Origin: Diplonema japonicum
Lineage: Eukaryota; Protista; Euglenozoa: Diplonemea
NCBI GenBank assembly: GCA_964019335.1
Contig: OZ025715.1
Span: forward strand, 124,001-188,000
DNA: 64,000 bases
Reading direction: 5' to 3'
Below the pieces are notes generated by a model. It saw only the letters and a program-made list of their open reading frames with translations. It did no database searches and was not told the DNA's origin. Made by a program: the position numbers and the translations under genes. This document shows positions 1 to 64,000 of this stretch, piece after piece. Positions within the stretch are counted from its first letter, which is position 1, and each line of letters opens with the position of its first letter.

Positions 1-473
1 GCGATTACCTTGATGCCCACCGAGTTGTTTTTTCGTGGTTCCATGACTTTTATTGTTGTCGGGATAACACTGTCGTCAACAGACAACCACTTGCCAGGGG
101 TCCGCACAGTCCTACACCGGTTGACAATGATGTCAAGAAACCTGCGCATGAGGTGCAGTTTCAGGCCTTACTGATGTTTTCCAGGTTGTCAAAGGTGAGG
201 TAGTGCTGTATGTCAACGAATCGGTTTGCTCATTTTCTCAAGAGCCGGGATGGTTAAAATAGAATCTGTTGTCCAGTAGCTCTTCATGTTCGGTGCCGAG
301 CGTAAACCCATTAACAGGACCAACCCAAGCCAAATTTTGTACTCTGGGATGGAAAGATTCAGATTCCGCTGTTTTTTTGAACCGAAACGACCGTTCGTGG
401 AAGATACTATGAGCTCAAGTACCGCGTGTGTAAAAAAAAAGATTAAAAACACCCTCCTCATTGGCCGCTTCAC
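1..473 (-). pseudogene. piggyBac-type transposase remnant (stops/frameshifts; runs off window start)
   Basis: ORF 213-473 reads FFTHAVLELIVSSTN...EYKIWLGLVLLMG...KSYWT...EKMS, typical of the N-terminal part of piggyBac transposases. Broken frames downstream give RTPGKWLSVDD, like the PG..LSVDE first catalytic-Asp motif. Confidence 0.75.
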
Positions 474-866
474 CTAGAGGTGTCCAACGCCCACCTTTTC
501 ACGGAAATGATATGCTCCAGGCCTTTGGGAGTATTTCTCCCACCCAAGCATGGTTTCCGGCCCCTCTTTGACCGCCTCATCGTCTTTTTCTTCTTTATCT
601 GACCAGTCGGGGGAGACTCACGTTTTCGCTGCTATTTTGACCATCTGATTTCATTTTAAGTCAACCCTGCCGGTTTCAATTAAAACAAAACTTTTAACAA
701 AATGTAGTTTCAAGACAAAATAAACCGCGCAACAATGCCATATTTTGAAGTCCAGGGGCCGTGTTCAAAAAAAAAGTACTTAGCGAAAAAGCAAATTTTG
801 AAATAAGGACAAAAACGTCCGCGCGGGCATTTAGGGGATAAAAAAAATTCTCAGGGAGGGGAGGGG

Positions 867-901
<35 letters not shown>

Positions 902-1900
902 ATGACCGAAACCCTGGAATGGCGGCATCTTCCGAAGCCCCACGCGGAAGCCCTGCGAGAGTGTGGTGTTGCAGGAGACAAAGAACGGCTGGTTAACGAG
1001 ATGGAAGGGAGGCTGGACTTCGAGTCGCTGAGCGGAGCAGGCCTTGTAGGGGGCAACAGATACAAACGGCTAGGGGAAGCTGGAAGGGAAGAGGTAGCAG
1101 CCGGGATGGAAAAGATTGGCTACGCCAATATCGCAGAAACAGTGCGAGGCAAGAGGCTCGACGGAAAGGCACTGCAAGAAGCTGAAGAAACCGAAATCCT
1201 GACATTGCTGGGGCTCCCGCATGACGCAAACGCAGCAAATATACTGAGAAAGCTCAGAACCAACAAAGCTTTCGCGGATCTAACCCTCTACGAGGGGACT
1301 ACGGAAAGGAGCCGTGTTGATTGCTTGTTGGACTTGTTTTCCGATTTAGTCCGCTTTGCAGTCTCGGAAGAGCTCACTGCCAGTGCCCTATCTGTCCTCT
1401 GGTCGATCCTCTGGGAGGTCCATTCCACTTCAATGCAACATAAACTTCCGCCTTCAAACAGCACCAGCATCTTCCACACCCTCTTGACCACCCACTCCGT
1501 CCATACTCCTCCTTACGGGCAAAAACTCATAGACCGTAAGTTAGTCCCGTGTATAAAGGCGTTCTTCAATGAAGTATATTTTTCGCAGTACTCTTTTCTG
1601 CTTCAGGTGTATACCTCTGTGGATGTGGTTGATTTTGAGGCGGCCCGGCCTTCTCCTGTGATGCAGCCGCCTGTTCCCGTTCCTTTGAGAAAATCCCTGC
1701 CTTTGGCTGTCAGAGAGCAGCAGGATAAGGAGAAGGAGGAGGCGCAGTTGAAGGAGGAGTCCGAACGAAAGGCGCGGCCCCCTTCCCCGTCGGTGGCGTT
1801 GAAGAATCAGATTTCAGAACTGAGAACATCGGTGCAAAAAGCAGCAGAGGGCGACATAGAAGGTCTGGAGGACCGCATCGCAATGCTGGAGCTGGCGTAG
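902..1900 (+). CDS. CFAP119/C1a-32 (CLAMP)-like flagellar central-pair protein
   Basis: 332-aa ORF; LLTTHSVHTPPY...FFNEVYFSQY resembles the HSV.RPP...YF.HY signature of CFAP119/CCDC189; C-terminal coiled coil. Confidence 0.6.
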   Translation: MTETLEWRHLPKPHAEALRECGVAGDKERLVNEMEGRLDFESLSGAGLVGGNRYKRLGEAGREEVAAGMEKIGYANIAETVRGKRLDGKALQEAEETEILTLLGLPHDANAANILRKLRTNKAFADLTLYEGTTERSRVDCLLDLFSDLVRFAVSEELTASALSVLWSILWEVHSTSMQHKLPPSNSTSIFHTLLTTHSVHTPPYGQKLIDRKLVPCIKAFFNEVYFSQYSFLLQVYTSVDVVDFEAARPSPVMQPPVPVPLRKSLPLAVREQQDKEKEEAQLKEESERKARPPSPSVALKNQISELRTSVQKAAEGDIEGLEDRIAMLELA

Positions 1901-2122
1901 TTTTCTTTTTTCTTTCCCCTACCCCCCCCTGCATAAAGATAATAAGAAGCAAGAAATAAGCAAAAACATCTTTTGCAAAAAAAGTTTTTTTTATAATATT
2001 ATGTCAGATCTGGTTTTTTTTTTTGTTTTGAACTTCCTCTGTTCTTTTTTTAACACTTCAAAAAATTCAAAAGGGGTGGGTGGTGGGGGGAAGAAAAAAA
2101 AAAGAACGAAAAAAAAAAAAAA

Positions 2123-3076
2123 ATGAACCTGCAACGCGTGCCACCAGGCACACCACCAACCCCGGAGGGCACACCCATCACCGTCGCCGCGATGAGGATA
2201 ACAGAACCCCGCCGTCCATTCACGAACGAGGCCCGCCTCGAGGAAGCAGAATGGGAAGCTGAACAGTTTCTGACAGCGGCAAGAAGAGACACAAGGGTAA
2301 CTGTTGAAGAGGAGGAAGTACACAGCACGTACGGCGGCTACGATGTGATCGATCTACTGCCGGTTCTGAAGGAGTTCGAAGACATTGAAATCGCATGCAC
2401 AAAAGGTTCCGTGGACAGCTTGCAAACCTGCGAGTATTCAAGTCCCGACTCAGATATCGTGATCCCCATTGTGCAAGTAACACCAGGCCCCCCCGCACCT
2501 TACCATGCCCCTTCGCCAAGCGAAGATACCGAAGCTAATGTAACAGGACTCGGCGTAGCACAGTACAGCGGCGTGCATGACGACAACGAAGAGCAGTACA
2601 CATACCCAGAACCGCAATCAAAAGTGGAGGACGAGGCCTCAGTGGTACCTTTGCTGAACCCGTTGGATTTGTCACCTGTGAAGAACATTCACGGGGTGGG
2701 ATCGCCTTTGTACGACACTGCAGGAACACCTCTTCCCAGACGGGTAGACGCCAAGGGGCAGATGAGGAGCGGGCAGGCTGAGACGTACCCGTGGGCCCTT
2801 ACACCTACACCTACGAAGTCGAATCGATCTCCTGCTGCGGACAGCGATGACGAGTTGTGGACGCTTTCTATCCTTGAACAGACCCCTCCGAAGCAGCCCA
2901 CGCCCACGCAGCACTCCGAGCAGCTTCCTTCCACCCCGCTTGAGAGACAAAAGAAACCATCCCCCCAAGTGGACAGGTCCCCCCAAGTAGACAGGTCTAT
3001 TTTGCAACAGATAGATATCTCCGAAGAGAACAACGCATCGCCCGTGACGTTGGAAAGTATTCGGGTATGTAGGAAG

Positions 3077-3113
<37 letters not shown>

Positions 3114-3737
3114 CATTTCCAGAACATCGGCCACCGTGTGGAGTTGATAATACAAGACAAGGACAGTGAAATCGAGGCGCTGAAGAGCCGGATAAGAGAA
3201 CTGGAAGCGATGAATGAAAGAAGGACGGCACCAGTTGAACCGGCCCCGGCTCCGAGAGTTGAAAAAAAAATGAAGGAGGTAGGGGTGCAGGAGGTAGGGG
3301 TACAGGAGGTACCGGAGGATCAGGGGATGCTGGCGGAGGTCATCAACGCGGCTGCGAAGATGACTCGGGAACAGCCGCTGCCGTTGGTGCAGCTTGCCCC
3401 AGAGGAAGTCAAGGTTCTGGAGAAGAAATGTCAGACCCTTGAAGGGGTGGTGGCACATGTTGAATCTCTTGCACACACTAACGCGCTTCTTGCCATACGG
3501 TGTTTGGATTCTCTTATTACGACCACCCCTTCAGGGGTCTCGCGGTTGTCCACCTCCAGGCCAGCGATTTCTTTGCAGCCGAACCCCAGCCCGCAACTCT
3601 CCCCCGAGCTCCTCGTCGCCTCCAACACCAACGCCCACCTCACCACCGTGGTTTCTAAGCTCGTCGGTGTGACCGTACAACAGCAACGCCGCATCAGCCA
3701 ATTGTTGCTTTTGCTCGGCATGTCTAATGCAAAATAG
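2123..3737 (+). CDS. hypothetical low-complexity/coiled-coil protein, 2 exons (2123-3064, 3123-3737)
   Basis: GTATGT...poly(A)...TTCCAG intron 3065-3122 joins ORF 2123 in frame to ORF 3138. Confidence 0.7.
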
Positions 3738-3980
3738 TATACGTAGATTTTCTTTCTTCTCTTTTTTTTTTTCTTTTTTTCTAGATTCCCCTTCCCCCCC
3801 CCCCCCCCCCCCTTAGAGGTTTTTTGTTATTGTAGTTATCAAAACACAAGAGTAACTTGCCTATTATTATTATTTTCCCTCCCCCTTCCTTCCCCCCTCC
3901 CCTTTTTTTTATATATTTAGAAGAGGAGGGAGGGAGGGAGGGGGGGAGGGAACACAATTAAAAAAAAAAAATATATATAT

Positions 3981-5342
3981 ATGCGTGCAATAACAGTGTT
4001 GTTGGCAACCGTAGTGGCGTTATCAACGGGTGCGTCGCCTCCCTTATACAACGTGGATTTGGACCTTCAGGAGGGCGAGAGGTGGAATCAGGTGTGCGGT
4101 GCTTTTAAAGAAAAGATCAAGGCGTGGTACCTTGAAGTGGAGGGGGCCATCAAATCGGACGGATTTGACTTTTATCTAACGGACGCAGAGGCGGCCTTAA
4201 ACACGCTCCCGTACAGCGGGGAAATAAGAGGACTCGCGGAATGCACGGGTGTGGACCCTAAAACAGCCGCAGGCGTCAATTTCGTGTACACGCTGCTTGC
4301 TGCGAAATCCTTAGGCACGACCCTTCCATGGGAAGGTATCGGTACCATCGCAAACGGCCCCACACACCTCTTCCAAAGTTTGAACTACTACGCAAGTAAG
4401 TACGAACAAGTAGCTTCCCTTCGTGAGCTTGTCATCGAGGTCCGATTCATGAAATCGGGCTCTGTTCTGTACAGGGGAACGACCATAGCGGGGCTGGTTA
4501 TATTATGGGCCGGGCAACGTCCGGACTCATTCGGTGTTCAGGGCACCGCGAGGAGAATGGGAAGCGTGTTTTCAAACATTGCGGAGTTGGGCATCGGTGG
4601 GGTCCCGCCGGGCATCGCTCTGCGGCAGGTGTTAGAGACGAAAACCACGTTTTCAGAAGCTGTTTCCGAACTGTCAACAGTAGACCTTGCAGCAAACGTT
4701 TACTTCATTATTTCAGGGTCTGAGCAAGGGCAAGGTATTGTCGTTGCACGTAATTATACACAGCCTGTTGAAGCTGTTACATATGCGGTGGGTGTCCCTG
4801 TTGTTATCGATGGAGTTGAAAACCCTTCTTCCTGGTATATTGTTGAGACGAATTATGAGTTGTCAGACCCGACTAGTGATCCTAGGAGGGGGCAGATGGT
4901 GCAGGCTTTGAATGATGTTGGAACAGCTCAGTTGACGTTTAACAAGCTTCAGACTATTTTGCAGTCGGCGAATTTTCTCACAGCCTCGTCCGTCTTCACC
5001 GTGACGATGTCCCCTGGGCAGAATGCGTACCACTGTGAGGTGTCCGATATTTTACCAAACCCACCACCGCCTTCTTCGTCATCGTCCGGTCAAGGTACAA
5101 CTTTTATTATTATTCTTGTTTGCGGGCTTGTTGTTGCCGTGATCGTTTATTTTGTGTCTCAGAAGGACCATCGTGAAAAGCTGATGCGTATCAAGGAGAG
5201 GTTGCGAAAGGAACGAGCTGGGACCATGGATAGATCCAGCGCCGTGGAGGCGACCACCTACTCTACGTTCGATGGGGAGAAGGACGCAGCCCCTGTACAG
5301 GAAGAGGGGAAAGGTCGGGCGACCTCTCCGGTGCCTGTTTGA
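3981..5342 (+). CDS. NAAA/acid ceramidase-like Ntn-hydrolase with signal peptide and C-terminal TM helix; catalytic Cys apparently absent
   Basis: YNVDLDL..ERW, EIRGLA, GTTIAGLVILWAGQRP, YFIISG...GIVVAR, IVETNY...DPRR match the acid ceramidase/NAAA family; TM segment FIIILVCGLVVAVIVYFV. Confidence 0.8.
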   Translation: MRAITVLLATVVALSTGASPPLYNVDLDLQEGERWNQVCGAFKEKIKAWYLEVEGAIKSDGFDFYLTDAEAALNTLPYSGEIRGLAECTGVDPKTAAGVNFVYTLLAAKSLGTTLPWEGIGTIANGPTHLFQSLNYYASKYEQVASLRELVIEVRFMKSGSVLYRGTTIAGLVILWAGQRPDSFGVQGTARRMGSVFSNIAELGIGGVPPGIALRQVLETKTTFSEAVSELSTVDLAANVYFIISGSEQGQGIVVARNYTQPVEAVTYAVGVPVVIDGVENPSSWYIVETNYELSDPTSDPRRGQMVQALNDVGTAQLTFNKLQTILQSANFLTASSVFTVTMSPGQNAYHCEVSDILPNPPPPSSSSSGQGTTFIIILVCGLVVAVIVYFVSQKDHREKLMRIKERLRKERAGTMDRSSAVEATTYSTFDGEKDAAPVQEEGKGRATSPVPV

Positions 5343-5457
5343 TGTGGTCAAAAAAAAAAAAAAAAAAAAAAAATCCCGTGTGGTTGTTTATTTTATTTAT
5401 TTACTTTTTTTTGTTTGGTTTATTGTTTCTTTCCTATTTTTTTTTGTTTGCTTGTTT

Positions 5458-5489
<32 letters not shown>

Positions 5490-5716
5490 CTTCCTTGGGA
5501 CGAAAAACCCCTACTTTTTTTTTTTGAGTTTTAATTTCTTGGGGGAAAAAAAAAAATACTCTCCCCTCCTCCCCAAGGAAACGGAACAACAACAAAAAAC
5601 TTCGTGTGTCATGAGGGGGGGGGGGGGGGGGGGGGGGTGCTTCGAACTATATTTTTTCTTTTCAATCCCAAAATTTCTGCTTTTTATATTAAAAAGGGGG
5701 GGGGGGAAGGGCGAAC

Positions 5717-6991
5717 ATGGACAAGCGGAAGCGAGTGAAGAAGCGAAAAAAGCTCAGGCTGCCGTACTGCCTGACGACAGTCCCAAGGAGGGAACGCTCC
5801 CACAGTGCAACCACAACTGTTTTGATTCACAACGGTTACGATGAATGGGTCAACCCGTTCTCAGGCTGCCTCGAAGAAGACCTTGCCCTACCCTGCGTCA
5901 GCCGCCCGAGAACGGTTTCACCAACAGCACAACCACTGTCCCCTTTAATGCGAGACACCATGACAATTCAAATCCAAGCTCTTTTCCCGCAAGTTCAACA
6001 AGACCCACCGAAAGCATCGCAACATAAAAACTGCACGAAAAAGAGTTTAAAAGAAACAAACCATGACTATCTTCAAGATCTCACAACCGCACTAGCGGCA
6101 ACCGACCCCTCCAATAGCGTGTCCCAAGGAAAATCGCGGACGAGGGTTCTAGACACCGCATATGAGGGGAGCGACGGAATGCCATTAACGGAAGAACTGG
6201 AAGAATTTGTAAAAAAGTTTTTCATGAACGGGCTTCTCGAAAAACCGGCTGTGTTGAAAACCTGCAGGAGCAAGCTCGGTGCTAGCTCATTCAAACTCAA
6301 AACCAACAAACCTTTTAATAAAACTGCCCCCGACCTGGACATGATCACCAGTGTGTACCACAAGATTGTCCTTCTTAAACGGAAACACGGCGATGCTGCA
6401 GTTTGCAACACACAGTACCTTATTTCACAACTCTCCATCGATCCAACATGTAAAGCACCATCACGGTACGAGGCTGCATGTATACAAGCTTCTTTTGAAG
6501 GAATGCGGCAAGGACGTGGCATTCCAATTGAGGTGTTAAAATCCCACAACTGGACATTCTGCGGGCAGACCCTCGACATGCAAATGTTCAAAACAATCGA
6601 TAAAGGACGATGCGGGTGCTTGAAGCTCGACGAGATCATCAAACACTTTTACCCTTCGCTGGAGATGAAGGAGATCCGGTGCCTCATGAAAGAACAGCAC
6701 AGCGAGTTTAAAAAACCCTCTATTACATCACTCAACGGGCCTAACTGGCTTGCCAAATACCCTTCGTACGTCCTTCAGGATATCTATGAGCTGTTTAAGC
6801 GGTCCGGTGCCAACCTCTCTACTGGATTACTGAACATCGACGACTTCATTGCGAGCTACGCAAGCGAGGCGAACGGGAGCACCCCGCTGGCCGGGGGGGA
6901 CGTCCGCGAGGTGTTCCAAACCGATTGGATCGATTTGGAGACCTTTGCAGACGCGGTGAACACAGCCTTTGATGAGGTGGAGAGGTTTTGA
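5717..6991 (+). CDS. hypothetical protein with degenerate EF-hand-like motifs
   Basis: 424-aa ORF; MFKTIDKGRCGCLKLDEII resembles an EF-hand loop. Confidence 0.6.
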   Translation: MDKRKRVKKRKKLRLPYCLTTVPRRERSHSATTTVLIHNGYDEWVNPFSGCLEEDLALPCVSRPRTVSPTAQPLSPLMRDTMTIQIQALFPQVQQDPPKASQHKNCTKKSLKETNHDYLQDLTTALAATDPSNSVSQGKSRTRVLDTAYEGSDGMPLTEELEEFVKKFFMNGLLEKPAVLKTCRSKLGASSFKLKTNKPFNKTAPDLDMITSVYHKIVLLKRKHGDAAVCNTQYLISQLSIDPTCKAPSRYEAACIQASFEGMRQGRGIPIEVLKSHNWTFCGQTLDMQMFKTIDKGRCGCLKLDEIIKHFYPSLEMKEIRCLMKEQHSEFKKPSITSLNGPNWLAKYPSYVLQDIYELFKRSGANLSTGLLNIDDFIASYASEANGSTPLAGGDVREVFQTDWIDLETFADAVNTAFDEVERF

Positions 6992-7151
6992 AGGGGGGGG
7001 AGGGGGGAATTCCCATTTTAATCTTAAATCGGCCTTTTTTTTTACAAAAAAGGGTGCTCTGGTTTTTTTTTTTTTTTTTTTTTTTACAAAAAAAAGTTTT
7101 TCAAAAAAAAAAAAGTTGGGGGTGGGAGAAAAGAAAAAAAAAAAAAAAAGA

Positions 7152-7634
7152 ATGAACCAAGCTTCAATCTCGCCTTTGCGCAGCGAAGGTGACACAGCGG
7201 TCAAAAGCACCCCACAACGGGTGCAGCCTGTGTCCATATGCGTTGGGAGGTCACCGTTGGAGAGTGTGTTTGCTAGGCGTGACGATGAGGCTAAAGAAGT
7301 GATTCAAGAAGTGATGAAGATGGGAGGGAGGTCCCTGTCTCCGATGAGGCCTGCGAAGGCGGTGGTGGAAAAAACTCCAGCCCTGCCTCCACCCCCGCAA
7401 TTCTCCTTCCCACCTCCTCAGCTGCCTATGCAATCCCCGGTTAGAAAGGTAATGGCGAAAAGCTCACCTGTCAGAGTGGAGACCTCCCCTACCCGCAAAA
7501 AAAAAGCACATAAGTACGACCCTGGTTCCCTCAGGGCGGGCCTTGACGCAGAAATACGACTTGAGAGACTCCTCAGCGAACGTCTTGCTGCCAAGGAAAA
7601 TGAGATTGCCGCTTTAAAAGCAGCCCTGCTTTGA
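7152..7634 (+). CDS. hypothetical Pro-rich/coiled-coil protein
   Basis: ATG follows a poly(A) leader as in the neighbouring genes; 160-aa coding-like composition. Confidence 0.5.
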   Translation: MNQASISPLRSEGDTAVKSTPQRVQPVSICVGRSPLESVFARRDDEAKEVIQEVMKMGGRSLSPMRPAKAVVEKTPALPPPPQFSFPPPQLPMQSPVRKVMAKSSPVRVETSPTRKKKAHKYDPGSLRAGLDAEIRLERLLSERLAAKENEIAALKAALL

Positions 7635-7865
7635 TGGACAGATTGTACCCCTCTCCCCGCTTCCTTCTAAAAAAAAAATAAAATGTATCTTTTTTTTTTT
7701 TTTTTTCTTTCACCTGTCGTTTAATAACTTTTTTTTTTTTTTTGTTACCCTGCCCTTTGTAAGCATGCTCTCTTTTCTTTTTTCTTTTTTTTTTTTTTTT
7801 TTTTTTTGTACTATACCCCGTCTGATCAAAGGGCCTAAGGAGGCGGGACATTATTTAAAAAAAAA

Positions 7866-9233
7866 ATGGACCCTCTTGGAGGATTGAATGGATTCCTTCA
7901 GGAAATCGTGTCCGAGGTGAAACAAGTCCACTCTGACTTGAACTCCCTGAAGGACCAGTTCCTGATGCTGAACACAGAAGTACGTTCCGAATATGGCTTG
8001 AAGTATGACAAAAAAAAAAAAAAAAAAAAAATCAGGAACAGAGTGTGTGTGATCGAGGCCAGCTTGCATTCGGTTCAGCAACAGTTGAAGAGGGAGAAGA
8101 CAAAGCGTCAGCAGGTGACGGTGACGATTCTTCTTCAGAAGTCGAAGAGGTCATTCTTGGGGGAGTATTTTTCACTGCTGACCCTGCACTCACAGGGGCT
8201 CAAGACAAAACGGAGAAGGCAGGAGGCCGTCCGACAAATCTCAAAAACAACCTCCATCCAAACCTTATCCTGGTTTTTCACAAATTGGAGGCGTTTCCGT
8301 AAAAGGGCCATGAGTAGGGCAACGGGGTATAGAACCGCGAAAAACCTGCTTTTAAAAAATTTAAAAACACATGTTCAAAAGAGGCTGCGAGCATGGCAGA
8401 CACACACGGAACGAAAAACGAGCAGAAAGGATTACAAGAAGGGCGTTGTTATGACGATGGCGAAGGATTTCGAAAACTCAATAAACCACAAACTGCTAAA
8501 ACGATATTTCGACGCAATGGGGAAACGTGTAAGAACACGCTCGGCTTTGCACGCGATCCACCGAGAAGCATGTCTGGCAACCCTCCGGGAAAAATGGGCG
8601 AAATTCATCGATTTTATAGCCATTCAACGGTGGGCCGCCTTGCGAAGAGAAATCTCGACATCTAATGAAAACAGACTTCACCATGCATCGAGGCGTGCAT
8701 CGTACAGAAAGCTCCTGAAGTTCGTTGAAAAAGAAAAATTGAAGAGAACGGCGTGCGAACGCACCACGTTCATACAAATCTGTGCCATAAAAAGTACCCT
8801 TCGAAGGTGTCTTGCAAAACTGAAGCGCAACGCGGAACTAAAACACCGTGCGGCCATGGACCGTAAGGTCGAGCTGAGCCTTTCCACCTTGACCAACACC
8901 AACACCATTCTCAATGAGCTTGTGGAGAGGTTCTTGAATGTGGACCAGCAGATATCCGCGTTGGAGCGTAATAAAATAGGGAGGAAGGAGCTCCAAGGGC
9001 TTGGAGCGGAACGGGAATCCAGCCTGCAAAAAACCGAGGCCGATGCGGAGCGATGCTACTCCCTCCCCTCTGCCAGATCGGGCACTGCGGACTACACTTG
9101 CAGAACTGCAGCTTCACATTCCCCAATTCCCGTGGCGAGACAGCGCGACCATACTCCTTCAGCCCCGCCTGTGGTTCACGATCAAGATGCTTTGTGGGCA
9201 GCACATTTCGCTGATATACAAAGTAGAGAATAA
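7866..9233 (+). CDS. hypothetical basic coiled-coil protein; probable in-frame 33-nt intron 8003-8035
   Basis: 455-aa ORF; its poly-K stretch is bounded by GTATGA...ATCAG. Confidence 0.65.
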   Translation: MDPLGGLNGFLQEIVSEVKQVHSDLNSLKDQFLMLNTEVRSEYGLKYDKKKKKKKIRNRVCVIEASLHSVQQQLKREKTKRQQVTVTILLQKSKRSFLGEYFSLLTLHSQGLKTKRRRQEAVRQISKTTSIQTLSWFFTNWRRFRKRAMSRATGYRTAKNLLLKNLKTHVQKRLRAWQTHTERKTSRKDYKKGVVMTMAKDFENSINHKLLKRYFDAMGKRVRTRSALHAIHREACLATLREKWAKFIDFIAIQRWAALRREISTSNENRLHHASRRASYRKLLKFVEKEKLKRTACERTTFIQICAIKSTLRRCLAKLKRNAELKHRAAMDRKVELSLSTLTNTNTILNELVERFLNVDQQISALERNKIGRKELQGLGAERESSLQKTEADAERCYSLPSARSGTADYTCRTAASHSPIPVARQRDHTPSAPPVVHDQDALWAAHFADIQSRE

Positions 9234-9333
9234 AAAAAAAAAAAAAAAAAAAACCCCTACCCCCTCCCCCCACTAGATTTTTAGATATGATATTATTTTA
9301 GAAGAGAGAGGGAAAAAAAAAAAGTTGTGAACT

Positions 9334-9382
<49 letters not shown>

Positions 9383-9457
9383 AGGAGAGAAAAAAAAAAA
9401 AAAGAAGAAAAAAAAAAAAAAAACGACAGTAAAAAGAGAAAAACAAAAAAAAATATA

Positions 9458-9996
9458 ATGGAAGAAACCCAGAATGTGGAAGATGACAGATCGTCTCTTG
9501 ACGAGTCTGAAGACGAGGCGGAGGACGAGTACGCGAACGACGCGCAGCCTATACAGGTCCTTGACAGTCATGATTCGGTGAATGTTAAGCCTATTACAGA
9601 GCGGGTGTGTGTGTGGGGGGGGATAATAAAAATAAAGAAAACACATAGATCACAACAAGATTCTTGACAAAATATGAGCGGGCAAGGGTGCTAGGGACCC
9701 GGGCGCTGCAGATCAGCATGGGTGCTCCCATCAAGGTGGAGCTAGAAGGGGAGACCGACCCGCTGATTATCGCGTCAAAAGAACTGAGAGAAAAGAAAGT
9801 TCCCATTATTATTCGACGAAACTTGCCCGACGGAACGGTGGAGGTAATGTCAAAAACCAATTCAAAAAAAAGAAAAAAAAAAATCCAAAAATAGGACTGG
9901 CCAATTGACGAACTCGTAATTGACATGGACAGAACCATCGATTCGCGTTACAAAAATATTTTCCACGTTGCACCTCCCGATCTTCGTCCTACGTAA
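9458..9996 (+). CDS. RPB6: RNA polymerase subunit RPB6, 3 exons (9458-9604, 9649-9843, 9895-9996)
   Basis: Spliced product ...[29 protein letters not shown]...[20 protein letters not shown]; both GT-AG introns restore the frame. Confidence 0.95.
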
Positions 9997-10105
9997 AAAA
10001 AAAAAAAAAAAAAAAAAAAGCGAGAAATAATAAGTCAAGAGTGTGTTCTTCCCCCCCTTTTTTCCATCATTTGAAATCAAAATCTGTCAAGGGACAAAAA
10101 AAAAA

Positions 10106-12410
10106 ATGTCTGATACGAACGAGGACCCCCCGGAGGAAGAGGAAGAGGAAGAGGAGCACCAAGCCGAACAAGAAGAAGAACCGGAACCCGCTGAAAAGGA
10201 CTGGGAAGATACCATCGAAGTCCAAGGGAAAGACCGGGTTTTAAAAATAAAGATCGCCGAGGGGGACTTCGAGAAATGGGCCATGTACGGTCTCTTTGAC
10301 GACAGCTATTGGATGGTGAAGACCCTCGGCGAAGAAACCGCGCCCAATGCAAATAAAACCGTAACCCTTATAAACACGGGAGCTTTGTGGGAAATATATC
10401 ACCCATCTCACGAAACAGAACAGCAAAATAACACCAAACAAGACGATCCAGAAGAAGAAGACGAAGAAGACAGCAAAGACGAAGCTCGCGAAGACATCGA
10501 CCCTGCATCAACAGAAACCGTCGAACTTGACATTCTGACCCTTATCGTGACACAGAGTCCAGACTGCGGTGGAGTCCTCTTCGGGTACGACACAGTCCAA
10601 ATCAACACAACATGCAAATGGTTCTCTGAGACCATCAATGGCCCTTCTATGTTGAGCTTCGGCAAAATCCTTCTCGACACCGTCGAATTCGCACGGAAGA
10701 AAAACCCCGAAAAAACCTTCAGATCCGATTTCTCGCCGTTTTTCGATTCCGCGAGCTCCGCAGGCGACATAACAACACCAGAGCACCCCAGTGGATTTTT
10801 CGACCATATCCTTGCAACATGGCAAACTGCTGGAATCCAACCTTCAAAAATGATCGATCCAACTTCCCTGCTCCACCAAGACGTCCTTGTCCTTCTTTAC
10901 CGGTTCTTATCCCGCGTCCCGGAGAAGATTCTTGATGAAATTACATGCGCAACAACAACAACAGCTGACGACGACGAACCCACCACACCTGTAATTCTAC
11001 AATGTATATCTCGCACGATTAAAGAAATGGTTGCGCTGAATCAAAAGAAATTCCCGAAAGAATTGTTTCTGTCTTGCCCAGGGTGTCGGGAGATTCATGG
11101 AATCTACAAGAAAAGAGGCAGGGAAGAAGGGAAGCCGAAGTACTACAAGGGCGACCCTGTCCGAGGCGAGCCTGATTTTGTCCTCTCCTTCCACGTGAAC
11201 TACGGGTGGAGGCTGCGGCGAAACGGTTCAGTAATATTCGTTGCGGGCGGTGTCGTGGACCTGCTCCCCACCGATCCAGCAAGGTGGCTGAAAATGGTGG
11301 AGGGGAGCAATCTAGAACGTTCTGTTCCATTATACATAATGCCGTCCGGGCTGCAAAAATCAACCCCTCTCACGAAATATCTTGAAAACCCCACGCACGA
11401 TCCCATCGTCTCGACAAACTACAACAACGGTTCGATTCTGTATTTCTCTGATTTTCTCTTATTAATCATGATGATAGAGTATAGGCGCGGCTTGGCATTG
11501 GGGTTCGAACGGCTTTTGGACTGGAAGCTGCGAAGAAACCGGCCCCTCACAGACCCGATAGGATTCCACCACCTTTTGTTTATGAACAGCCACTTAAGCA
11601 CGCAGGAGTGCGTTTTACGCCTTGTCGAATCGTCCCCGCAGGTATTCAAAGCGTTGGGAAAGGTCCCCCTACGGCCGTTTATAATGACATGTTTACCCCG
11701 TTTCAGTTCTGAAGCGGTCCTCAAACTGGGTTCGATCCTGCATCTTATTGTCGCTGACGCTGAAGAATCCCAACTAGACACCTATGGAACCCAGCTTGCC
11801 CCAACCGATGAGGTTGTTGTTCAGAATTTTGTTAAGAATTGTCGATCCTTTAAGACGCATTATGAAGAAGCATATGAGCTGCTCTCGAAGCGCAACGTGG
11901 TGCCCAAGCTCGTCGAACTGGTCGAAAAGCACGGGCTTCTGTACACTGATGTGTTCCTCTTCCATGCAGTAGAAGCTGGCAACATCGATGTTGTTGAGTA
12001 CTTAATTACAGAGGCAAAGCTTCCTGCGGTGATACGGAAGTCGTTTTACATGGTTTGTAATAATTGGGCAGAAAAAGGAAGGGGAAAAAAAAAAAAAAAA
12101 AAATAGGCGCCAGTGCCCCTGCTCCCGTACGTTGTTGAGAAGAAGCAAACCGACATGTTGCTGATGCTGATACGGAACGGGCACAGCTTGAACGTTGTGT
12201 GGGATTATGGGTCGGTACGTGATATTTGGGGAAAAAAAAAAAAGAAGAAAAAACCTCGCACAGCAAAGCGGAATACAGTACGTACGGGCGCACTACTCGC
12301 AAAGAGACAAGCAACAAATATTCACCTTGTGGAAGGAACTGGAGGCCGATCGCATGAAAGACCCAGAAACGGGTTTCGGGATGCTGAGACCAGCGTCAAG
12401 AGTCTACTAA
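10106..12410 (+). CDS. hypothetical protein with acidic N-terminus and C-terminal ankyrin-like repeats, 3 exons (10106-12052, 12107-12214, 12264-12410)
   Basis: LFHAVEAGNIDVVEYLI ankyrin motif; introns 12053-12106 and 12215-12263 join three ORFs in frame. Confidence 0.7.
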
Positions 12411-12547
12411 AGAAAAAAAAGGGGGTGAGAGAACCTTGTGCATACCATTTTCTTTTTTGAAAAAAAAAAAAAAACTCTTTTTTGTTTGTCCGTGAATTTC
12501 TGACCCCCCCCCCCCAGAAAAGAAGAAAGAAAGAGAGAAAAAAAGAA

Positions 12548-13630
12548 ATGGAAAGCAGTCTATACGGTCGTGGGTGGCGTATTCGGAAAATAACAGAACT
12601 CTGCAAAAAACTAGAGAGAAGCGTCCCCGCTGACATGAGCGAATCGGAGCTGAAAGCATTGGACGGGGTTCGAAAGGGACACCGTGAGGAACTGAAGCTC
12701 TTGTGTGAGACAGAAGATATGCACGTAGCAGCATATAGGAACAAACGGGAGGGGATACTGCAGCGAACCGCACAAGAGGACGAGGACAGGGTGAACACCT
12801 CGAAGAAGTATCGAAAAGGAATGCGCAAGGCTGCTGAGAACAAAGCTGCGATCGCAGAAGCCGCTGATATCAAGGCCATGAAGACCCGCCTTGCTTGGCA
12901 GGCTAGTGTCGATAAGGCAAGACTGACCCAACACAAGGCCCTTCAAGACACCTTAAAAAAAGCAGCGAAACGAGAGCTCAGACGCCACGTTGCCGACGAT
13001 ACCTTCGCAACCCTTTCGGAGCAGAAAAACCAGCAAATGCAGCAACACCGCGAAAACCAAAAACTCCGGCAGGAAACCTGCCTTCGCACGATGGAAGCCA
13101 TCCAACAACAGCAGCACGACGACAAGAGAAACACCGTTCGGTCTAGAAAAGCAGACCAGAGCCACAGGTTACGGCAGCTGAGAGAAAGCTTGCTGCCCTT
13201 CGAAAACAACGTGCAGCCGAAAAAAAAACGGGCCGCTGTCGTTCCGGATCTGGCACAAAAAAGGGAAGAGCTCGCTTGCAAAGACCTTCTAAGAGAGCTT
13301 AAAGTGATGAAACGGGACGAAAGAATCGCCGCTAAGTCACTCTGCGACAGGCAACGGAACGAAGCCCTTCAAGAGCACATTGTCGCGCAGCGAGACGGCC
13401 TGATAAAGGCAACGCACACCACTCGAGTTAACCAGCACGAGAATCGCACTAAAAAAGCTCAGGACCGTCTTTCTAAGCTACACGAGTCGCTTCTGCACAG
13501 CTTGCACCTCAAGTGCGTTGAAAACTCCTCGCGGCTGGAAAACGCTTTGTCACGCCAGTCCAACATTGTGGCTGACAAGCGATCTCTTCAACGAAATGCA
13601 GAGCTTACACACCTTGGTGTCATTATTTGA
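12548..13630 (+). CDS. hypothetical coiled-coil protein
   Basis: Long K/R/E/Q-rich ORF; first ATG after an A-rich leader. Confidence 0.65.
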   Translation: MESSLYGRGWRIRKITELCKKLERSVPADMSESELKALDGVRKGHREELKLLCETEDMHVAAYRNKREGILQRTAQEDEDRVNTSKKYRKGMRKAAENKAAIAEAADIKAMKTRLAWQASVDKARLTQHKALQDTLKKAAKRELRRHVADDTFATLSEQKNQQMQQHRENQKLRQETCLRTMEAIQQQQHDDKRNTVRSRKADQSHRLRQLRESLLPFENNVQPKKKRAAVVPDLAQKREELACKDLLRELKVMKRDERIAAKSLCDRQRNEALQEHIVAQRDGLIKATHTTRVNQHENRTKKAQDRLSKLHESLLHSLHLKCVENSSRLENALSRQSNIVADKRSLQRNAELTHLGVII

Positions 13631-13803
13631 GGGGGGGGGGGGGGGGTCTGTTAATTTGACTCGATGCTTTTTTTTTCTCTTCTGAGAAAAAAAAAAAAAA
13701 GAAACCACCATTTTCGCTTTTTTTTTTCAATTCCCTCTTAATCTCCGCTATTAGATTTACAAGCAAAACCAACAAAAAAAGAGAGGAAAAAAAAAAAAAA
13801 AAA

Positions 13804-15207
13804 ATGCCGCGTGCCCCTCAAGTCAAGCGGACCCGCACAGATGGGCCAAGGGAACTGTCTTGTTTCAAGAAGAAAATACCCGCGCTCCTCAACATCGAGG
13901 ACGAGGACACGGTGCAAAACCCGCATCCCGTAGAACAAAGAAACACACCCGAAACCATCAAACACGTGTCGCAGATAATCGTGATCGGCGAGACGGAGAC
14001 GAGCGTGTGCGAGGCTGACCAGTACGTTGCAGAGGGTGCTGGGGACATGGACCCAGCAACCCAAGACCCACACGGCGACAAATCTCAACATCAACAACAA
14101 CAAGGAGGGTACAACCCAGGAGACGGCTGCGTGGCATCACCGAAATCCATGAAAACCCTCCGCGAATCCGAAGAGACAGAACTAGAAAAAACAGCTCTTA
14201 GAGTTATCTCATACCTCGGAAAGAGCGCGGCCACAAGATTCGAACACAGCCAGCCCGACAGGGAGTGGTTGCACACCACAATGACCTTTCTCATCCAAAG
14301 CCTGATCCCTCTGACACAACAGGACCCCCGAAAGACCGGCGCTGTCATTCACCTCGAAGCTCCGGTCTGCATCATAGGCGACATCCATGGTGACTTTGAA
14401 GATTTCTACGAGCTCCTCATGCAAACAACCGTCCTTGGAGATTTCCGTTTAACAACGCACTCTTATCTATTCCTCGGTGATTATGTAGACAGAGGTGCAT
14501 GGGGTGTTGAGGTGTGCGCGTACCTTGTTGCAATGAGGTGTCTCCGTCCTCATAAAGCATGTTTGTTGCGGGGGAACCACGACGATCCTCTTATCAACGG
14601 GGCGGTCGATGATTACAAATCGGGCAGTTTTCGTTCCCAGTGTATTAGGTTTTGCGAGACGCAAGGGAAGGGGGACAAGCTGTTCATGGAATGCAACAAG
14701 CTTTTTAAAGTGCTCCCGTTGGCAGCTATTGTCGACAGGAAACTGTATTGTTGCCACGGGGGCATCCCTAGGTATTCAGGCGGCCATGATGACCGGATGG
14801 ATGTTCTGTCCTCAGACGATTTCCCTGAGTTTTCTATGGTCAATCCCAAGTGTGCGGACGGACGTTGCAAGAAACTGGAGAAGCAGTTGATGTACGCGTG
14901 GGATGTGATGTGGTCTGACCCTGCAGACTCCACTGTCCCGTGCAACGAGCATGGGTTCGGGCCGAACCTTCGCGGGGGTGCCACCATGACATATGACAGC
15001 GCAGCCTTGCGTACTTTCTTGACAAACAACAACCTGTGCTGTCTGGTCCGCGGGCACCAAGAACGCCTCAGCGGCGTGCGGCTGTCCCACGAGTCGCAGC
15101 TCTTAACCGTCTTCTCCACGTCCGGCTACTGCGGGCACAGCAACAACGCCGGTGCCGCTTTGTACACCCAAGACGGACATTTACACTACATTACAAAGTC
15201 TTTCTAA
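13804..15207 (+). CDS. Ser/Thr protein phosphatase (PPP family)
   Basis: GDIHG, GDYVDRG, RGNH, HGG, WSDP and RGHQ motifs. Confidence 0.92.
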   Translation: MPRAPQVKRTRTDGPRELSCFKKKIPALLNIEDEDTVQNPHPVEQRNTPETIKHVSQIIVIGETETSVCEADQYVAEGAGDMDPATQDPHGDKSQHQQQQGGYNPGDGCVASPKSMKTLRESEETELEKTALRVISYLGKSAATRFEHSQPDREWLHTTMTFLIQSLIPLTQQDPRKTGAVIHLEAPVCIIGDIHGDFEDFYELLMQTTVLGDFRLTTHSYLFLGDYVDRGAWGVEVCAYLVAMRCLRPHKACLLRGNHDDPLINGAVDDYKSGSFRSQCIRFCETQGKGDKLFMECNKLFKVLPLAAIVDRKLYCCHGGIPRYSGGHDDRMDVLSSDDFPEFSMVNPKCADGRCKKLEKQLMYAWDVMWSDPADSTVPCNEHGFGPNLRGGATMTYDSAALRTFLTNNNLCCLVRGHQERLSGVRLSHESQLLTVFSTSGYCGHSNNAGAALYTQDGHLHYITKSF

Positions 15208-15354
15208 GATTCCCCCTTTGTCCCTTCCCCCCAATCTCTCATTATATATATATTTTTTCTTTTTTACCCCATTCATACATACAAAATTTAAAATAAAAAA
15301 AGGGGCGAAGCTCACTTCATGCCCAATGATGATGTTGATCTTGACGGTTAGAAC

Positions 15355-17314
15355 ATGAAGTCTACTGCCTGTTCTACGTCGGCGATACTTAAAGCTTATG
15401 AAGATCAACGAGGGACGCGAAGCTCGTTTGATGAGTCTGGAGGGCAGGACGAATTGGGAGAGAGCATGTGTTCGCAGAACGACACCACTGAAAAGATTTC
15501 CGGGGTGATGCTCGGTGTAAAGGAGAAATGGCTGCGGGGTCTACTCGCGTTTGAAAAAGCAAAGAGCCAACACCTGCAAGAAAAGCTGGAAAACCTCCAA
15601 CAACACTCTTTGGAAACAATTCGAGCAAAGGACCAAACAATAGAGGATTTAAAGGAAAAAGCACAAAGCCTCGTAACAGAGTACGAACAGGCCTTGGAAG
15701 CGCTCCGACGGGCCAAAATAGAAGGCACTGATCAGCCCACTTCAAAGGTTGTCGTCAAGGAAAAAGAAAAAACGAAGAGAGATAAACTGTCCAACGTGGT
15801 TAAGGACCAGATAAGCAGAAATCGAGTTGCAACGCTTGAAAAACTGGTCGAAGAGAAAAGCCGTGTAGCAATGGAAGCTCAAGCCCTCGCAATGGAGTTC
15901 AAAACCAGAATTGAAGAGCTGGAAAACAAGGTGAACAAGGCAAACAACGCGAACGATGTGATGGAGACACGTTACTTTACGCTGCAACGAGAGTTTGATG
16001 AATACAAGGCCCATCATGAAACCATGCAGGGTGAGGGAAGCGAGAAAGATGCTGCTGTAAGAAAACGAATCGCGTCTCTCGAGAATGTCCTTAATGAGCT
16101 TCGGTCTGAGAATCAACAGCTGAAGCAAAACCTTGAGCAGACCTCAATTTTGCTCCAGGCAGCCTGCGAAAAAAGCAGCGTTCCCTTGCCGCTACCCTTG
16201 CCACCTCCTTCCCCGCCCCCTGAACGGGTGTATCCACCGCTTAAAGAACTGTTAGGCACACCTGTCATTGCGCACTTCGATCCCCCACCCCTCCCCCCTG
16301 CTGTGGCGTCTGTATCTGTGATGTGCACGATCCTCACTGATCCCAAGCCTGACCCCGAGCCTGAACCCCCCCGTGTTGTTGAGATAGTCCAAAGAGTCGA
16401 GACTGAGAAAGCAGATGTCATCAAAACAATAAAGAAGCAAGAACCGGTTCTAGCCCCCGTACAGAAGGAAGAGGTCTGCAAAAAAAAGGGGGGGGGAATC
16501 TTTTTTTCCAGATTGTGAAAACCATGGATACCGAAGAGAGTCTTGTTGAGGAGGAAGAAGCCATCAAAAAGGTGCTGAAATTGGTGAAGCGGGTTAAAGA
16601 GGAAAGCCGCAAGTTGAAATGTATGGGAGTGGGGGGGGACTTTTTTTTTCCAACCCTCACAAAGTGCCTTCCGGGAATGTCATTATGAGAATGGAGCGAA
16701 TGGTGGCAGAAATGCAGCAAAAATGGGAACTGCGAAGGCTGGACATCCTGAACGAGAGAAAAGGCGGGATGACAAAGGTAGTCAGTAACAAATAACACCC
16801 CCCCCTCCCAAAAAAATAGGTCCTGACAGTTATGGGCCTAGCTTCAGAGAACAACGACATAACCCCCTTAGAGATGTACGGATATGAAGCACAGGATAAA
16901 TGTGTGTGCGTGTGCAACTGCAGAAGATGCAGGGCACCTTTGTTTCCGGTGGAACAGCAGCACCCTTCCCCGCAATCCTCTCCTTTAGAGATGGTCATGA
17001 AACAGGCTTCTAAGCCTATCCCATTCAATCTGAGGGAGACACTAAAACCTCCTAGAGAGAGTGCCGTTCCCAGTAGGACGCTAGCACTTTTCTCATCAGA
17101 TTCATCGTACATAAAAACGTCCACGTTTTCCTTGGTGGAGCCGCGGGTGACAACTCTAGCACGTGGGAATTCGAAGCGGACGCCTACGATTAAGCCGAAA
17201 ACCGCGTCCACCGTTCAGCCTGCTCAACCCAGCAGCCCCTCGATGGCGCCAATGAGCCTCCCTTCTCTAACACCTCACATTGGCAATCCATACAAAAAGA
17301 ATGCAAAAGAATAG
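15355..17314 (+). CDS. hypothetical coiled-coil/Pro-rich protein, 4 exons (15355-16473, 16512-16620, 16665-16777, 16820-17314)
   Basis: Three GT-AG introns of 38, 44 and 42 nt give one continuous frame ending in ORF 16832-17314. Confidence 0.65.
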
Positions 17315-17358
17315 GGGGGAAGGGAAAAAAAATTGATACTTTTACAAGTACGTGGGGG

Positions 17359-17389
<31 letters not shown>

Positions 17390-17450
17390 CTTTCAAAAAA
17401 GGAAGAAGAAATTTTTCCCCTCTCCAGATGGTAGCACTCAAGCTCATGCG

Positions 17451-18302
17451 ATGCCCATGCGCACTGATAGTTTCGAGGATATCTTTGACCTTATCGACAC
17501 CCCCAGCCTTCCCGCCTCGCAACTAGAAAGGGTCTTTGCAAGGAAGAAACATGAGGTCAACGTGGGACGCAGCGAAGCTGCACGGAAGATACCGTCTGAT
17601 GAAAAGGAAATCGTGAAGTCGTTCGATGACTGCATGATGATAGAGTTTGTGGACGTCAACGTAGAAACGAAAAAACCCCCGCAGCAAAGCACAGCGGTCC
17701 AAACCAGCACGGACTGCTGCAAGATGAGAGTCAAAGAGGAAACAGAAGAATTGCAGAATAAAGTGCGGCAACTGGAAACTACCTTGGAAGAGTGGAAAAA
17801 AAAAGAGGTCGAGTTCAAAGCGAAAGATGCGGAGTGTGCAAGGCTGCGGACCATCTTGAGGTTTTCCCAACTGAAAAAGGACTCTGACAACATGAAGGCA
17901 GCTCGTTGTGCGGCTTCGGAGATGAAGAAGCGTTTGGACAACCAGCAGTTAAAAGCGAGGTTTGTCGAGAAACAACATGAGGAGTTGGTTCGGTTGCAGC
18001 AAATAGAAAGGGAGTACAGAGAGATGTGTAGAAGTGACCCCCGACCGCCCCCCGCGCCCGGCCCCCCACCGGCCGCTACCGCGGCCGCCCCCTCCACGGC
18101 CGCCCCGGCCGAAGATGTGTCCTTCGGCACCATCTGTGGCAGAATCGAAAACTGGGTACAAAAACGTGCACTTCTCGAGCAGCAGCAACAACAACAACAA
18201 CAACAACAACAAAAACGGCCGCCGAAAAAAATACGGGTAGCTTCCGCACCTCCTGGAGGCAGACGTGCCTCATTTCCTCGTGTGTCCACACCGAGAATTT
18301 AA
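17451..18302 (+). CDS. hypothetical coiled-coil protein with poly-Q
   Basis: First ATG of ORF 17352 after the polypyrimidine tract. Confidence 0.6.
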   Translation: MPMRTDSFEDIFDLIDTPSLPASQLERVFARKKHEVNVGRSEAARKIPSDEKEIVKSFDDCMMIEFVDVNVETKKPPQQSTAVQTSTDCCKMRVKEETEELQNKVRQLETTLEEWKKKEVEFKAKDAECARLRTILRFSQLKKDSDNMKAARCAASEMKKRLDNQQLKARFVEKQHEELVRLQQIEREYREMCRSDPRPPPAPGPPPAATAAAPSTAAPAEDVSFGTICGRIENWVQKRALLEQQQQQQQQQQQKRPPKKIRVASAPPGGRRASFPRVSTPRI

Positions 18303-18566
18303 TGGTTTAAAAAAAAATTGAAAATCAGAAATGATTTTTTTTTCACATACGCACCATATCCTCTCTCCTTCATATAGTATAAAGTTATTTTACCCTTTCC
18401 CCCCCCCCCCTTTCTTTTCCTTTGTGTGAATTTTTTTTTTCTTAATGAACACATACGCACACACACATATCCTTGAAACTTAGCGATTTTATTTTCTTCC
18501 CCCCCCCCCCCATCACTGCAATAAAACATTTCCCCCAGTTTCTAAGGAAAAAAAAAGAGAGAGAAG

Positions 18567-19313
18567 ATGACCACAAAACCATTCAAGTTTAAGATAATAG
18601 ACGGCGAGGGCGTTCTTGATGTGAGGAGGGTAAAGCTGCCGGACAATGTAAGCTTGGAAGTGGTGATGAAGAGGGTAGAATCGTGGTGTGGGGCAGGAAA
18701 ATGCCTGAAGTACGTGGACCAAGAAAATGACGAGGTGACCGTAGAGGAGCAAGACGAATGGGAAGAGTGCCTGAATCTGTGCGGGGGCGAACCCTTTGTG
18801 AGTTTGAAGGTAACGAATAAAAGAACACCTTGCCGCGGAAAAAAAATTCAGAACCCAATGCCGCCTTTGCCGCTGCCAGCACCACAGCCCGCTGAGCAGA
18901 AATGCCAAAACTGCACTTACGTTTCGGCAGCAGGCCATTCATTCTGCTGCAGACGATGCGCGAAGGGGAAAACGAGGCATTCCAGAGCATGTCAGAAAGC
19001 CGTTTGCTGGCCGGCTGCTCCTATGTCAATGTCGCCTCCTTCTTCTATTCAGTTGGAGAGCATCACTACATTGAACACAGTTAACACAGACACTGCCCCC
19101 CAGCACAGTGCAACATCGGCGGAGGAAACCATAGAGACTGGGTCGCATGAAGCGGTGAGGGAGACCCCACCGCCATCTCCTCCCGCGTCTCCTTATTCCG
19201 TCCAAAATAAAACTTTGATTGAAATGGGGTTCGAACCTGATCACGCAAAGCCCTTGCTTTTAATACACAACGGCGATCTGCAAAAGGTGCTGGGTGACCT
19301 CATATGCAACTGA
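18567..19313 (+). CDS. PB1 - Cys/His zinc-binding - UBA protein (p62/NBR1-like architecture)
   Basis: N-terminal DVRRV...LKYVDQENDEVTV (PB1); CQNC...HSFCCRRC...HSRAC; C-terminal LIEMGF...HNGDLQKVL (UBA). Confidence 0.75.
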   Translation: MTTKPFKFKIIDGEGVLDVRRVKLPDNVSLEVVMKRVESWCGAGKCLKYVDQENDEVTVEEQDEWEECLNLCGGEPFVSLKVTNKRTPCRGKKIQNPMPPLPLPAPQPAEQKCQNCTYVSAAGHSFCCRRCAKGKTRHSRACQKAVCWPAAPMSMSPPSSIQLESITTLNTVNTDTAPQHSATSAEETIETGSHEAVRETPPPSPPASPYSVQNKTLIEMGFEPDHAKPLLLIHNGDLQKVLGDLICN

Positions 19314-19353
19314 GACGCTGACTCCCAAAAAAGAAAAAAAAAAAAAAAAAAAG

Positions 19354-19579
19354 AAAACATGGAAAAGCCACCCCCCCCCAGAACGACACCAGAGAGCACG
19401 CAGTAGTACTACACACATCAAGGGAGGGGGGAGTAAATAAATAAAAACAAAGCCTACTTCGTCAAGCATCAGAATTGAAAGATTGTGCCGCACACGAACA
19501 CCGACAAACGTCGATGTGTGTAGTACTACTGCGTGCTCTCTGGTGTCGTTCTGGGGGGGGGGTGGCTTTTCCATGTTTT
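19354..19579. repeat. ~66-bp near-perfect inverted repeat (19354-19419 / 19513-19579)
   Basis: aaaacatggaaaagccac...cacacatc versus its reverse complement; only the C/G homopolymer length differs. Confidence 0.9.
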
Positions 19580-20099
19580 TCTCCCCTCCCTATCTATCCT
19601 GAAATGTGCCAAAAAAAAAAAAAAAAAAGAGAGAGAAGAAGAGGTGACGTTTTCTCCTGCTTTTTTTTTTCTTTCTTTCTTTTCTATCCCAATTTTTTTT
19701 TATCTAATATATTCTTGCCCTAGTAAACGCCTTCCTTGGAAGGATGACATTTTTTTTTTAAAAGCGGGGGGGAGTAATTCTAGAGAGACCAAAGCTTCCG
19801 AGAAAAAGGATGTTCTTTTTTTTTTTTTTTTTTTTTTTTTGTAATTTTTTTTGACTGATACATCTCAGTCCCCGTTATTTATGGTTAAAAAGAAAATATG
19901 AAAAAGTTGCAAAAGAAAAAAAAGGGGGGGGGTAATATGGTTGGTTTTAGTCTCTAGCAACATTCCCTCTCCCCCCCTATTTTTTGATTCTCTTATTGTT
20001 CACTCAATTCCCATAAGGGGGTCGTTTTTTTTTTTTTTTTTCAGTTTTTTTTTTAAAAAACTGTAACCACCCCCAAAAGTGCCCACAATTCACCCAAAC

Positions 20100-20290
20100 C
20101 CCCGTTTTCCCAGGGTTTTCGGCCCAGAATCATGTTTTAATTTTTAGGCCCCCCCGTTTGGTACTATCCCAGTGTAATCCTATGGACCCCTTTTTAACGT
20201 TCCCTAGGATTACACTGGGATAGTACCAAACGGGGGCCCCAAAAATTGGAACATGATTCTGGGCACTTCGAAAACCATCGGGAAACGGGG
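20100..20290. repeat. foldback palindrome; perfect 32-bp core arms 20151-20182 / 20205-20236
   Basis: cccccgtttggtactatcccagtgtaatccta ... taggattacactgggatagtaccaaacggggg, extended by imperfect outer arms. Confidence 0.9.
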
Positions 20291-20704
20291 GTGATTAAAG
20301 TTTCTTTAAGGGCCAAAATGCCCTTGGCGAAGAAGGAAGAAAAATGGCAAAAAGTGGCCCTTTTAAGGACCATATGACCTCCCCCCCCCCCCTACCCCCC
20401 CCTCTTTTTCTTCAGAAACTTTGCTTTTTTTTTCCTAAAAAATGATTTTTCATTGCCTTATGCAAACATGCAAACCTTAGCCTATAGCAAAAAAAAAAAA
20501 AAAAAAAAGAGAATTTTTTTAAAACTCGTGCGAACGCCACAAAATTTCTCTCTTTTTTTTAAATTACACCATCTTTTTCTTCTTCTTCCCCCCCCCCCCC
20601 CCTTCTCTCCTTCCCCCCCCCTTCTTCCTTCCCCCCTTGTTTACAGCGTACAAACAACTACTCAAAAGGGAGTGCGAGTTGGGAGGGGGGGGGGGGTGAC
20701 GAAA

Positions 20705-21039
20705 ATGCAGACTTTCTTCAAACGGAAGTCAAGGGCCTTCACGACAGCAACAACCCCGGTAATAGTACCCGAACCAGCACCACCGTCGAGCCCGAGCAGC
20801 TCCACCTCAAGCAACACAAGCTTAAGCGACGACAGCGTGGACCTGGCAACAACACGAAAATCCAACAAAAAAAACAAATCCCAGAAGCCCAACTATTTCT
20901 CACCATCTTCCATACACCTGCTGCGGGAAGAAGACGGCTCTATAGAGTCCATAACAAAGTGCCTCGACGACGTCCAGAGGCAGCTGAAAACACGGTACCT
21001 GTACTCATACCAACGAGAAGAAGAAGAAGAAGAAAGACG

Positions 21040-21070
<31 letters not shown>

Positions 21071-22130
21071 AAAGAAGAAGAAGAAGATCTTGCAAAGACC
21101 ATTCCCACACCAGTTGAAACCCCAATGCTGCACAACACCGAGCCCATGTTCCCACCCGAGATGCTAACAATGACCCGAATGTCCTATTCAATGACAAGAG
21201 TCGACAACCAAGCTAAACGCCACGCAGTACAAGGCCTGGACACTGTTCTCCAAGAACTAGAAAACGCCCTCGACGCCAACAAAGAGACGGTGCAAAACAG
21301 CCCGCCTTCACCCACCCACGGGATGACAAGACGGCGTTCACTCGGGGTCCCCATTCTCGGGAAGACATCTACCACATTTGATGAGTACATTACAGTGGAA
21401 GATGAGAAGGTGTCAGCCTCCGATGCCGTCGCAGCACTCGAGCACTTCCGGGAAAAATTAGAAGATGTGCTGGTGCCAGGGTCTTATAAGTACCAGGCGT
21501 GTTCGAATTCACAGGCCACGGAATCTTGTGTGTTGGNNNNNNNNNNNNNNNNNNNNNNNNNNNNNNNNNNNNNNNNNNNNNNNNNNNNNNNNNNNNNNNN
21601 NNNNNNNNNNNNNNNNNNNNNNNNNNNNNNNNNNNNNNNNNNNNNNNNNNNNNNNNNNNNNNNNNNNNNNNNNNNNNNNNNNNNNNNNNNNNNNNNNNNN
21701 NNNNNNNNNNNNNNNNNNNNNNNNNNNNNNNNNNNNAAATCGATCCGGAGGATATAACAAAACTGGTCGCGGAGGCACCTCGTAACTACAACACTCACGT
21801 GCAGGGCCTTCCTGACCTTGAGCAAGACACCCAACATCAAATCCCCACTGGAGGGGACAATGTAGACCTTACAATACTGAATGAAGTGATCACCGGCTGC
21901 GGACCGAAAGATGATGAAGACGTCGAGGTGTGCATGGAAGAAGGGGGGGAGAAGAAAAAAAAAAAAAAAATACAGTGGGTTCCCCAACAATTATTCCACC
22001 AACTCCGAGCCGACCTGCAAGCAGAAAAGGACGCACAGGTTTGAGGGAAAAAAAAAAGAGAAAAAAAAAAAAAAAAAAAAAAAAAAAACAGGACAAAGAC
22101 TCCGAAAAAGAGCCCCTTCCTAAGGATTAA
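20705..22130 (+). CDS. hypothetical protein spanning an assembly gap; 3' exon structure uncertain
   Basis: ORF from MQTFFKRK with S-rich and E/Q tracts; coding-like sequence resumes after the Ns. Confidence 0.5.
21537..21736. other. assembly gap (200 N)
   Basis: Run of Ns. Confidence 1.
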
Positions 22131-22168
22131 GAAAAAACAGAATAGATATTTTTTGTGGGAGAGGGGTG

Positions 22169-22211
<43 letters not shown>

Positions 22212-22478
22212 GAATTTAACCTCTGAGGGGATAGGGGGAAGAAGAAGAAGAATGGGGAAACGGAAATAAAAAGCAGCTTTCTTTCCACGTTCAATTTAAA
22301 AAAAATTGACACAACCCCCCCCCCCCCCCCACCCCCCCCCCCCCCCCCACTACCTTAAAATTTTTTTACCCACCCCTCTTTTTTTTTCTTTCTCCTTTAT
22401 AATGTTTACCCTTTCTGTTCCTATTCTCAATATCCCGTCCTGTTCAACTCACAAAGGAGGGGAGAGGTGGGGGAGGAA

Positions 22479-23707
22479 ATGAAGCAAACAGCAAGCATCT
22501 CCCCCACGCGTCCAAGAGACAACACAAACGAAACCGAACTGGAGAAGATGCTTGAGGAACAGCTGGCAGAGCTGAGCGAGGGCAAGCTGGCCCCCGCGGC
22601 CCCGGGAAACGATTCTGAAGAAGAACAAGGAAGCGACACCGCAGAAGTGAGAAAAAAAGTATTCCCATGCGTCGACATAGAACGGGAACGACACAGTTTT
22701 TCATCCTACTTGAAAAAAACGACGATATGTAACAAGGGAAGGCTTTCAGACAATGGTTACTGGTCACCGGATCCTGCAGACGAAGCTCCTTATCACCAAC
22801 TCGACGTAGGAAGCCCTTTGACACTCGGAGGCATAGCTGTTAAAGGCAGCAACACCTTAAAATACCACATTTCAAAACTTAAACTGACATACTCCACTAC
22901 AGGTAGAACCTGGCACAGCGTACCTGGCGAATACACAGTTGATGGTGAATCCTGTTCAGGTGAAGGGAATCCCAAACCGTTCTTAATCCCAACCCCTGCA
23001 TTCAGATGCAGATACGTAAGGGTACACCCCTTAGAATGGAAAGGCTACGCCTGTCTGCGGGTAGGGGTTTTAATGGAAGAACGCGACGCATGGGAATACG
23101 AGCGGTCCTTGGGACAGCGGGTGATGGTGGCGGAACTTCACGAACACCGTAAAAGAGAAAAAGGATACTTCACAGTAATTGAGGAGCTGAAGAAAACCGT
23201 AGCAGAGGTTGAAGTGGATCTTTCATTGCAACAAACACAGGCTCGAACCCGTGAAGAGCTAAGTTCTCTTCGTGAACGGCAGCTTTTAAACGAAGTTGAG
23301 GATTTGAAAACCCAAATTTCGGAACATAAGCAAGCGCGTGCACATCTCCACTCCCTCCTCGAGAACACGCAGTCCCATCTCCACCTTTCCCGTGAAGAGC
23401 TCTCCCTCAAGAACACTCTCACGGATATACGGGAACGAAACCGGACCCCTTCACCCTCACCCCGGCGAGGCGACCCCATCACTCCGTCTTCCGACGTTGT
23501 CCAGCTTCAAAGGAAGCTTGAAGAAGCCACTCAACACAAGCAGATGCTGCTCCGTGATATGAGACTGCTGCGGTCTGATTTGGAGTACGCGCACGAGGAG
23601 AAAAAGGTGTGCTGATCAGAAAAGGAAAAAAAAAAAAGAGAGAGAAAAGAAAACAGAAAGCCCGTGAAGATGCTGATCTCTACCAAAGCCTGCTTATCAA
23701 ACAGTAA
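22479..23707 (+). CDS. F5/8 type C (discoidin) domain + coiled-coil protein; probable intron 23607-23656
   Basis: GYWSP...YHQLDVG...GGIAVKG...LTYSTTGRTW...CRYVRVHPLEWKGYACLRVGV is a discoidin domain. Confidence 0.8.
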
Positions 23708-23897
23708 AAAACAAAACAAAACAAAACAAAAAACAAATTGTATACCTTCCCCCCCCTTTTTTTTTCTTTCCTTCTTATCCTGTTTGTATTTCATGTAACT
23801 GTTTCTTCTTTTTTTTTTTTTTTTTTGAGCGTTGCATGCGAACGTCGCTATTTTTTTTCATCACCCCAGGAACCCTCCCCCGCCCTTTGTTCTCATC

Positions 23898-25247
23898 ATG
23901 TCGGTCGCACGGACGGCAGTTGTGTTATCGATGCTAGGGGTGGCAGGGTGTGAGTTGCTTGGTGTTGTGGTGGTGGGCCGCCACGGCGACAGAGAGCTTC
24001 TCGTGAAGGACTTCTTCGAGGAGAAAACAGAGGGAACGCTAACGCAGAAAGGGTACGAAAGAATGAAGTGGGTCGGGGAGGTCCTCTCAGGCTACACCAC
24101 CCCCTTGAACTTCGACAATCTGTCTATCGAAGACCTCCACGAAAGGGTCCGCGTCAGGAGCTCGTACTACGACAGAACAGTGGCCACAGGCAATGCAGTC
24201 ATGGAGGGGATGTTCAAGGGAACAAGAAGGCCTGTTGTGTTCAGCCAACCTGACACCGACGATGCAAGCCTGAGATTTTACGGGAAATGCACCGCATTCC
24301 AAGCCCAGGTCCTATCACACCGGGTAAACTCCGTGTGGGGCGACAAAGAAAGATCGACAGAAGCCGAACGGACCACAGTCGCAGCCCACCTCAACACATC
24401 CTCAACAATGGACGACATATGGAACATGCATGATATGCTTCTGTTGATGAACCAGACCGGGCAAGACACGGCTTTTGTGAATGCGAACCTCCAGTTCACA
24501 ACAGACCTTTCTAACTGGATTGCCGATTATGATTATTCTGTAGCAAGTTACGTCCACACCGCCGGGTACCTCCTCCACCAGATCAACACCTTCATCCAAA
24601 CAGTTTCGGAAAAAAACCCCAAGCGGTTCGAGTACTGGTCGGGGCACTTCCCAACCATCAAATCCCTTGCTGTTTTGCTGGGGATACACCTTCCAGGGGT
24701 GCCTGGGTTCGGTTCCACGTTCATCATTGAAGTTGAGCGCAACACCGTTTCACGGGAGGTTTCGATTGTCATTAAGTACATGGATTTGGGGTCCGCGTGG
24801 ACGCAGGGTTCAAAGAAGGAAGTTCAAACACTGGAAACTGTTAAATACGAAGCGTTCAAGAAAGATATAAAGAACAAGGAGAAAACCCTTGAGGAGTGGT
24901 GTGCTATGTGTGTTGTGCCCCCGGAGGTGATACCGATGTGCGCGCACCATGTTCTGAACTGCAGCGACACGAAGGTGTTCGTCCCGTCCCCTGTGGAACC
25001 CGAGGAGGTAACAAAGTCCTCCGAAATCGCGATTGCAGTAGTTTTGGGCATCCTCATAGGTGTTATCTGCACCATGGCGACGCTTCGCTATACAAAAGCG
25101 AAACACAATATTGAGTCAGCTGCTCGAAGGGAAGCTTTGCGCGAGCAGTACCAAGCCGGTAGGGAAAACCCACCCCCTGCTGTTTCTGTTGAAGGCAACG
25201 TGAACCCCCTTGAACATATTGAACCACAGGTTCAGGAAAACGTGTAA
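23898..25247 (+). CDS. histidine acid phosphatase-like type I membrane protein
   Basis: RHGDR, GTLTQKG and RSSYYDRT motifs; signal peptide; C-terminal TM helix. Confidence 0.85.
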   Translation: MSVARTAVVLSMLGVAGCELLGVVVVGRHGDRELLVKDFFEEKTEGTLTQKGYERMKWVGEVLSGYTTPLNFDNLSIEDLHERVRVRSSYYDRTVATGNAVMEGMFKGTRRPVVFSQPDTDDASLRFYGKCTAFQAQVLSHRVNSVWGDKERSTEAERTTVAAHLNTSSTMDDIWNMHDMLLLMNQTGQDTAFVNANLQFTTDLSNWIADYDYSVASYVHTAGYLLHQINTFIQTVSEKNPKRFEYWSGHFPTIKSLAVLLGIHLPGVPGFGSTFIIEVERNTVSREVSIVIKYMDLGSAWTQGSKKEVQTLETVKYEAFKKDIKNKEKTLEEWCAMCVVPPEVIPMCAHHVLNCSDTKVFVPSPVEPEEVTKSSEIAIAVVLGILIGVICTMATLRYTKAKHNIESAARREALREQYQAGRENPPPAVSVEGNVNPLEHIEPQVQENV

Positions 25248-26491
25248 AAAAAAAAAAAAGAGAAAAAAAAAAAAAAGAAAAAAACTAACTTCCGTTCTTC
25301 ATTTCCCGAACAGGTGATAGATGTCATGAGAGGAAAAAAAAAAAAAGAAAAAGAAAGTGAAACAAGAGAGGAGAACCGGTGAATGGGGTGGGGGGGGGGG
25401 CAAAAAGGTTCTTGTATACTCCCATCACAGTGAATTCTCACCCCTCCTCCCCATATTTTTCACCTTACTTGCAGTTGGTGTATTCAATGGTACAAAGTAA
25501 AAAAAAAAATTTTTTTTTTTGCCCTCCCTCCCTTATGCGCTCAACTGTTTCTGTAGAAGCCGATGATGATTATCTAAGTCAAAGTCTTGAGTTGGTTTTT
25601 AGGTTGAAGCCACTTACTTGTGGGCCATTGGCTCCCTATCGATCGAGAAAAACCTCAAGACTTTACCATGTTCGACTCATTGTGGAAACCCAAAAAATCA
25701 ATTACCCCCTCCCTGAGCGCATAAGGATTAACTTTATTTCAAAAAAAAAAAAAAAAAAAAGAAGAAAGGAAGAAAGAGGGGAGAGGGAGAGAAATGGGAT
25801 TTTTCCGGTTTTTTTTTTATTCCGTTTTTTTTTTTTTTTTTTTTTTTTCATCTTTCTTGCCTCTCCCCCACCCTGGCATTCTCTCATTTTTTTTTTTTTT
25901 CCGTTGTCAATTTCTTAACTCGTATCTCTGAAGCCTTCCAAAGGTACGAAAACCTACATCGACGTACTCCCACACCTGGACATTATGCAAAGGTCGTTTA
26001 GGGACGTTGCAATTTTTCTTTTGGAAAATCCTCGGGACGAAAGGGCTCCCCTTAAAGTTTTTCTCCTGAAAGGCCTCAGAAATCTTGCGGAAAACCCTCA
26101 AGTCGTAGTTGCATTCTGTATTTGTTTGTTTTTTTCTTTTTTTTTTTTTTTTTTTTCGCTCGTAGTTGAATGCCCATTTAAAAAAAAAAGAAAACAAAAA
26201 GAACAAGGAAATGAGGAGAAACAAAAAAAAAAAGAGAAGAAGAAAAACCTTTCAACATTAAAAAAAAAAAAAAAAAAGAAGCTACCCCACCTCCCCTTTC
26301 TTCTTCGCTTTCATTCTTTCTTTCTCCAAGAAACGAAGAAAGAAGGAAGGAAAGAAATGGGGAAATTAAAAAAAAAAAAAAAAAAAAAAAGGGCGGCCTT
26401 ACCATTCCCCCCATCCCCACCTTTTCATTTTTTTTTTTTCATTTTTTTTCCATCAACACCCCTCTACTTAAAAAAAAAGGGGAGAAAAAAA

Positions 26492-27646
26492 ATGGAAATA
26501 ACATATGGTGTCCAGTCCTACGCATGGGGGAAGGTAGGAAAGGAGAGCGTTGTCGGGCTGTTGAAAGAAGGAGGCGACAAAAATTTTACAACCGACGAAA
26601 AGGAGAGGTACGCTGAAATGTGGATCGGGACGCATCAGAAATGTATGAGCAAAATCGGGGAGAAGGATCTGGTAGAAGTGGCGGGAGAAGTACCGTACCT
26701 GTTAAAAGTACTCTCGATAGATAAGGCGTTAAGCATCCAAGCACACCCGACGAAGGAACACGCGGAGATCCTGCACAAGAAAGACCCGAAGAACTACCCT
26801 GACGACAATCATAAACCAGAGCTTCTTGTCGCGTTGACGGAAACTTTTGCGCTGGTTTGCTTCAGAAAACCGGAAGAAATCGAGAAGCTGTCGAAAACCC
26901 ATGAAACCCTCTCCAAGCTCAACCCTGCCAATGGGTTAAAATCCTTAATGGCAAACCTCTTGTCACCTGAATTCTCAGAAGTGTGCGAGAACCACGAGAA
27001 ACATCTCAAATCCCTCGAAGACGGGAAAATTTCCGACGAGGATACATGGTTCTTAAAGCTCGCAGCGCAGTTTCCCAATGACACCGGTGCGTTGATGGTG
27101 TACGTTTTGAACCTAATCCACATGCAGCCAGGGCAAGGTGTCTTTTTAAAACCCAATGAACCGCACGCGTACCTCTTTGGGAATGGTGTTGAAATAATGG
27201 CGAAATCTGATAACGTAGTTCGAGCAGGGCTCACACCAAAGTTCAAAGATGCAGACACTTTGCTTGAAATGCTGACTTATGACACAGGCGCTGTTGAAGA
27301 ACTGATGTTTGGGTATGATTCCGGGTCCTCTGTGGTTTCCTACACACCCCCTGCGTCCGTTCCAGAGTTTCAGCTCACCATGTACAAATTTGGTGGGGAT
27401 TTTGGTTCGTCTCATACTGTTTCAACGCCGTCCACTCCGGGGGGTGCTGTTCTTCTTGTTGTAAAGGGTGCTGTTTCATTGGGTGGGGTGGTGTACCCTG
27501 CTGGGTCTGCGGTTGCCTTCCCCACCGTCGCTGAGATCGTGTTGGAAAACTGCCCAACAGCCGAGAAGAGGAACTCCGTCAGCAGTATGGTCGACATTAG
27601 TGGAGAGAGTGTTGCTTTCCTTGCTGCTGCGAATCAGAAGAAATAG
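26492..27646 (+). CDS. MPI: mannose-6-phosphate isomerase (PMI type I)
   Basis: QSYAWGK, YAEMWIGTH, LSIQAHP, YPDDNHKPE, EPHAYL, SDNVVRAGLTPK. Confidence 0.95.
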   Translation: MEITYGVQSYAWGKVGKESVVGLLKEGGDKNFTTDEKERYAEMWIGTHQKCMSKIGEKDLVEVAGEVPYLLKVLSIDKALSIQAHPTKEHAEILHKKDPKNYPDDNHKPELLVALTETFALVCFRKPEEIEKLSKTHETLSKLNPANGLKSLMANLLSPEFSEVCENHEKHLKSLEDGKISDEDTWFLKLAAQFPNDTGALMVYVLNLIHMQPGQGVFLKPNEPHAYLFGNGVEIMAKSDNVVRAGLTPKFKDADTLLEMLTYDTGAVEELMFGYDSGSSVVSYTPPASVPEFQLTMYKFGGDFGSSHTVSTPSTPGGAVLLVVKGAVSLGGVVYPAGSAVAFPTVAEIVLENCPTAEKRNSVSSMVDISGESVAFLAAANQKK

Positions 27647-28217
27647 AAATAAAATAAAAAATAAAAATTTGAAGCTTTTTATTTGGAATTTCTCTTCAAG
27701 TCCCCCCCTACAGATTTTGCCACACTGATTGCCTCACTGATTTCCTTTTTTTTTTTTTTTTTCCTTGCCGATTGCCATGGGTTCTTCGGCTTCTGATCCC
27801 CCCCTCCCACGGGGGTTGGAGAAGAGTGAAAAGAAGAAAAGGATCTATGTGAAGGTCGGCGAACAATTTACTTTTTTTTTTTTTTTTTTTTGAATTCCCC
27901 CCTCTCTCACCTCTTTCGTACGGTATTTTTTTTTTTTTCTTGTTACAAAATTATTTAAATTTTCGGGGGGGGGGGGGGGAATGATTTCATAACTATATGC
28001 AACTTGTGCCGGGCTTTCGCAGCTTTTTTTCTTTTTTCTTTTTTTTTTTTTACTCGTGCGAACAACACAGACATATAGTCATAAAGAATCATTTTTCTTT
28101 AATGGGGTATCTTTGGCTCTTTTTTTTTTTTCTCTCTCCCCCTCCTTCTTTTTTTTCCCTTATTGATTTTCCCTTTCCTTGTCCATCAAAAAAAAAAAGG
28201 CAAAAAAAAAAAGAAAA

Positions 28218-28899
28218 ATGCGCAGAACCCTCCAGAGGAACGTTAAAAAAGCCTTCACCGCGATACCGAAGATAATCCACGTGGAGCCCGTGCCCCAGAT
28301 AGGGAGAGGGTGTCCTACCACTGAGCCGACAGTGCTTCAAGACTCCGTTTTCGGGCAGCCAATGGAAGTGCTTCCTGAGATCGAACTTCAAAAACCCGCG
28401 AGAAAGCGGAACACTATTACGTACAGCAATCGGGTAGAGGGCCAAGTCACGTTGGTGGAAAAGATGACGGAGGTTAGTGTATCCCTCATTTCGGGGCCTG
28501 CCGAAAAATTTAGAGTAACGCTCTCACCTTGCGGGGAAAGCGAAGATTTGTCATGCTATCACACGGTGGTACAGGCGGACTGGAAGTCCGCATCAGACCC
28601 AGAAAGAACACGATCTTTACTCACTCTCAGAGAGGGTGACTATCTCATAGCCACTGTTAACCAACACCACCAAATTGTTGATTTCGCACTCCAAGAGGAT
28701 GATTCGACCTTCAAGCAAAAAATTGTCGACGAAACACGCATAGCAGTTATCAATGCTCTTGTCGATTCCAGCATAGGGGTCAATCTCAAAGTCACGGAGA
28801 GAGCAACAGCATTGAAATGGTCCGTGAAGTTTATATTAGTATGTAGAGGGAAAGGGAGGGGGAGAAAAAAAAATTTTTTTTTAAAAACAGGGAGCGTAA
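28218..28899 (+). CDS. hypothetical protein; probable intron 28839-28890
   Basis: Coding-like ORF from the ATG after poly(A); GTATGT...ACAG near the 3' end. Confidence 0.55.
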
Positions 28900-29147
28900 A
28901 GAGAGGGAAGAAAAAAAAAAAAAAAAAGGAAGGGAATATAGTTATTGAAAAATAGGGAAGGGGGGGGGGGGGGGTGAACTCCTTCTTCCCACTCACGTCA
29001 CTTTAGATTTTTTTTTTATTATTTCATAGACTCAATTTTTTTTTTTTCTTGACCTTTTTTTTTTTTTTTTTTTATTATTTTATTTGTTGTGTATGTGTAA
29101 ACTCACCTTTGCTGTGTGTTTGAGGGGGCTGTGGATTGATGGGGAGG

Positions 29148-29182
<35 letters not shown>

Positions 29183-29774
29183 AAAAAAAGTTTCGAGAGA
29201 AAGAGAAAAAAGAAAAAGAAGAGAAAGGGGGAAAAGATATTTTTTTTTTTTTGAAAAAAATAATATTTCCTCATAAAACATCTCTAGGTGTGGAAGGGGT
29301 GGTGGTGGACCCTTCGGTTTTATCTATTGACTATTTCTATGCCCAAACATTAAACGAGAACTTAAAGAGTAATAGGCTTTTGATAGAATACCTTTTTTCT
29401 TTCCTTCTGGCGAACACAAGAACACACATCTTAAAAGAATAATATTTTTTTTTCTCCTTTTTTTTCCCCTCTTTTTTTTCCTTGGGATAACACGAACAAC
29501 CCAATTTGCCAAAAGGGCGAGAACGAGAAGAGAAGAAGAAAAAAAAAAAAGAGAAAAAAAAAAGGAAATACAGTTTGTGTGCGCCTTTCCTTTTTTTTTC
29601 TTTTTTTTTCCTTCTTCTTTCTTTTTTTTTTTCCTCCCCCCATTTTTTTTTTTCTTTCTTCTTCACTTTCTTACATCCACCTCCACTTTTTTTTTTCCTA
29701 CTTCCACTCTCTTTTTATATTTTTTTTTTTTATTATTATTAGATTTCTTCAAACGGGGTAAGTGATCTTAGCCT

Positions 29775-29807
<33 letters not shown>

Positions 29808-29853
29808 CCAAATTATCCCCCCGTTTTGTTAACAAAAAAAAAAAGGAGGGGGA

Positions 29854-29893
<40 letters not shown>

Positions 29894-29894
29894 A

Positions 29895-31082
29895 ATGTTA
29901 TCCAAGCTTGTTGTAATGGCAGCATTTTGCGGCGTTGCATTAAGCAAAGACCTTGCCCCCACACCTCCCATGGGCTGGATGAGCTGGGAGATCTTCAGAT
30001 GCCAAATAGACTGTGTTAACCACAACGATTCCTGTATAAACGAGTACCTGTACAAAACCATGACAGACGAACTCGTTTCGGGAGGCTACCTCGCAGCAGG
30101 TTACAACGGAATCCACTTGGATGACTGCTGGATGAGAAAAAACCCCCCAAGAGACAACGAGGGCAGACTATTCCCTGACCCGCAAAGATTCCCCTCAGGC
30201 TTCAAGGCCCTCGGCGACTACATGCACAACAAAGGTGTAAAATTCGCAATCTACACCGCAGAATCTAAAGACACCTGTGCTGGGTACCCCGCGTCCAAGG
30301 GACATGAAAGGACAGACGCCGACACCTTTGCCTCGTGGGGTGTTGACTACGTTAAAGTAGATGGATGTGGTGATGCTGGGTACTACCCAACAGGGTACCC
30401 TTTAATGGGGGATTCGCTTGTAAACAGTTCAAGAGATATTGTTTATTCCTGTTCATGGCCGGCGTATCTCGGCAGCAACGAAGCGACCAAGCCGTACGGG
30501 AAAATGATCGCAGCGCACTGCAACCTTTGGAGGAACTGGGCAGACATCCAGTGCAACTGGAACTCCCTGCACAGCATCATCGACCACTGGGGTCAGTACG
30601 GTGAGGTTCTTAAAAAATACGCTGCGCCTGGGCATTGGAACGATCCCGACATGCTGCTGATCGGGAACACTTGCATCACAAACGAAGAGGCGAAGACACA
30701 GATGGCTCTGTGGTCGATTTCCGCTGCGCCTTTAATCATGGGTAACGACCTTAGAACGGTCCCCCCTGCGCACAGAGAGATCCTTCTCAACGCTGAGGCC
30801 ATTGCTGTCGATCAAGACCCGCTTGGGATTATGGGTACACGGGTCACTGCTACATCTACTGGAGAGGTTTGGGCAAGGCAGGTGTCTGGTGGTTGGGCCG
30901 TGGGTCTTTTCAACCCCTCTGCGGTGGCCTCCAAGGTCACCGTGAACTTCGCGTCTCTTAAGATCACCACGCCGATGAAGGTCCGCGACATCTGGAACCA
31001 CACCGACCTCGGGACATTCTCCTCCGCCTACAGCACCGTCGTTCCCACGCACGGAACCGCTTTTATTAAGCTCACTGCGTGA
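29895..31082 (+). CDS. GH27 alpha-galactosidase / alpha-N-acetylgalactosaminidase
   Basis: LAPTPPMGWMSWE, LDDCW, WGVDYVKVDGC, CNLWRNWADI, GHWNDPDML; signal peptide. Confidence 0.95.
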   Translation: MLSKLVVMAAFCGVALSKDLAPTPPMGWMSWEIFRCQIDCVNHNDSCINEYLYKTMTDELVSGGYLAAGYNGIHLDDCWMRKNPPRDNEGRLFPDPQRFPSGFKALGDYMHNKGVKFAIYTAESKDTCAGYPASKGHERTDADTFASWGVDYVKVDGCGDAGYYPTGYPLMGDSLVNSSRDIVYSCSWPAYLGSNEATKPYGKMIAAHCNLWRNWADIQCNWNSLHSIIDHWGQYGEVLKKYAAPGHWNDPDMLLIGNTCITNEEAKTQMALWSISAAPLIMGNDLRTVPPAHREILLNAEAIAVDQDPLGIMGTRVTATSTGEVWARQVSGGWAVGLFNPSAVASKVTVNFASLKITTPMKVRDIWNHTDLGTFSSAYSTVVPTHGTAFIKLTA

Positions 31083-31427
31083 GGAGGGGGGGGGGGGGGG
31101 GGGGAAATTATCGAAAACGTTTTATCTAACCCCCTCCTCCACACTTTTTCCTACTATGTTCAATGCATATTAGCGATTCCCCCCTACCTTTCTCTCTCTC
31201 CTTTTTTTTTTTTTTTTTCTTTTTTTTTTTCTGGAGTTTCGTACTGGCACGACGAACGAAACAAAGGGAGGGGAAAGGGTTAGGAGGGAGGTAAGAACCT
31301 TGGCAAATATTAAAAAAAAAAAAAAAAAAAAAAATTAAAAAAGCTTATTCTGGTCAGAGAACAAAAAAGAGGGGGTTGATAATACACCGCTACGCGTCCG
31401 TTTTTTTTTTTTTTTTTTTTTTCCTGT

Positions 31428-33637
31428 ACTTTATTGGTGTCCGACCGTGCCAATAAAGTCAATAGGTAATACGGTTTGAAAAGAGGAAAAAAATAGAAGA
31501 AGAGTAAAAGACGACTCGTGGAAGGAGGCGACTTGGACGGCTTCTGTGCACACAGCCGAGAAGGATCCATCGCAGACAGCCTGTGCATCCAGGCCGCCGC
31601 AAGAGCACTGAAAGCCAACATTCATGTTGCAGTGCTTGCAGAGGGATCCTTAGTGGTACAGATCGCTCAAGGCGGGAAAAAGAAGGTGCACATAGGGCAC
31701 GACGGACAGGGAAGGTTCTGCTTTGTCGCTGAGCCCTTCGAAAAGGGGGTGCTGAAGACCGCTCAACAGAAGTTTGAGCTGGTGAAGGTGGGGATGCCAA
31801 CAACTGACGGAGAACGCAAATCCTGGCGCACCCCCAACAACAAGAAGAGAACGGCCCCAGCGAAGGAGGACGCCAAGAAAGTGTGGAAGCTAGAAAAGGA
31901 CCAGTTTCAAGTCCCCTTCATCGAGATGGAGGACATGGCGAAGGGAGTGGACGGCGTGGTGCTACTGTCTGAGGAGAGCTTGTTGAAGGTGCAGGCAATG
32001 AAATGGTCAGGGATCAAGGGGGTGCTCACGAAGCAAGGGGGGGACGGAAGGCTGGAAGTCGACATCGTCGTCAAGACGGCAACCGAGTACAGCAACAAGA
32101 CGATGTTCCTGACGGCGCTGAGCGGGAGAGTCGAGCTGGTTGCACCTGCAGGCACGGTGGACATAGACCTGGGGAAGATGTTCGTCAGAGCAGCAGTTGT
32201 GGTCGCGAAAGAGCACGCCTCGCCAGAACTCTGGGAACGAATGGTGAACGGACCGCACGGCCAGCTGAGGAAGATGGGCTGCCGGGGCGTCCTGAGGGTA
32301 GACAAGCACCTCAGCGGGGTACAACGAGTCAACGGAAGGAAAGGCTGGCGGGGATGCTGAAGGACTCAGGGAAGGACGGGGTCTTCCTCAAACTGAAAGA
32401 CGGGAAGCTCGGGCCGGTTGCGTGGCTTCCGAAGGACACAACGCTGGACGTAGCGTTAACGCAGGCAGAGGCGGAGGGTCTGGCGATGCGGGACGGTGAC
32501 GGCCGCATCGCGATACGGACGACGGAAGAACGAAAGATCGCCATCCTCAAGGCGATGGGAGAGGATGCGAGGCTGGAGGGCCAACACGGGGAGCCGACGT
32601 GGAAGCTCACCGGGCTCTACTCGGATTGCAGCGAACAGCACGTGAGAGGATCACCGCAAAGATGGGATGGAAGGGAGTACCGGTCAGAGGCGGATGGAGC
32701 AACGGGACACGGTGCTGGTACATCAGAGGAACGAAACCTCCGACCGACAAGGTGAGGATCACGACCCCGACAGGGAAGATCCTAAACTGCTGAATCACGT
32801 CGGATACGTCGCCCAGACCGATGGCCACCTTAAAGTCACACCCAGGGCAGACATGGAGCAGAAAACAGTCCTCGCCAGCTGGGGCCAAGTCCTATCTGAA
32901 CGCGGCAGCAGGGGTTGCTAAGACTAGTCCACCCCTAGCTCTAAGACTCAGACAACGAAGGGTTCGCCAGACACAAAGGGGAAGGTGCAGAAGAACACGT
33001 CGATGGAAGACCGTCTAGGTGCGATCGAAAAAGCGATTCAGAAGCTCACAAGTGGAGGATTTTGGAGGAGAACCGCCGTGGGAACGGAAAGTGGTGGGAG
33101 TAAAGCACTTGACGCCGACGTTGGAGCAGCTCGGGACGACAGTGGGATACTGCGGATGTACGCGGAGTCGCTGTTGAAATGGATGTCGGAGCTAAGATGG
33201 GTTAAAGAAGACACGACGTCGGAGGTGACGGCGGTGGAGTTAGCCCTAGACTTCGAAGCGACGACACGAAGATCGCTGGGAATGACGCAGGAGGAAAAGG
33301 CGCCAAGGATCAAGAAACTGATCCAAAAGGTGAAAGACAGGTGCGCATTACAAGGAAAGAAAAAGCCTTTCCCGGCGAAGAACAAAACGAGAGTGAAGTC
33401 CCTCATGGCAATAGGAGGGAAGGCGGCGATAGGCTTTGCAAGGAGACCGATCTTCCCTCACGAGAAACCCAGGACAGGCTAAAAGAGCTGAAGACCAACC
33501 TGAAGAAGGACCGCATCAACCGTCTGCAAAAGACACTGGTATCCGCCATCGGAACGAAAGCGAGGCTCCAAAAAGGAAGCATCAAGAGATAGACTCCCAC
33601 CCCTAAGGGTGGTCCGTGGGATTTGCCCTTGAACATC

Positions 33638-33640
<3 letters not shown>
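31428..33640 (+). mobile_element. internally deleted, probably non-LTR-derived insertion with OTU-like N-terminal remnant; flanked by a T(n)CCTGT duplication
   Basis: GC/purine-rich broken ORFs unlike host genes; IADSLCIQAAARAL...VHIGHDGQGRF resembles an OTU C-terminal half; flanks T22-cctgt (31401-31427) and T28-cctgt (33641-33673); no RT seen. Confidence 0.55.
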
Positions 33641-33668
<28 letters not shown>

Positions 33669-34090
33669 CCTGTTTTTTTTCCAACGTTGTTTTTTTTTTT
33701 TTTTTTATATGGTGGGCCTTCATTTCCTATCATCGTGATTTTTTTTTCTTTTTTAAACACCGCATAGTGTCCCTGCTTTTTTTTCCACCCCAACAAACAT
33801 TGTTGTTGATAGTGTCAAAAAAAAAAAAAAAAACGCGATACCTATGTCCCTTTTTTTTTTTCTCTTTTTTTAAAAAAAAAAAGAATCGATAACACCTTCA
33901 ATTTTTTTTTCTCTCTCTGTCCATTTTATTTCTTTTTTTTTTGTGGTCTTTCTTTCGCTTCTTTCTCTTCCTCTCTTTCTTCCCCCCCCCCCCCTACGAA
34001 CCTTGATAATGTCCAAAACAAAAAACACCCTCAGCAATGCACACGTCTCGTTTTTCTTTCCTCCTTTCTTGAAAAAAAAAAAAAAAAAAA

Positions 34091-34654
34091 ATGCTGACCG
34101 CGAGAACTCGGGTGCGTCTGAGTAACAAAAGCGGCATGATTATGCATGAGCACCCTTCTGGGAAGGTCACTGTGTTGTTAGATGAAGGCGGGAGAGTCAA
34201 AGTGGAAAGAGAAGTTTTAGAAACGGAAGAAAAAGTCGTTTTGGGAGAATTTCAAAATACTATAGTGAGTGTAGCGGAGAAGTCCATAGATACGCCTAAG
34301 CTCAAAGAGGAAGAAGTTCACTATCAAGTACTTCCGAGCGCAGACAATGTAAATGTAAGCCACTTACAGAAGCTTGAAGAAAAAGTCCAATCTCTTCAGA
34401 AGGTGATGACTACACCACCACCGAAGGCCAGAATATCCCCCGCCGCACCCGTCCCGAAGGTCGCCCCGGTGTTCACCCCGCCGCGGCCGAGACGGAACTT
34501 CAATTCAAATATCCAGAAGCTTCATGAGATGGGCGAAGCACTGAACAACCTTAAGCAGCCGATCTGTTCATCCAACCCCGAAATGGGTTGGGATATAAGC
34601 TCAGATGAAACATCATTGCCTGAGATGCCAATGGTTCCTCACGATGAGTGGTGA
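34091..34654 (+). CDS. hypothetical protein
   Basis: 187-aa ORF after a poly(A) leader. Confidence 0.6.
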   Translation: MLTARTRVRLSNKSGMIMHEHPSGKVTVLLDEGGRVKVEREVLETEEKVVLGEFQNTIVSVAEKSIDTPKLKEEEVHYQVLPSADNVNVSHLQKLEEKVQSLQKVMTTPPPKARISPAAPVPKVAPVFTPPRPRRNFNSNIQKLHEMGEALNNLKQPICSSNPEMGWDISSDETSLPEMPMVPHDEW

Positions 34655-34662
34655 GTTGTAGA

Positions 34663-34706
<44 letters not shown>

Positions 34707-34753
34707 CTCTCATTGTCATGACACTATTCAGAGCCCCTCCTAAGCCATGAACA

Positions 34754-37700
34754 ATGAAGACCTCACCCCAGCTACCGCCCATCGCCGACGGGACCGATGC
34801 AACTCTCACCCCGAAACCACCGCCGTTCAGTAAGCGGCCGAAGGACAAAACCCTCGGCTTTCTCCTCGGCAACGGTGACATATCCCACAGAGGAGACCGA
34901 ACCGCTGCCAAGGACAGAAGCGGTGTTGAAAGACACGACGAAAAAGAAATCGTCCGCAAGCTTATAAGCGAAGGGGTTGGAGAGGACACGTTTCTCGGTT
35001 CTGTAGTGAGGCTGTTCAACACGCACAACGAGACGGGGCCTCCGGTCATGGTTCCCAAAGAATATTGGGTATACTCGGAGAGCCCGTTGGTCCAGTCGTT
35101 TGACAATAGTTGCGGGGCGTCGGAATTCGACCAGGAAAAAAGGCTTTGGCGGAAAAAGATCTTCCCGTCCGAAAAACCAACCTCGCGCATGGAGGTCATC
35201 CTCTTAGCAAAGATGCTCGACACCATGTTGTCCCACATCGACGTTTCTGTAATAACCGATTCAGAGCGATGCTACTCAGCAGATAACAGTGATTACAATG
35301 AAACGTTCAAAGAACTTCTTCAGGTGTACAACGTAGGGTTCAGTGAGGTGATCCGACAGGTGTACACATCATGCGCGGAACGGGGCGTCGTTCTGGACAG
35401 GATAAGAGGGCTTTTCATGGACTTCTCGTACAATTGCTTCGACATCCTGTCGTTTTTAAAGTCTCAAATACGGGTTTACGACAGTAAAACGAAAGTAGCA
35501 GAAGAGGCCTTCGACAAGGCGAAGGGTGAGGCGATCACGACTCGGTACGAGCTGGTGAAGTGCAACAACGATTTATCAGCGTCAAAGGCCGAGATAGAAG
35601 ATCTAAAAACAAAGATAAAAAACCAAAACGCCTTGGAGAAACGAGATGTCCTCGTCCGGAACTTCATGTCCCACCAAGCAGAGAGGAACAACATGATACT
35701 CCACATGAGCCTTAGTGCTACTCAAGGAGAGCTTGGTGGGAACAATTTCCAGGACGACGAAGATTATGAGGTTCTCTCGGACGATTTCGAGGACATTGCA
35801 GAGAGTCCGAACACCCGTTGTGTACTAGAAGGCGTTGATACGTTTGTCCCCAAGAGGTCCTTTCGCCGAAAATCTGTTCGAAAAGGTTCTCGGTTCCAAG
35901 CGCAGAACCCTCAACCTCTCCCCAGTGTCCAAGCTTCTACCACTTCAACCCAAACCGACGATGATGTGTGGGACGAACCCCTCTATGACAGCTTGCGAGA
36001 CTTTTGCAACTTGATCCGAAAAGTTGTACACAGTACTGAGGAGGTTACACCCCTCTATGCTAACCTAATATACAACAACCCCTTGGAGTCCGCGAAGTGG
36101 GCGAACAGCAAGATGAAAAATCTAGTCAAAACTTACATGACTGGCCAAGACGAACCCTCAGCCGAGGAAGTCATCGGCGGTCTCTCTCAGGAACAAATCA
36201 AGGTGTGCACAATTTTCTTTTTCTTTTTTTTCTCTCTAAGACCTTACTTTCATTGCACAGCAACACAAAGGAAGTTTCGTTATCACAAAGAAGTTGCTCA
36301 CGGAGACGCTGGGCGACATCAACTCTACTTTGAAGGAAATCACTACGAGACTTTCGTCCTTTGCTGTTTCTATGAACTTTAAAAATCACATGAGGCTCAT
36401 GACCAAGGACACTGGTATGACAACCCAAATAAAAAAAAAAAAGGAGGGTAAAAAAAGAAAAAAAAGAAAAAAAGAAAAAAATACAGCTAAGATTTCGAAA
36501 ACACTGACTACTGAAGATGCAAAGGTAAACCCTGTCCACACGGAGCCTCCTCAGCTGCAGCCTCCTGGTGCCGGCGATGTCTGTCCTCTGTGCATGAGAA
36601 TTCCTCCTGAGAAATCCCAGCCTCGGAATCAGTCTTCTCCTTTAAATCAACGCAGGTCCACCTTCAAGGCTGCACCAGCTTTCGGGGCAGAGACCCCCCC
36701 AGCTCAACCGATCGCTCCACAGCCGCTTCCGCCCGTTGAGATACAGGAACCCACCCCTGTTGAGGACGTCCTTCTTGTCTCTTCCCTGCACACACAACAG
36801 TCGTTTGACAAACCAACCAAGACCACGAAACAGACATCTGATGAAGAATGGGTTCGGAAGATGAAGAAGACGGAGAAGGAGGCTGCCGACAAAGCACGGG
36901 AGCATGATGCAAAGGTGAAGCAGCTGGAAAACAAGCTCAATGAACAGCAAGCTATCATGAACAAGCAGCTTGAGGATCTGAAGCAACTGCAAGCAGCAAA
37001 GCTGCCGACCACCCCTCTCAAACAAACCGCACAGCCACTTGCATCAACACCTCATGACACCAAGGGAATTGCAGTTTCGCAACAAAAAGTAGAACAAGAA
37101 CCCGCAAAGCCTCCGATGTTTGTAAAAACTGAGCTGGCATTAGCAGAGCCAGTGTGCAGCAGCCCTGTAGCCGAGGCGGAGGTCGAAAGTGACATATCAC
37201 AACGAACTGACGACAAAGATATCCTCAGTCCCATCCCACAAAAATCCTTGAAGCACATCACTAAGGTGGAATCCATGAGCAGTATTGGGCAGACATCCGC
37301 GGAGGACGACGAAGAAACGGAGGAATTACTTGAGCGAACCTCGCCGATTGTTCTGAACACTCGGGAATTCAACAACACGTTGGAAAGCGAAGGGAAGGGG
37401 AGGAAGGGGACCTTGGGAGGGGACACAACAAGGAGGCTCGCGAAGAAGCTGACACCGGAGGAGAAAAAAGCAGAGGTGATGGCACAACGGGAAAGGAGAA
37501 GAAAAGAACTGCTGTATGCAAAATCGGAGCACTTGGCAAACATCGCCGCGGGGACGTATCAACCAAAGACGTTGATCTGGCTGCTCAAGCAAATCACTGC
37601 ATTCTACAAGGCAAAGATAGTGGCGGACATGAAAATACCGGGCAGCACTGAGGTGCCCCTGGCAGAGTTCGTGATCGACAAGATGCGGCAAAGGCACGGG

Positions 37701-38230
37701 TCCAAAAAACTGTCGGACGACCAGATAGGCATTCTGTTGGCCACTGCCAACCGGAACAAATCCGATCCGCGTGTCGCTTTGTTCAGCCGTCTACTGAGCG
37801 GGGTGTACTCCACCACAGTCTTGTCTCTTGTCTTGCGGTATTCAAAGGCCGTCGACGACGCGAAAGTCGGTCCTGAATACGCTAGGAGTGCCGACGAGTC
37901 TGTGTATGCGTCTCGAAAATAGAATAACAATTTTCCTACAGGAAACCGAGCAACGTTTCGCTGGTGAGATGCCTCTTCGCCTTAGGCCAGCTCGAACAGG
38001 ACGAGCGGCTAGTTGAAGCCATCACCAAGGAGACCCGTGAAGCCTCACAGCCCATGGACGCCCAGGCCTTTAAAAGCGGGATGTTAAAAACTGGCTACAC
38101 CACCAGCGACATACCGAAAATAGAGAAGCAGTGGCAGTGCGACGAGGCAACGGCTCGAAACTCGGTCCGAAAGATCGACTTTCTCACGATAGTCGCTGAA
38201 AATGTGACCGATACAGAGGAAAGTGCGTGA
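34754..38230 (+). CDS. large axonemal dynein light chain (p28)-domain protein, 4 exons (34754-36202, 36261-36414, 36487-37903, 37942-38230)
   Basis: PTSRMEVILLAKMLD...FSEVIRQVYTSCAERGVVLDRIR resembles the p28/AXDND1 domain; GT-AG introns join three ORFs in frame. Confidence 0.7.
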
Positions 38231-38379
38231 CCCTCTGTCGAGGATGTCAGTTCGTGGCTGCGAAACGCCACCCCGTTACCTAGAAGTTACATTACAAAAA
38301 AAAGGGGGGGGGAAAGAAAAAAAAAATCCTTTATCGCCTCACTCAATTCATCTATCTAAACTACTCAGGTGATGGCGCC

Positions 38380-40853
38380 ATGTCTGCTCTACCAGCTTAC
38401 CTCGGCTGCGACTACGCGCTGTTCCCCAAGCCCGTTACACGAGTCGAAGCGAGAGTGGTGACAAAACGAAGGGATGATGTACGGAAAAAGCTGCTAAGAA
38501 GTTTAAAATTACGAAACCCTTTGGTGTTCCGACAGCGGGCTAGTAAAATACCTGATAGAGAAATGAGTCTTCACAGTGCTGCGTGTTGGGACGCGTGCGT
38601 TCAAAGCATCAGAAGGCTCTCCCGAGCAGCCTCCACTCCTCACGTTGTGTCTCTCGACTTCCGAAGCCCCTCGACAGAGGTCCGTGCAATCGTCTGCGGA
38701 GACAGACCAGCACCGACAAGGCTGGGGAATCGTTCAATAGATTCATTGCTGGCTGAGGGACGGAAAGACAGCACGGAAGCGACGGCGTATACCGTAGGGA
38801 CGCAACATGCGAAATGCCGTCTTGACGAACACACCATTGACGGGAAGGGGATGCTGTTCCAAGAAGAGAAAGCTATCTGGAGAAAATGGCCCAAACTATG
38901 GGAGAGAAAATGGAAATTCAGAGGCCAGTCTGCTGATTCTCGAACAGCTGTGGAGGTGGAGCAATGGAAGTCTCTCTTCGCATCGGGTATCGAGGCGCCC
39001 ACTTTTGCACGGCCCACAGCACGCCACCACTGGGGTGTTGCAAAACTTCTTCTCTCGGAACTGAAACTGGAGTTCGTGGGTTTGGCAACATCACTGCTGT
39101 TAATGGTCGTGTCGCGGGGCCTGTCGGCAAGGGTCCCAGATCTACTCAAAAGGGCTGTCAACACTCTACATGATGAAGTCAAGAAAAACGGAATGTCTGA
39201 ATCGGGTGCGAGCAGCACCGTGAAGAACATTTTACTCCAGCAATGCTTGACACAGGTATTGCAAGCCGTTGCTTCTGAACTGCAGGTTACATTGTTCGCG
39301 GCGGTCGGTGAGAAGGCGAGACAAGGTCTGATGCGCAAGGTGTTTGCACACCTTCACTCACTGGACTTCAGTTTCCATGCTGGTAGGTCTCCCGGTGCCG
39401 TGGGGAAGATACTCGACAGAGGCGGCGCCGCGTTGGGGCTCACGACTTCTGCAATGGTGTTCGAATTCCTTCCCAACATCTTGGAGCTGTATTTCATGGA
39501 GAGAATGCTGAGAAGGTCGCTTGGAAAAGCCATTGCTGACATAAGCACTGGGACTATTGTCGCCTACGCAACATGGAGCATCCCTCTTATCCATTGGGGG
39601 TCACGGTTCAAACAGGAAGTCAACCGTTATGACAACATCGTTGGGTCAAAGGTTTCCGACAGCCTGCACAACCACGTTGTCGTGAAGCTGTACAACGGCG
39701 AGCAAGAAGAACTCAACAAGTACCAAGCCACCCAGCAAGCTCTCGGCGACGCGGTGGTTCGATACAGAAAGAGCATATCCCTCCTCAACATCGGGCAGAA
39801 GGTCATCCTCACCACCGGAGTGTCATGCATGCTGAAGAACATTATGGATGATGTCGCTAAAGGGAAGCTTACCATGGGCGATCTGGTTCTTCTCAAAGCG
39901 TACGTTCTGCAAGCAAAGAGACCTTTGGAAGCGATGGGGTTGATGTACAGGAAAACACGGCAGGGTCTCACCGATATTTCAAACCTTTTCCAGCTGTTCA
40001 AAGACATGACTCCCAGTATTTCAAACTGCAAGAACCCGATGCTTGTCCCACCTGGGAAGGGGAGGATAGAGATCAAGTCCGTGGGATACGAGTACCCAGC
40101 ACAAATGCATCCAGGAAGCAAGAACAAAGCTGCTTTGCAATCGTTAAACCTGGTGATCCATCCAAAGGAGATCCTCGGGGTGGTCGGGACAAGCGGAAGC
40201 GGGAAGACAACACTGACAAGGTTGCTGACACGGCTGATCGACCCTTCCGAGGGCAAGGTATCCCTTCAAACACAACAGCGCACACCCGCACACACTAACA
40301 GGTCACGCTTGATGGAATGGACATCAAAAAAGTTGATTTGGAAGACCTTCGAAACCATGTTATAGTGGTTCCTCAGGAGCCTATGCTTTTCAGTGAAACT
40401 GTGGCATATAACATAGCCTATGGGCGATTAGATGCTGGAAGATCGGAGATAGAGGCGGCGGCGGTGAAGGCACAAGTGGACGATGCGATCCGAGCGAAGT
40501 CTGAGGGGTACCATTCGATCGTCGGGAACATGGGCCATCAATTGTCAGGAGGGGAGCGGCAAAGAGTCGCCTTGGCGAGAGCTTTGCTGAAGACCCCACG
40601 CGTCTTGATCTACGACGAGGCGACATCTTCCCTGGATGCCACCACAGAGGCCAATGTTATCAACGCCATCACCTCGATAAAGGACAGGCCTACCACCGTC
40701 ATCGTGGCGCACAGGCTCTCCACTGTGAGGAACGCTGATAGAATAGTCGTCCTGTCGGGCGGGAGGATATCCGAGAGCGGGACACATGACCAGCTAATCC
40801 GCAACCAAGGGAAGTACGCAGAGATGTGGAGACAGCAACAATGCGAGACTTGA
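38380..40853 (+). CDS. ABCB half-transporter, ATM1/ABCB7-like, 2 exons (38380-40257, 40302-40853)
   Basis: VFAHLHSLDFSFH, DSLHNH..VKLYN, Walker A GTSGSGKT, LSGGERQR, YDEATSSLD, AHRLST; intron GTATCC...ACTAACAG. Confidence 0.9.
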
Positions 40854-41088
40854 TTCCCCCCCCCCCCCCTTTTTTTCATAACATTTTGTCGAGGCTAAAA
40901 AAAAAAACTAGTTGATGGCAGCGTAAAGAGGTATTTTACTAGTGCGCCGGGGGGGAAAAAACGACAAAGTCTTTAAAAATACGGTATTTCCTTTGCACAG
41001 AGAGATATGTGTCGGGTTTCTCTCCCCCCCACTTTTTTTCTCTACTTTTTTTTTCCAATCGGATTTCCCAATTATCCACAGGAGGAAG

Positions 41089-44000
41089 ATGGAAGCACTC
41101 ATGGGATCGGGGATGGGGATGGGGATGGACGCAGGAAAAGATGGGATGTACGTGTCTGAGACCTCATCTGCTGTGTTGGACGTTGAAAAATCGCTGGTGG
41201 TATGTTGCAAGGCAGGGTCTGATGACATGATAGCTGGTGGTGTTGCCGGAAAGTCTCTCCTCCACCACCTGATCAAACAGCCTACAGTCCTCGTTGGCCA
41301 CCTCATCTCCTTTGTTTTCAACATCAAAACCCGGCAGCAAGCCCTCGGCGGTGTTGTGCCTTTCCTGACTTCTGCAATCAGCGAGGAGAAGGACGAAACC
41401 ATTGCAAACGCGTACTTGGGGACTGTTCTCTGCGCGGTACTTGGCAATGACAAAGATAAATCGTTTGCAGGGCTTCTTATCCTTAAGAATATGTGCTCCC
41501 GAACTATGTCAGCCACTGTCTACAATGTACTGGTCATGTCGGTAAGGAAAGTGTCTGAGTTGGCAGAGAAAGGTGTCGTTTTAAGAAAAGGAAAGACAAG
41601 ACCCACAAAACTGGGGCTTGCGGCATGTTGTTGTGTGTTCGACATTGTCGCAAAGTGGCAAGACGCCGAGGAGTGTTCCGCACTCTGGAACACCATCACT
41701 GCAGTGCAAGGCCTTGTAAAGCAGTTTGGGGTGTGGCACGAGGGATACCGCCCGCTTGTTGTTACCGCCTGTACAATGCTTACTTCTCGGCTTGATGAGC
41801 TCTCTTCCCTTCGACACCACCACATTGCTTCAAACCACAACCAATCTCGGCTAAACCTTCCTGTGCAACCACTTACCCCCATCAACCAAGCCTTCTTGGC
41901 CACCCTTCAGCACCTTTCCTCTTTCTCAACCACGTTTTCTCCCTCTGCTCTCTTCCAGCTGGTAAACGAGAACGATCTTCCATCATTTGACCTTGTCCTC
42001 AAGCTAACTCTTATTTTCGGATCAGGTGATGCACTTTTTTTTTTTTTTTAAATTCCTTCTTTCTAGGTTCTGACTCAGACCAGTCAAGCTTTGTAGGACA
42101 CCATCTGAATGCCGGGATAATACAGGTAATGCTTAAGAAAACTGCCAAAACTTTATCCAAAAAAAGTTCCGGCACGGGGAATTGAACCCCGGTCTCCTGG
42201 GTGAGGGCCAGGTGTTCTAACCACTATACTATGCCGGATCGCGGATTTATTTTTTTTTTTTTTTTTTTTTTTCAAATTACCAATGCAGGGCCGCCATGGA
42301 GAGCAACACCTGAGAAAAGGGAAAAAAAGGTGAAGGGAAACCATGGGGAAATAGGGAGGGCAAAGGACCAGGCTTCTGCAAGCAGGAGGAGCCCTGGTCC
42401 CCCCCCCCCAGCCTTTGCTTCGCACGTCAGTGGTTCATTTATTATTATTATTAAAATATTAAATACTCTTTTTCCCTTTTCTCAGGTGTTGCTCTCCATG
42501 GCGGCCCTGCATTGGTATTTTGAAAAAAAAAATTAAATACTCGCCTCCCTAGCTCAGTCGGTAGAGCGCAAGGCCCTTAACCTTGTGGTCGCGGGTTCGA
42601 GCCCCGCGGGAGGTGTTTTTTACCTGACACCATATTTGCATTTTCCAGTTCTGAAGTTCACTTAACACTCCAAGGTGCAAATATTTGTCTGCTTTATATT
42701 CCCCTTCCCCAAGGTGCCCTCTTGTCATCATTCATGTAGCGAAAGGCTGCTTGATACCTTTGATTACTTTTGCGATTTGGACTTATTTTTTCTACTTTTC
42801 TCGAGCTCGGATTTTCAAGGCTCTCTTTTGGCATTTTCTTTCCCTTCCCCCCTTTCTTTTTGCACCCTTCTTTTTAAACCTTCTCTGGCGCACCGATCTG
42901 GCAGTCGGAACATATATTATTATTATTATTAACCCATAACACTCCAAGGCGCAAATATTTGTCGTTTTGAAAAATCGTTTTTTTCTCTAAGTACTTTTTC
43001 GTCCCCACGACCCCTGGATCTCCAAGAACGACTATAGTGAGGAGTTATTTTCAACTGCAATTCATGTTGCACTGCATCACTTTACCTTGTTATCCACCCA
43101 CCAAGTGGGTCCCAAATCCGAGTGGATAGGCGAAAAAACGCAAAATAACGGGTGTGCAGACTGTGTCCAAAAAACGCAAAGGTAAAGCCAAAACAGCTAC
43201 GGACGAGGGTAAGGGAGTTGGTACCCATAGAGACCATAAAATAGGCCAGTGGGGGAAAAAAGCTGTCCCGTGGTACGCAGAAACCTGACGACGCGGGATG
43301 ATTATTCCTTCGGTTTTTTGATAAGAAGTTCACAGACGTCATCCAAGAAGAGACAAACAAGCATAAGGACGCTGTGATTGATAAGATTTCGACCCAGGAC
43401 TCCACCGCTCGCTTTCTCGGATTGAGCATTATAATGGGTTTGCGGCGTGCCCTTTGTCCCAAGATGCTCAATTTACACCCCCCCGTGCACAACTCATTTT
43501 GACATGGTCGTTTTTGAGCACCCTACGGCCATTCAACTCTTCATCCCCTTTGTATTTTTATTAATTTTTGAGCTTTTTTTTAAATTTTCCTGGTCCAAAA
43601 AACCCGTTTTACCTGCAAACGGGGGTTAAATGCTGCCATTTTCCCCGTCAAATTATGAAAAGGAGCAAAAAAGGGACCCCTATGTAGATGGGCCCTGGAG
43701 TGTTATGGGTTAAAAACTAATGCAAAGCTCACTGCTGGTCGACTTGGAGAAGGCATGGTCCGCGTGGGTGTATAGCGCAGAGGAAAGGCACATGACGCAC
43801 TGCGAACTAATGCACAAGAAGAGAAGAGAAGAAAAGAAAGAGAAGAGAAGAAAAGAAAAGAAACATGTCGACCTCCAACAAGAAGAAAAAGAGGCCCGCT
43901 CACCACAAGTCCAGGACGGAAGAAATCCTGGAGAAAGCCCGCGGTGAGCGGGTAAAGGACAACGCCGCCGCCAGGGCGAAGCGCACGCGCGAGGAGGTGG

Positions 44001-47000
44001 AAAGGAAGCGCGCAGAGGGGGTCACGCCGGTGGTGACACCCTCCCCCGGGCAAGGGAAGAAGGCGGCCAGAAGGGCCAGACAGAAGGCAGCAGCTGCTGA
44101 CGCTGCCACCGCCGCCGCTTCGGGCTCCGACGACTCTGTCGTCTTAATTAGCGAGTCGCCGGGCGTTGTCACCTCGTTCACGGTCGACACGCCAGAGGTC
44201 AGGAGGGCGAGGATGAGGACTGCTGCCGCCGACACCACTGCTCCTGCACCTGCTGCTGCCAACACCACTGCTCCTGCACCTGCTGCTGCCGACACTGCTC
44301 CTGCGCCTGCTCCAGCCTCTGCACCTGCTGCTGCCGACACCACTGCTGCCGTGTGGTCTACTGCCGTCCTCACTGCCGCTGCCTGCGACACCGCCCTCCC
44401 CATGTCGGACTCTGACACCGACGAGAAGAACACGGCCCCCGCTCCCGCACCGGCCCCGGAGCCTCACTGGGATCTGGTCCCCGACACGTGGGACGCCCCC
44501 ATCTACACCAACACTGCTCCCCCTGAGGAGGTGCCCCGCGCCGTCGTCGCTCTCGACGACCTCCAGCAGGTGGACGCGATTCGCACTGCGAGGCCCACGG
44601 CCTCCCTGACCTTCGTCCTCTTGACGGAGGTTGCCGGTTCGACCACCCCATGCACCGTCATCGTACTCGCCGGCCAGCGTGTCGTGCACAAGGCCGTGCA
44701 CACCTTCTCGGTCGGGTCGAACCCCCCCTCCTACACCCCACTCGCTTCTTTTGATGGCGGCTCTGAGGTAGTGTACGTCAGCGTGAAAGCTGACAGCGTG
44801 AACGCGGCGAAGGCCAGGGTTCGGGACCTCGCCGCGACCCAGGGCGTGGCGGTGGAGGAGCAGGCGATCTTCCGCCCGAAGAAGATCGACGGGAACGAGC
44901 CGCGGGCACTGGAGCCACGAGGTGGGCCTGCGGCTCCCGGCGGCATCCGTCCATGCGGTACTCCGGGCCTCGGGCGACGGCTGCATGGTCAGGACGACCG
45001 AGCGGCGCGGGGGGTACACCTACGTGCCCATCGTAGCGGAGGGGAGGGCGGAGGCCTTCCAGCTGGCGAAGGCACTGGGCGGGTTGTCCCTGGGGGTGGC
45101 CCATCGCAAGGGTTGGACCGTGAGGTGCCTGCCGGAGACGGAGCAGCGTCTGAGGGAGGCCCTCGCCAAGCAGAGGACAAAGCGTCGGTACCTGCTCACC
45201 GGAGCCCCGCTGTCTGTTACCAGGGCAGCCTTCGACGGGATGATGGACCACATCGGTTGGAAGCCGTCGTCCATCATCCGACGCTCTGACACGGCGTTCC
45301 AGGGCACGAGGCAACTCGTGTTCTTCATCATCACCGACGCCCCGCCCCCCAAGGCCAGGACATGGCTCTTCGGCTCTCGTCTCGTTCGACTGCACGACGC
45401 GGAAAACCACCCGAGCGTCACGCTCCCGCCCCGCACCAACAAGAAGGCTCTGCGACGAGAGGCGGTGGTGTCATCACGTATGTCCGTGACTGCCTTGCCT
45501 CGGAGGAAGCTCCTTTCGTACTCCCTGAAGGTGACAGTGTCACTGAGCGATTAGACGTGAGGATCTCCTGTGTGAAGCGCGTCCCGGTCACCCTCTCCAA
45601 CGTGTACCTCACGCCTGTGAGTATAAACAGAGGAACAAGGGACCCCGAGTACCTACGGCCGGGCAGCCTACCTGCGGGGAAGAACACGATCGTTGCTGGC
45701 GACTTCAACGCACACCACAGCTCTTGGGATGCCAAGGTGACAACGCCCAACGAAAGGGGGAACGTGGTCAGGGACAGGCTTGACACCCACGGCTACACGG
45801 TCTACAACAACCGTGACGAGCCGACGCGGGACTCACCGCCACGCGTTCTGGACCTGGTGGTGGGACGTTGTGCGGAACTGGAGCCGAGGACGTTGGGGAC
45901 GTGGGGCTCTGATCACAGCCCGGTTTCCTTCCGCTTGCCGCTTGAGGACGCCTACTGCTCGGAGCGCCCCTGCCCTACCTGGAACTTCAAAAAGGCCAGG
46001 TGGGACGACTTCTCCGCGGCCGCTGCCGCTCTTCTGACCAAGATCGACACGAAGGGTCACATTGACTCCTTCACGAAGGAGGTAACAGAGGCTCTTCTGC
46101 ATGCAGCTGACGACCACATTCCGCTTTGCGGAGTGCGACGAGGCCCGACCCCCTGGTGGACGGCCGAACTCGAAGACGCTTTCGAAGAACGGAACGCCCT
46201 GCGGGATCGCTTCCTCAAGTCGGCTGAGACAGAGGATGACAGCGTAGCGGCGGTGTACAAGGCGAAGGTCAAAGAGGTGAATCAACTCTTGACCGAGTCG
46301 AAGCGCGCGGCCTGGGGTGAGATGGCGGCTGACCTCAGTCGGAGCAAGGACCTCGGGTCTGCGTTTAGGGCGGTGAAGAAGCTGGACGGCAGACACCGCA
46401 GACCGCACCTTCCCATTCTCGAGGGGAGGTTCGTGACGGACAAGGCGAAAGCCGACCGCCTGGGGGCTCACTTCGGCAAGCTCTACGGCCAGGGTGGTGA
46501 TGGGGACGCGGCGGACGTAGCTCCTTCGACGAACGTGCTTGGGTGCCACGCCTTTACGGTGTATGATCTCACCCGCGGTCTGGGAAGGATGAAGACACGC
46601 AGTGCAGCGGGTGATGATGGCATCTTCGCGGAGATGCTTCTCCACCTCGACCAACCCTCGCTCGGGGTTCTACTTCTGCTCCTCAATCGCTCATGGCAGG
46701 CGGGGATTGTGCCGGGTGCCTGGAAGAAGGGGGTGATTGTTCCAGTGGCGAAGGCAGGGAAGGACGCCACGTTGCTTGCATCGTACCGTCCCATATGTCT
46801 CACTAGCTGTCTTTGTAAGCTGCTTGAGAGGATGATAGAGGAGAGGCTTACCTTTCTCCTAGACTCTAGCGCGTCGGGTGTTGAGGGTCTCCACGATAGC
46901 CAGGCTGGCTTCAGGAGGGGCCGCTCCACGGAGGAGCAGGTGGCGTCCCTGACCGGGTGTCTGTCGAGGAACAAAGACAGTCGTCGTCTGTCGGCTGCCC

Positions 47001-50000
47001 TGCTGTTTGACTTCTCATCTGCGTTTGACCTGGTTCAGCACGAAGCTCTCCTGGGCATGATGCGGAGGAAGGGGATCCCTGAGCCCTTCGTCGAATGGAC
47101 GCGCTCCTTCCTCTGCGGTCGTACGGCGGCGGTCACGGTGGGTCGTTCGCGCGGGTCGACGACGAAGGTGAGGAGAGGGGTGCCCCAAGGGTCTGTGCTG
47201 GGACCCGTCCTTTACACCATCTACGTCGACGAGCTAGCCAGGTTGCTGGTTGGGATGGCGGACCTGTCGGTTCTTTATGCCGACGATGTTGCGGTGGTGG
47301 TCTCAGCCGGGCAGGGCGACCTGGCTGGTCTTGAGCGAGGGGCCCAGGCTGTGATGGACGCGGTTGAGGGCTGGTGTGGGAGACGGGGCATGCTGCTGAG
47401 CTCCAGCAAGTCGCAGGCAGTGTGCGTTCCCTATCAAAAGCGGCTTAAAGTCTACTTCTCTTCGTCGCGTGTCCCGCTTTGCCCGGGGGCCTTCCAGGAC
47501 CCTGTCCTTAACCTTGGGGTTGGGGCCTGTGGGACCTTGTCTGGCGTCCGTGAGCTGTCTGGCTTTCGGGTCGTGGAGGCGGGTGGCAAACGGTCCTTCG
47601 ACATTCCCGCTGCCATCCGGAGGTCCGACATTGGTTACATAGCGGCTCGCCCCCTACCTCTGTGTGGGTCGGCGAAGTATCTTGGGGTCACTGTAGACTC
47701 TGGGCTCACGTTTGACGAGCATGCGGGGGATGTCCTGAAGCGCGCTGACAAGAGGCTGAGGGTTCTAAGGCTCCTGTCGGGCACGACCTGGGGGTGCAAG
47801 AAGGCCACGCTCCGATCTCTGTACCTCACGTACGTTCTCCCGCTACTCCGGTACTGCATGGGTGTTTACTTTGCCAGGCTCAGGGACAGCAGGGTGGAGG
47901 AGCTTGTTGGGCTCCACCAGAGAGCGGCGGTGCTGATCTCGGGTTGTTGGCACGGCTCGGGCACGGCGAAGGTTGTTGCTGAGGCAGGACTGCTACCCCT
48001 CCGACAGATGGCTGAGGGAGCTGCGGCGGTGTTGACGGCGAAGTCGTTCTGCTGGAGGACCTCCCCGGTTCACCGCGAGGTCCTTGAGCAGAAGCGGATG
48101 ACCGGTATGGGCAATGGGTGGCTGCGTGCGGGTATCCTTGCGCTACGGCGCTGCGGACTGCAGGGATGGACGACGCAGGAAGGCTTCAGGAAGTACGACA
48201 CCTTCGAGCTACTCACTGCCTCGCCCAAAGTAGCACCGTGGCATGCGATCCTGGTGGAGTTCAGAACTGCCCTTCCCGGCAGGGTCACGCGTTCGTCGCC
48301 GGACGTGGATAAGCGGAAGGCGGCCGTGGAGGCTCTGGCTGCCCTTCCACCGGGTATCCATGCCTATACGGATGGTTCTGTCGTACGGGACCGCCAGAGG
48401 TGGAGGGGCGGCGCCGGGGTCTACTTGCAGCTCTCCCGCCCCCACGAACCCGTGTCCGAGAGCTTCGGCGTCAGCAATTTCTGCTCTTCCTTCCGGGCGG
48501 AGGGTCTGGCTGTCAAGGTGGCTCTGGACATGGTGGCCGCGCTCCGGAGCGAGCACCCCACGTTGGCAGACAGCCGGCTGTCGATCTGTACCGACTCGCT
48601 CTCTCTCCTTGATCAGCTGAGGGCAGGTCCTTCGCGGCAGAGGGAGAAGCTCGACCACGAGACCTGGGAACTGCTGGTGGCCGCGGCACGTGCGCAAGGT
48701 GCACCAGTCATTCTCCAGTTTGTGCCGTCCCACTGCGGGGTTCCTGGCAACGAGGCGGCAGACAGGCTGGCCGGGGAAGGCACGAAGCGCGAGCTGACTC
48801 GCCCCTCTCTCGACTACAGGTCGGTCAGGGCCCTGGTCCGTCGCCAGATTCAGCAGAGGTCTGCGGTCATTGTCGGGGAGGTGGCCCCGAGGTACGCGAG
48901 GGCCACGGGGCTCCGAGCACTTCCCCCAGTCCCTCCCCAGGCTAGCGGAGACGGTCATCTCGCGGCTGAGGGTAGGGCACTCGGCTCTCTTCTTTGGCTT
49001 CCTGCAGGCGGCTGGACCGAACAGGAAGAAGGCTGAGCTCGCTGTCCAGCGTGTGGAGCACAGATGTCCAGGGAGCACGTTGTTGGGGGGTGCGCTGTGG
49101 TTGGACGGGGTTCGCTCGACGCTCCCAATGGACGCCCCTCGCTGGTGGAGTGCCTGTCAAAACGCGTGACGCAGGTATTCACCCTTATCGCCGACTCTGG
49201 CTTGCTTGACTGGGCCAGATCCGGGGTCTTCACGTCGCCGTCTGCGGCAACAGCAGGTACCGCTGCCCCTTCGTTCATCCCGCCCCCGCCGGCTGTCTCC
49301 CTTGACGCCGGCCCTGCGGCCCCCGTGTTGCGCTGAAGTGAGTAGGGTGAGATCAACTTTTCAATTCTTTTAGTGCTTACGTTCCCTTCCCTTCTCTTTT
49401 CTTATGTTATCATCATCATCCGGCGTCTGGCCTTTCTCTTACCAGTATGCCCGTCCCCACTTTTAAATTTTTAAATTTTTAAAATTAACATCCTCTTGTT
49501 GCCGTGTGCCCTGACATTGTAGTCAAAAACGGATGGCCCGACCTACTCTGAAGTTGCCCTGATGAGTCCTCTCATCTTCGCACGAACGAGTGTGGTACGG
49601 CCATCCCCTCCCCCCGCCTGCCGGAGTGCAACGGGGAGAGCAAATACTTCCCCTATCATCCCCATGCGCACACGCACACTCGCTTCCCCTTTTGATTTTG
49701 AGAGATTTTACTCTCACCCTTTCATGTTTCGCTCAATGGAGCAAATCCCTCTCGAGGGGGCGACCGGGGCCAGTTCCGGTCACCAGAGGTCCCAGTTGAG
49801 AAAAACTACGAACTGGGGTCAAGGTCCCCGTCCGAGTCACGTAGGTCTACGCGGCTTGGAATTAAAGTAATTCAGCCCTCTTCGGCTGTTCCAAACAGGT
49901 GCACGGGTTGGCGGAGTCCACAGCTCCATCTGATTGCAGAAGAACTGGTCTTCGCCCTCCCTGTAATATTTCCATGCTTCCCTTCACCTTTCCCCTTCCC

Positions 50001-50061
50001 AGGTGTTGCTCCCCAATGGTGGCACCTATTGGTATTTTGAAAAAAAAAACTAATAAAAATA

Positions 50062-50141
<80 letters not shown>

Positions 50142-53100
50142 AACAGAAAAAAGTGAACCAAAAAGTACTAGTGAACCCTCTCCCCCTCCCCCTGTGTTTC
50201 CCATTATTACCCTGTCGTGCACCCCAACTTCTGTCTTCACCTTTCCCCGCCCCTTCACACATCCCCCCGTATCATTTCCCTTTGTTTTGAATTTTCTAAG
50301 GCTCCGCCGCCCAACAAAGCTGGCTGAAGGGGATGCCTCCGTGCCAGTGTGCCGCTCGTGAGGGCGAGCACGGACGAGGTACCCCACTCCTCAAAAACCC
50401 GGAGGTTCGCCCGAAGGGTGCTGGCTTGGGAAGCGGGCTGGAGAGCTGCCGGGGTCACGGAGGTGGGCGAAGTCGCGAACACTGGAGCCCACGAACCGGC
50501 CCCACCTCCGTCCTCGGTACGTATGGATAGTTTAGCGGAAGTTTCAAGGTTATCACATTCCTTTCCTTTCCCCCTTTCGTTAGATACAGGGAGACCCTTG
50601 GTCCACCTGTTCTGTCCCCCCCCCCCAGCCTTTGCTTCGCACGTCAGTGGTTCATTTATTATATTATTATAAAAAACTAATGCACAAGCAGTCGTATCCA
50701 AGCGGTTAAGGAGGTGGACTAGAAATCCATTGGGCTCTGCCCGCGTAGGTTCAAATCCTGCCGACTGCGGTTTTTCTATCAAAGGCTCCTCTTGGAGACA
50801 CTCAGAAAATTATGTCCTTCACCCCCATTGCTCGGAAAAAAATCCCATTTCCCTTTTTTTTTTTTTTTATTTCACTCTTCGTCATTTTCTTCACTCACTA
50901 GGGGCCTCATTATTTAACGCGAAATGGCCATTATTTAACGCGAAACGGCCATTATTTAACGCGAAATCGCCATTATTTAACTAGTTAAATAATGAGATTT
51001 TGCAGTTAAATAATGGCCCTTCAGAGTGAAAAAATGGGTCTTGTCGTGGAAAAAAATGCACCCAACCCCTTGAAAAATTTTTTTGGGGTGGGGGTATTTT
51101 GACTATTTTTGGCCATCTGAGGCCATTCCAGCCCTTAAAAGTGGGAATAAGTGCCTTACTTCCCCTTTAAATGCCACGGCGAAATAGCTACCCTGTATTA
51201 CCTTAGGAAAATCCCCAAAAAGCTGACCTGCGTGAAAAAAAAACAGCAGTGAAAGCAGTGAAGAGTGAGTGACTCAAATGACGAAGAGTGAAATAAAACG
51301 ACTTACTTGCCGCCAAATGAGCCATTATTTAACACTCGTTACCCGTTTTTTTGCACTCGGGCCCTGCGGGCCCTCGTGCAAAAAATTCGGGAACTCGAGT
51401 TAAATAATGACTCATTATTTGTTGGCAATAAATAGTTATTTTTTTTTTCACACTCACCAATGATTCGCTCAATAGGAGCAATACCTCCCTGGGGGGCTTT
51501 CCGCCGGAGGTTCCAGCCAAAGAAGGACATCCAGCTGGAAGGTAGGCCCCCGTTTTTCTCTCACTTGACTGAGGGAATAATGTAATTCAGCCCTCTTCGG
51601 CTGTCCCAAAGCAGAGCACGGGTTGGTGGGGGACCAGGGCTCCTCCTGCTTGCAGAAGCCTGGTCCATTGCCCTCCCTATTTCCCCATGGTTTCCCTTCA
51701 CCTTTTTTTCCCTTTTCTCAGGTGTTGCTCTCCATGGCGGCCCTGCATTGGTATTTTGAAAAAAAAAAAAAAAAAATCGACGCGGTAGTGTACGCAGACG
51801 ACATGGCGATAGTGCTGGAGGCGGGAAGTCCTGCCGAGCTGAACAAGAAGGTGCAACGCGCGGTGAGCCTCACGGAGCGATGGTGCGAGACGTTCTCGAT
51901 GAAACTGTCCCAGGAAAAGACAGAGTTCATGCCGGTAGAGGGACAGTTCTGGAACTCGCACGACAGTCTCGCAAACCTCATCAACGCCCGCTTCCCCTCG
52001 AGTGGGGCGAAAGTCAAGGTGGTACGCGAGGCTAAATATCTTGGCGTCACCTTCGACGAAAACATGGACTTCCACGAGCATGTGCAGAAGGTGAAGGGAA
52101 AGATCAACAGCCGTCTTCGCCTGCTGCGCAAACTCGCCGGAACAAGGTGGGGCTGCCGCAAGCACACCCTAAGGACGCTGTACCTGACGTACGTCCAACC
52201 GGTTCTGCGCTATTGTCTCGGTGCTTACGGCAACTTCGTGGGACATGCTGCTCTGGCCGAGTTCGACTCGCTACAATACACAGCAGCGAGGTTGATAACG
52301 GGATGCTTCGACAAGACTTCCGCGACGGTGACCAGGTCAGAGGCGGGCATCTGGGAGATTGAATCCTTGCTGGAACACGACACCCTGGTGCTCTACGAGA
52401 AGGCACAGCGTCAACCGGGGACGACAGCGGAGAAGGCAACAAAGATATCCGGGGGTCAGATGTGGTACGGGAAAAGCTGGCGAAATACCGCGCTCGACTT
52501 GGCGAAGAGTCACGGGATGCCGGAACGCGAAGACCTACCACACCACTCAGTCACTCAGAGCGCAGACCTGCAGCTCCCTCCATGGGTCCAACCCAAAGTC
52601 CTGTTCTACCCCGACCTCGTCCGCAAGGTACACAAGAAGGACGAAAAAAGTCTCAAACTCCGAGCGGCCTTCGAATCGATCAGGAGGCACGGCATCCCAG
52701 ATGTGATCGTCTACACCGACGGGTCAGTCACCGGACACAGGAACGGCGGTTCGGCAGCTGTGATAAGGATCGGGTCTGACACACCGAAGCAGGCACGCAA
52801 GAGCGGAGGAGCAGTGACTTCGGCCTACCGATGCGAACTGAAATGCTGCAATTGACTCTGTACCATACCCGGAGACAAGGTGTGGCGACCGGAGTAGTGC
52901 TGCTGTGCTCGGACTCCCAGTCGGTGATCAGAAGACTGATGCAGGGCCACAGAGAGATGAGACAGAAGGAGGAACTGCTGGCTTGGAAATGGCTGAACGC
53001 GCTTGACTGCCAAGGCCTCTCCACCATCATCCAGTACGTTCCCGGGCACTGCGGCCTACCAGGTAACGAGCAAGCCGACCGACACGCCAAACGCGCCGCA

Positions 53101-56100
53101 AAGGAGTCGACACCGGACGGCCCGACGGACCTGATGACCACAAAGAGCCTCATCAAGAGGTCGGTGAACCGCGACTGGGCAGCCTCGTGGGAGAAGACAG
53201 GTCGGGACAAGAGGTACCGAGAGGAGATCGGCGCGAGGTACCTCCCAATGAAGGAACTGTCCTGCAGACACGATGAGGTACAGATAACGAGACTGCGAAC
53301 GGGCAGGAGCCACCTGACTTGCGGTTTCCTGTCGAAACCCGTCCAGAATGACATACGTTGCCTCTCGTGCCATTCGATCCAGGACAGACACCATCTACTG
53401 ATCGGGTGCCCAGCTGGAGACAAGGTCCGCGAAGAGATCTTCGGGGATGACATCCCCACGACTACGAAGGAGATGCTCACAATGAGGGTGAGTGAGACCG
53501 CCTCCTACCTGAAGAGGATGGACCTCATCTGAGACTCTCACGACCGCCGAGCCGCTGACCGCAATCGCAGGACGTAGGGAAAAAAAAAAAAAAAAAAAAA
53601 AAAAAGAACAGAAAAAAAGTGAACCAAAAAGTACTAGTGAACCCTCTCCCCCTCCCCCTGTGTTTCCCATTATTACCCTGTCGTGCACCCCAACTTCTGT
53701 CTTCACCTTTCCCCGCCCCTTCACACATCCCCCCGTATCATTTCCCTTTGTTTTGAATTTTCTAAGGCTCCGCCGCCCAACAAAGCTGGCTGAAGGGGAT
53801 GCCTCCGTGCCAGTGTGCCGCTCGTGAGGGCGAGCACGGACGAGGTACCCCACTCCTCAAAAACCCGGAGGTTCGCCCGAAGGGTGCTGGCTTGGGAAGC
53901 GGGCTGGAGAGCTGCCGGGGTCACGGAGGTGGGCGAAGTCGCGAACACTGGAGCCCACGTACCGGCCCCACCTCCGTCCTCGGTACGTAAGGATAGTTTA
54001 GCGGAAGTTTCAAGGTTATCTCATTCCTTTCCCCCTTTCGTTAGATACAGGGAGACCCTTGGTCCACCTGTTCTGTCCCCCCCCCCCCCCCCCCCCCCCA
54101 GCCTTTGCTTCGCACGTCAGTGGTACATTTATTATTATTATTATTATTAAAAAAAATCCAAGGTCCCCGTCCGAGTCACGTAGGTCTACGCGGCTTGGAA
54201 TTAAAGTAATTCAGCCCTCTTCGGCTGTTCCAAACAGGTGCACGGGTTGGCGGAGTCCACAGCTCCATCTGATTGCAGAAGAACTGGTCTTCGCCCTCCC
54301 TGTAATATTTCCATGCTTCCCTTCACCTTTCCCCTTCCCAGGTGTTGCTCCCCATGGTGGCACCTATTGGTATTTTGAAAAAAAAAAAAAAAAAAAATCG
54401 GGGCCGGTCGAAGGCAAGAGTCGCCACGAAATCCTTAAGACGATCCTTCCTATTGAGGGGGATGCGCTACCAGGGGAAAGGAAAAAAGGTGGCCATGGGC
54501 AGGACAGTCGAAGGAATGTACTAGGGGGCCAAGAGGCAGACTGACTGCGCCATAGGCGATACAAAAGGAGAAGATTTTGACCAAGAAAGAATGGAACAAT
54601 GGAATATCTGAAAGGAAGTATACACACACTCCCCTTACTGAATACCGTCTTGCTTCACCCTGTGATTTGCCAGGCACAATTATGTCACCCTGTGCAACAC
54701 AGACTTTTGATGTTTCAACCTCTTTATCTTCTCTCCACCTTTTGTCTCCCCCACTGGCAGTGGAACAAAAAAAAATCCGAAGGCGGCTTAGCTCAGTGGT
54801 AGAGCATTGGTCCTGTAAACCAAGGGTCGAGAGTTCGATCCTCTCAGTCGCCTCATTTTTTTCGTGATGACAGAAGGTCCCTGCTCAGGCCACTTTGTTG
54901 ATTTCCCCAGGAAAGCATCCAACGGCGTCCCCAGATCCGGTCCTCGTTCTGGCGTGTAGGAGGCTTCCCCAGGGGATGCCATCCAACACGGCGCTCCGGC
55001 TCCGGCCCTCGGCCGCCCAATGCAACACCGTTCCCCTGCTCCTCCCCCCGAGCTGCCTCAGCCTGCGCGTTGCCCGGGGATCACCACCGTTGAGGTGGGC
55101 AGCCACTACACACATCGCGTTCGTCTTCATTTTTCTTGGCGTGTGCAAACGACCCCTAAAATCGCGGATTTACCACCGGTGATAATTACAATGGCATCAC
55201 AAATTTATAATCGGGGTGTATCACATAGAGTTCACAGTTCATATTCTCGCGGGTTTGCGGAGGTGTTGTCAGCCAGGTCTGATGCACCATTTTGAAGATA
55301 AAAGTTGATTCTCCCCCTCGAAACCAGTTTTTGGTGGCACGAAAGCTCATATGAGCAGTACTGATTCAGACGAGTTCGGGAGTGCCAAAGGGGACATTTT
55401 CACTGACGATGGGACCTCACCTTGCTAATACCATTGTAAAAGCGTGAAATAGCAATCAAACACAGCACTGTGGACCCCGATGTGAGGTATCTCAGCACTT
55501 GGCATATTGCCTTCCCATTTGGTGAAGGATCGAGGTCATTGTAGGGGTGCTTGGGAGGCTGGTATTTGGGAGCCCTGACTCGCGTACAGGATTGGTGTAC
55601 CACGTGATCACTGCAGAAGCACCAATGCTTATGATGCCAAAAAAGGACAACATGGCGACCAGAATGTCTCGGCGGCGCTGCTTCGAGCTTCTTGTCCTGC
55701 AGCTCGAGCGCGACAATGAAAGCTCTTACAACGTTCTCCCATATCTCCTGCGGTGCCTTCAATGGCGTCTTATGAAATGAACGTCGTGCTCAGTTTGAAA
55801 GCGCACCCCACGTGACTTGTCGATGCCACTATTCGTGTCACCTGGTGGATGGCTCGGCATCGGTAGCGTTCCCCTTGTACCCCGGCATCGATAACTTCTA
55901 TACTGGCGTTACCCTTGTACAACAGATGTGGGAATCAAGTTTGTGGTGGAAACAATCCGAAGAAAATCGCCAGAATGTACCTAATCTTACAGCGAAGAAG
56001 CAAGTAGGCCTAGGCAGGCCCAAAAACGGGTTCGCGATGAGCGACAACAGCTTTTGGACTGTCATGCGCCAGTCCGGAAACAACCGCCCAGCAAGCACCC

Positions 56101-59100
56101 GTTCTGAAATGGGGACCAGGGAAGATGCCAGGCGCGACTTCACCAAGGGTAACTGGTCCAAAAAACTGGATGCAGCAAGACAATGCACACACCACATGCG
56201 TGTTTTGGGGGTCCGGGTGCAAACTATCTTCATCCGCAAGGCTTGTACCTTGCATCTGTGCCCAGCTTGCTTTGCGGACTATCACGAACCAGTGGTTTAC
56301 CCACCCCAATCTACCCCCTCTGGAGGCCCGGCCACAACGCCTAAGGTACCAGCGTCTCCAAACACACACCCTTCTCCCCAGGTCGTCTGAGCCAAGTCCC
56401 AAAATCGTTTTATGGTTGCATGCTCGAGGATGTTTTAATTTTAGAAAATAAAAAAGTCGATGGTGACCTTTTTTTTGCCCAAAAACCCCCGTCCTTTAAT
56501 GGTTAATGCAAAATGTCCAGAGTGCGCAACAGTGTTCTCCACGTGAGGGGTTCGATCTCAAAGTGGGTCCGCCAGTCACCAAAGTTGTAGGCTGGGTTCC
56601 CACGGAGAGAGAATCGGAGCGGAGGCGTCAGGTGCGGTGGACCACTCTAAGGGATGTAAGTCCATTGTGTGACACAGTCTCTCGGTGAAGGTCTGACTTC
56701 TGGTGGGTAGGAAGGCAGAACCACATAGGGGGTAAGGAAGACCATTGTGTGACTAGTCGCACACGGTGAAAGCCCAAGGCCGGTGGGTATCTGCCAACGT
56801 GGCCCCTCCTCTACTTCATTCCAGCCCTTAAAAGTAGGAATACGTATGAGAGTTGTGGTCGCCTCATTTTGGGGGGTTTTTTTTTGAAATCGACCCATAT
56901 TTACAGGCAGGGGAGTTAAATAATGTAGAAAAGACTCCTGTGATTATATATTTGTGATGCCGTTGTAATTATTACAGTGTTAAATCCGCGAGCTCGCCTG
57001 GTCACGCTCCGGACTGTTCACCTCGCCATCATCCCTGGCGTCTACAGACGTCACTGCACCTTCAAACGTGCCGCCCCCTCCTCCGGTCTCTCTTGACGCC
57101 GGTCCCGCGGCCCCCGTGCTGCGCTAAGGGATCGCCCCGCGTGTGTGTGTAAAATGGAATGTTGTGTTTCCCACTTTCCTTTCCCTTCCTTCCCCTTCCT
57201 CTCACTGTTTCCCATTTCCCCTTTTTTTTCACACTCACCAATGATTCGCTCAATAGGAGCAATACCTCCCTGGGGGGCTTTCCGCCGGAGGTTCCAGCCA
57301 AAGAAGGACATCCAGCTGGAAGGTAGGCCCCCGTTTTTCTCTCACTTGACTGAGGGAATAATGTAATTCAGCCCTCTTCGGCTGTCCCAAAGCAGAGCAC
57401 GGGTTGGTGGGGGACCAGGGCTCCTCCTGCTTGCAGAAGCCTGGTCCTTTGCCCTCCCTATTTCCCCATGGTTTCCCTTCACCTTTTTTTTCCCCTTTTC
57501 TCAGGTGTTGCTCTCCATGGCGGCCCTGCATTGGTATTTTGAAAAAAAAAAAAAAAAAAAAAAAAGGAACAGAAAAAAGTGAACCAAAAAGTACTAGTGA
57601 ACCCTCTCCCCCTCCCCCTGTGTTTCCCATTATTACCCTGTCGTGCACCCCAACTTCTGTCTTCACCTTTCCCCGCCCCTTCACACATCCCCCCGTATCA
57701 TTTCCCTTTGTTTTGAATTTTCTAAGGCTCCGCCGCCCAACAAAGCTGGCTGAAGGGGATGCCTCCGTGCCAGTGTGCCGCTCGTGAGGGCGAGCACGGA
57801 CGAGGTACCCCACTCCTCAAAAACCCGGAGGTTCGCCCGAAGGGTGCTGGCTTGGGAAGCGGGCTGGAGAGCTGCCGGGGTCACGGAGGTGGGCGAAGTC
57901 GCGAACACTGGAGCCCACGAACCGGCCCCACCTCCGTCCTCGGTACGTATGGATAGTTTAGCGGAAGTTTCAAGGTTATCACATTCCTTTCCCCCTTTCG
58001 TTAGATACAGGGAGACCCTTGGTCCACCTGTTCTGTCCCCCCCCCCAGCCTTTGCTTCGCACGTCAGTGGTTCATTTATTATTATTATTAAAATAAATCC
58101 GCGACAGGTCGGTCAGGGCCCTGGTCCGTCGCCAGATTCAGCAGAGGTCTGCGGTCATTGTCGGGGAGGTGGCCCCGAGGTACGCGAGGGCCACGGGGCT
58201 CCGAGCGGCGTGCTTCCCCCAGTCCCTCCCCAGGCTAGCGGAGACGGTCATCTCGCGGCTGAGGGTAGGGCACTCCGCTCTCTTCTTCGGCTTCCTGCAG
58301 GCGGCTGGACCGAACAGGAAGAAGGCTGAGCTCAGCTGTCCAGCGTGTGGAGCTCGGATGTCCAGGGAGCACGTTGTTGGGGGGTGCGCTGTGGTTGGAC
58401 GGGGTTCGCTCGACGCTCCCAATGGACGCCCCTCGCTGGTGGAGTGCCTGTCAAAACGCGTGACGCAGGTATTCACCCTCATCGCCGACTCTGGCTTGCT
58501 TGACTGGGCCAGATACGGGGTCTTCACGTCGCCGTCTGCGGCAACGGCAGGTACCGCTGCCCCTTCGTTCATCCCGCCGGCTGTCTCCCTTGACGCCGGC
58601 CCTGCGGCCCCCGTGTTGCGCTGAAGTGAGTAGGGTGAGATCAACTTTTCAATTCTTTTAGTGCTTACGTTCCCTTCCCCTCTCTTCCACTCCCTCTCAT
58701 CCTTTTCTTTATCATCATCCGGCGTCTGGCCTTTCTCTTACCAGTATGCCCGTCCCCTTTTAAACTTTTAAATTTTTAAAATTAACATCCTCTTGTTATC
58801 GTGTGCCCTGACATTGTAGTCAAAAACGGATGGCCCGGCCTACTCTGAAGTTGCCCAGATGAGTCCTCTCATCTTCGCACGAACGAGTGTGGTACGGCCA
58901 TCCCCTCCCCCCGCCAGCCGGAGTGCAGCGGGGAGAGCAAATGCTTCCCCTATCATCCCCATGCGCACACGCACACTCGCTTCCCCTTTTGATTTTGAGA
59001 GATTTTACTCTCACCCTTTCATGTTTCGCTCAATGGAGCAAATCCCTCTCGAGGGGGCGACCGGGGCCAGTTCCGGTCACCAGAGGTCCCAGTTGAGAAA

Positions 59101-62100
59101 AACGACGAACTGGGGTCAAGGTCCCCGTCCGAGTCACGTAGGTCTACGCGGCTTGGAATTAAAGTAATTCAGCCCTCTTCGGCTGTTCCAAACAGGTGCA
59201 CGGGTTGGCGGAGTCCACAGCTCCATCTGATTGCAGAAGAACTGGTCTTCGCCCTCCCTGTAATATTTCCATGCTTCCCTTCACCTTTCCCCTTCCCAGG
59301 TGTTGCTCCCCATGGTGGCACCTATTGGTATTTTGAAAAAAAAAAAAATCCGCGATCCGGCATAGTATAGTGGTTAGAACACCTGGCCCTCACCCAGGAG
59401 ACCGGGGTTCAATTCCCCGTGCCGGAATTTTTTCAAAGGGAAAATATCGTTCACGGAACAACACCTGGGGTGGCGTCGAATTTGCCAGTCTTACCAGGGG
59501 TAGGGGTGTCCCATTTAGACACTCGTTGGGGGGTGTCGGTGACTGCCCCGGCGTCCCACTCTTGCTTCACCTCGGTCTTGGCCTCTTCAGTTGGCTCTGC
59601 TGTCTCCTCGGCAGGGGTATCCCATCTGCCTTTCTTTGCTGGTTTATCTGCTTCCTCATTTTTAACCTCCGCGTAAGTCCGGCCAGTGGTGTCATCGTCT
59701 GCAAAGTTGTCCCGTCTGGCAGGGGAGAGGGCCCGGTCGTACCGCCGCTTCATGTACTCGGTCTCCCTGTCGCCGATAGTTTTCCGCTTGCGCTCCAGCA
59801 TGGGGTCGGCTTCCTCTTGCGCTTCTAACGCTTCCTGTACAAAACCTCTTCTCGTCACTTCGTCTTCCTCTTCGTCCTCGTCCATGATTGTTTGATTAAA
59901 CTGCTCCTTGCTTCCTGTTCCATACAAATCCGTGTCGTAGGTGTCCCCCGCCTTCGTAGAGAGGAACGCCTTGTTCTTGTCATCCTTCGCCATTGTTTTT
60001 TTTTCTTTTTTTTTCTCCTTCCCCCTTTCCTTTGCCATAGGTGTTAGAAAAGGACATCGAACCCCCCCTATGTAGATGGGCCCTGGAGTGTTATGGGTTA
60101 AAAACTAATGCAAAGCTCACTGCTGGTCGACTTGGAGAAGGCATGGTCCGCGTGGGTGTATAGCGCAGAGGAAAGGCACATGACGCACTGCGAACTAATG
60201 CACAAGCAGTCGTATCCAAGCGGTTAAGGAGGTGGACTAGAAATCCATTGGGCTCTGCCCGCGTAGGTTCAAATCCTGCCGACTGCGGTTTTTTTTACAA
60301 CCAACCAACCAACCACAACACAAACAGGGGATGTCAGGTGTTTTAATCAAACTGTTGACTACAGGAGGCGACGAAATAGTCCCTGGTGACAACAAGTCGG
60401 TGCAAAATGTATGTCCAAGTGTATTAGCTCACAACAACAGGCAAGTTGCGCAATACTGCGATTAATATTAACAAAGGAGGGAGGTGACGTGGGGTGCAGC
60501 ACAGGACAAGTTGTCGAACTGCTAGAAAAAAACTGTCGTGGGGCATCTGTTCTTGCCGTGGCAATGGCTGCCAGAAGCGGGAGAACAATAATACCGGAGT
60601 TATTGCGGGTAGGGAACGAAAGCTCGCTTGCTGCGTTGAGAGAGGTTTTGAAAGTGAACCCAGAGCTGAAGGATGACGAGAACATGTCAAAGAAGATAGT
60701 CGAAACAGTAATTTCCAATGAAAAAACATTGGAAGGTGCTGACGGTCTCCTTTGTGAGCTACCACAAGCACTGTCGGTCCCCAGTCTGCTGCGTATTATT
60801 CATCGATCTGGGAACAAAAAACTGAGAACAGCAGCAGACTCGTCTCTTACGTCTATTGCAGCAAGGTGTGGGGATTCGTCGGAATTCTTGCACACAGTGA
60901 CAAACATTGTTCTCACACACCAACGGGCAATCGGTGAAGCATTCAGTTCCAAGGGTGGCGAGAGGGACCCTCTCGCCAACCCACCACCACAGAACCCTGC
61001 TGACATCTCAACAGATACAACCTCCCCTCGCGACACCCCCATTGCTAAACAAGCCCTTACATATATCAAAGCGTGGTGTGACCACGTCAAAAACTGGGAA
61101 AACCTAATTGACGATGTGTGGGCGATATTTTTCTCGAACGCTTCTGAAGAGTTCATGGTCTCAGCCGTGTGCACTATTGTTGGCCCGGTTGCTGCAGAGA
61201 AGTGCAACATGACCTGCTTCCTCAAGACTGTAAAGCACCGCCTTATCACACCGCAGATTTCATCGGGTGAAGAACCGCAGATATTCGACAAACTAGCACC
61301 ATTCTTAATTTTGCGACCCCTGAGGCATGTAGCGGAGGATGCCGAGCTTGTCCAAATCGTCGTACGCTTTGCAAAAGACGAAGACCAACTTGCCGAGATA
61401 AGACGCATCAGCTGGGAATTCCTAAGCAGGGTAAGACCAATAGACGCTAACATTAATAATCTGTTAGATGGAGGCATGGAAAACGTGAATGAATTCAAGC
61501 TTAGGGTGTTCTTCGTGTGCAGTGCAGCGTCCCGTTTAGTGGGAGAGGAGATGCGCGAAAAGGACAAAAGCGATGTGGAATGCTTGCTAGCAACTGTAGA
61601 ACGCATGTCCAATCATCTACAGAGCTGTTCTTTCGCCACTGATGAGAAAGCAAAACTCGCTATCTTGGACGCATTCTCATTGACCTTGGCTGCAGCAGTA
61701 AGGTACGGTGTCAAGGCCTCACTTAATGTGTATAGCCCGAAAGTACTTGTGTCAGCTATTGCGTATTTGAGAAAGGCTGGCGTCGGAGTACCAAAGTGGT
61801 TTGTCAGCTCGCTTGTCGAGCACTGCACCACGAAACTGAGAACAGATGAGAAAGTCTTCTCGCCAGTCTGGCTCGAACTCCTCTTTAACATGGTGTACTC
61901 AGTGTCTGAAACTGAACTTGCACCGCACGTTGTTTCTCTATCAGAACTCTCCCTCAAAGGTATCGAACAACCTGTCAACGATACATCCCTAGCCGCTTCT
62001 CTCAAGCTCCTTGCGTCCCTTTTCGCCAAGGCTAGCGACAGTCTCAAAAACCTACCCTCTTGGTTTCTCCCTACCACTGCTCAAGCACTCACACGGATTG

Positions 62101-62171
62101 CCTCGAACCCCTCTCCGGATCCGCAGATCTCACAATTGGCATCCCAACTTCTCTCTATGCTTGTCAGTTAG
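41089..62171 (+). CDS. predicted ~935-aa HEAT/ARM-like protein, exons 41089-42025, 42067-42125, 60328-60408, 60441-62171 (18.2-kb second intron)
   Basis: All three GT-AG junctions are phase-compatible and give one stop-free frame; both halves are helical, Leu/Ala-rich repeat-like sequence. Confidence 0.6.
42167..42238 (-). tRNA. tRNA-Glu(CTC), C33
   Basis: Full cloverleaf TCCGGCA...CCTGG-CCCTCAC-CCAGG...TGCCGGA-A; T-run terminator; identical to 59356-59427. Confidence 0.92.
42250..42398 (-). mobile_element. 3' end + poly(A) of LINE family C upstream of minus-strand tRNA-Glu
   Basis: Reverse complement of the C 3' end seen at 51630-51770; poly(A) followed by taaatccgcga and then the tRNA. 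Confidence 0.85.
42397..42531 (+). mobile_element. 3' fragment of module B (to ~42456), then a 63-bp family-C 3' end (42469-42531) with 11-bp TSD attaaatactc
   Basis: TSD at 42458-42468 and 42532-42542, directly abutting tRNA-Lys. Confidence 0.85.
42543..42615 (+). tRNA. tRNA-Lys(CTT), C33
   Basis: GCCTCCC...CAAGG-CCCTTAA-CCTTG...GGTTCGAGCC...GGGAGGT-G; T6 terminator. Confidence 0.92.
42933..43709. mobile_element. non-autonomous piggyBac-like element (777 bp)
   Basis: TTAA|cccataacactcca ... tggagtgttatggg|TTAA with a 14-bp perfect TIR; internal RVCRLCP remnant resembles the piggyBac Cys-rich C-terminus. Confidence 0.8.
43819..50047 (+). mobile_element. near-full-length Ingi-like LINE (family A): ORF1 43865-~45440 (frameshifted), APE-RT-RNaseH-CCHC ORF 45362-~49336 (frameshifted near 3' end), ~700-nt 3' UTR, poly(A)
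   Basis: GGGV, GDFNAH, LDL, SDH (APE); YRPICLTS, QAGFR, GVPQGSVLGP, YADD, KYLGV (RT); YTDGS, FRAE, TDS, VPSHCGVPGNEAAD (RNase H); 5' flank TSD aactaatgcacaag 43805-43818. Confidence 0.92.
50140..50674 (+). mobile_element. module B copy 1 (~530 bp, structured, (ATT)n tail)
   Basis: Near-identical to 53606-54152 and 57566-58093; followed by TSD 50675-50688. Confidence 0.85.
50688..50769 (+). tRNA. tRNA-Ser(AGA)
   Basis: GCAGTCG...GTGGA-CTAGAAA-TCCAT, long variable arm, GTTCAAATC, CGACTGC-G; T5 terminator. Confidence 0.95.
50865..51410. repeat. palindrome/inverted-repeat cluster (MITE-like)
   Basis: 23-bp IR 50865-50887/51276-51298; three 21-bp tandem units 50908-50970; perfect 24-bp palindrome 50971-50994. 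Confidence 0.7.
51440..51772 (+). mobile_element. 5'-truncated LINE family C (3' UTR + poly(A))
   Basis: Near-identical to 57225-57565; last ~170 nt homologous to the family A 3' end. Confidence 0.85.
51779..54152 (+). mobile_element. 5'-truncated Ingi-like LINE family D (RT C-half + RNase H + CCHC, frameshift near 52845), followed by an A-tract and module B copy 2 (53606-54152)
   Basis: VVYADD, AKYLGV, YTDGS, YRCE, SDS, VPGHCGLPGNEQAD, ITRLRTG, CLSC...HHLLIGC; flanked by aaaaatc on both sides. Confidence 0.88.
54159..54392 (+). mobile_element. 5'-truncated family A 3' end + poly(A)
   Basis: Matches 49820-50040; aaaaatc on both sides. Confidence 0.88.
54400..54770 (+). mobile_element. putative 5'-truncated retroelement (family E) directly upstream of tRNA-Thr
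   Basis: Bounded by aaaaatc on both sides; ends ctggcagtggaac-A(n); no other copy in the window. Confidence 0.5.
54782..54853 (+). tRNA. tRNA-Thr(TGT), C33
   Basis: GGCGGCT...TTGGT-CCTGTAA-ACCAA...GTTCGATC...AGTCGCC-T; T7 terminator. Confidence 0.92.
55812..56390 (+). pseudogene. degenerate piggyBac transposase fragment
   Basis: IDNFYTGVTL (second catalytic-Asp motif) and RQC...T...ACTLHLCPACFADYH (C-terminal Cys-rich domain). Confidence 0.7.
56992..57565 (+). mobile_element. 5'-truncated LINE family C (ORF end + 3' UTR + poly(A))
   Basis: Starts right after taaatccgcga (56981-56991); ...SLDAGPAAPVLR* ORF end shared with family A. Confidence 0.85.
57566..58093 (+). mobile_element. module B copy 3
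   Basis: Near-identical to the other B copies; followed by taaatccgcga 58094-58104. Confidence 0.85.
58105..59345 (+). mobile_element. 5'-truncated family A LINE with intact C-terminal CCHC frame
   Basis: Matches ~48877-50040; TSD aaatccgcga at 58095-58104 and 59346-59355. Confidence 0.9.
59356..59427 (+). tRNA. tRNA-Glu(CTC), C33
   Basis: Complete cloverleaf; T6 terminator. Confidence 0.92.
59451..59993 (-). pseudogene. SF3B1: SF3B1 (SAP155) N-terminal fragment, 180 aa, no HEAT domain
   Basis: YDTDLYG, DPMLE...IGDRETEYMKRR...LSPARRDNFAD...RTYAEV, repeated RWDTP/KWDTP ULM-like motifs. Confidence 0.75.
60065..60290 (+). repeat. duplicate of the tRNA-Ser locus without the LINE insertion (= 43677-43818 joined to 50689-50772)
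   Basis: Identical 142-bp upstream flank with a single copy of aactaatgcacaag. Confidence 0.95.
60206..60287 (+). tRNA. tRNA-Ser(AGA)
   Basis: Identical to 50688-50769; T8 terminator. Confidence 0.95.
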
Positions 62172-62224
62172 TAGGAAGTTTTCGTCCCGCACTTTTTTTT
62201 CCTGGCCAAATACCGACACACAGT

Positions 62225-64000
62225 ATGTTGAAAAATGATGTACTCACGTTCCTTCCGACGAAGATCGACGAGCCCACGGTGATGGTTATGTGTGGGAGCA
62301 GCGATGAGGTGTACAAGCTTGCCGAGGAGCGTGGGAAGGTGAATGATATCATTCACTTCGATAGCATTGTGGGGATGGAGGCACAAGAAAAAGTCCTGGA
62401 GAGTGCTGTGTGCAAAGGTAAATGGGTTCTTCATCAAGAGACAGAGGACGATGTGTTACGGTGGTTGGCAAGGACTGTGCTTCCACGGTCGGCACATTTG
62501 TGCCACGAGGAGTTCCGGCTGTTCCTGATCGGAGACGACGCAAAATTTGCGCGCTTGCCAGCGATTCTACGCTCAGCGACGATTATAGTGCAGCCACCGC
62601 TTGGGAACGAACTCTGTGCACGTCATCTTTCTCAAGCCATCGAACACGGGAACGTCTATCGGATAGAACAGCATAAGGCAGGGGTTGCTTACTTAACAAT
62701 GAATGATCAAGTTTCAATCATGCGAAAGTGCGTCAGCGAAGCAGACTTCCTCGTGCTCCTCGATCACGCCGATATCAACAGCGAAGATAGGGATGGGTTT
62801 AGGTTCCTCGATGTTGCACTTGAAAAGCGGTACTTAGAAGCTGTGAAGAAAATATGCAGCAAAGGAGGAAAATCTGACTTAATTGACCTCCCGCTTCTTG
62901 CCTGCCCCGAGACACAGCACCTCTTGGATGCCGTCGTCAACGCAGAGAACGTACCATTCAACGAGCTGGCCGCAACGCACATTGCAGCAGAGTCCGGGAA
63001 CGAAAAAGTCCTCCGCGTTCTGTTCGATGCCTGTGCCGACAGAGCCTTCAACTACGACGACTATCCGCTCGGTAAAGTCGTGACACGCGACAGCAAGCAC
63101 CTCACGCAGATGGTTATCGATAGAATGGAGAGGGTAGGATTACACCCCTTCAGGACAGCACATATTTCCCTATTCTTCCTCTTGGACGTACTCACAAACG
63201 TCTCTCTGCTGACCGATTTCGGTGCAGAGATCTGTGAGAGATTCTGCAAATGTGTGCTTGAAGACGGGGCACTGCCATATGTTATCCCGTGTGAATGCAT
63301 TGAGAAGGCTAGTCGTGGGCACCCAAACCTGATGGGGGATCTTCTTGTCATTGCAGACGTGAAGAAAAACGCGGCAACAATGGTGGACTGGTACATTAAT
63401 AGACTCCCGACCCACCCACAGGCAGCGATGTGTGTGACTGAGTATGTCTCAAACACGTCGCCAGAGAGCTTGGAACGTCCAAATCTTTTGAAGAAGCTCG
63501 TGCTGAGGGGGTGCGAGGCGAGGAATTTGTTGGAAATTGTGCTGAAGTATGTCAAGACAACAGCGAGAATGGACATTGATGGGATCGAGATGTCGCCGTT
63601 GATGCTAACAACCGTGCTGCCAGGGTTTCCCACAGCGGCTGAGCTGATATTGGACAAGGACAAAGACCCCGATGCAAGGAACGAAACCGGGCTGAACGTT
63701 CTGCAGCAAACCGTCGTTGACATGACAATGTCTCCGTTGCCATATCTACCGCACTTGGAGAACTATGCTAGGATGTTCAGGTTGTTTATCGAGGCAGGTG
63801 TGGACACAGTGGTGGATGACGGGCATGGGTTCTCATCGTCTTTGTTCGGCTACTGTCAACGGTACGAGCTCGCTCCCGTCTGCTTTGAACTTTTACAAGT
63901 CAAGCAGTCCCCGAACATCATCCTGCTTTGCACACAAAACCTCCGTGCTTGCATGGTCAACTACGCCCGCACACGTACATCCTCACTTGAAACTTCTTGG
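62225..64000 (+). CDS. ankyrin-repeat protein with N-terminal dynein-heavy-chain D6/AAA6-like segment (3'-partial, absent from ORF track)
   Basis: Manual translation: MLKNDVLTF...AVCKGKWVLH...HEEFRLFL...ILRSATIIVQPP, then DINSEDRDG and ATHIAAESGNEKVLRVLF; no stop seen in the part translated by hand. Confidence 0.7.
   Translation, partial: MLKNDVLTFLPTKIDEPTVMVMCGSSDEVYKLAEERGKVNDIIHFDSIVGMEAQEKVLESAVCKGKWVLHQETEDDVLRWLARTVLPRSAHLCHEEFRLFLIGDDAKFARLPAILRSATIIVQPPLGNELCARHLSQAIEHGNVYRIEQHKAGVAYLTMNDQVSIMRKCVSEADFLVLLDHADINSEDRDGFRFLDVALEKRYLEAVKKICSKGGKSDLIDLPLLACPETQHLLDAVVNAENVPFNELAATHIAAESGNEKVLRVLFDACADRAFNYDDYPLGKVVTRDSKHLTQMVIDRMERVGLHPFRTAHISLFFLLDVLTNVSLLTDFGAEICERFCKCVLEDGALPYVIPCECIEKASRGHPNLMGDLLVIADVKKNAATMVDWYINRLPTHPQAAMCVTEYVSNTSPESLERPNLLKKLVLRGCEARNLLEIVLKYVKTTARMDIDGIEMSPLMLTTVLPGFPTAAELILDKDKDPDARNETGLNVLQQTVVDMTMSPLPYLPHLENYARMFRLFIEAGVDTVVDDGHGFSSSLFGYCQRYELAPVCFELLQVKQSPNIILLCTQNLRACMVNYARTRTSSLETSW

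What the first reader, a model, noticed from the sequence alone, without database searches (positions are those of the whole stretch)
41089..62171. The whole 18.2-kb tRNA/retrotransposon island appears to be one intron of a host gene
Seen: ORF 41089 continues through a 41-nt intron into a 59-nt exon that ends CAG|GTAATG at 42125 in phase 0. On the far side, ACAAACAG|GGG ATG TCA (60328) opens an 81-nt phase-0 exon, and a 32-nt GTATGT...CAG intron joins it in frame to ORF 60411. The result is a stop-free ~935-aa HEAT/ARM-like protein. Other introns here are 32-72 nt, so this one would be several hundred times larger. It contains six tRNA genes, LINE poly(A) tails and many polypyrimidine-AG sites. 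Inference: an intronic tRNA cluster became a transposon sink, and host read-through may supply transcripts for the sense-oriented LINEs.
Basis: partly seen in the sequence, partly recalled or inferred. Interest (0 to 1): 0.75.

Follow-up and report, generated by a model that had tools for sequence, protein, structure and literature searches.

The report
Giant tRNA-filled intron in diplonemid gene
In a marine flagellate whose introns are mostly about 40 bases long, one conserved gene is split by an 18,200-base stretch holding six tRNA genes and piles of jumping genes stacked in front of them, and this stretch is likely spliced out as one giant intron, so the gene-copying enzyme would read through tRNA genes that act as stop zones in related parasites.

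Summary
The gene model holds. Four exons (41089-42025, 42067-42125, 60328-60408, 60441-62171) join into a stop-free 935-aa frame. Both halves match, in order, the same five diplonemid proteins of 972-1071 aa, three of them transcript-derived. Against a profile of those five, the proposed splice sites rank first of 69 left and 328 right alternatives, and none of 1,857 candidate internal exons helps. The protein is a HEAT-type solenoid of no assigned family. No RNA run was available, so splicing itself is untested (about 80% likely). The island is mostly not a passive sink: 10 of 11 retroelement tails end at a tRNA start or a copy of its upstream flank, with a filled/empty pair showing a 14-nt duplication. 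Tail orientation follows the tRNA, not the host gene. The scan reported such tRNA-aimed stacks earlier on other DNA of this genome. Transposon-swollen introns up to 72 kb are published for D. papillatum, and intronic tRNAs for nematodes. New here: a tRNA cluster inside a euglenozoan intron, and an inverted tRNA-Glu pair that could loop out all but 929 nt.

The parts
41089..42025 (+). Host gene exon 1 (ATG at 41089; likely spliced-leader acceptor AG just upstream)
   Evidence: matches residues ~4-340 of five diplonemid proteins
42026..42066 (+). 41-nt GT-AG intron, phase 1
   Evidence: best-ranked model
42067..42125 (+). Host exon 2, 59 nt, ends in phase 0
42126..60327 (+). Predicted 18,202-nt intron; only about 40 nt of ordinary intron sequence remain at each end, outside the two outermost tRNA genes
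   Evidence: splicing not observed
42167..42238 (-). tRNA-Glu(CTC), antisense to host, identical to the copy at 59356
42250..42406 (-). 5'-truncated retroelement tail (T family) ending 10 nt before the antisense tRNA-Glu
42397..42532 (+). Two truncated tails (E2, T) stacked before tRNA-Lys, separated by an 11-nt copy of the tRNA flank
42543..42615 (+). tRNA-Lys(CTT)
42929..43713 (.). MITE-like element: 14-nt terminal inverted repeats with TTAA on both sides (piggyBac-type ends, label recalled)
43819..50049 (+). Full-length non-LTR retrotransposon A: ORF1 from 43866, one UGA at 45287, ORF2 45290-49036 in the same frame (APE, RT, RNase H); 3' UTR with T tail and poly(A)
50140..50676 (+). E2 unit (about 540 nt, (TTA)n tail), followed by the 14-nt duplication and tRNA-Ser
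50688..50769 (+). tRNA-Ser(AGA), filled site
51441..54776 (+). Stack before tRNA-Thr: T tail, truncated retrotransposon B (51779-53580; RT end and RNase H, 28% identical to A), E2, T tail, unassigned A-tailed piece
54782..54853 (+). tRNA-Thr(TGT)
55162..56991 (.). Segment between 51-nt inverted repeats (88%), holding a frame with a Cys-rich end; no Pfam match
57222..59348 (+). Stack before tRNA-Glu: T tail, E2, 1.25-kb 3' copy of retrotransposon A with a 10-nt duplication
59356..59427 (+). tRNA-Glu(CTC); with its tail forms a 98-nt, 98% inverted repeat of 42161-42258
59465..60061 (-). Truncated 5' copy of an SF3B1-like gene, antisense to the host
   Evidence: (E 0.007 human SF3B1, 0.011 yeast Hsh155)
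60065..60293 (+). Empty-site twin of the tRNA-Ser locus, including tRNA-Ser(AGA) 60206-60287
60328..60408 (+). Host exon 3, 81 nt, phase 0; in-frame ATG at 60331
60409..60440 (+). 32-nt GT-AG intron
60441..62171 (+). Host exon 4 to stop codon
   Evidence: matches the C-terminal ~580-630 residues of the five relatives

Best explanation
A conserved diplonemid gene for a predicted HEAT-repeat protein is split by an 18.2-kb block of six tRNA genes and stacked retroelements, which is likely transcribed through by RNA polymerase II and likely cis-spliced out as one intron, and which likely grew because retrotransposons homing to tRNA starts inserted there again and again. Shown: exon coordinates, reading frame, collinear match to single proteins in five relatives, tRNA genes, tails, duplications, inverted repeats. 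Inferred: (1) tRNA genes came to lie in an ordinary short intron (about 40 nt of it survive at each end); (2) non-LTR elements inserted by target-primed reverse transcription 10-13 nt upstream of tRNA starts, 3' end toward the tRNA, each new copy pushing older ones away; (3) a MITE, a gene fragment and a duplicated tRNA-Ser unit were added by DNA-level events; (4) the spliceosome joins 42125 to 60328. How it avoids 26 decoy acceptors is open; my preferred aid is RNA pairing, since the antisense tRNA-Glu plus tail at the 5' edge can pair with sense copies downstream and the first tail-borne decoy is predicted to be locked in a local hairpin.
For: Both halves hit the same 5 of 5 full-length relatives in order (N-half E 1e-39 to 6e-6, C-half 8e-63 to 3e-12 in a six-protein database); three are Trinity transcript products, one is D. 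papillatum DIPPA_04495. The alignment with the Lacrimia protein runs without a gap across the junction, and the Met at 60331 aligns with an internal Met there. The proposed model ranks 1 of 69 (left) and 1 of 328 (right); 0 of 1,857 internal exon candidates improve it. 2,805 nt of exons are intact while two copies of retrotransposon A differ by 21 substitutions and 10 indels in about 1.2 kb. A second strain differs synonymously at 11 of 20 listed sites in exon 4, against 24-30% expected (p 0.003-0.018). DNA contigs of 3 of 4 laid runs (two studies) run from inside the last tRNA-Ser through exon 3 and beyond. The acceptor is A/C-rich like those described for diplonemids (PMC12621601, part 2 read). 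A 72-kb validated intron and transposon-filled introns exist in D. papillatum (PMC10161547, passages).
Against: No RNA evidence for the junction. Exon 3 opens with an in-frame ATG, so a spliced leader at 60328 would give a 602-aa protein, and unspliced exon 2 would end in a stop after 351 aa: fission needs no new signals. In trypanosomatids tRNA clusters are proposed Pol II stop-and-restart points, also inside gene clusters (PMC2695483 section 8). 26 decoy acceptor-like sites lie in the intron, six of them strong pyrimidine-tract sites in tails. No YTRAY branch motif in the last 40 nt (sequence; such motifs are found in only 2-16% of diplonemid introns). The next-best right-hand model is only 1.1 bits lower, though it differs in the small intron and keeps 60328. 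Eight of the 20 strain differences lie on contigs under depth 5, 7 further differences in those contigs were not listed, and it is unknown whether that strain has the island. Copy divergence may predate insertion, which weakens the decay argument. The left boundary and the full length of the island were not checked against reads.
Confidence: 0.8

Rival explanations
1. Gene fission: polymerase II stops or the RNA is cut at the tRNA cluster, the first half is made as a 351-aa protein, and a spliced leader added at 60328 makes a 602-aa second half from the ATG at 60331; the two HEAT halves might still assemble.
For: Both products are open frames; tRNA clusters as proposed boundaries in trypanosomatids (PMC2695483 section 8); selection on exon 4 fits this too.
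Against: The donor sits exactly where homology breaks and in phase with the acceptor; the Met is ancestral and internal in Lacrimia; all five full-length relatives are single chains; the only pyrimidine run before 60328 is the tRNA terminator.
Confidence: 0.08
2. The gene is recently dead: the island grew too large or too decoy-rich to splice, and the exons have not yet decayed.
For: Several island duplicates are 98-100% identical, so growth is recent; at 0.5% neutral decay an intact frame still has about a 9% chance.
Against: At 1-2% decay the chance falls to 0.8% or less (assumed indel rates); orthogroup OG0016204 has one member in each of four diplonemids; no second close copy shows in reads over exon 4.
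Confidence: 0.05
3. The halves are transcribed separately and joined by trans-splicing between two pre-mRNAs held together by the inverted tRNA-Glu and tail sequences.
For: A 98-nt, 98% inverted repeat lies 35 nt from the donor and 894 nt from the acceptor; predicted pairing gain -219 kcal/mol for the extended arms.
Against: Needs a restart upstream of 59336, for which there is no evidence; plain read-through is simpler; the repeat is an automatic by-product of two identical tRNA genes.
Confidence: 0.04
4. Assembly artefact: the island does not lie between these exons, or has another length.
For: A third of the island is repeated within the window (6,118 of 18,202 nt); no laid contig spans it.
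Against: tRNA-Ser is joined to exon 3 in contigs of three runs (one may be the source sample); a false join would hardly put two halves of one gene in the right order and strand. A collapsed, longer true intron remains possible.
Confidence: 0.03

Closest known systems
Long transposon-containing GT-AG introns of Diplonema (Paradiplonema) papillatum, up to 72 kb in DIPPA_22195 (PMC10161547; passages and section 8 read; the main supplement PDF could not be read)
   Same: Canonical GT-AG intron of a diplonemid gene swollen by whole and partial transposons.
   Different: That genome is 280 Mb with median introns under 1 kb; here neighbouring introns are about 30-60 nt. The passages I saw do not mention tRNA genes in introns or tRNA-aimed insertion.
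Dp_NLTR-A of Dictyostelium purpureum and Pp_NLTR-B (PMC5006619; passages read)
   Same: Non-LTR elements with RNase H after RT that insert just upstream of tRNA genes and can pile up at one gene.
   Different: NLTR-A lies 2-6 bp upstream, NLTR-B about 39-64 bp; here the tails end 10-13 nt upstream, in a euglenozoan, and the targets are inside a protein gene. Kinship of the RTs was not tested.
Intronic tRNA genes of Caenorhabditis (PMC4999229; passages read)
   Same: Pol III tRNA genes nested in introns of Pol II genes, on either strand, in an organism with spliced-leader trans-splicing (the latter recalled).
   Different: Six genes in one intron, each with a retroelement stack; polycistronic euglenozoan context.
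tRNA clusters at polycistron boundaries in trypanosomatids (PMC2695483; section 8 and passages read)
   Same: Clustered tRNA genes within a long one-strand gene array of a euglenozoan.
   Different: There they are proposed to end Pol II transcription; here the polymerase would have to pass them.
Recursive splicing at AG|GT ratchet points in long animal introns (recalled; search listing only)
   Same: Six tail copies carry pyrimidine tract-CAG|GTGTTG, spaced 1.7-7.5 kb apart.
   Different: All six come from one ancestral tail motif, which may simply be the element's 3' hairpin; no RNA data.

Membership tests
U2-type spliceosomal intron | GT donor and AG acceptor in compatible phase | tested here: met
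U2-type spliceosomal intron | Removal restores a continuous frame collinear with orthologues | tested here: met
U2-type spliceosomal intron | Branch-point motif near the acceptor | tested here: inconclusive
   no YTRAY in the last 40 nt, but only 2-16% of diplonemid introns have one (PMC12621601)
U2-type spliceosomal intron | Exon-exon junction in RNA | not testable with these tools
   no RNA holder listed
HEAT/ARM solenoid proteins | Stacked helical repeats over the whole chain | tested here: met
   model of orthologue P0004, pLDDT 79.8, almost all helix; top matches are HEAT/ARM solenoids
A named HEAT family (CAND1, MMS19, importin, Integrator) | Family-level sequence or structure match | tested here: inconclusive
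   no Pfam or PDB sequence hit; TM-scores 0.13-0.27; best Z 14.4 among near-tied unrelated solenoids
tRNA-targeted non-LTR retrotransposons (NLTR-A type) | APE endonuclease, RT and RNase H in ORF2 | tested here: met
tRNA-targeted non-LTR retrotransposons (NLTR-A type) | Insertion at a fixed distance upstream of different tRNA genes, with target-site duplication | tested here: met
   four isotypes; 10 of 11 tails; 14-nt duplication at a filled/empty pair; distance 10-13 nt, not 2-6
tRNA-targeted non-LTR retrotransposons (NLTR-A type) | Genome-wide preference for tRNA genes | not testable with these tools
   no genome held
tRNA-targeted non-LTR retrotransposons (NLTR-A type) | RT/RNase H phylogeny grouping with NLTR-A/B | not tested
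   no tree of RTs was built
Recursively spliced intron | Internal acceptor directly followed by a donor | tested here: inconclusive
   8 of 27 G-poor YAG sites on + are followed by GT, against 4 of 22 on -; six of the eight are copies of one motif
Recursively spliced intron | Saw-tooth nascent RNA and reads from exon 2 to the ratchet point | not testable with these tools
   no RNA run

The most novel reading that the evidence does not exclude
tRNA-homing LINEs built a giant intron that folds itself away: insertions in front of oppositely oriented tRNA genes create long RNA duplexes that hide decoy splice sites and bring donor and acceptor to within about 930 nt, and the LINE tail's CAG|GT motif serves as a ratchet point, so that a spliceosome tuned to 40-nt introns, competing with spliced-leader trans-splicing, removes 18 kb while polymerase II runs through six tRNA genes.
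Probability: 0.15. Interest if true: 0.8.

Novelty: new variant of a known kind. Interest (0 to 1): 0.5.

Why it matters
It offers one locus at which three open points in euglenozoan gene expression can be tested by ordinary RNA sequencing: whether tRNA genes stop polymerase II outside trypanosomatids, how cis-splicing wins over spliced-leader addition across many decoy acceptors, and what happens to the 'safe landing' logic of tRNA-aimed retrotransposons when the tRNA cluster itself lies inside a conserved gene. In practice it warns that short-read assemblies and gene callers will split such genes in two; PMC12621601 notes that long introns may have been missed in these species.

Tried and rejected
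No whole genome is held. Word-index protein searches found nothing for the C-half, only P0003 and P0004 for the alignment, and nothing at 1876-5000 aa, so no transcript-derived protein of this species turned up. Metagenome scan: 434 pattern matches, none confirmed, so intron position and size in relatives are untested. ESM Atlas gave only weak generic HEAT look-alikes. PDB sequence search with the five-protein profile: 0 hits. P0006 (447 aa) matches the C-half only and was left out of the profile. Extra exons inside the island: rejected. 'Sense orientation reflects host read-through': rejected as an argument. I first took the GGAGTGTTATGGG end for a retroelement tail; it is a terminal inverted repeat. 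The Cys-rich frame at 55776 as a piggyBac remnant is recalled and not confirmed by Pfam. A six-protein tree does not fix the genus. The loop-out idea has a weakness: duplexes with the tails at 51.6 and 57.4 kb are nearly as strong (-206 against -219 kcal/mol), and the pairing partner is made only after 17 kb of transcription. Literature searches and a search of one D. papillatum supplement found no report of intronic tRNA clusters or tRNA-aimed retrotransposons in diplonemids; the paper's main supplement (sections on introns and repeats) was too large to read and may bear on this.
Full report
Observation. The coordinates are right. Exons 41089-42025, 42067-42125, 60328-60408 and 60441-62171 join into 935 codons and a stop, with GT-AG introns of 41, 18,202 and 32 nt. 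ARAGORN and Rfam both give six tRNA genes, all inside the large gap: Glu (minus strand), Lys, Ser, Thr, Glu, Ser. Most long open frames of the window lie on the + strand, as in polycistronic euglenozoans. Sequence repeated within the window covers 6,118 of 18,202 nt inside the gap and 133 of 45,798 outside.

One gene. A search of 1.84 billion representatives with exon 4 alone gave six proteins. Five are 972-1071 aa long: from Lacrimia lanifica, Diplonema papillatum (DIPPA_04495), Flectonema neradi, Namystynia karyoxenos and one unnamed ENA record; three are Trinity transcript products. The sixth (447 aa) matches only the C-half and was left out of the profile. The N-half, which played no part in that search, matches the N-terminal 265-410 residues of all five, and the C-half follows on. 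A profile of the five scores the N-half at E 3e-65; 500 shuffles and all other frames of the window score E 0.46 or worse. The alignment with the Lacrimia protein crosses the junction without a gap, and the Met at 60331 faces an internal Met. The organism is thus a diplonemid; I did not fix the species. D. papillatum's supplement lists the orthogroup as a diplonemid gain with one member in each of four species. A model of the Flectonema orthologue is an all-helical solenoid (pLDDT 79.8, pTM 0.50) that matches many HEAT/ARM proteins about equally. I take it for a scaffold protein; no family can be named.

Is it alive and contiguous? Contigs of runs X2, X4 and X6 run from inside the last tRNA-Ser through exon 3 to the end of the laid stretch without gaps, keeping the 32-nt intron, so they are DNA-like and confirm the right boundary (one may be the source sample). 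Run X1, another strain, differs at 20 listed sites in exon 4, 11 of them synonymous, against 24-30% expected (p 0.003-0.018, dN/dS about 0.25-0.35). Eight of these lie on contigs under depth 5, 7 more differences in those contigs were not listed, and X1 may lack the island. The exons carry no break in 2,805 nt, whereas two copies of retrotransposon A differ by 21 substitutions and 10 indels in about 1.2 kb. The left boundary and the island's full length were not checked on reads, and the junction was not seen in RNA.

What fills the intron. Only about 40 nt of ordinary intron remain at each end; the outermost features are two tRNA genes pointing outward. Two tail families (T and E2) occur 11 times, all in the intron. 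Four end directly at a tRNA gene, six are followed by a whole or partial copy of the flank of the tRNA that ends their stack, and one runs into the next element. The clearest case is a filled and an empty site: 43677-43818 plus 50675-50775 equal 60065-60293 exactly, with a 14-nt overlap, so 6,856 nt were inserted at the start of tRNA-Ser. Duplications of 10 and 11 nt end at position -1 of tRNA-Glu and tRNA-Lys. Ten tails are sense and one is antisense, the one before the antisense tRNA-Glu, so orientation follows the tRNA. The full-length element has APE, RT and RNase H domains, ORF1 and ORF2 in one frame split by one UGA, and a stop before its last Cys motif. A second, truncated element is 28% identical in RT. 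That these were made by target-primed reverse transcription guided by the Pol III machinery is inference from established non-LTR biology and from the dictyostelid parallel (PMC5006619, passages). Earlier unreviewed notes of this scan describe the same stacks on other pieces of this genome; they are not independent evidence. Not all cargo is tRNA-aimed: a TTAA-flanked MITE-like element, an inverted-repeat-flanked segment and a truncated antisense copy of an SF3B1-like 5' end, whose probable parent shows as longer contigs with other flanks.

How it could be spliced. The intron holds 26 decoy acceptor-like sites. Three routes are open. Plain one-step cis-splicing has precedent, a validated 72-kb intron in D. 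papillatum. RNA folding may help: the antisense tRNA-Glu and tail 35 nt from the donor are 98% complementary over 98 nt to the sense copy 894 nt from the acceptor; pairing would loop out 25 of the 26 decoys and leave 929 nt, and the first tail-borne decoy at 42485 is predicted to be fully paired in a local hairpin while the donor stays open. Against this, rival duplexes at 51.6 and 57.4 kb are nearly as strong, and the repeat arises automatically from identical tRNA genes. Third, six tails carry CAG|GTGTTG, one letter from the donor of the 41-nt intron, which could act as ratchet points; they are copies of one motif that also forms a hairpin. None of this is tested.

Rivals. Fission is the serious one: a leader at 60328 gives 602 aa and the unspliced first half 351 aa, and tRNA clusters are proposed Pol II boundaries in trypanosomatids. 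It does not explain why an in-phase donor lies exactly at the break in homology. I give cis-splicing 0.80, fission 0.08, a recently dead gene 0.05, trans-splicing of two pre-mRNAs 0.04 and an assembly fault 0.03.

Known and new. Papers seen: PMC10161547 (passages, section 8, searches of 7 small supplements; main supplement not readable), PMC12621601 (part 2 of 8 and passages), PMC2695483 (passages, section 8), PMC5006619 and PMC4999229 (passages), bioRxiv 10.64898/2026.07.29.740908 and PMC13598402 (word searches; nothing on intronic tRNAs); the rest as search listings only. Transposon-swollen introns in diplonemids, intronic tRNA genes and tRNA-aimed retrotransposons are each known. In eight searches I found no report of their combination, or of a tRNA cluster within a euglenozoan intron. 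The earlier-findings look-ups showed no note on an intronic tRNA island. Verdict: real, a new variant of a known kind, interest 0.5.

Noticed in passing
window 59465-60061 (-): Truncated 5' copy of an SF3B1/Hsh155-like gene with its upstream DNA; host transcription would make about 600 nt of RNA antisense to a core splicing-factor mRNA in a lineage with RNAi genes. The protein match is weak (E 0.007) but hits both human and yeast proteins. In run X6 this piece has about 8 times single-copy depth, against 1.5 times in X2 and X4; unexplained.
   Followed up: partly
window 43866-49036: ORF1 and ORF2 of the full-length LINE share one frame, split by a single UGA at 45287, with no ATG near the start of ORF2; fits the read-through idea of note e1-10630281.
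   Followed up: partly
window 42929-43713 and 60065-60101: MITE-like element with TTAA flanks; the bin holding its right end shows 40-70 times single-copy depth in three runs, so it is a high-copy family.
   Followed up: partly
window 55162-56991: The inverted repeats end in the same 10-nt flank found upstream of both tRNA-Glu genes, hinting at an old head-to-head duplication; the frame 55776-56390 ends in a Cys/His motif that recalls piggyBac transposases (no Pfam hit).
   Followed up: partly
window 50865-51416: Tandem CCATTATTTAAC units and several palindromes; possibly another small DNA element.
   Followed up: no
window 31400-33600: GC-rich stretch of broken frames ending at a T run, with no tRNA nearby and no Pfam match; may be a decayed element outside the island.
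   Followed up: partly
loose end at window 60205, run X1: Another tRNA-Ser locus in the second strain is preceded by a (TTCA)n plus A-run tail, hinting at a further tRNA-aimed family.
   Followed up: no
window 62236-64000: The next gene (ankyrin repeats, weak dynein D6 P-loop hit) starts only about 65 nt after the host gene's stop codon.
   Followed up: no

What the first reader, a model, noticed from the sequence alone, without database searches (positions are those of the whole stretch)
42167..60287. Ingi-like LINEs that insert ~10-13 bp upstream of tRNA genes (position-specific, several families)
Seen: five of six tRNA genes have a retroelement 3' tail ending 10-13 nt before tRNA +1, always co-oriented with the tRNA. 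Each TSD is the tRNA's own leader. Ser: aactaatgcacaag (43805-43818 / 50675-50688, includes G+1). Glu: (t)aaatccgcga (56981, 58094, 59346, and 42239-42249 on the minus strand). Lys: attaaatactc (42458 / 42532). Thr: aaaaatc at every junction from 51772 to 54777. The TSDs are unrelated in sequence, so targeting follows distance from the tRNA rather than a motif. None of these families occurs in the 41 kb of tRNA-free sequence. Known: Pol III targeting evolved in yeast Ty3/Ty1 and Dictyostelium TRE elements through TFIIIB/Pol III tethering; trypanosomatid Ingi/L1Tc elements are not known to me to target tRNA genes. Inference: an independently evolved safe-harbour system in which APE-RT-RNaseH LINEs are recruited to the Pol III start site and leave the internal A/B boxes intact.
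Basis: partly seen in the sequence, partly recalled or inferred. Interest (0 to 1): 0.93.

Follow-up and report, generated by a model that had tools for sequence, protein, structure and literature searches.

The report
tRNA-gene-targeting LINEs in a diplonemid
In the marine protist Diplonema japonicum, several families of LINE retrotransposons insert, always in the same orientation, about 12 bases in front of tRNA genes. Such a "safe landing site" habit was known only from yeast and social amoebae.

Summary
The genome is Diplonema japonicum YPF1604, a diplonemid, not a trypanosomatid.

- **Window:** five of six tRNA genes carry a co-oriented LINE 3' tail ending 3-13 nt upstream. The sixth, tRNA-Ser at 60206, is an exact empty-site paralogue of the filled tRNA-Ser at 50688. 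That site holds a 6,856-bp insert with a 13-14 bp target-site duplication (TSD).
- **Genome:** 16 of 42 tRNA genes sampled without regard to elements are occupied. Of sampled tails, 20 of 40 type A and 9 of 20 type B abut a tRNA gene directly. Most others run into another element, forming stacks. Orientation is always the same, and at least 28 anticodons are hit.
- **Families:** at least four divergent APE-RT-RNase H families take part. Families A1 and A2 are young, with copies 98-99.9% identical; A2 is transcribed.
- **Other targets:** by coordinates, one type-A tail also lies about 17 nt upstream of a 5S rRNA gene.
- **Mechanism (inferred):** a first nick on the template strand about 12-13 nt upstream, guided by the Pol III machinery.

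"Ingi-like" is not established. The closest known analogue is Dictyostelium purpureum NLTR-A (2-6 bp upstream). No paper in the searched library describes this in diplonemids. Other first-stage notes report the same pattern elsewhere in this genome.

The parts
42166..42238 (-). tRNA-Glu(CTC), target gene
   Evidence: ARAGORN; Rfam 61 bits
42239..42404 (-). Leader/TSD (42239-42249, reverse complement of TAAATCCGCGA), then poly(T) and a 5'-truncated A2-type LINE 3' end. Co-oriented with the minus-strand tRNA-Glu.
42405..42457 (+). 5'-truncated B-type tail (3' module of LINE family E), an older insertion upstream of tRNA-Lys. Boundaries approximate.
   Evidence: sequence; B-tail pattern match at C68:166428 = window 42428
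42458..42542 (+). TSD ATTAAATACTC (42458-42468), a 63-nt A2-type LINE 3' end with poly(A), and the second TSD copy (42532-42542)
42543..42616 (+). tRNA-Lys(CTT), target gene
43677..43818 (+). Displaced original upstream flank of tRNA-Ser, ending in the left TSD copy 43805-43818. Identical over 142 nt to 60065-60206.
43819..50139 (+). LINE family A1 with its interrupted poly(A) (50040-50139). It has a (GAAAA)n-like 5' end, ORF1 43865-45289 and ORF2 45362-49036 (APE, RT, RNase H). This copy is defective: a 1,004-nt internal deletion at 45443-45450 and an in-frame TGA at 49034.
50140..50674 (+). Module B (3' module of LINE family E, ending in (TTA)n(A)n), joined to the A1 poly(A). A1 plus B lie inside one TSD pair.
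50675..50769 (+). Right TSD copy (50675-50688, sharing G+1) and tRNA-Ser(AGA) 50688-50769
51447..54781 (+). Stack of four insertion events upstream of tRNA-Thr. In order: A2 3' fragment (to 51771); family E 5'-truncated LINE with the RT end and RNase H (51772-53606) plus module B (53607-54148); A1 3' fragment (about 54150-54392); F/D-like tail fragment (about 54400-54776). Junctions read (A)nTC.
54782..54854 (+). tRNA-Thr(TGT), target gene
56981..59355 (+). Stack upstream of tRNA-Glu. In order: TSD TAAATCCGCGA (56981); A2 3' fragment plus poly(A) plus module B (56992-58093); TSD (58094); A1 3' fragment (58105-59345); AAATCCGCGA (59346).
59356..59427 (+). tRNA-Glu(CTC), target gene
60065..60287 (+). 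Empty site: unoccupied 142-nt leader region plus tRNA-Ser(AGA) 60206-60287, the paralogue of the filled site

Best explanation
These are tRNA-gene-targeted (more broadly, Pol III-gene-targeted) non-LTR retrotransposons of Diplonema japonicum. At least four divergent LINE families share the habit: A1/A2, E (with 3' module B), C and D/F. Each encodes an APE endonuclease, a reverse transcriptase, RNase H and a C-terminal zinc knuckle.

Proposed mechanism: the elements integrate by target-primed reverse transcription. The first nick is on the strand that templates the tRNA, at about -12/-13 from tRNA +1. The window runs from about -14 to -5 and never lies further out. The second nick is on the other strand, usually at -1/+1 and sometimes inside the gene (up to +16).

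The result is an element whose poly(A) or (TTA)n(A)n tail points at an intact tRNA gene, flanked by a duplication of the tRNA leader. Every new insertion lands between the previous element and the gene, which builds head-to-tail stacks with the youngest element next to the tRNA.

Shown here:
- the geometry and the orientation;
- the TSDs and a filled/empty site pair;
- the genome-wide association with many tRNA species;
- several families, of which A1 and A2 are recent and A2 is transcribed.

Inferred:
- The site is chosen by a protein-protein contact of the LINE particle with the oriented Pol III pre-initiation complex (TFIIIB, TFIIIC or Pol III), not by DNA sequence.
- The first nick probably coincides with the Pol III start site.
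For: **Filled and empty paralogous sites.** A 142-nt identical flank plus an identical tRNA-Ser, a 6,856-bp insert and a 13-14 bp TSD.

**tRNA genes sampled by tRNA score only** (L031-L060). 16 of 42 have a co-oriented LINE tail ending 3-15 nt upstream.

**Tails sampled by tail similarity only.** 20 of 40 type-A tails and 9 of 20 type-B tails are followed at once by a tRNA gene. Of the 34 not followed by a called tRNA, 29 run into sequence repeated in other loci, meaning other elements.

**Near-full-length A copies.** 16 of 29 abut a tRNA, including one intron-bearing tRNA-like gene.

**Orientation and range of targets.** Among 65 unique tRNA genes read, 35 have a co-oriented tail and none an opposite one. 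At least 28 anticodons are hit.

**Tail counts.** Exact genome counts are 153 type A, 48 type B and 89 type D, against 0 for the reversed control patterns. Fewer than 0.01 adjacencies are expected by chance for 40 tails.

**Distance is measured, not read from sequence.** The non-A remainder is never above 13 nt in 35 type-A junctions. The 12-13 nt remainders are unrelated in sequence.

**TSDs in stacks elsewhere.** GAAAACAA (L028 to L019), and CTAGAAAACACA plus 16 nt of tRNA-Lys (L024 to L008).

**A Pol III gene that is not a tRNA.** A type-A tail at C52:247078-247097(-) lies 17 nt from the 5' end of the 5S rRNA gene at C52:246942-247060(-).

**Families.** A, E, C and D share only 28-38% amino-acid identity.

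**Recent activity.** A1 copies are 97.8-99.95% identical and A2 copies 98.9-99.9%. Many copies keep intact ORF2 frames of about 1,430 aa. A2 ORF2 is 100% identical to a D. japonicum transcript.

**Control.** 80 loci of distant LINE relatives from metagenomes have no co-oriented tRNA.
Against: - No direct evidence for any protein contact with TFIIIB, TFIIIC or Pol III.
- ORF1 has no recognisable domain.
- Only one non-tRNA Pol III gene was found occupied. It was seen by coordinates alone, and its sequence was not read. None of 6 U6 genes and no other of the 5S genes that could be checked has a listed tail.
- The distance distribution of type-A tails has a second mode at 5-6 nt. This may be a real second nick site or may reflect A-rich leaders.
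- Pol III start sites are not mapped in this organism, so 'nick = start site' rests on a base-composition pattern in 28 leaders.
Confidence: 0.75

Rival explanations
1. The LINE endonuclease, or another DNA-binding part of ORF2p such as the C-terminal zinc knuckle, recognises the tRNA gene DNA itself. The cue could be the conserved 5' part or A box, or a leader element. It then cuts at a fixed distance, as site-specific LINEs of the R1 or Tx1 type do, with no contact to Pol III factors.
For: Distance and orientation are fixed relative to the tRNA coding sequence. The leaders of unoccupied tRNA genes carry a strongly constrained position just upstream of the nick: C or G at -15 in 28 of 28, then an A-rich stretch. 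That could serve as a DNA cue.
Against: At least 28 tRNA species with different sequences are hit, and the TSDs are unrelated. One insertion lies at the same kind of distance in front of a 5S rRNA gene, which shares the Pol III machinery but not tRNA sequence. Four families with 28-38% identical proteins keep the same target.
Confidence: 0.17
2. There is no targeting. Elements insert at random, and only copies in the gene-free tRNA islands survive. Alternatively, a few tRNA-plus-LINE units were spread by segmental duplication.
For: tRNA genes and elements lie in islands between gene arrays (window 42-60 kb; clusters on C52, C61 and C51). Some tRNA genes with their flanks are clearly duplicated: Ser 50688 and 60206, and the Glu flanks at 42239, 55162 and 56981.
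Against: Selection cannot give single-base precision with 35 of 35 in the same orientation. The junction spacers differ from gene to gene across 28 or more anticodons, so these are separate events. The duplicated Ser pair differs precisely by the insertion and its TSD.
Confidence: 0.04
3. The island is an assembly artefact of repeats.
For: The region is highly repetitive. The public runs available here are short contigs that break at the repeats, so they neither confirm nor deny the long-range order.
Against: The assembly is PacBio HiFi plus Hi-C with QV 59 (PMC13598402). The same junction type recurs at dozens of independent loci with locus-specific TSDs.
Confidence: 0.02

Closest known systems
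NLTR-A of Dictyostelium purpureum (Spaller et al. 2016, PMC5006619)
   Same: A non-LTR retrotransposon with APE, RT and RNase H. [quoted passage not shown]
   Different: The host is an amoebozoan; here it is a discoban. No sequence relationship was seen: no Dictyostelium hit among the named homologues. Here the nick is mostly at -12/-13, at least four families share the habit, and stacks are long. The passages I read do not state NLTR-A's orientation rule.
TRE5-A and TRE3 of Dictyostelium discoideum
   Same: LINEs that target tRNA genes position-specifically. TRE5-A also hits 5S rRNA genes, needs the B box, and its ORF1p binds TFIIIB (review PMC5911963). This is the mechanistic model I infer here.
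   Different: TRE5 lands about 44-54 bp upstream in the opposite transcriptional orientation. TRE3 lands 40-150 bp downstream. Both are L1-like without RNase H. Here the element is co-oriented, its 3' end faces the tRNA 5' end, and it sits about 12 bp away.
Ty3 (yeast) and DGLT-A (Dictyostelium), LTR retrotransposons
   Same: Integration at or near the Pol III start site, about 15 bp upstream of the tRNA coding region, through TFIIIB. The position is nearly the same as here.
   Different: They are LTR elements that use an integrase, insert in either orientation, and make 5-bp-type duplications. Here integration is by target-primed reverse transcription with strict orientation.
Ingi / L1Tc of trypanosomes
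   Same: Euglenozoan LINEs with APE, RT and RNase H, a poly(A) tail, and a 2A-like NPGP motif at the N-terminus of the enzyme ORF (PMC3708506). The motif LLGLLGLVETNPGP is present here.
   Different: They are not reported to target tRNA genes. From my own knowledge, they have one long ORF and a Pr77 5' hallmark. Here there are two ORFs and a (GAAAA)n 5' end. No Trypanosoma protein appeared among the named hits. Clade membership was not established.

Membership tests
tRNA-gene-targeted non-LTR retrotransposons (functional class: TRE5, TRE3, NLTR-A, NLTR-B) | Autonomous non-LTR element with APE and RT | tested here: met
   Pfam finds Exo_endo_phos, RVT_1 and RNase_H in ORF2 of A1 and A2. The catalytic motifs are invariant in the alignment.
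tRNA-gene-targeted non-LTR retrotransposons (functional class: TRE5, TRE3, NLTR-A, NLTR-B) | Genome-wide association with tRNA genes at a fixed distance | tested here: met
   16 of 42 tRNA genes are occupied. 20 of 40 type-A tails and 9 of 20 type-B tails abut a tRNA. The remainder is never above 13 nt.
tRNA-gene-targeted non-LTR retrotransposons (functional class: TRE5, TRE3, NLTR-A, NLTR-B) | Independent insertion events with target-site duplications at many different tRNA genes | tested here: met
   An empty and filled site pair, TSDs in the window and in stacks, and 28 or more anticodons.
tRNA-gene-targeted non-LTR retrotransposons (functional class: TRE5, TRE3, NLTR-A, NLTR-B) | Dependence on the Pol III transcription complex (B box, TFIIIC, TFIIIB contact) | not testable with these tools
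   Only indirect evidence: one type-A tail 17 nt upstream of a 5S rRNA gene, seen by coordinates.
Ingi clade (Ingi, L1Tc) | RT phylogeny places the element within the Ingi clade | tested here: inconclusive
   No labelled reference sequences were available. The best hits of an exhaustive HMMER search are diplonemid transcripts and marine metagenome proteins at 31-37% identity. No Trypanosoma name appears among the 35 word-sharing hits.
Ingi clade (Ingi, L1Tc) | APE-RT-RNase H order with an N-terminal 2A-like peptide | tested here: met
   The 2A motif is also widespread in other LINE homologues, so it does not discriminate.
Ingi clade (Ingi, L1Tc) | Pr77 hallmark / HDV-like ribozyme at the 5' end | not tested
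   No reference sequence was at hand. Rfam at gathering threshold finds only tRNAs in 41000-64000. The 5' end is a (GAAAA)n-like run directly before the ORF1 ATG.
Ingi clade (Ingi, L1Tc) | Single long ORF (as I recall for L1Tc and Ingi) | tested here: not met
   ORF1 is separate from ORF2, divided by a TGA. The two ORFs are, however, in the same frame.

The most novel reading that the evidence does not exclude
A diversified, still active LINE lineage of diplonemids has independently evolved a way to read the oriented Pol III pre-initiation complex. It places its first nick exactly at the Pol III start site on the template strand, a LINE counterpart of Ty3. About a third of all tRNA genes now have a LINE tail as their upstream region. 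The poly(A) or (TTA)n tails may have taken over the role of the native upstream element: AT-rich at -30 to -20, and C or G at -16/-15.
Probability: 0.4. Interest if true: 0.85.

Novelty: new variant of a known kind. Interest (0 to 1): 0.7.

Why it matters
Targeting of Pol III genes as a safe harbour is a textbook case of convergent evolution. So far it rests on two lineages: budding and fission yeasts (LTR elements) and dictyostelid amoebae (LTR and non-LTR elements).

A third, unrelated lineage (Discoba: Diplonemea) would strengthen the case for convergence. It has several active LINE families, base-pair precision, strict orientation, and a geometry not seen in the TRE elements: co-oriented, 3' end facing the gene, about 12 bp away.

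It would also offer:
- a new system for asking how a target-primed reverse transcription machine reads the Pol III complex;
- a large, cleanly ordered record of insertion history, in the stacks;
- a possible basis for site-specific integration tools in diplonemids, an abundant marine group in which genetics is only beginning.

It also bears on genome annotation in diplonemids. About a third of tRNA genes have lost their native upstream region.

Tried and rejected
- **Relatives in other diplonemid genomes.** Whether the habit is shared with other diplonemids is untested.
- **Genome letters.** The last 15 B-tail flanks and the 5S locus were not read. I did not try to obtain those letters by other tools.
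- **Read laying on 49900-55800**. All runs are short Logan contigs that break at the repeats, so this tests neither the assembly nor expression.
- **Metagenome scan for relatives**. It returned only distant generic LINEs on short contigs with no tRNA next to them. It is useful as a negative control only.
- **Rfam** on the island and on 20 tail flanks. It found no other RNA family.
- **Two tRNA-like sequences after B tails** (L118, L119). Neither ARAGORN nor Rfam called them.
- **ORF1.** Pfam at E up to 1 and the ESM Atlas gave only weak RRM-like leads. No structure was predicted.
- **U6 genes.** No tail lies beside any of the 6.
- **tRNA carried by the element as a 3' transduction.** Rejected: the spacer and the tRNA differ at every locus, and an empty site exists.
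- **RNase P-made 3' ends carrying the leader along.** Rejected: no second leader is ever seen between the poly(A) and the local leader, since the remainder never exceeds 13 nt.

Full report
**What the window is.** The window is G000:C68:124001-188000 of a 62.5-Mb assembly. One LINE subfamily of this genome encodes an ORF2 that is 100% identical over 1,383 aa to a transcript-derived protein of Diplonema japonicum in EukProt. The assembly size and the longest scaffold (1,191,308 bp) match the published genome note for D. japonicum YPF1604 (PMC13598402; PacBio HiFi plus Hi-C, QV 59). The host is therefore a diplonemid, the sister group of kinetoplastids, and not a trypanosomatid. Bases 1-42,000 carry long ORFs on the + strand only. 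The tRNA island at 42-60 kb lies between two such gene arrays.

**Check of the observation.**
- ARAGORN and Rfam find six tRNA genes at the stated places.
- Five have a co-oriented retroelement tail just upstream, including the minus-strand tRNA-Glu, whose element is also on the minus strand.
- The sixth gene, tRNA-Ser at 60206, turned out to be the most useful. Its 142-nt upstream flank (60065-60206) is identical to 43677-43818, and the gene is identical to tRNA-Ser at 50688.
- The two loci differ by a 6,856-bp insert (43819-50674) and a 13-14 bp duplication of AACTAATGCACAA(G). This is a filled and empty site pair inside one window.
- None of the island's element sequences occurs in the remaining 45 kb of the window.

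**Anatomy of the elements.**
- The large insert is a family-A1 LINE. It has a short (GAAAA)n-like 5' end, ORF1, and ORF2 with APE, RT and RNase H. Its 3' UTR of about 1 kb ends in ...GGTATTTTG(A)n. A 535-nt 'module B' ending in (TTA)n(A)n follows.
- This copy is defective. Compared with intact copies it lacks 1,004 nt spanning the ORF1 end and the ORF2 start, and it has an in-frame TGA near the ORF2 end.
- Intact genomic copies have ORF2 frames of about 1,430 aa with all catalytic motifs and a C-terminal CxxC...H...C knuckle.
- ORF2 begins with a 2A-like peptide, LLGLLGLVETNPGP. The same motif is found in many homologues and is known from Ingi, L1Tc and other LINEs (PMC3708506).
- At least four divergent families end at tRNA genes:

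| Family | Identity | 3' end |
|---|---|---|
| A1 / A2 | 76% aa between the two | ...GGTATTTTG(A)n |
| E | 28-31% aa to A2 | carries module B |
| C | 33% aa to A2 | ...CCCCAGTGGTTATTATTGC(A)n |
| D / F | 32-38% aa to A2 | ...GTAGTGGAATATTTATTATT...(A)n |

**Genome-wide test.**
- I sampled tRNA genes by tRNA score alone (30 loci, 42 genes). Sixteen (38%) have a co-oriented LINE tail ending 3-15 nt upstream.
- I sampled tails by tail similarity alone. 20 of 40 type-A tails and 9 of 20 type-B tails are followed directly by a tRNA gene.
- Of the 34 tails not followed by a called tRNA, 29 run into sequence repeated in other loci, namely 5' ends or truncated bodies of other elements. Three of the remaining five look like LINE coding sequence. 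These are stacks, as in the window.
- Of 29 near-full-length A copies, 16 abut a tRNA.
- Over all loci read, 35 of 65 unique tRNA genes carry a co-oriented tail and none an inverted one. At least 28 anticodons are hit.
- Exact pattern counts give 153 type-A, 48 type-B and 89 type-D tails in the genome, and none for the reversed control patterns.
- With a few hundred tRNA genes in 62.5 Mb, fewer than 0.01 of 40 random tails would lie within 15 nt upstream and co-oriented. That figure is my own estimate.
- Eighty loci of distant LINE relatives from metagenomes have no co-oriented tRNA.

**Geometry.**
- For 35 unique type-A junctions, the stretch between the last A of the tail and tRNA +1 is never longer than 13 nt. 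It has modes at 12 and at 5-6.
- The 12-13 nt spacers are unrelated in sequence, so the distance is measured rather than read from a motif.
- Short spacers are at least partly explained by A-rich leaders merging with the poly(A). One stack, however, shows a real nick at -5 for family C (L100 and L036).
- TSDs fix the first nick, on the strand that templates the tRNA, at these positions:
  - -13/-14 for Ser;
  - -11 for Glu and Lys in the window;
  - -12 for tRNA-Lys on C42.
- The second nick is usually at -1/+1. It lies at -5 for Thr and at +16 for tRNA-Lys on C42. That last case leaves a 16-nt tRNA stub upstream and an intact gene downstream.
- Because every event uses the same site, elements pile up with the youngest next to the gene (window Thr and Glu stacks; L028 to L019, L024 to L008, L011 to L030).

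**Mechanism.**
- Shown: target-primed insertion at a fixed distance and orientation relative to tRNA genes of any sequence.
- Inferred: the particle is positioned by the Pol III pre-initiation complex.
- Two observations bear on this inference.
- First, a type-A tail lies at C52:247078-247097(-), and a 5S rRNA gene starts at C52:247060(-). That leaves 17 nt after the eighth A, the same kind of spacing. About 5e-4 such cases are expected by chance (my own estimate). I saw this by coordinates only.
- Second, in 28 unoccupied tRNA leaders, position -15 is C or G in all 28 and position -16 in 25. The stretch -14 to -7 is A-rich, and -30 to -20 is AT-rich. This looks like a start-site element.
  - If so, the LINE nick at -13/-14 coincides with the Pol III start, as Ty3 integration does in yeast. 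The start site is untested.
- The TSD length of 10-14 bp equals the leader length. That may simply reflect the usual stagger of LINE nicks.

**Comparison with what is known.**
- The library search found tRNA-targeting non-LTR elements only in dictyostelids:
  - TRE5: 44-54 bp upstream, opposite orientation, ORF1p-TFIIIB contact, also hits 5S genes.
  - TRE3: downstream of the gene.
  - NLTR-B: similar to TRE5.
  - NLTR-A of D. purpureum: RNase H-bearing, 2-6 bp upstream.
- The diplonemid genome papers do not mention the phenomenon.
- The present elements work like this class and meet its testable criteria. They differ in host supergroup, in geometry and in the number of families.
- 'Ingi-like' is not established. 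The nearest relatives are LINEs of D. ambulator, Rhynchopus euleeides and marine metagenomes. No reference clade sequences were available for a tree.

**Limits.**
- The public reads available were contigs only and could not test the assembly.
- Other first-stage notes of this scan report the same pattern on other pieces of this genome. I did not check those places one by one.

Noticed in passing
window 50140-50674, 53607-54148, 57567-58093; L015 about 5450-5540; L041: Module B (about 535 nt) is not a free-standing element. In 3 of 5 unique copies it follows the 3' UTR end of LINE family E (...GACCGCAATCGCAGGACGTAG) plus an A-run. In 2 copies it follows an A1 or A2 tail plus an A-run, inside a single TSD pair. 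L015 has an A1/E chimeric 3' UTR. This suggests template switching or recombination at A-runs between co-expressed LINE RNAs.
   Followed up: partly
L005 1087-1290; L016 1087-1290: In intact A1 and A2 copies the ORF1 stop (TGA) is in frame with ORF2. It is followed by 47 stop-free codons and then Met plus the 2A-like LLGLLGLVETNPGP. ORF2p might therefore be made by stop-codon readthrough plus 2A release.
   Followed up: partly
leaders of 28 unoccupied tRNA genes in L031-L060 and window 60176-60205: Position -15 is C or G in 28 of 28 and -16 in 25 of 28. The stretch -14 to -7 is A-rich, T is 61% at -6, and -30 to -20 is AT-rich. This is a candidate upstream or start-site element of diplonemid tRNA genes, and it is removed by every LINE insertion.
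   Followed up: partly
window 50865-51298: A MITE-like repeat with 35-nt terminal inverted repeats (91% complementary) and internal CCATTATTTAAC repeats lies just downstream of tRNA-Ser. Contig depth there is 10-100 times that of its neighbours, so it is a high-copy family.
   Followed up: partly
window 54903-55172 (minus strand): The 5' end of another repeated element (82-85% identical to L005, L014, L036, L037, L076 and L120) sits next to an inverted copy of the tRNA-Glu leader TAAATCCGCGA (55162-55172). No tRNA-Glu follows it. This is a remnant of an insertion whose target gene was lost by rearrangement.
   Followed up: no
L089 (C52:109646-109886) and L093/L024 (C42, about 321,900): tRNA 5' stubs of 46 nt (tRNA-Arg) and 16 nt (tRNA-Lys) lie between a poly(A) tail and the next element. 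The second nick can therefore fall well inside the gene. In the Lys case the duplicated copy downstream stays intact.
   Followed up: partly
L003 about 6130-6210; L118; L119: Tails are followed at 12 nt by a tRNA-like gene with a 6-nt intron call (L003), and by two tRNA-like sequences that neither ARAGORN nor Rfam accepts (L118, L119). These may be unusual or intron-bearing Pol III genes.
   Followed up: partly
genome contigs C52 (93-260 kb), C61 (7-106 kb), C51 (86-168 kb), C18 (267-316 kb): Tails and full-length copies are crowded into islands of tens to hundreds of kb, seen from the coordinates. What these islands are (tRNA clusters, centromeres, boundaries of transcription units) was not examined.
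   Followed up: no
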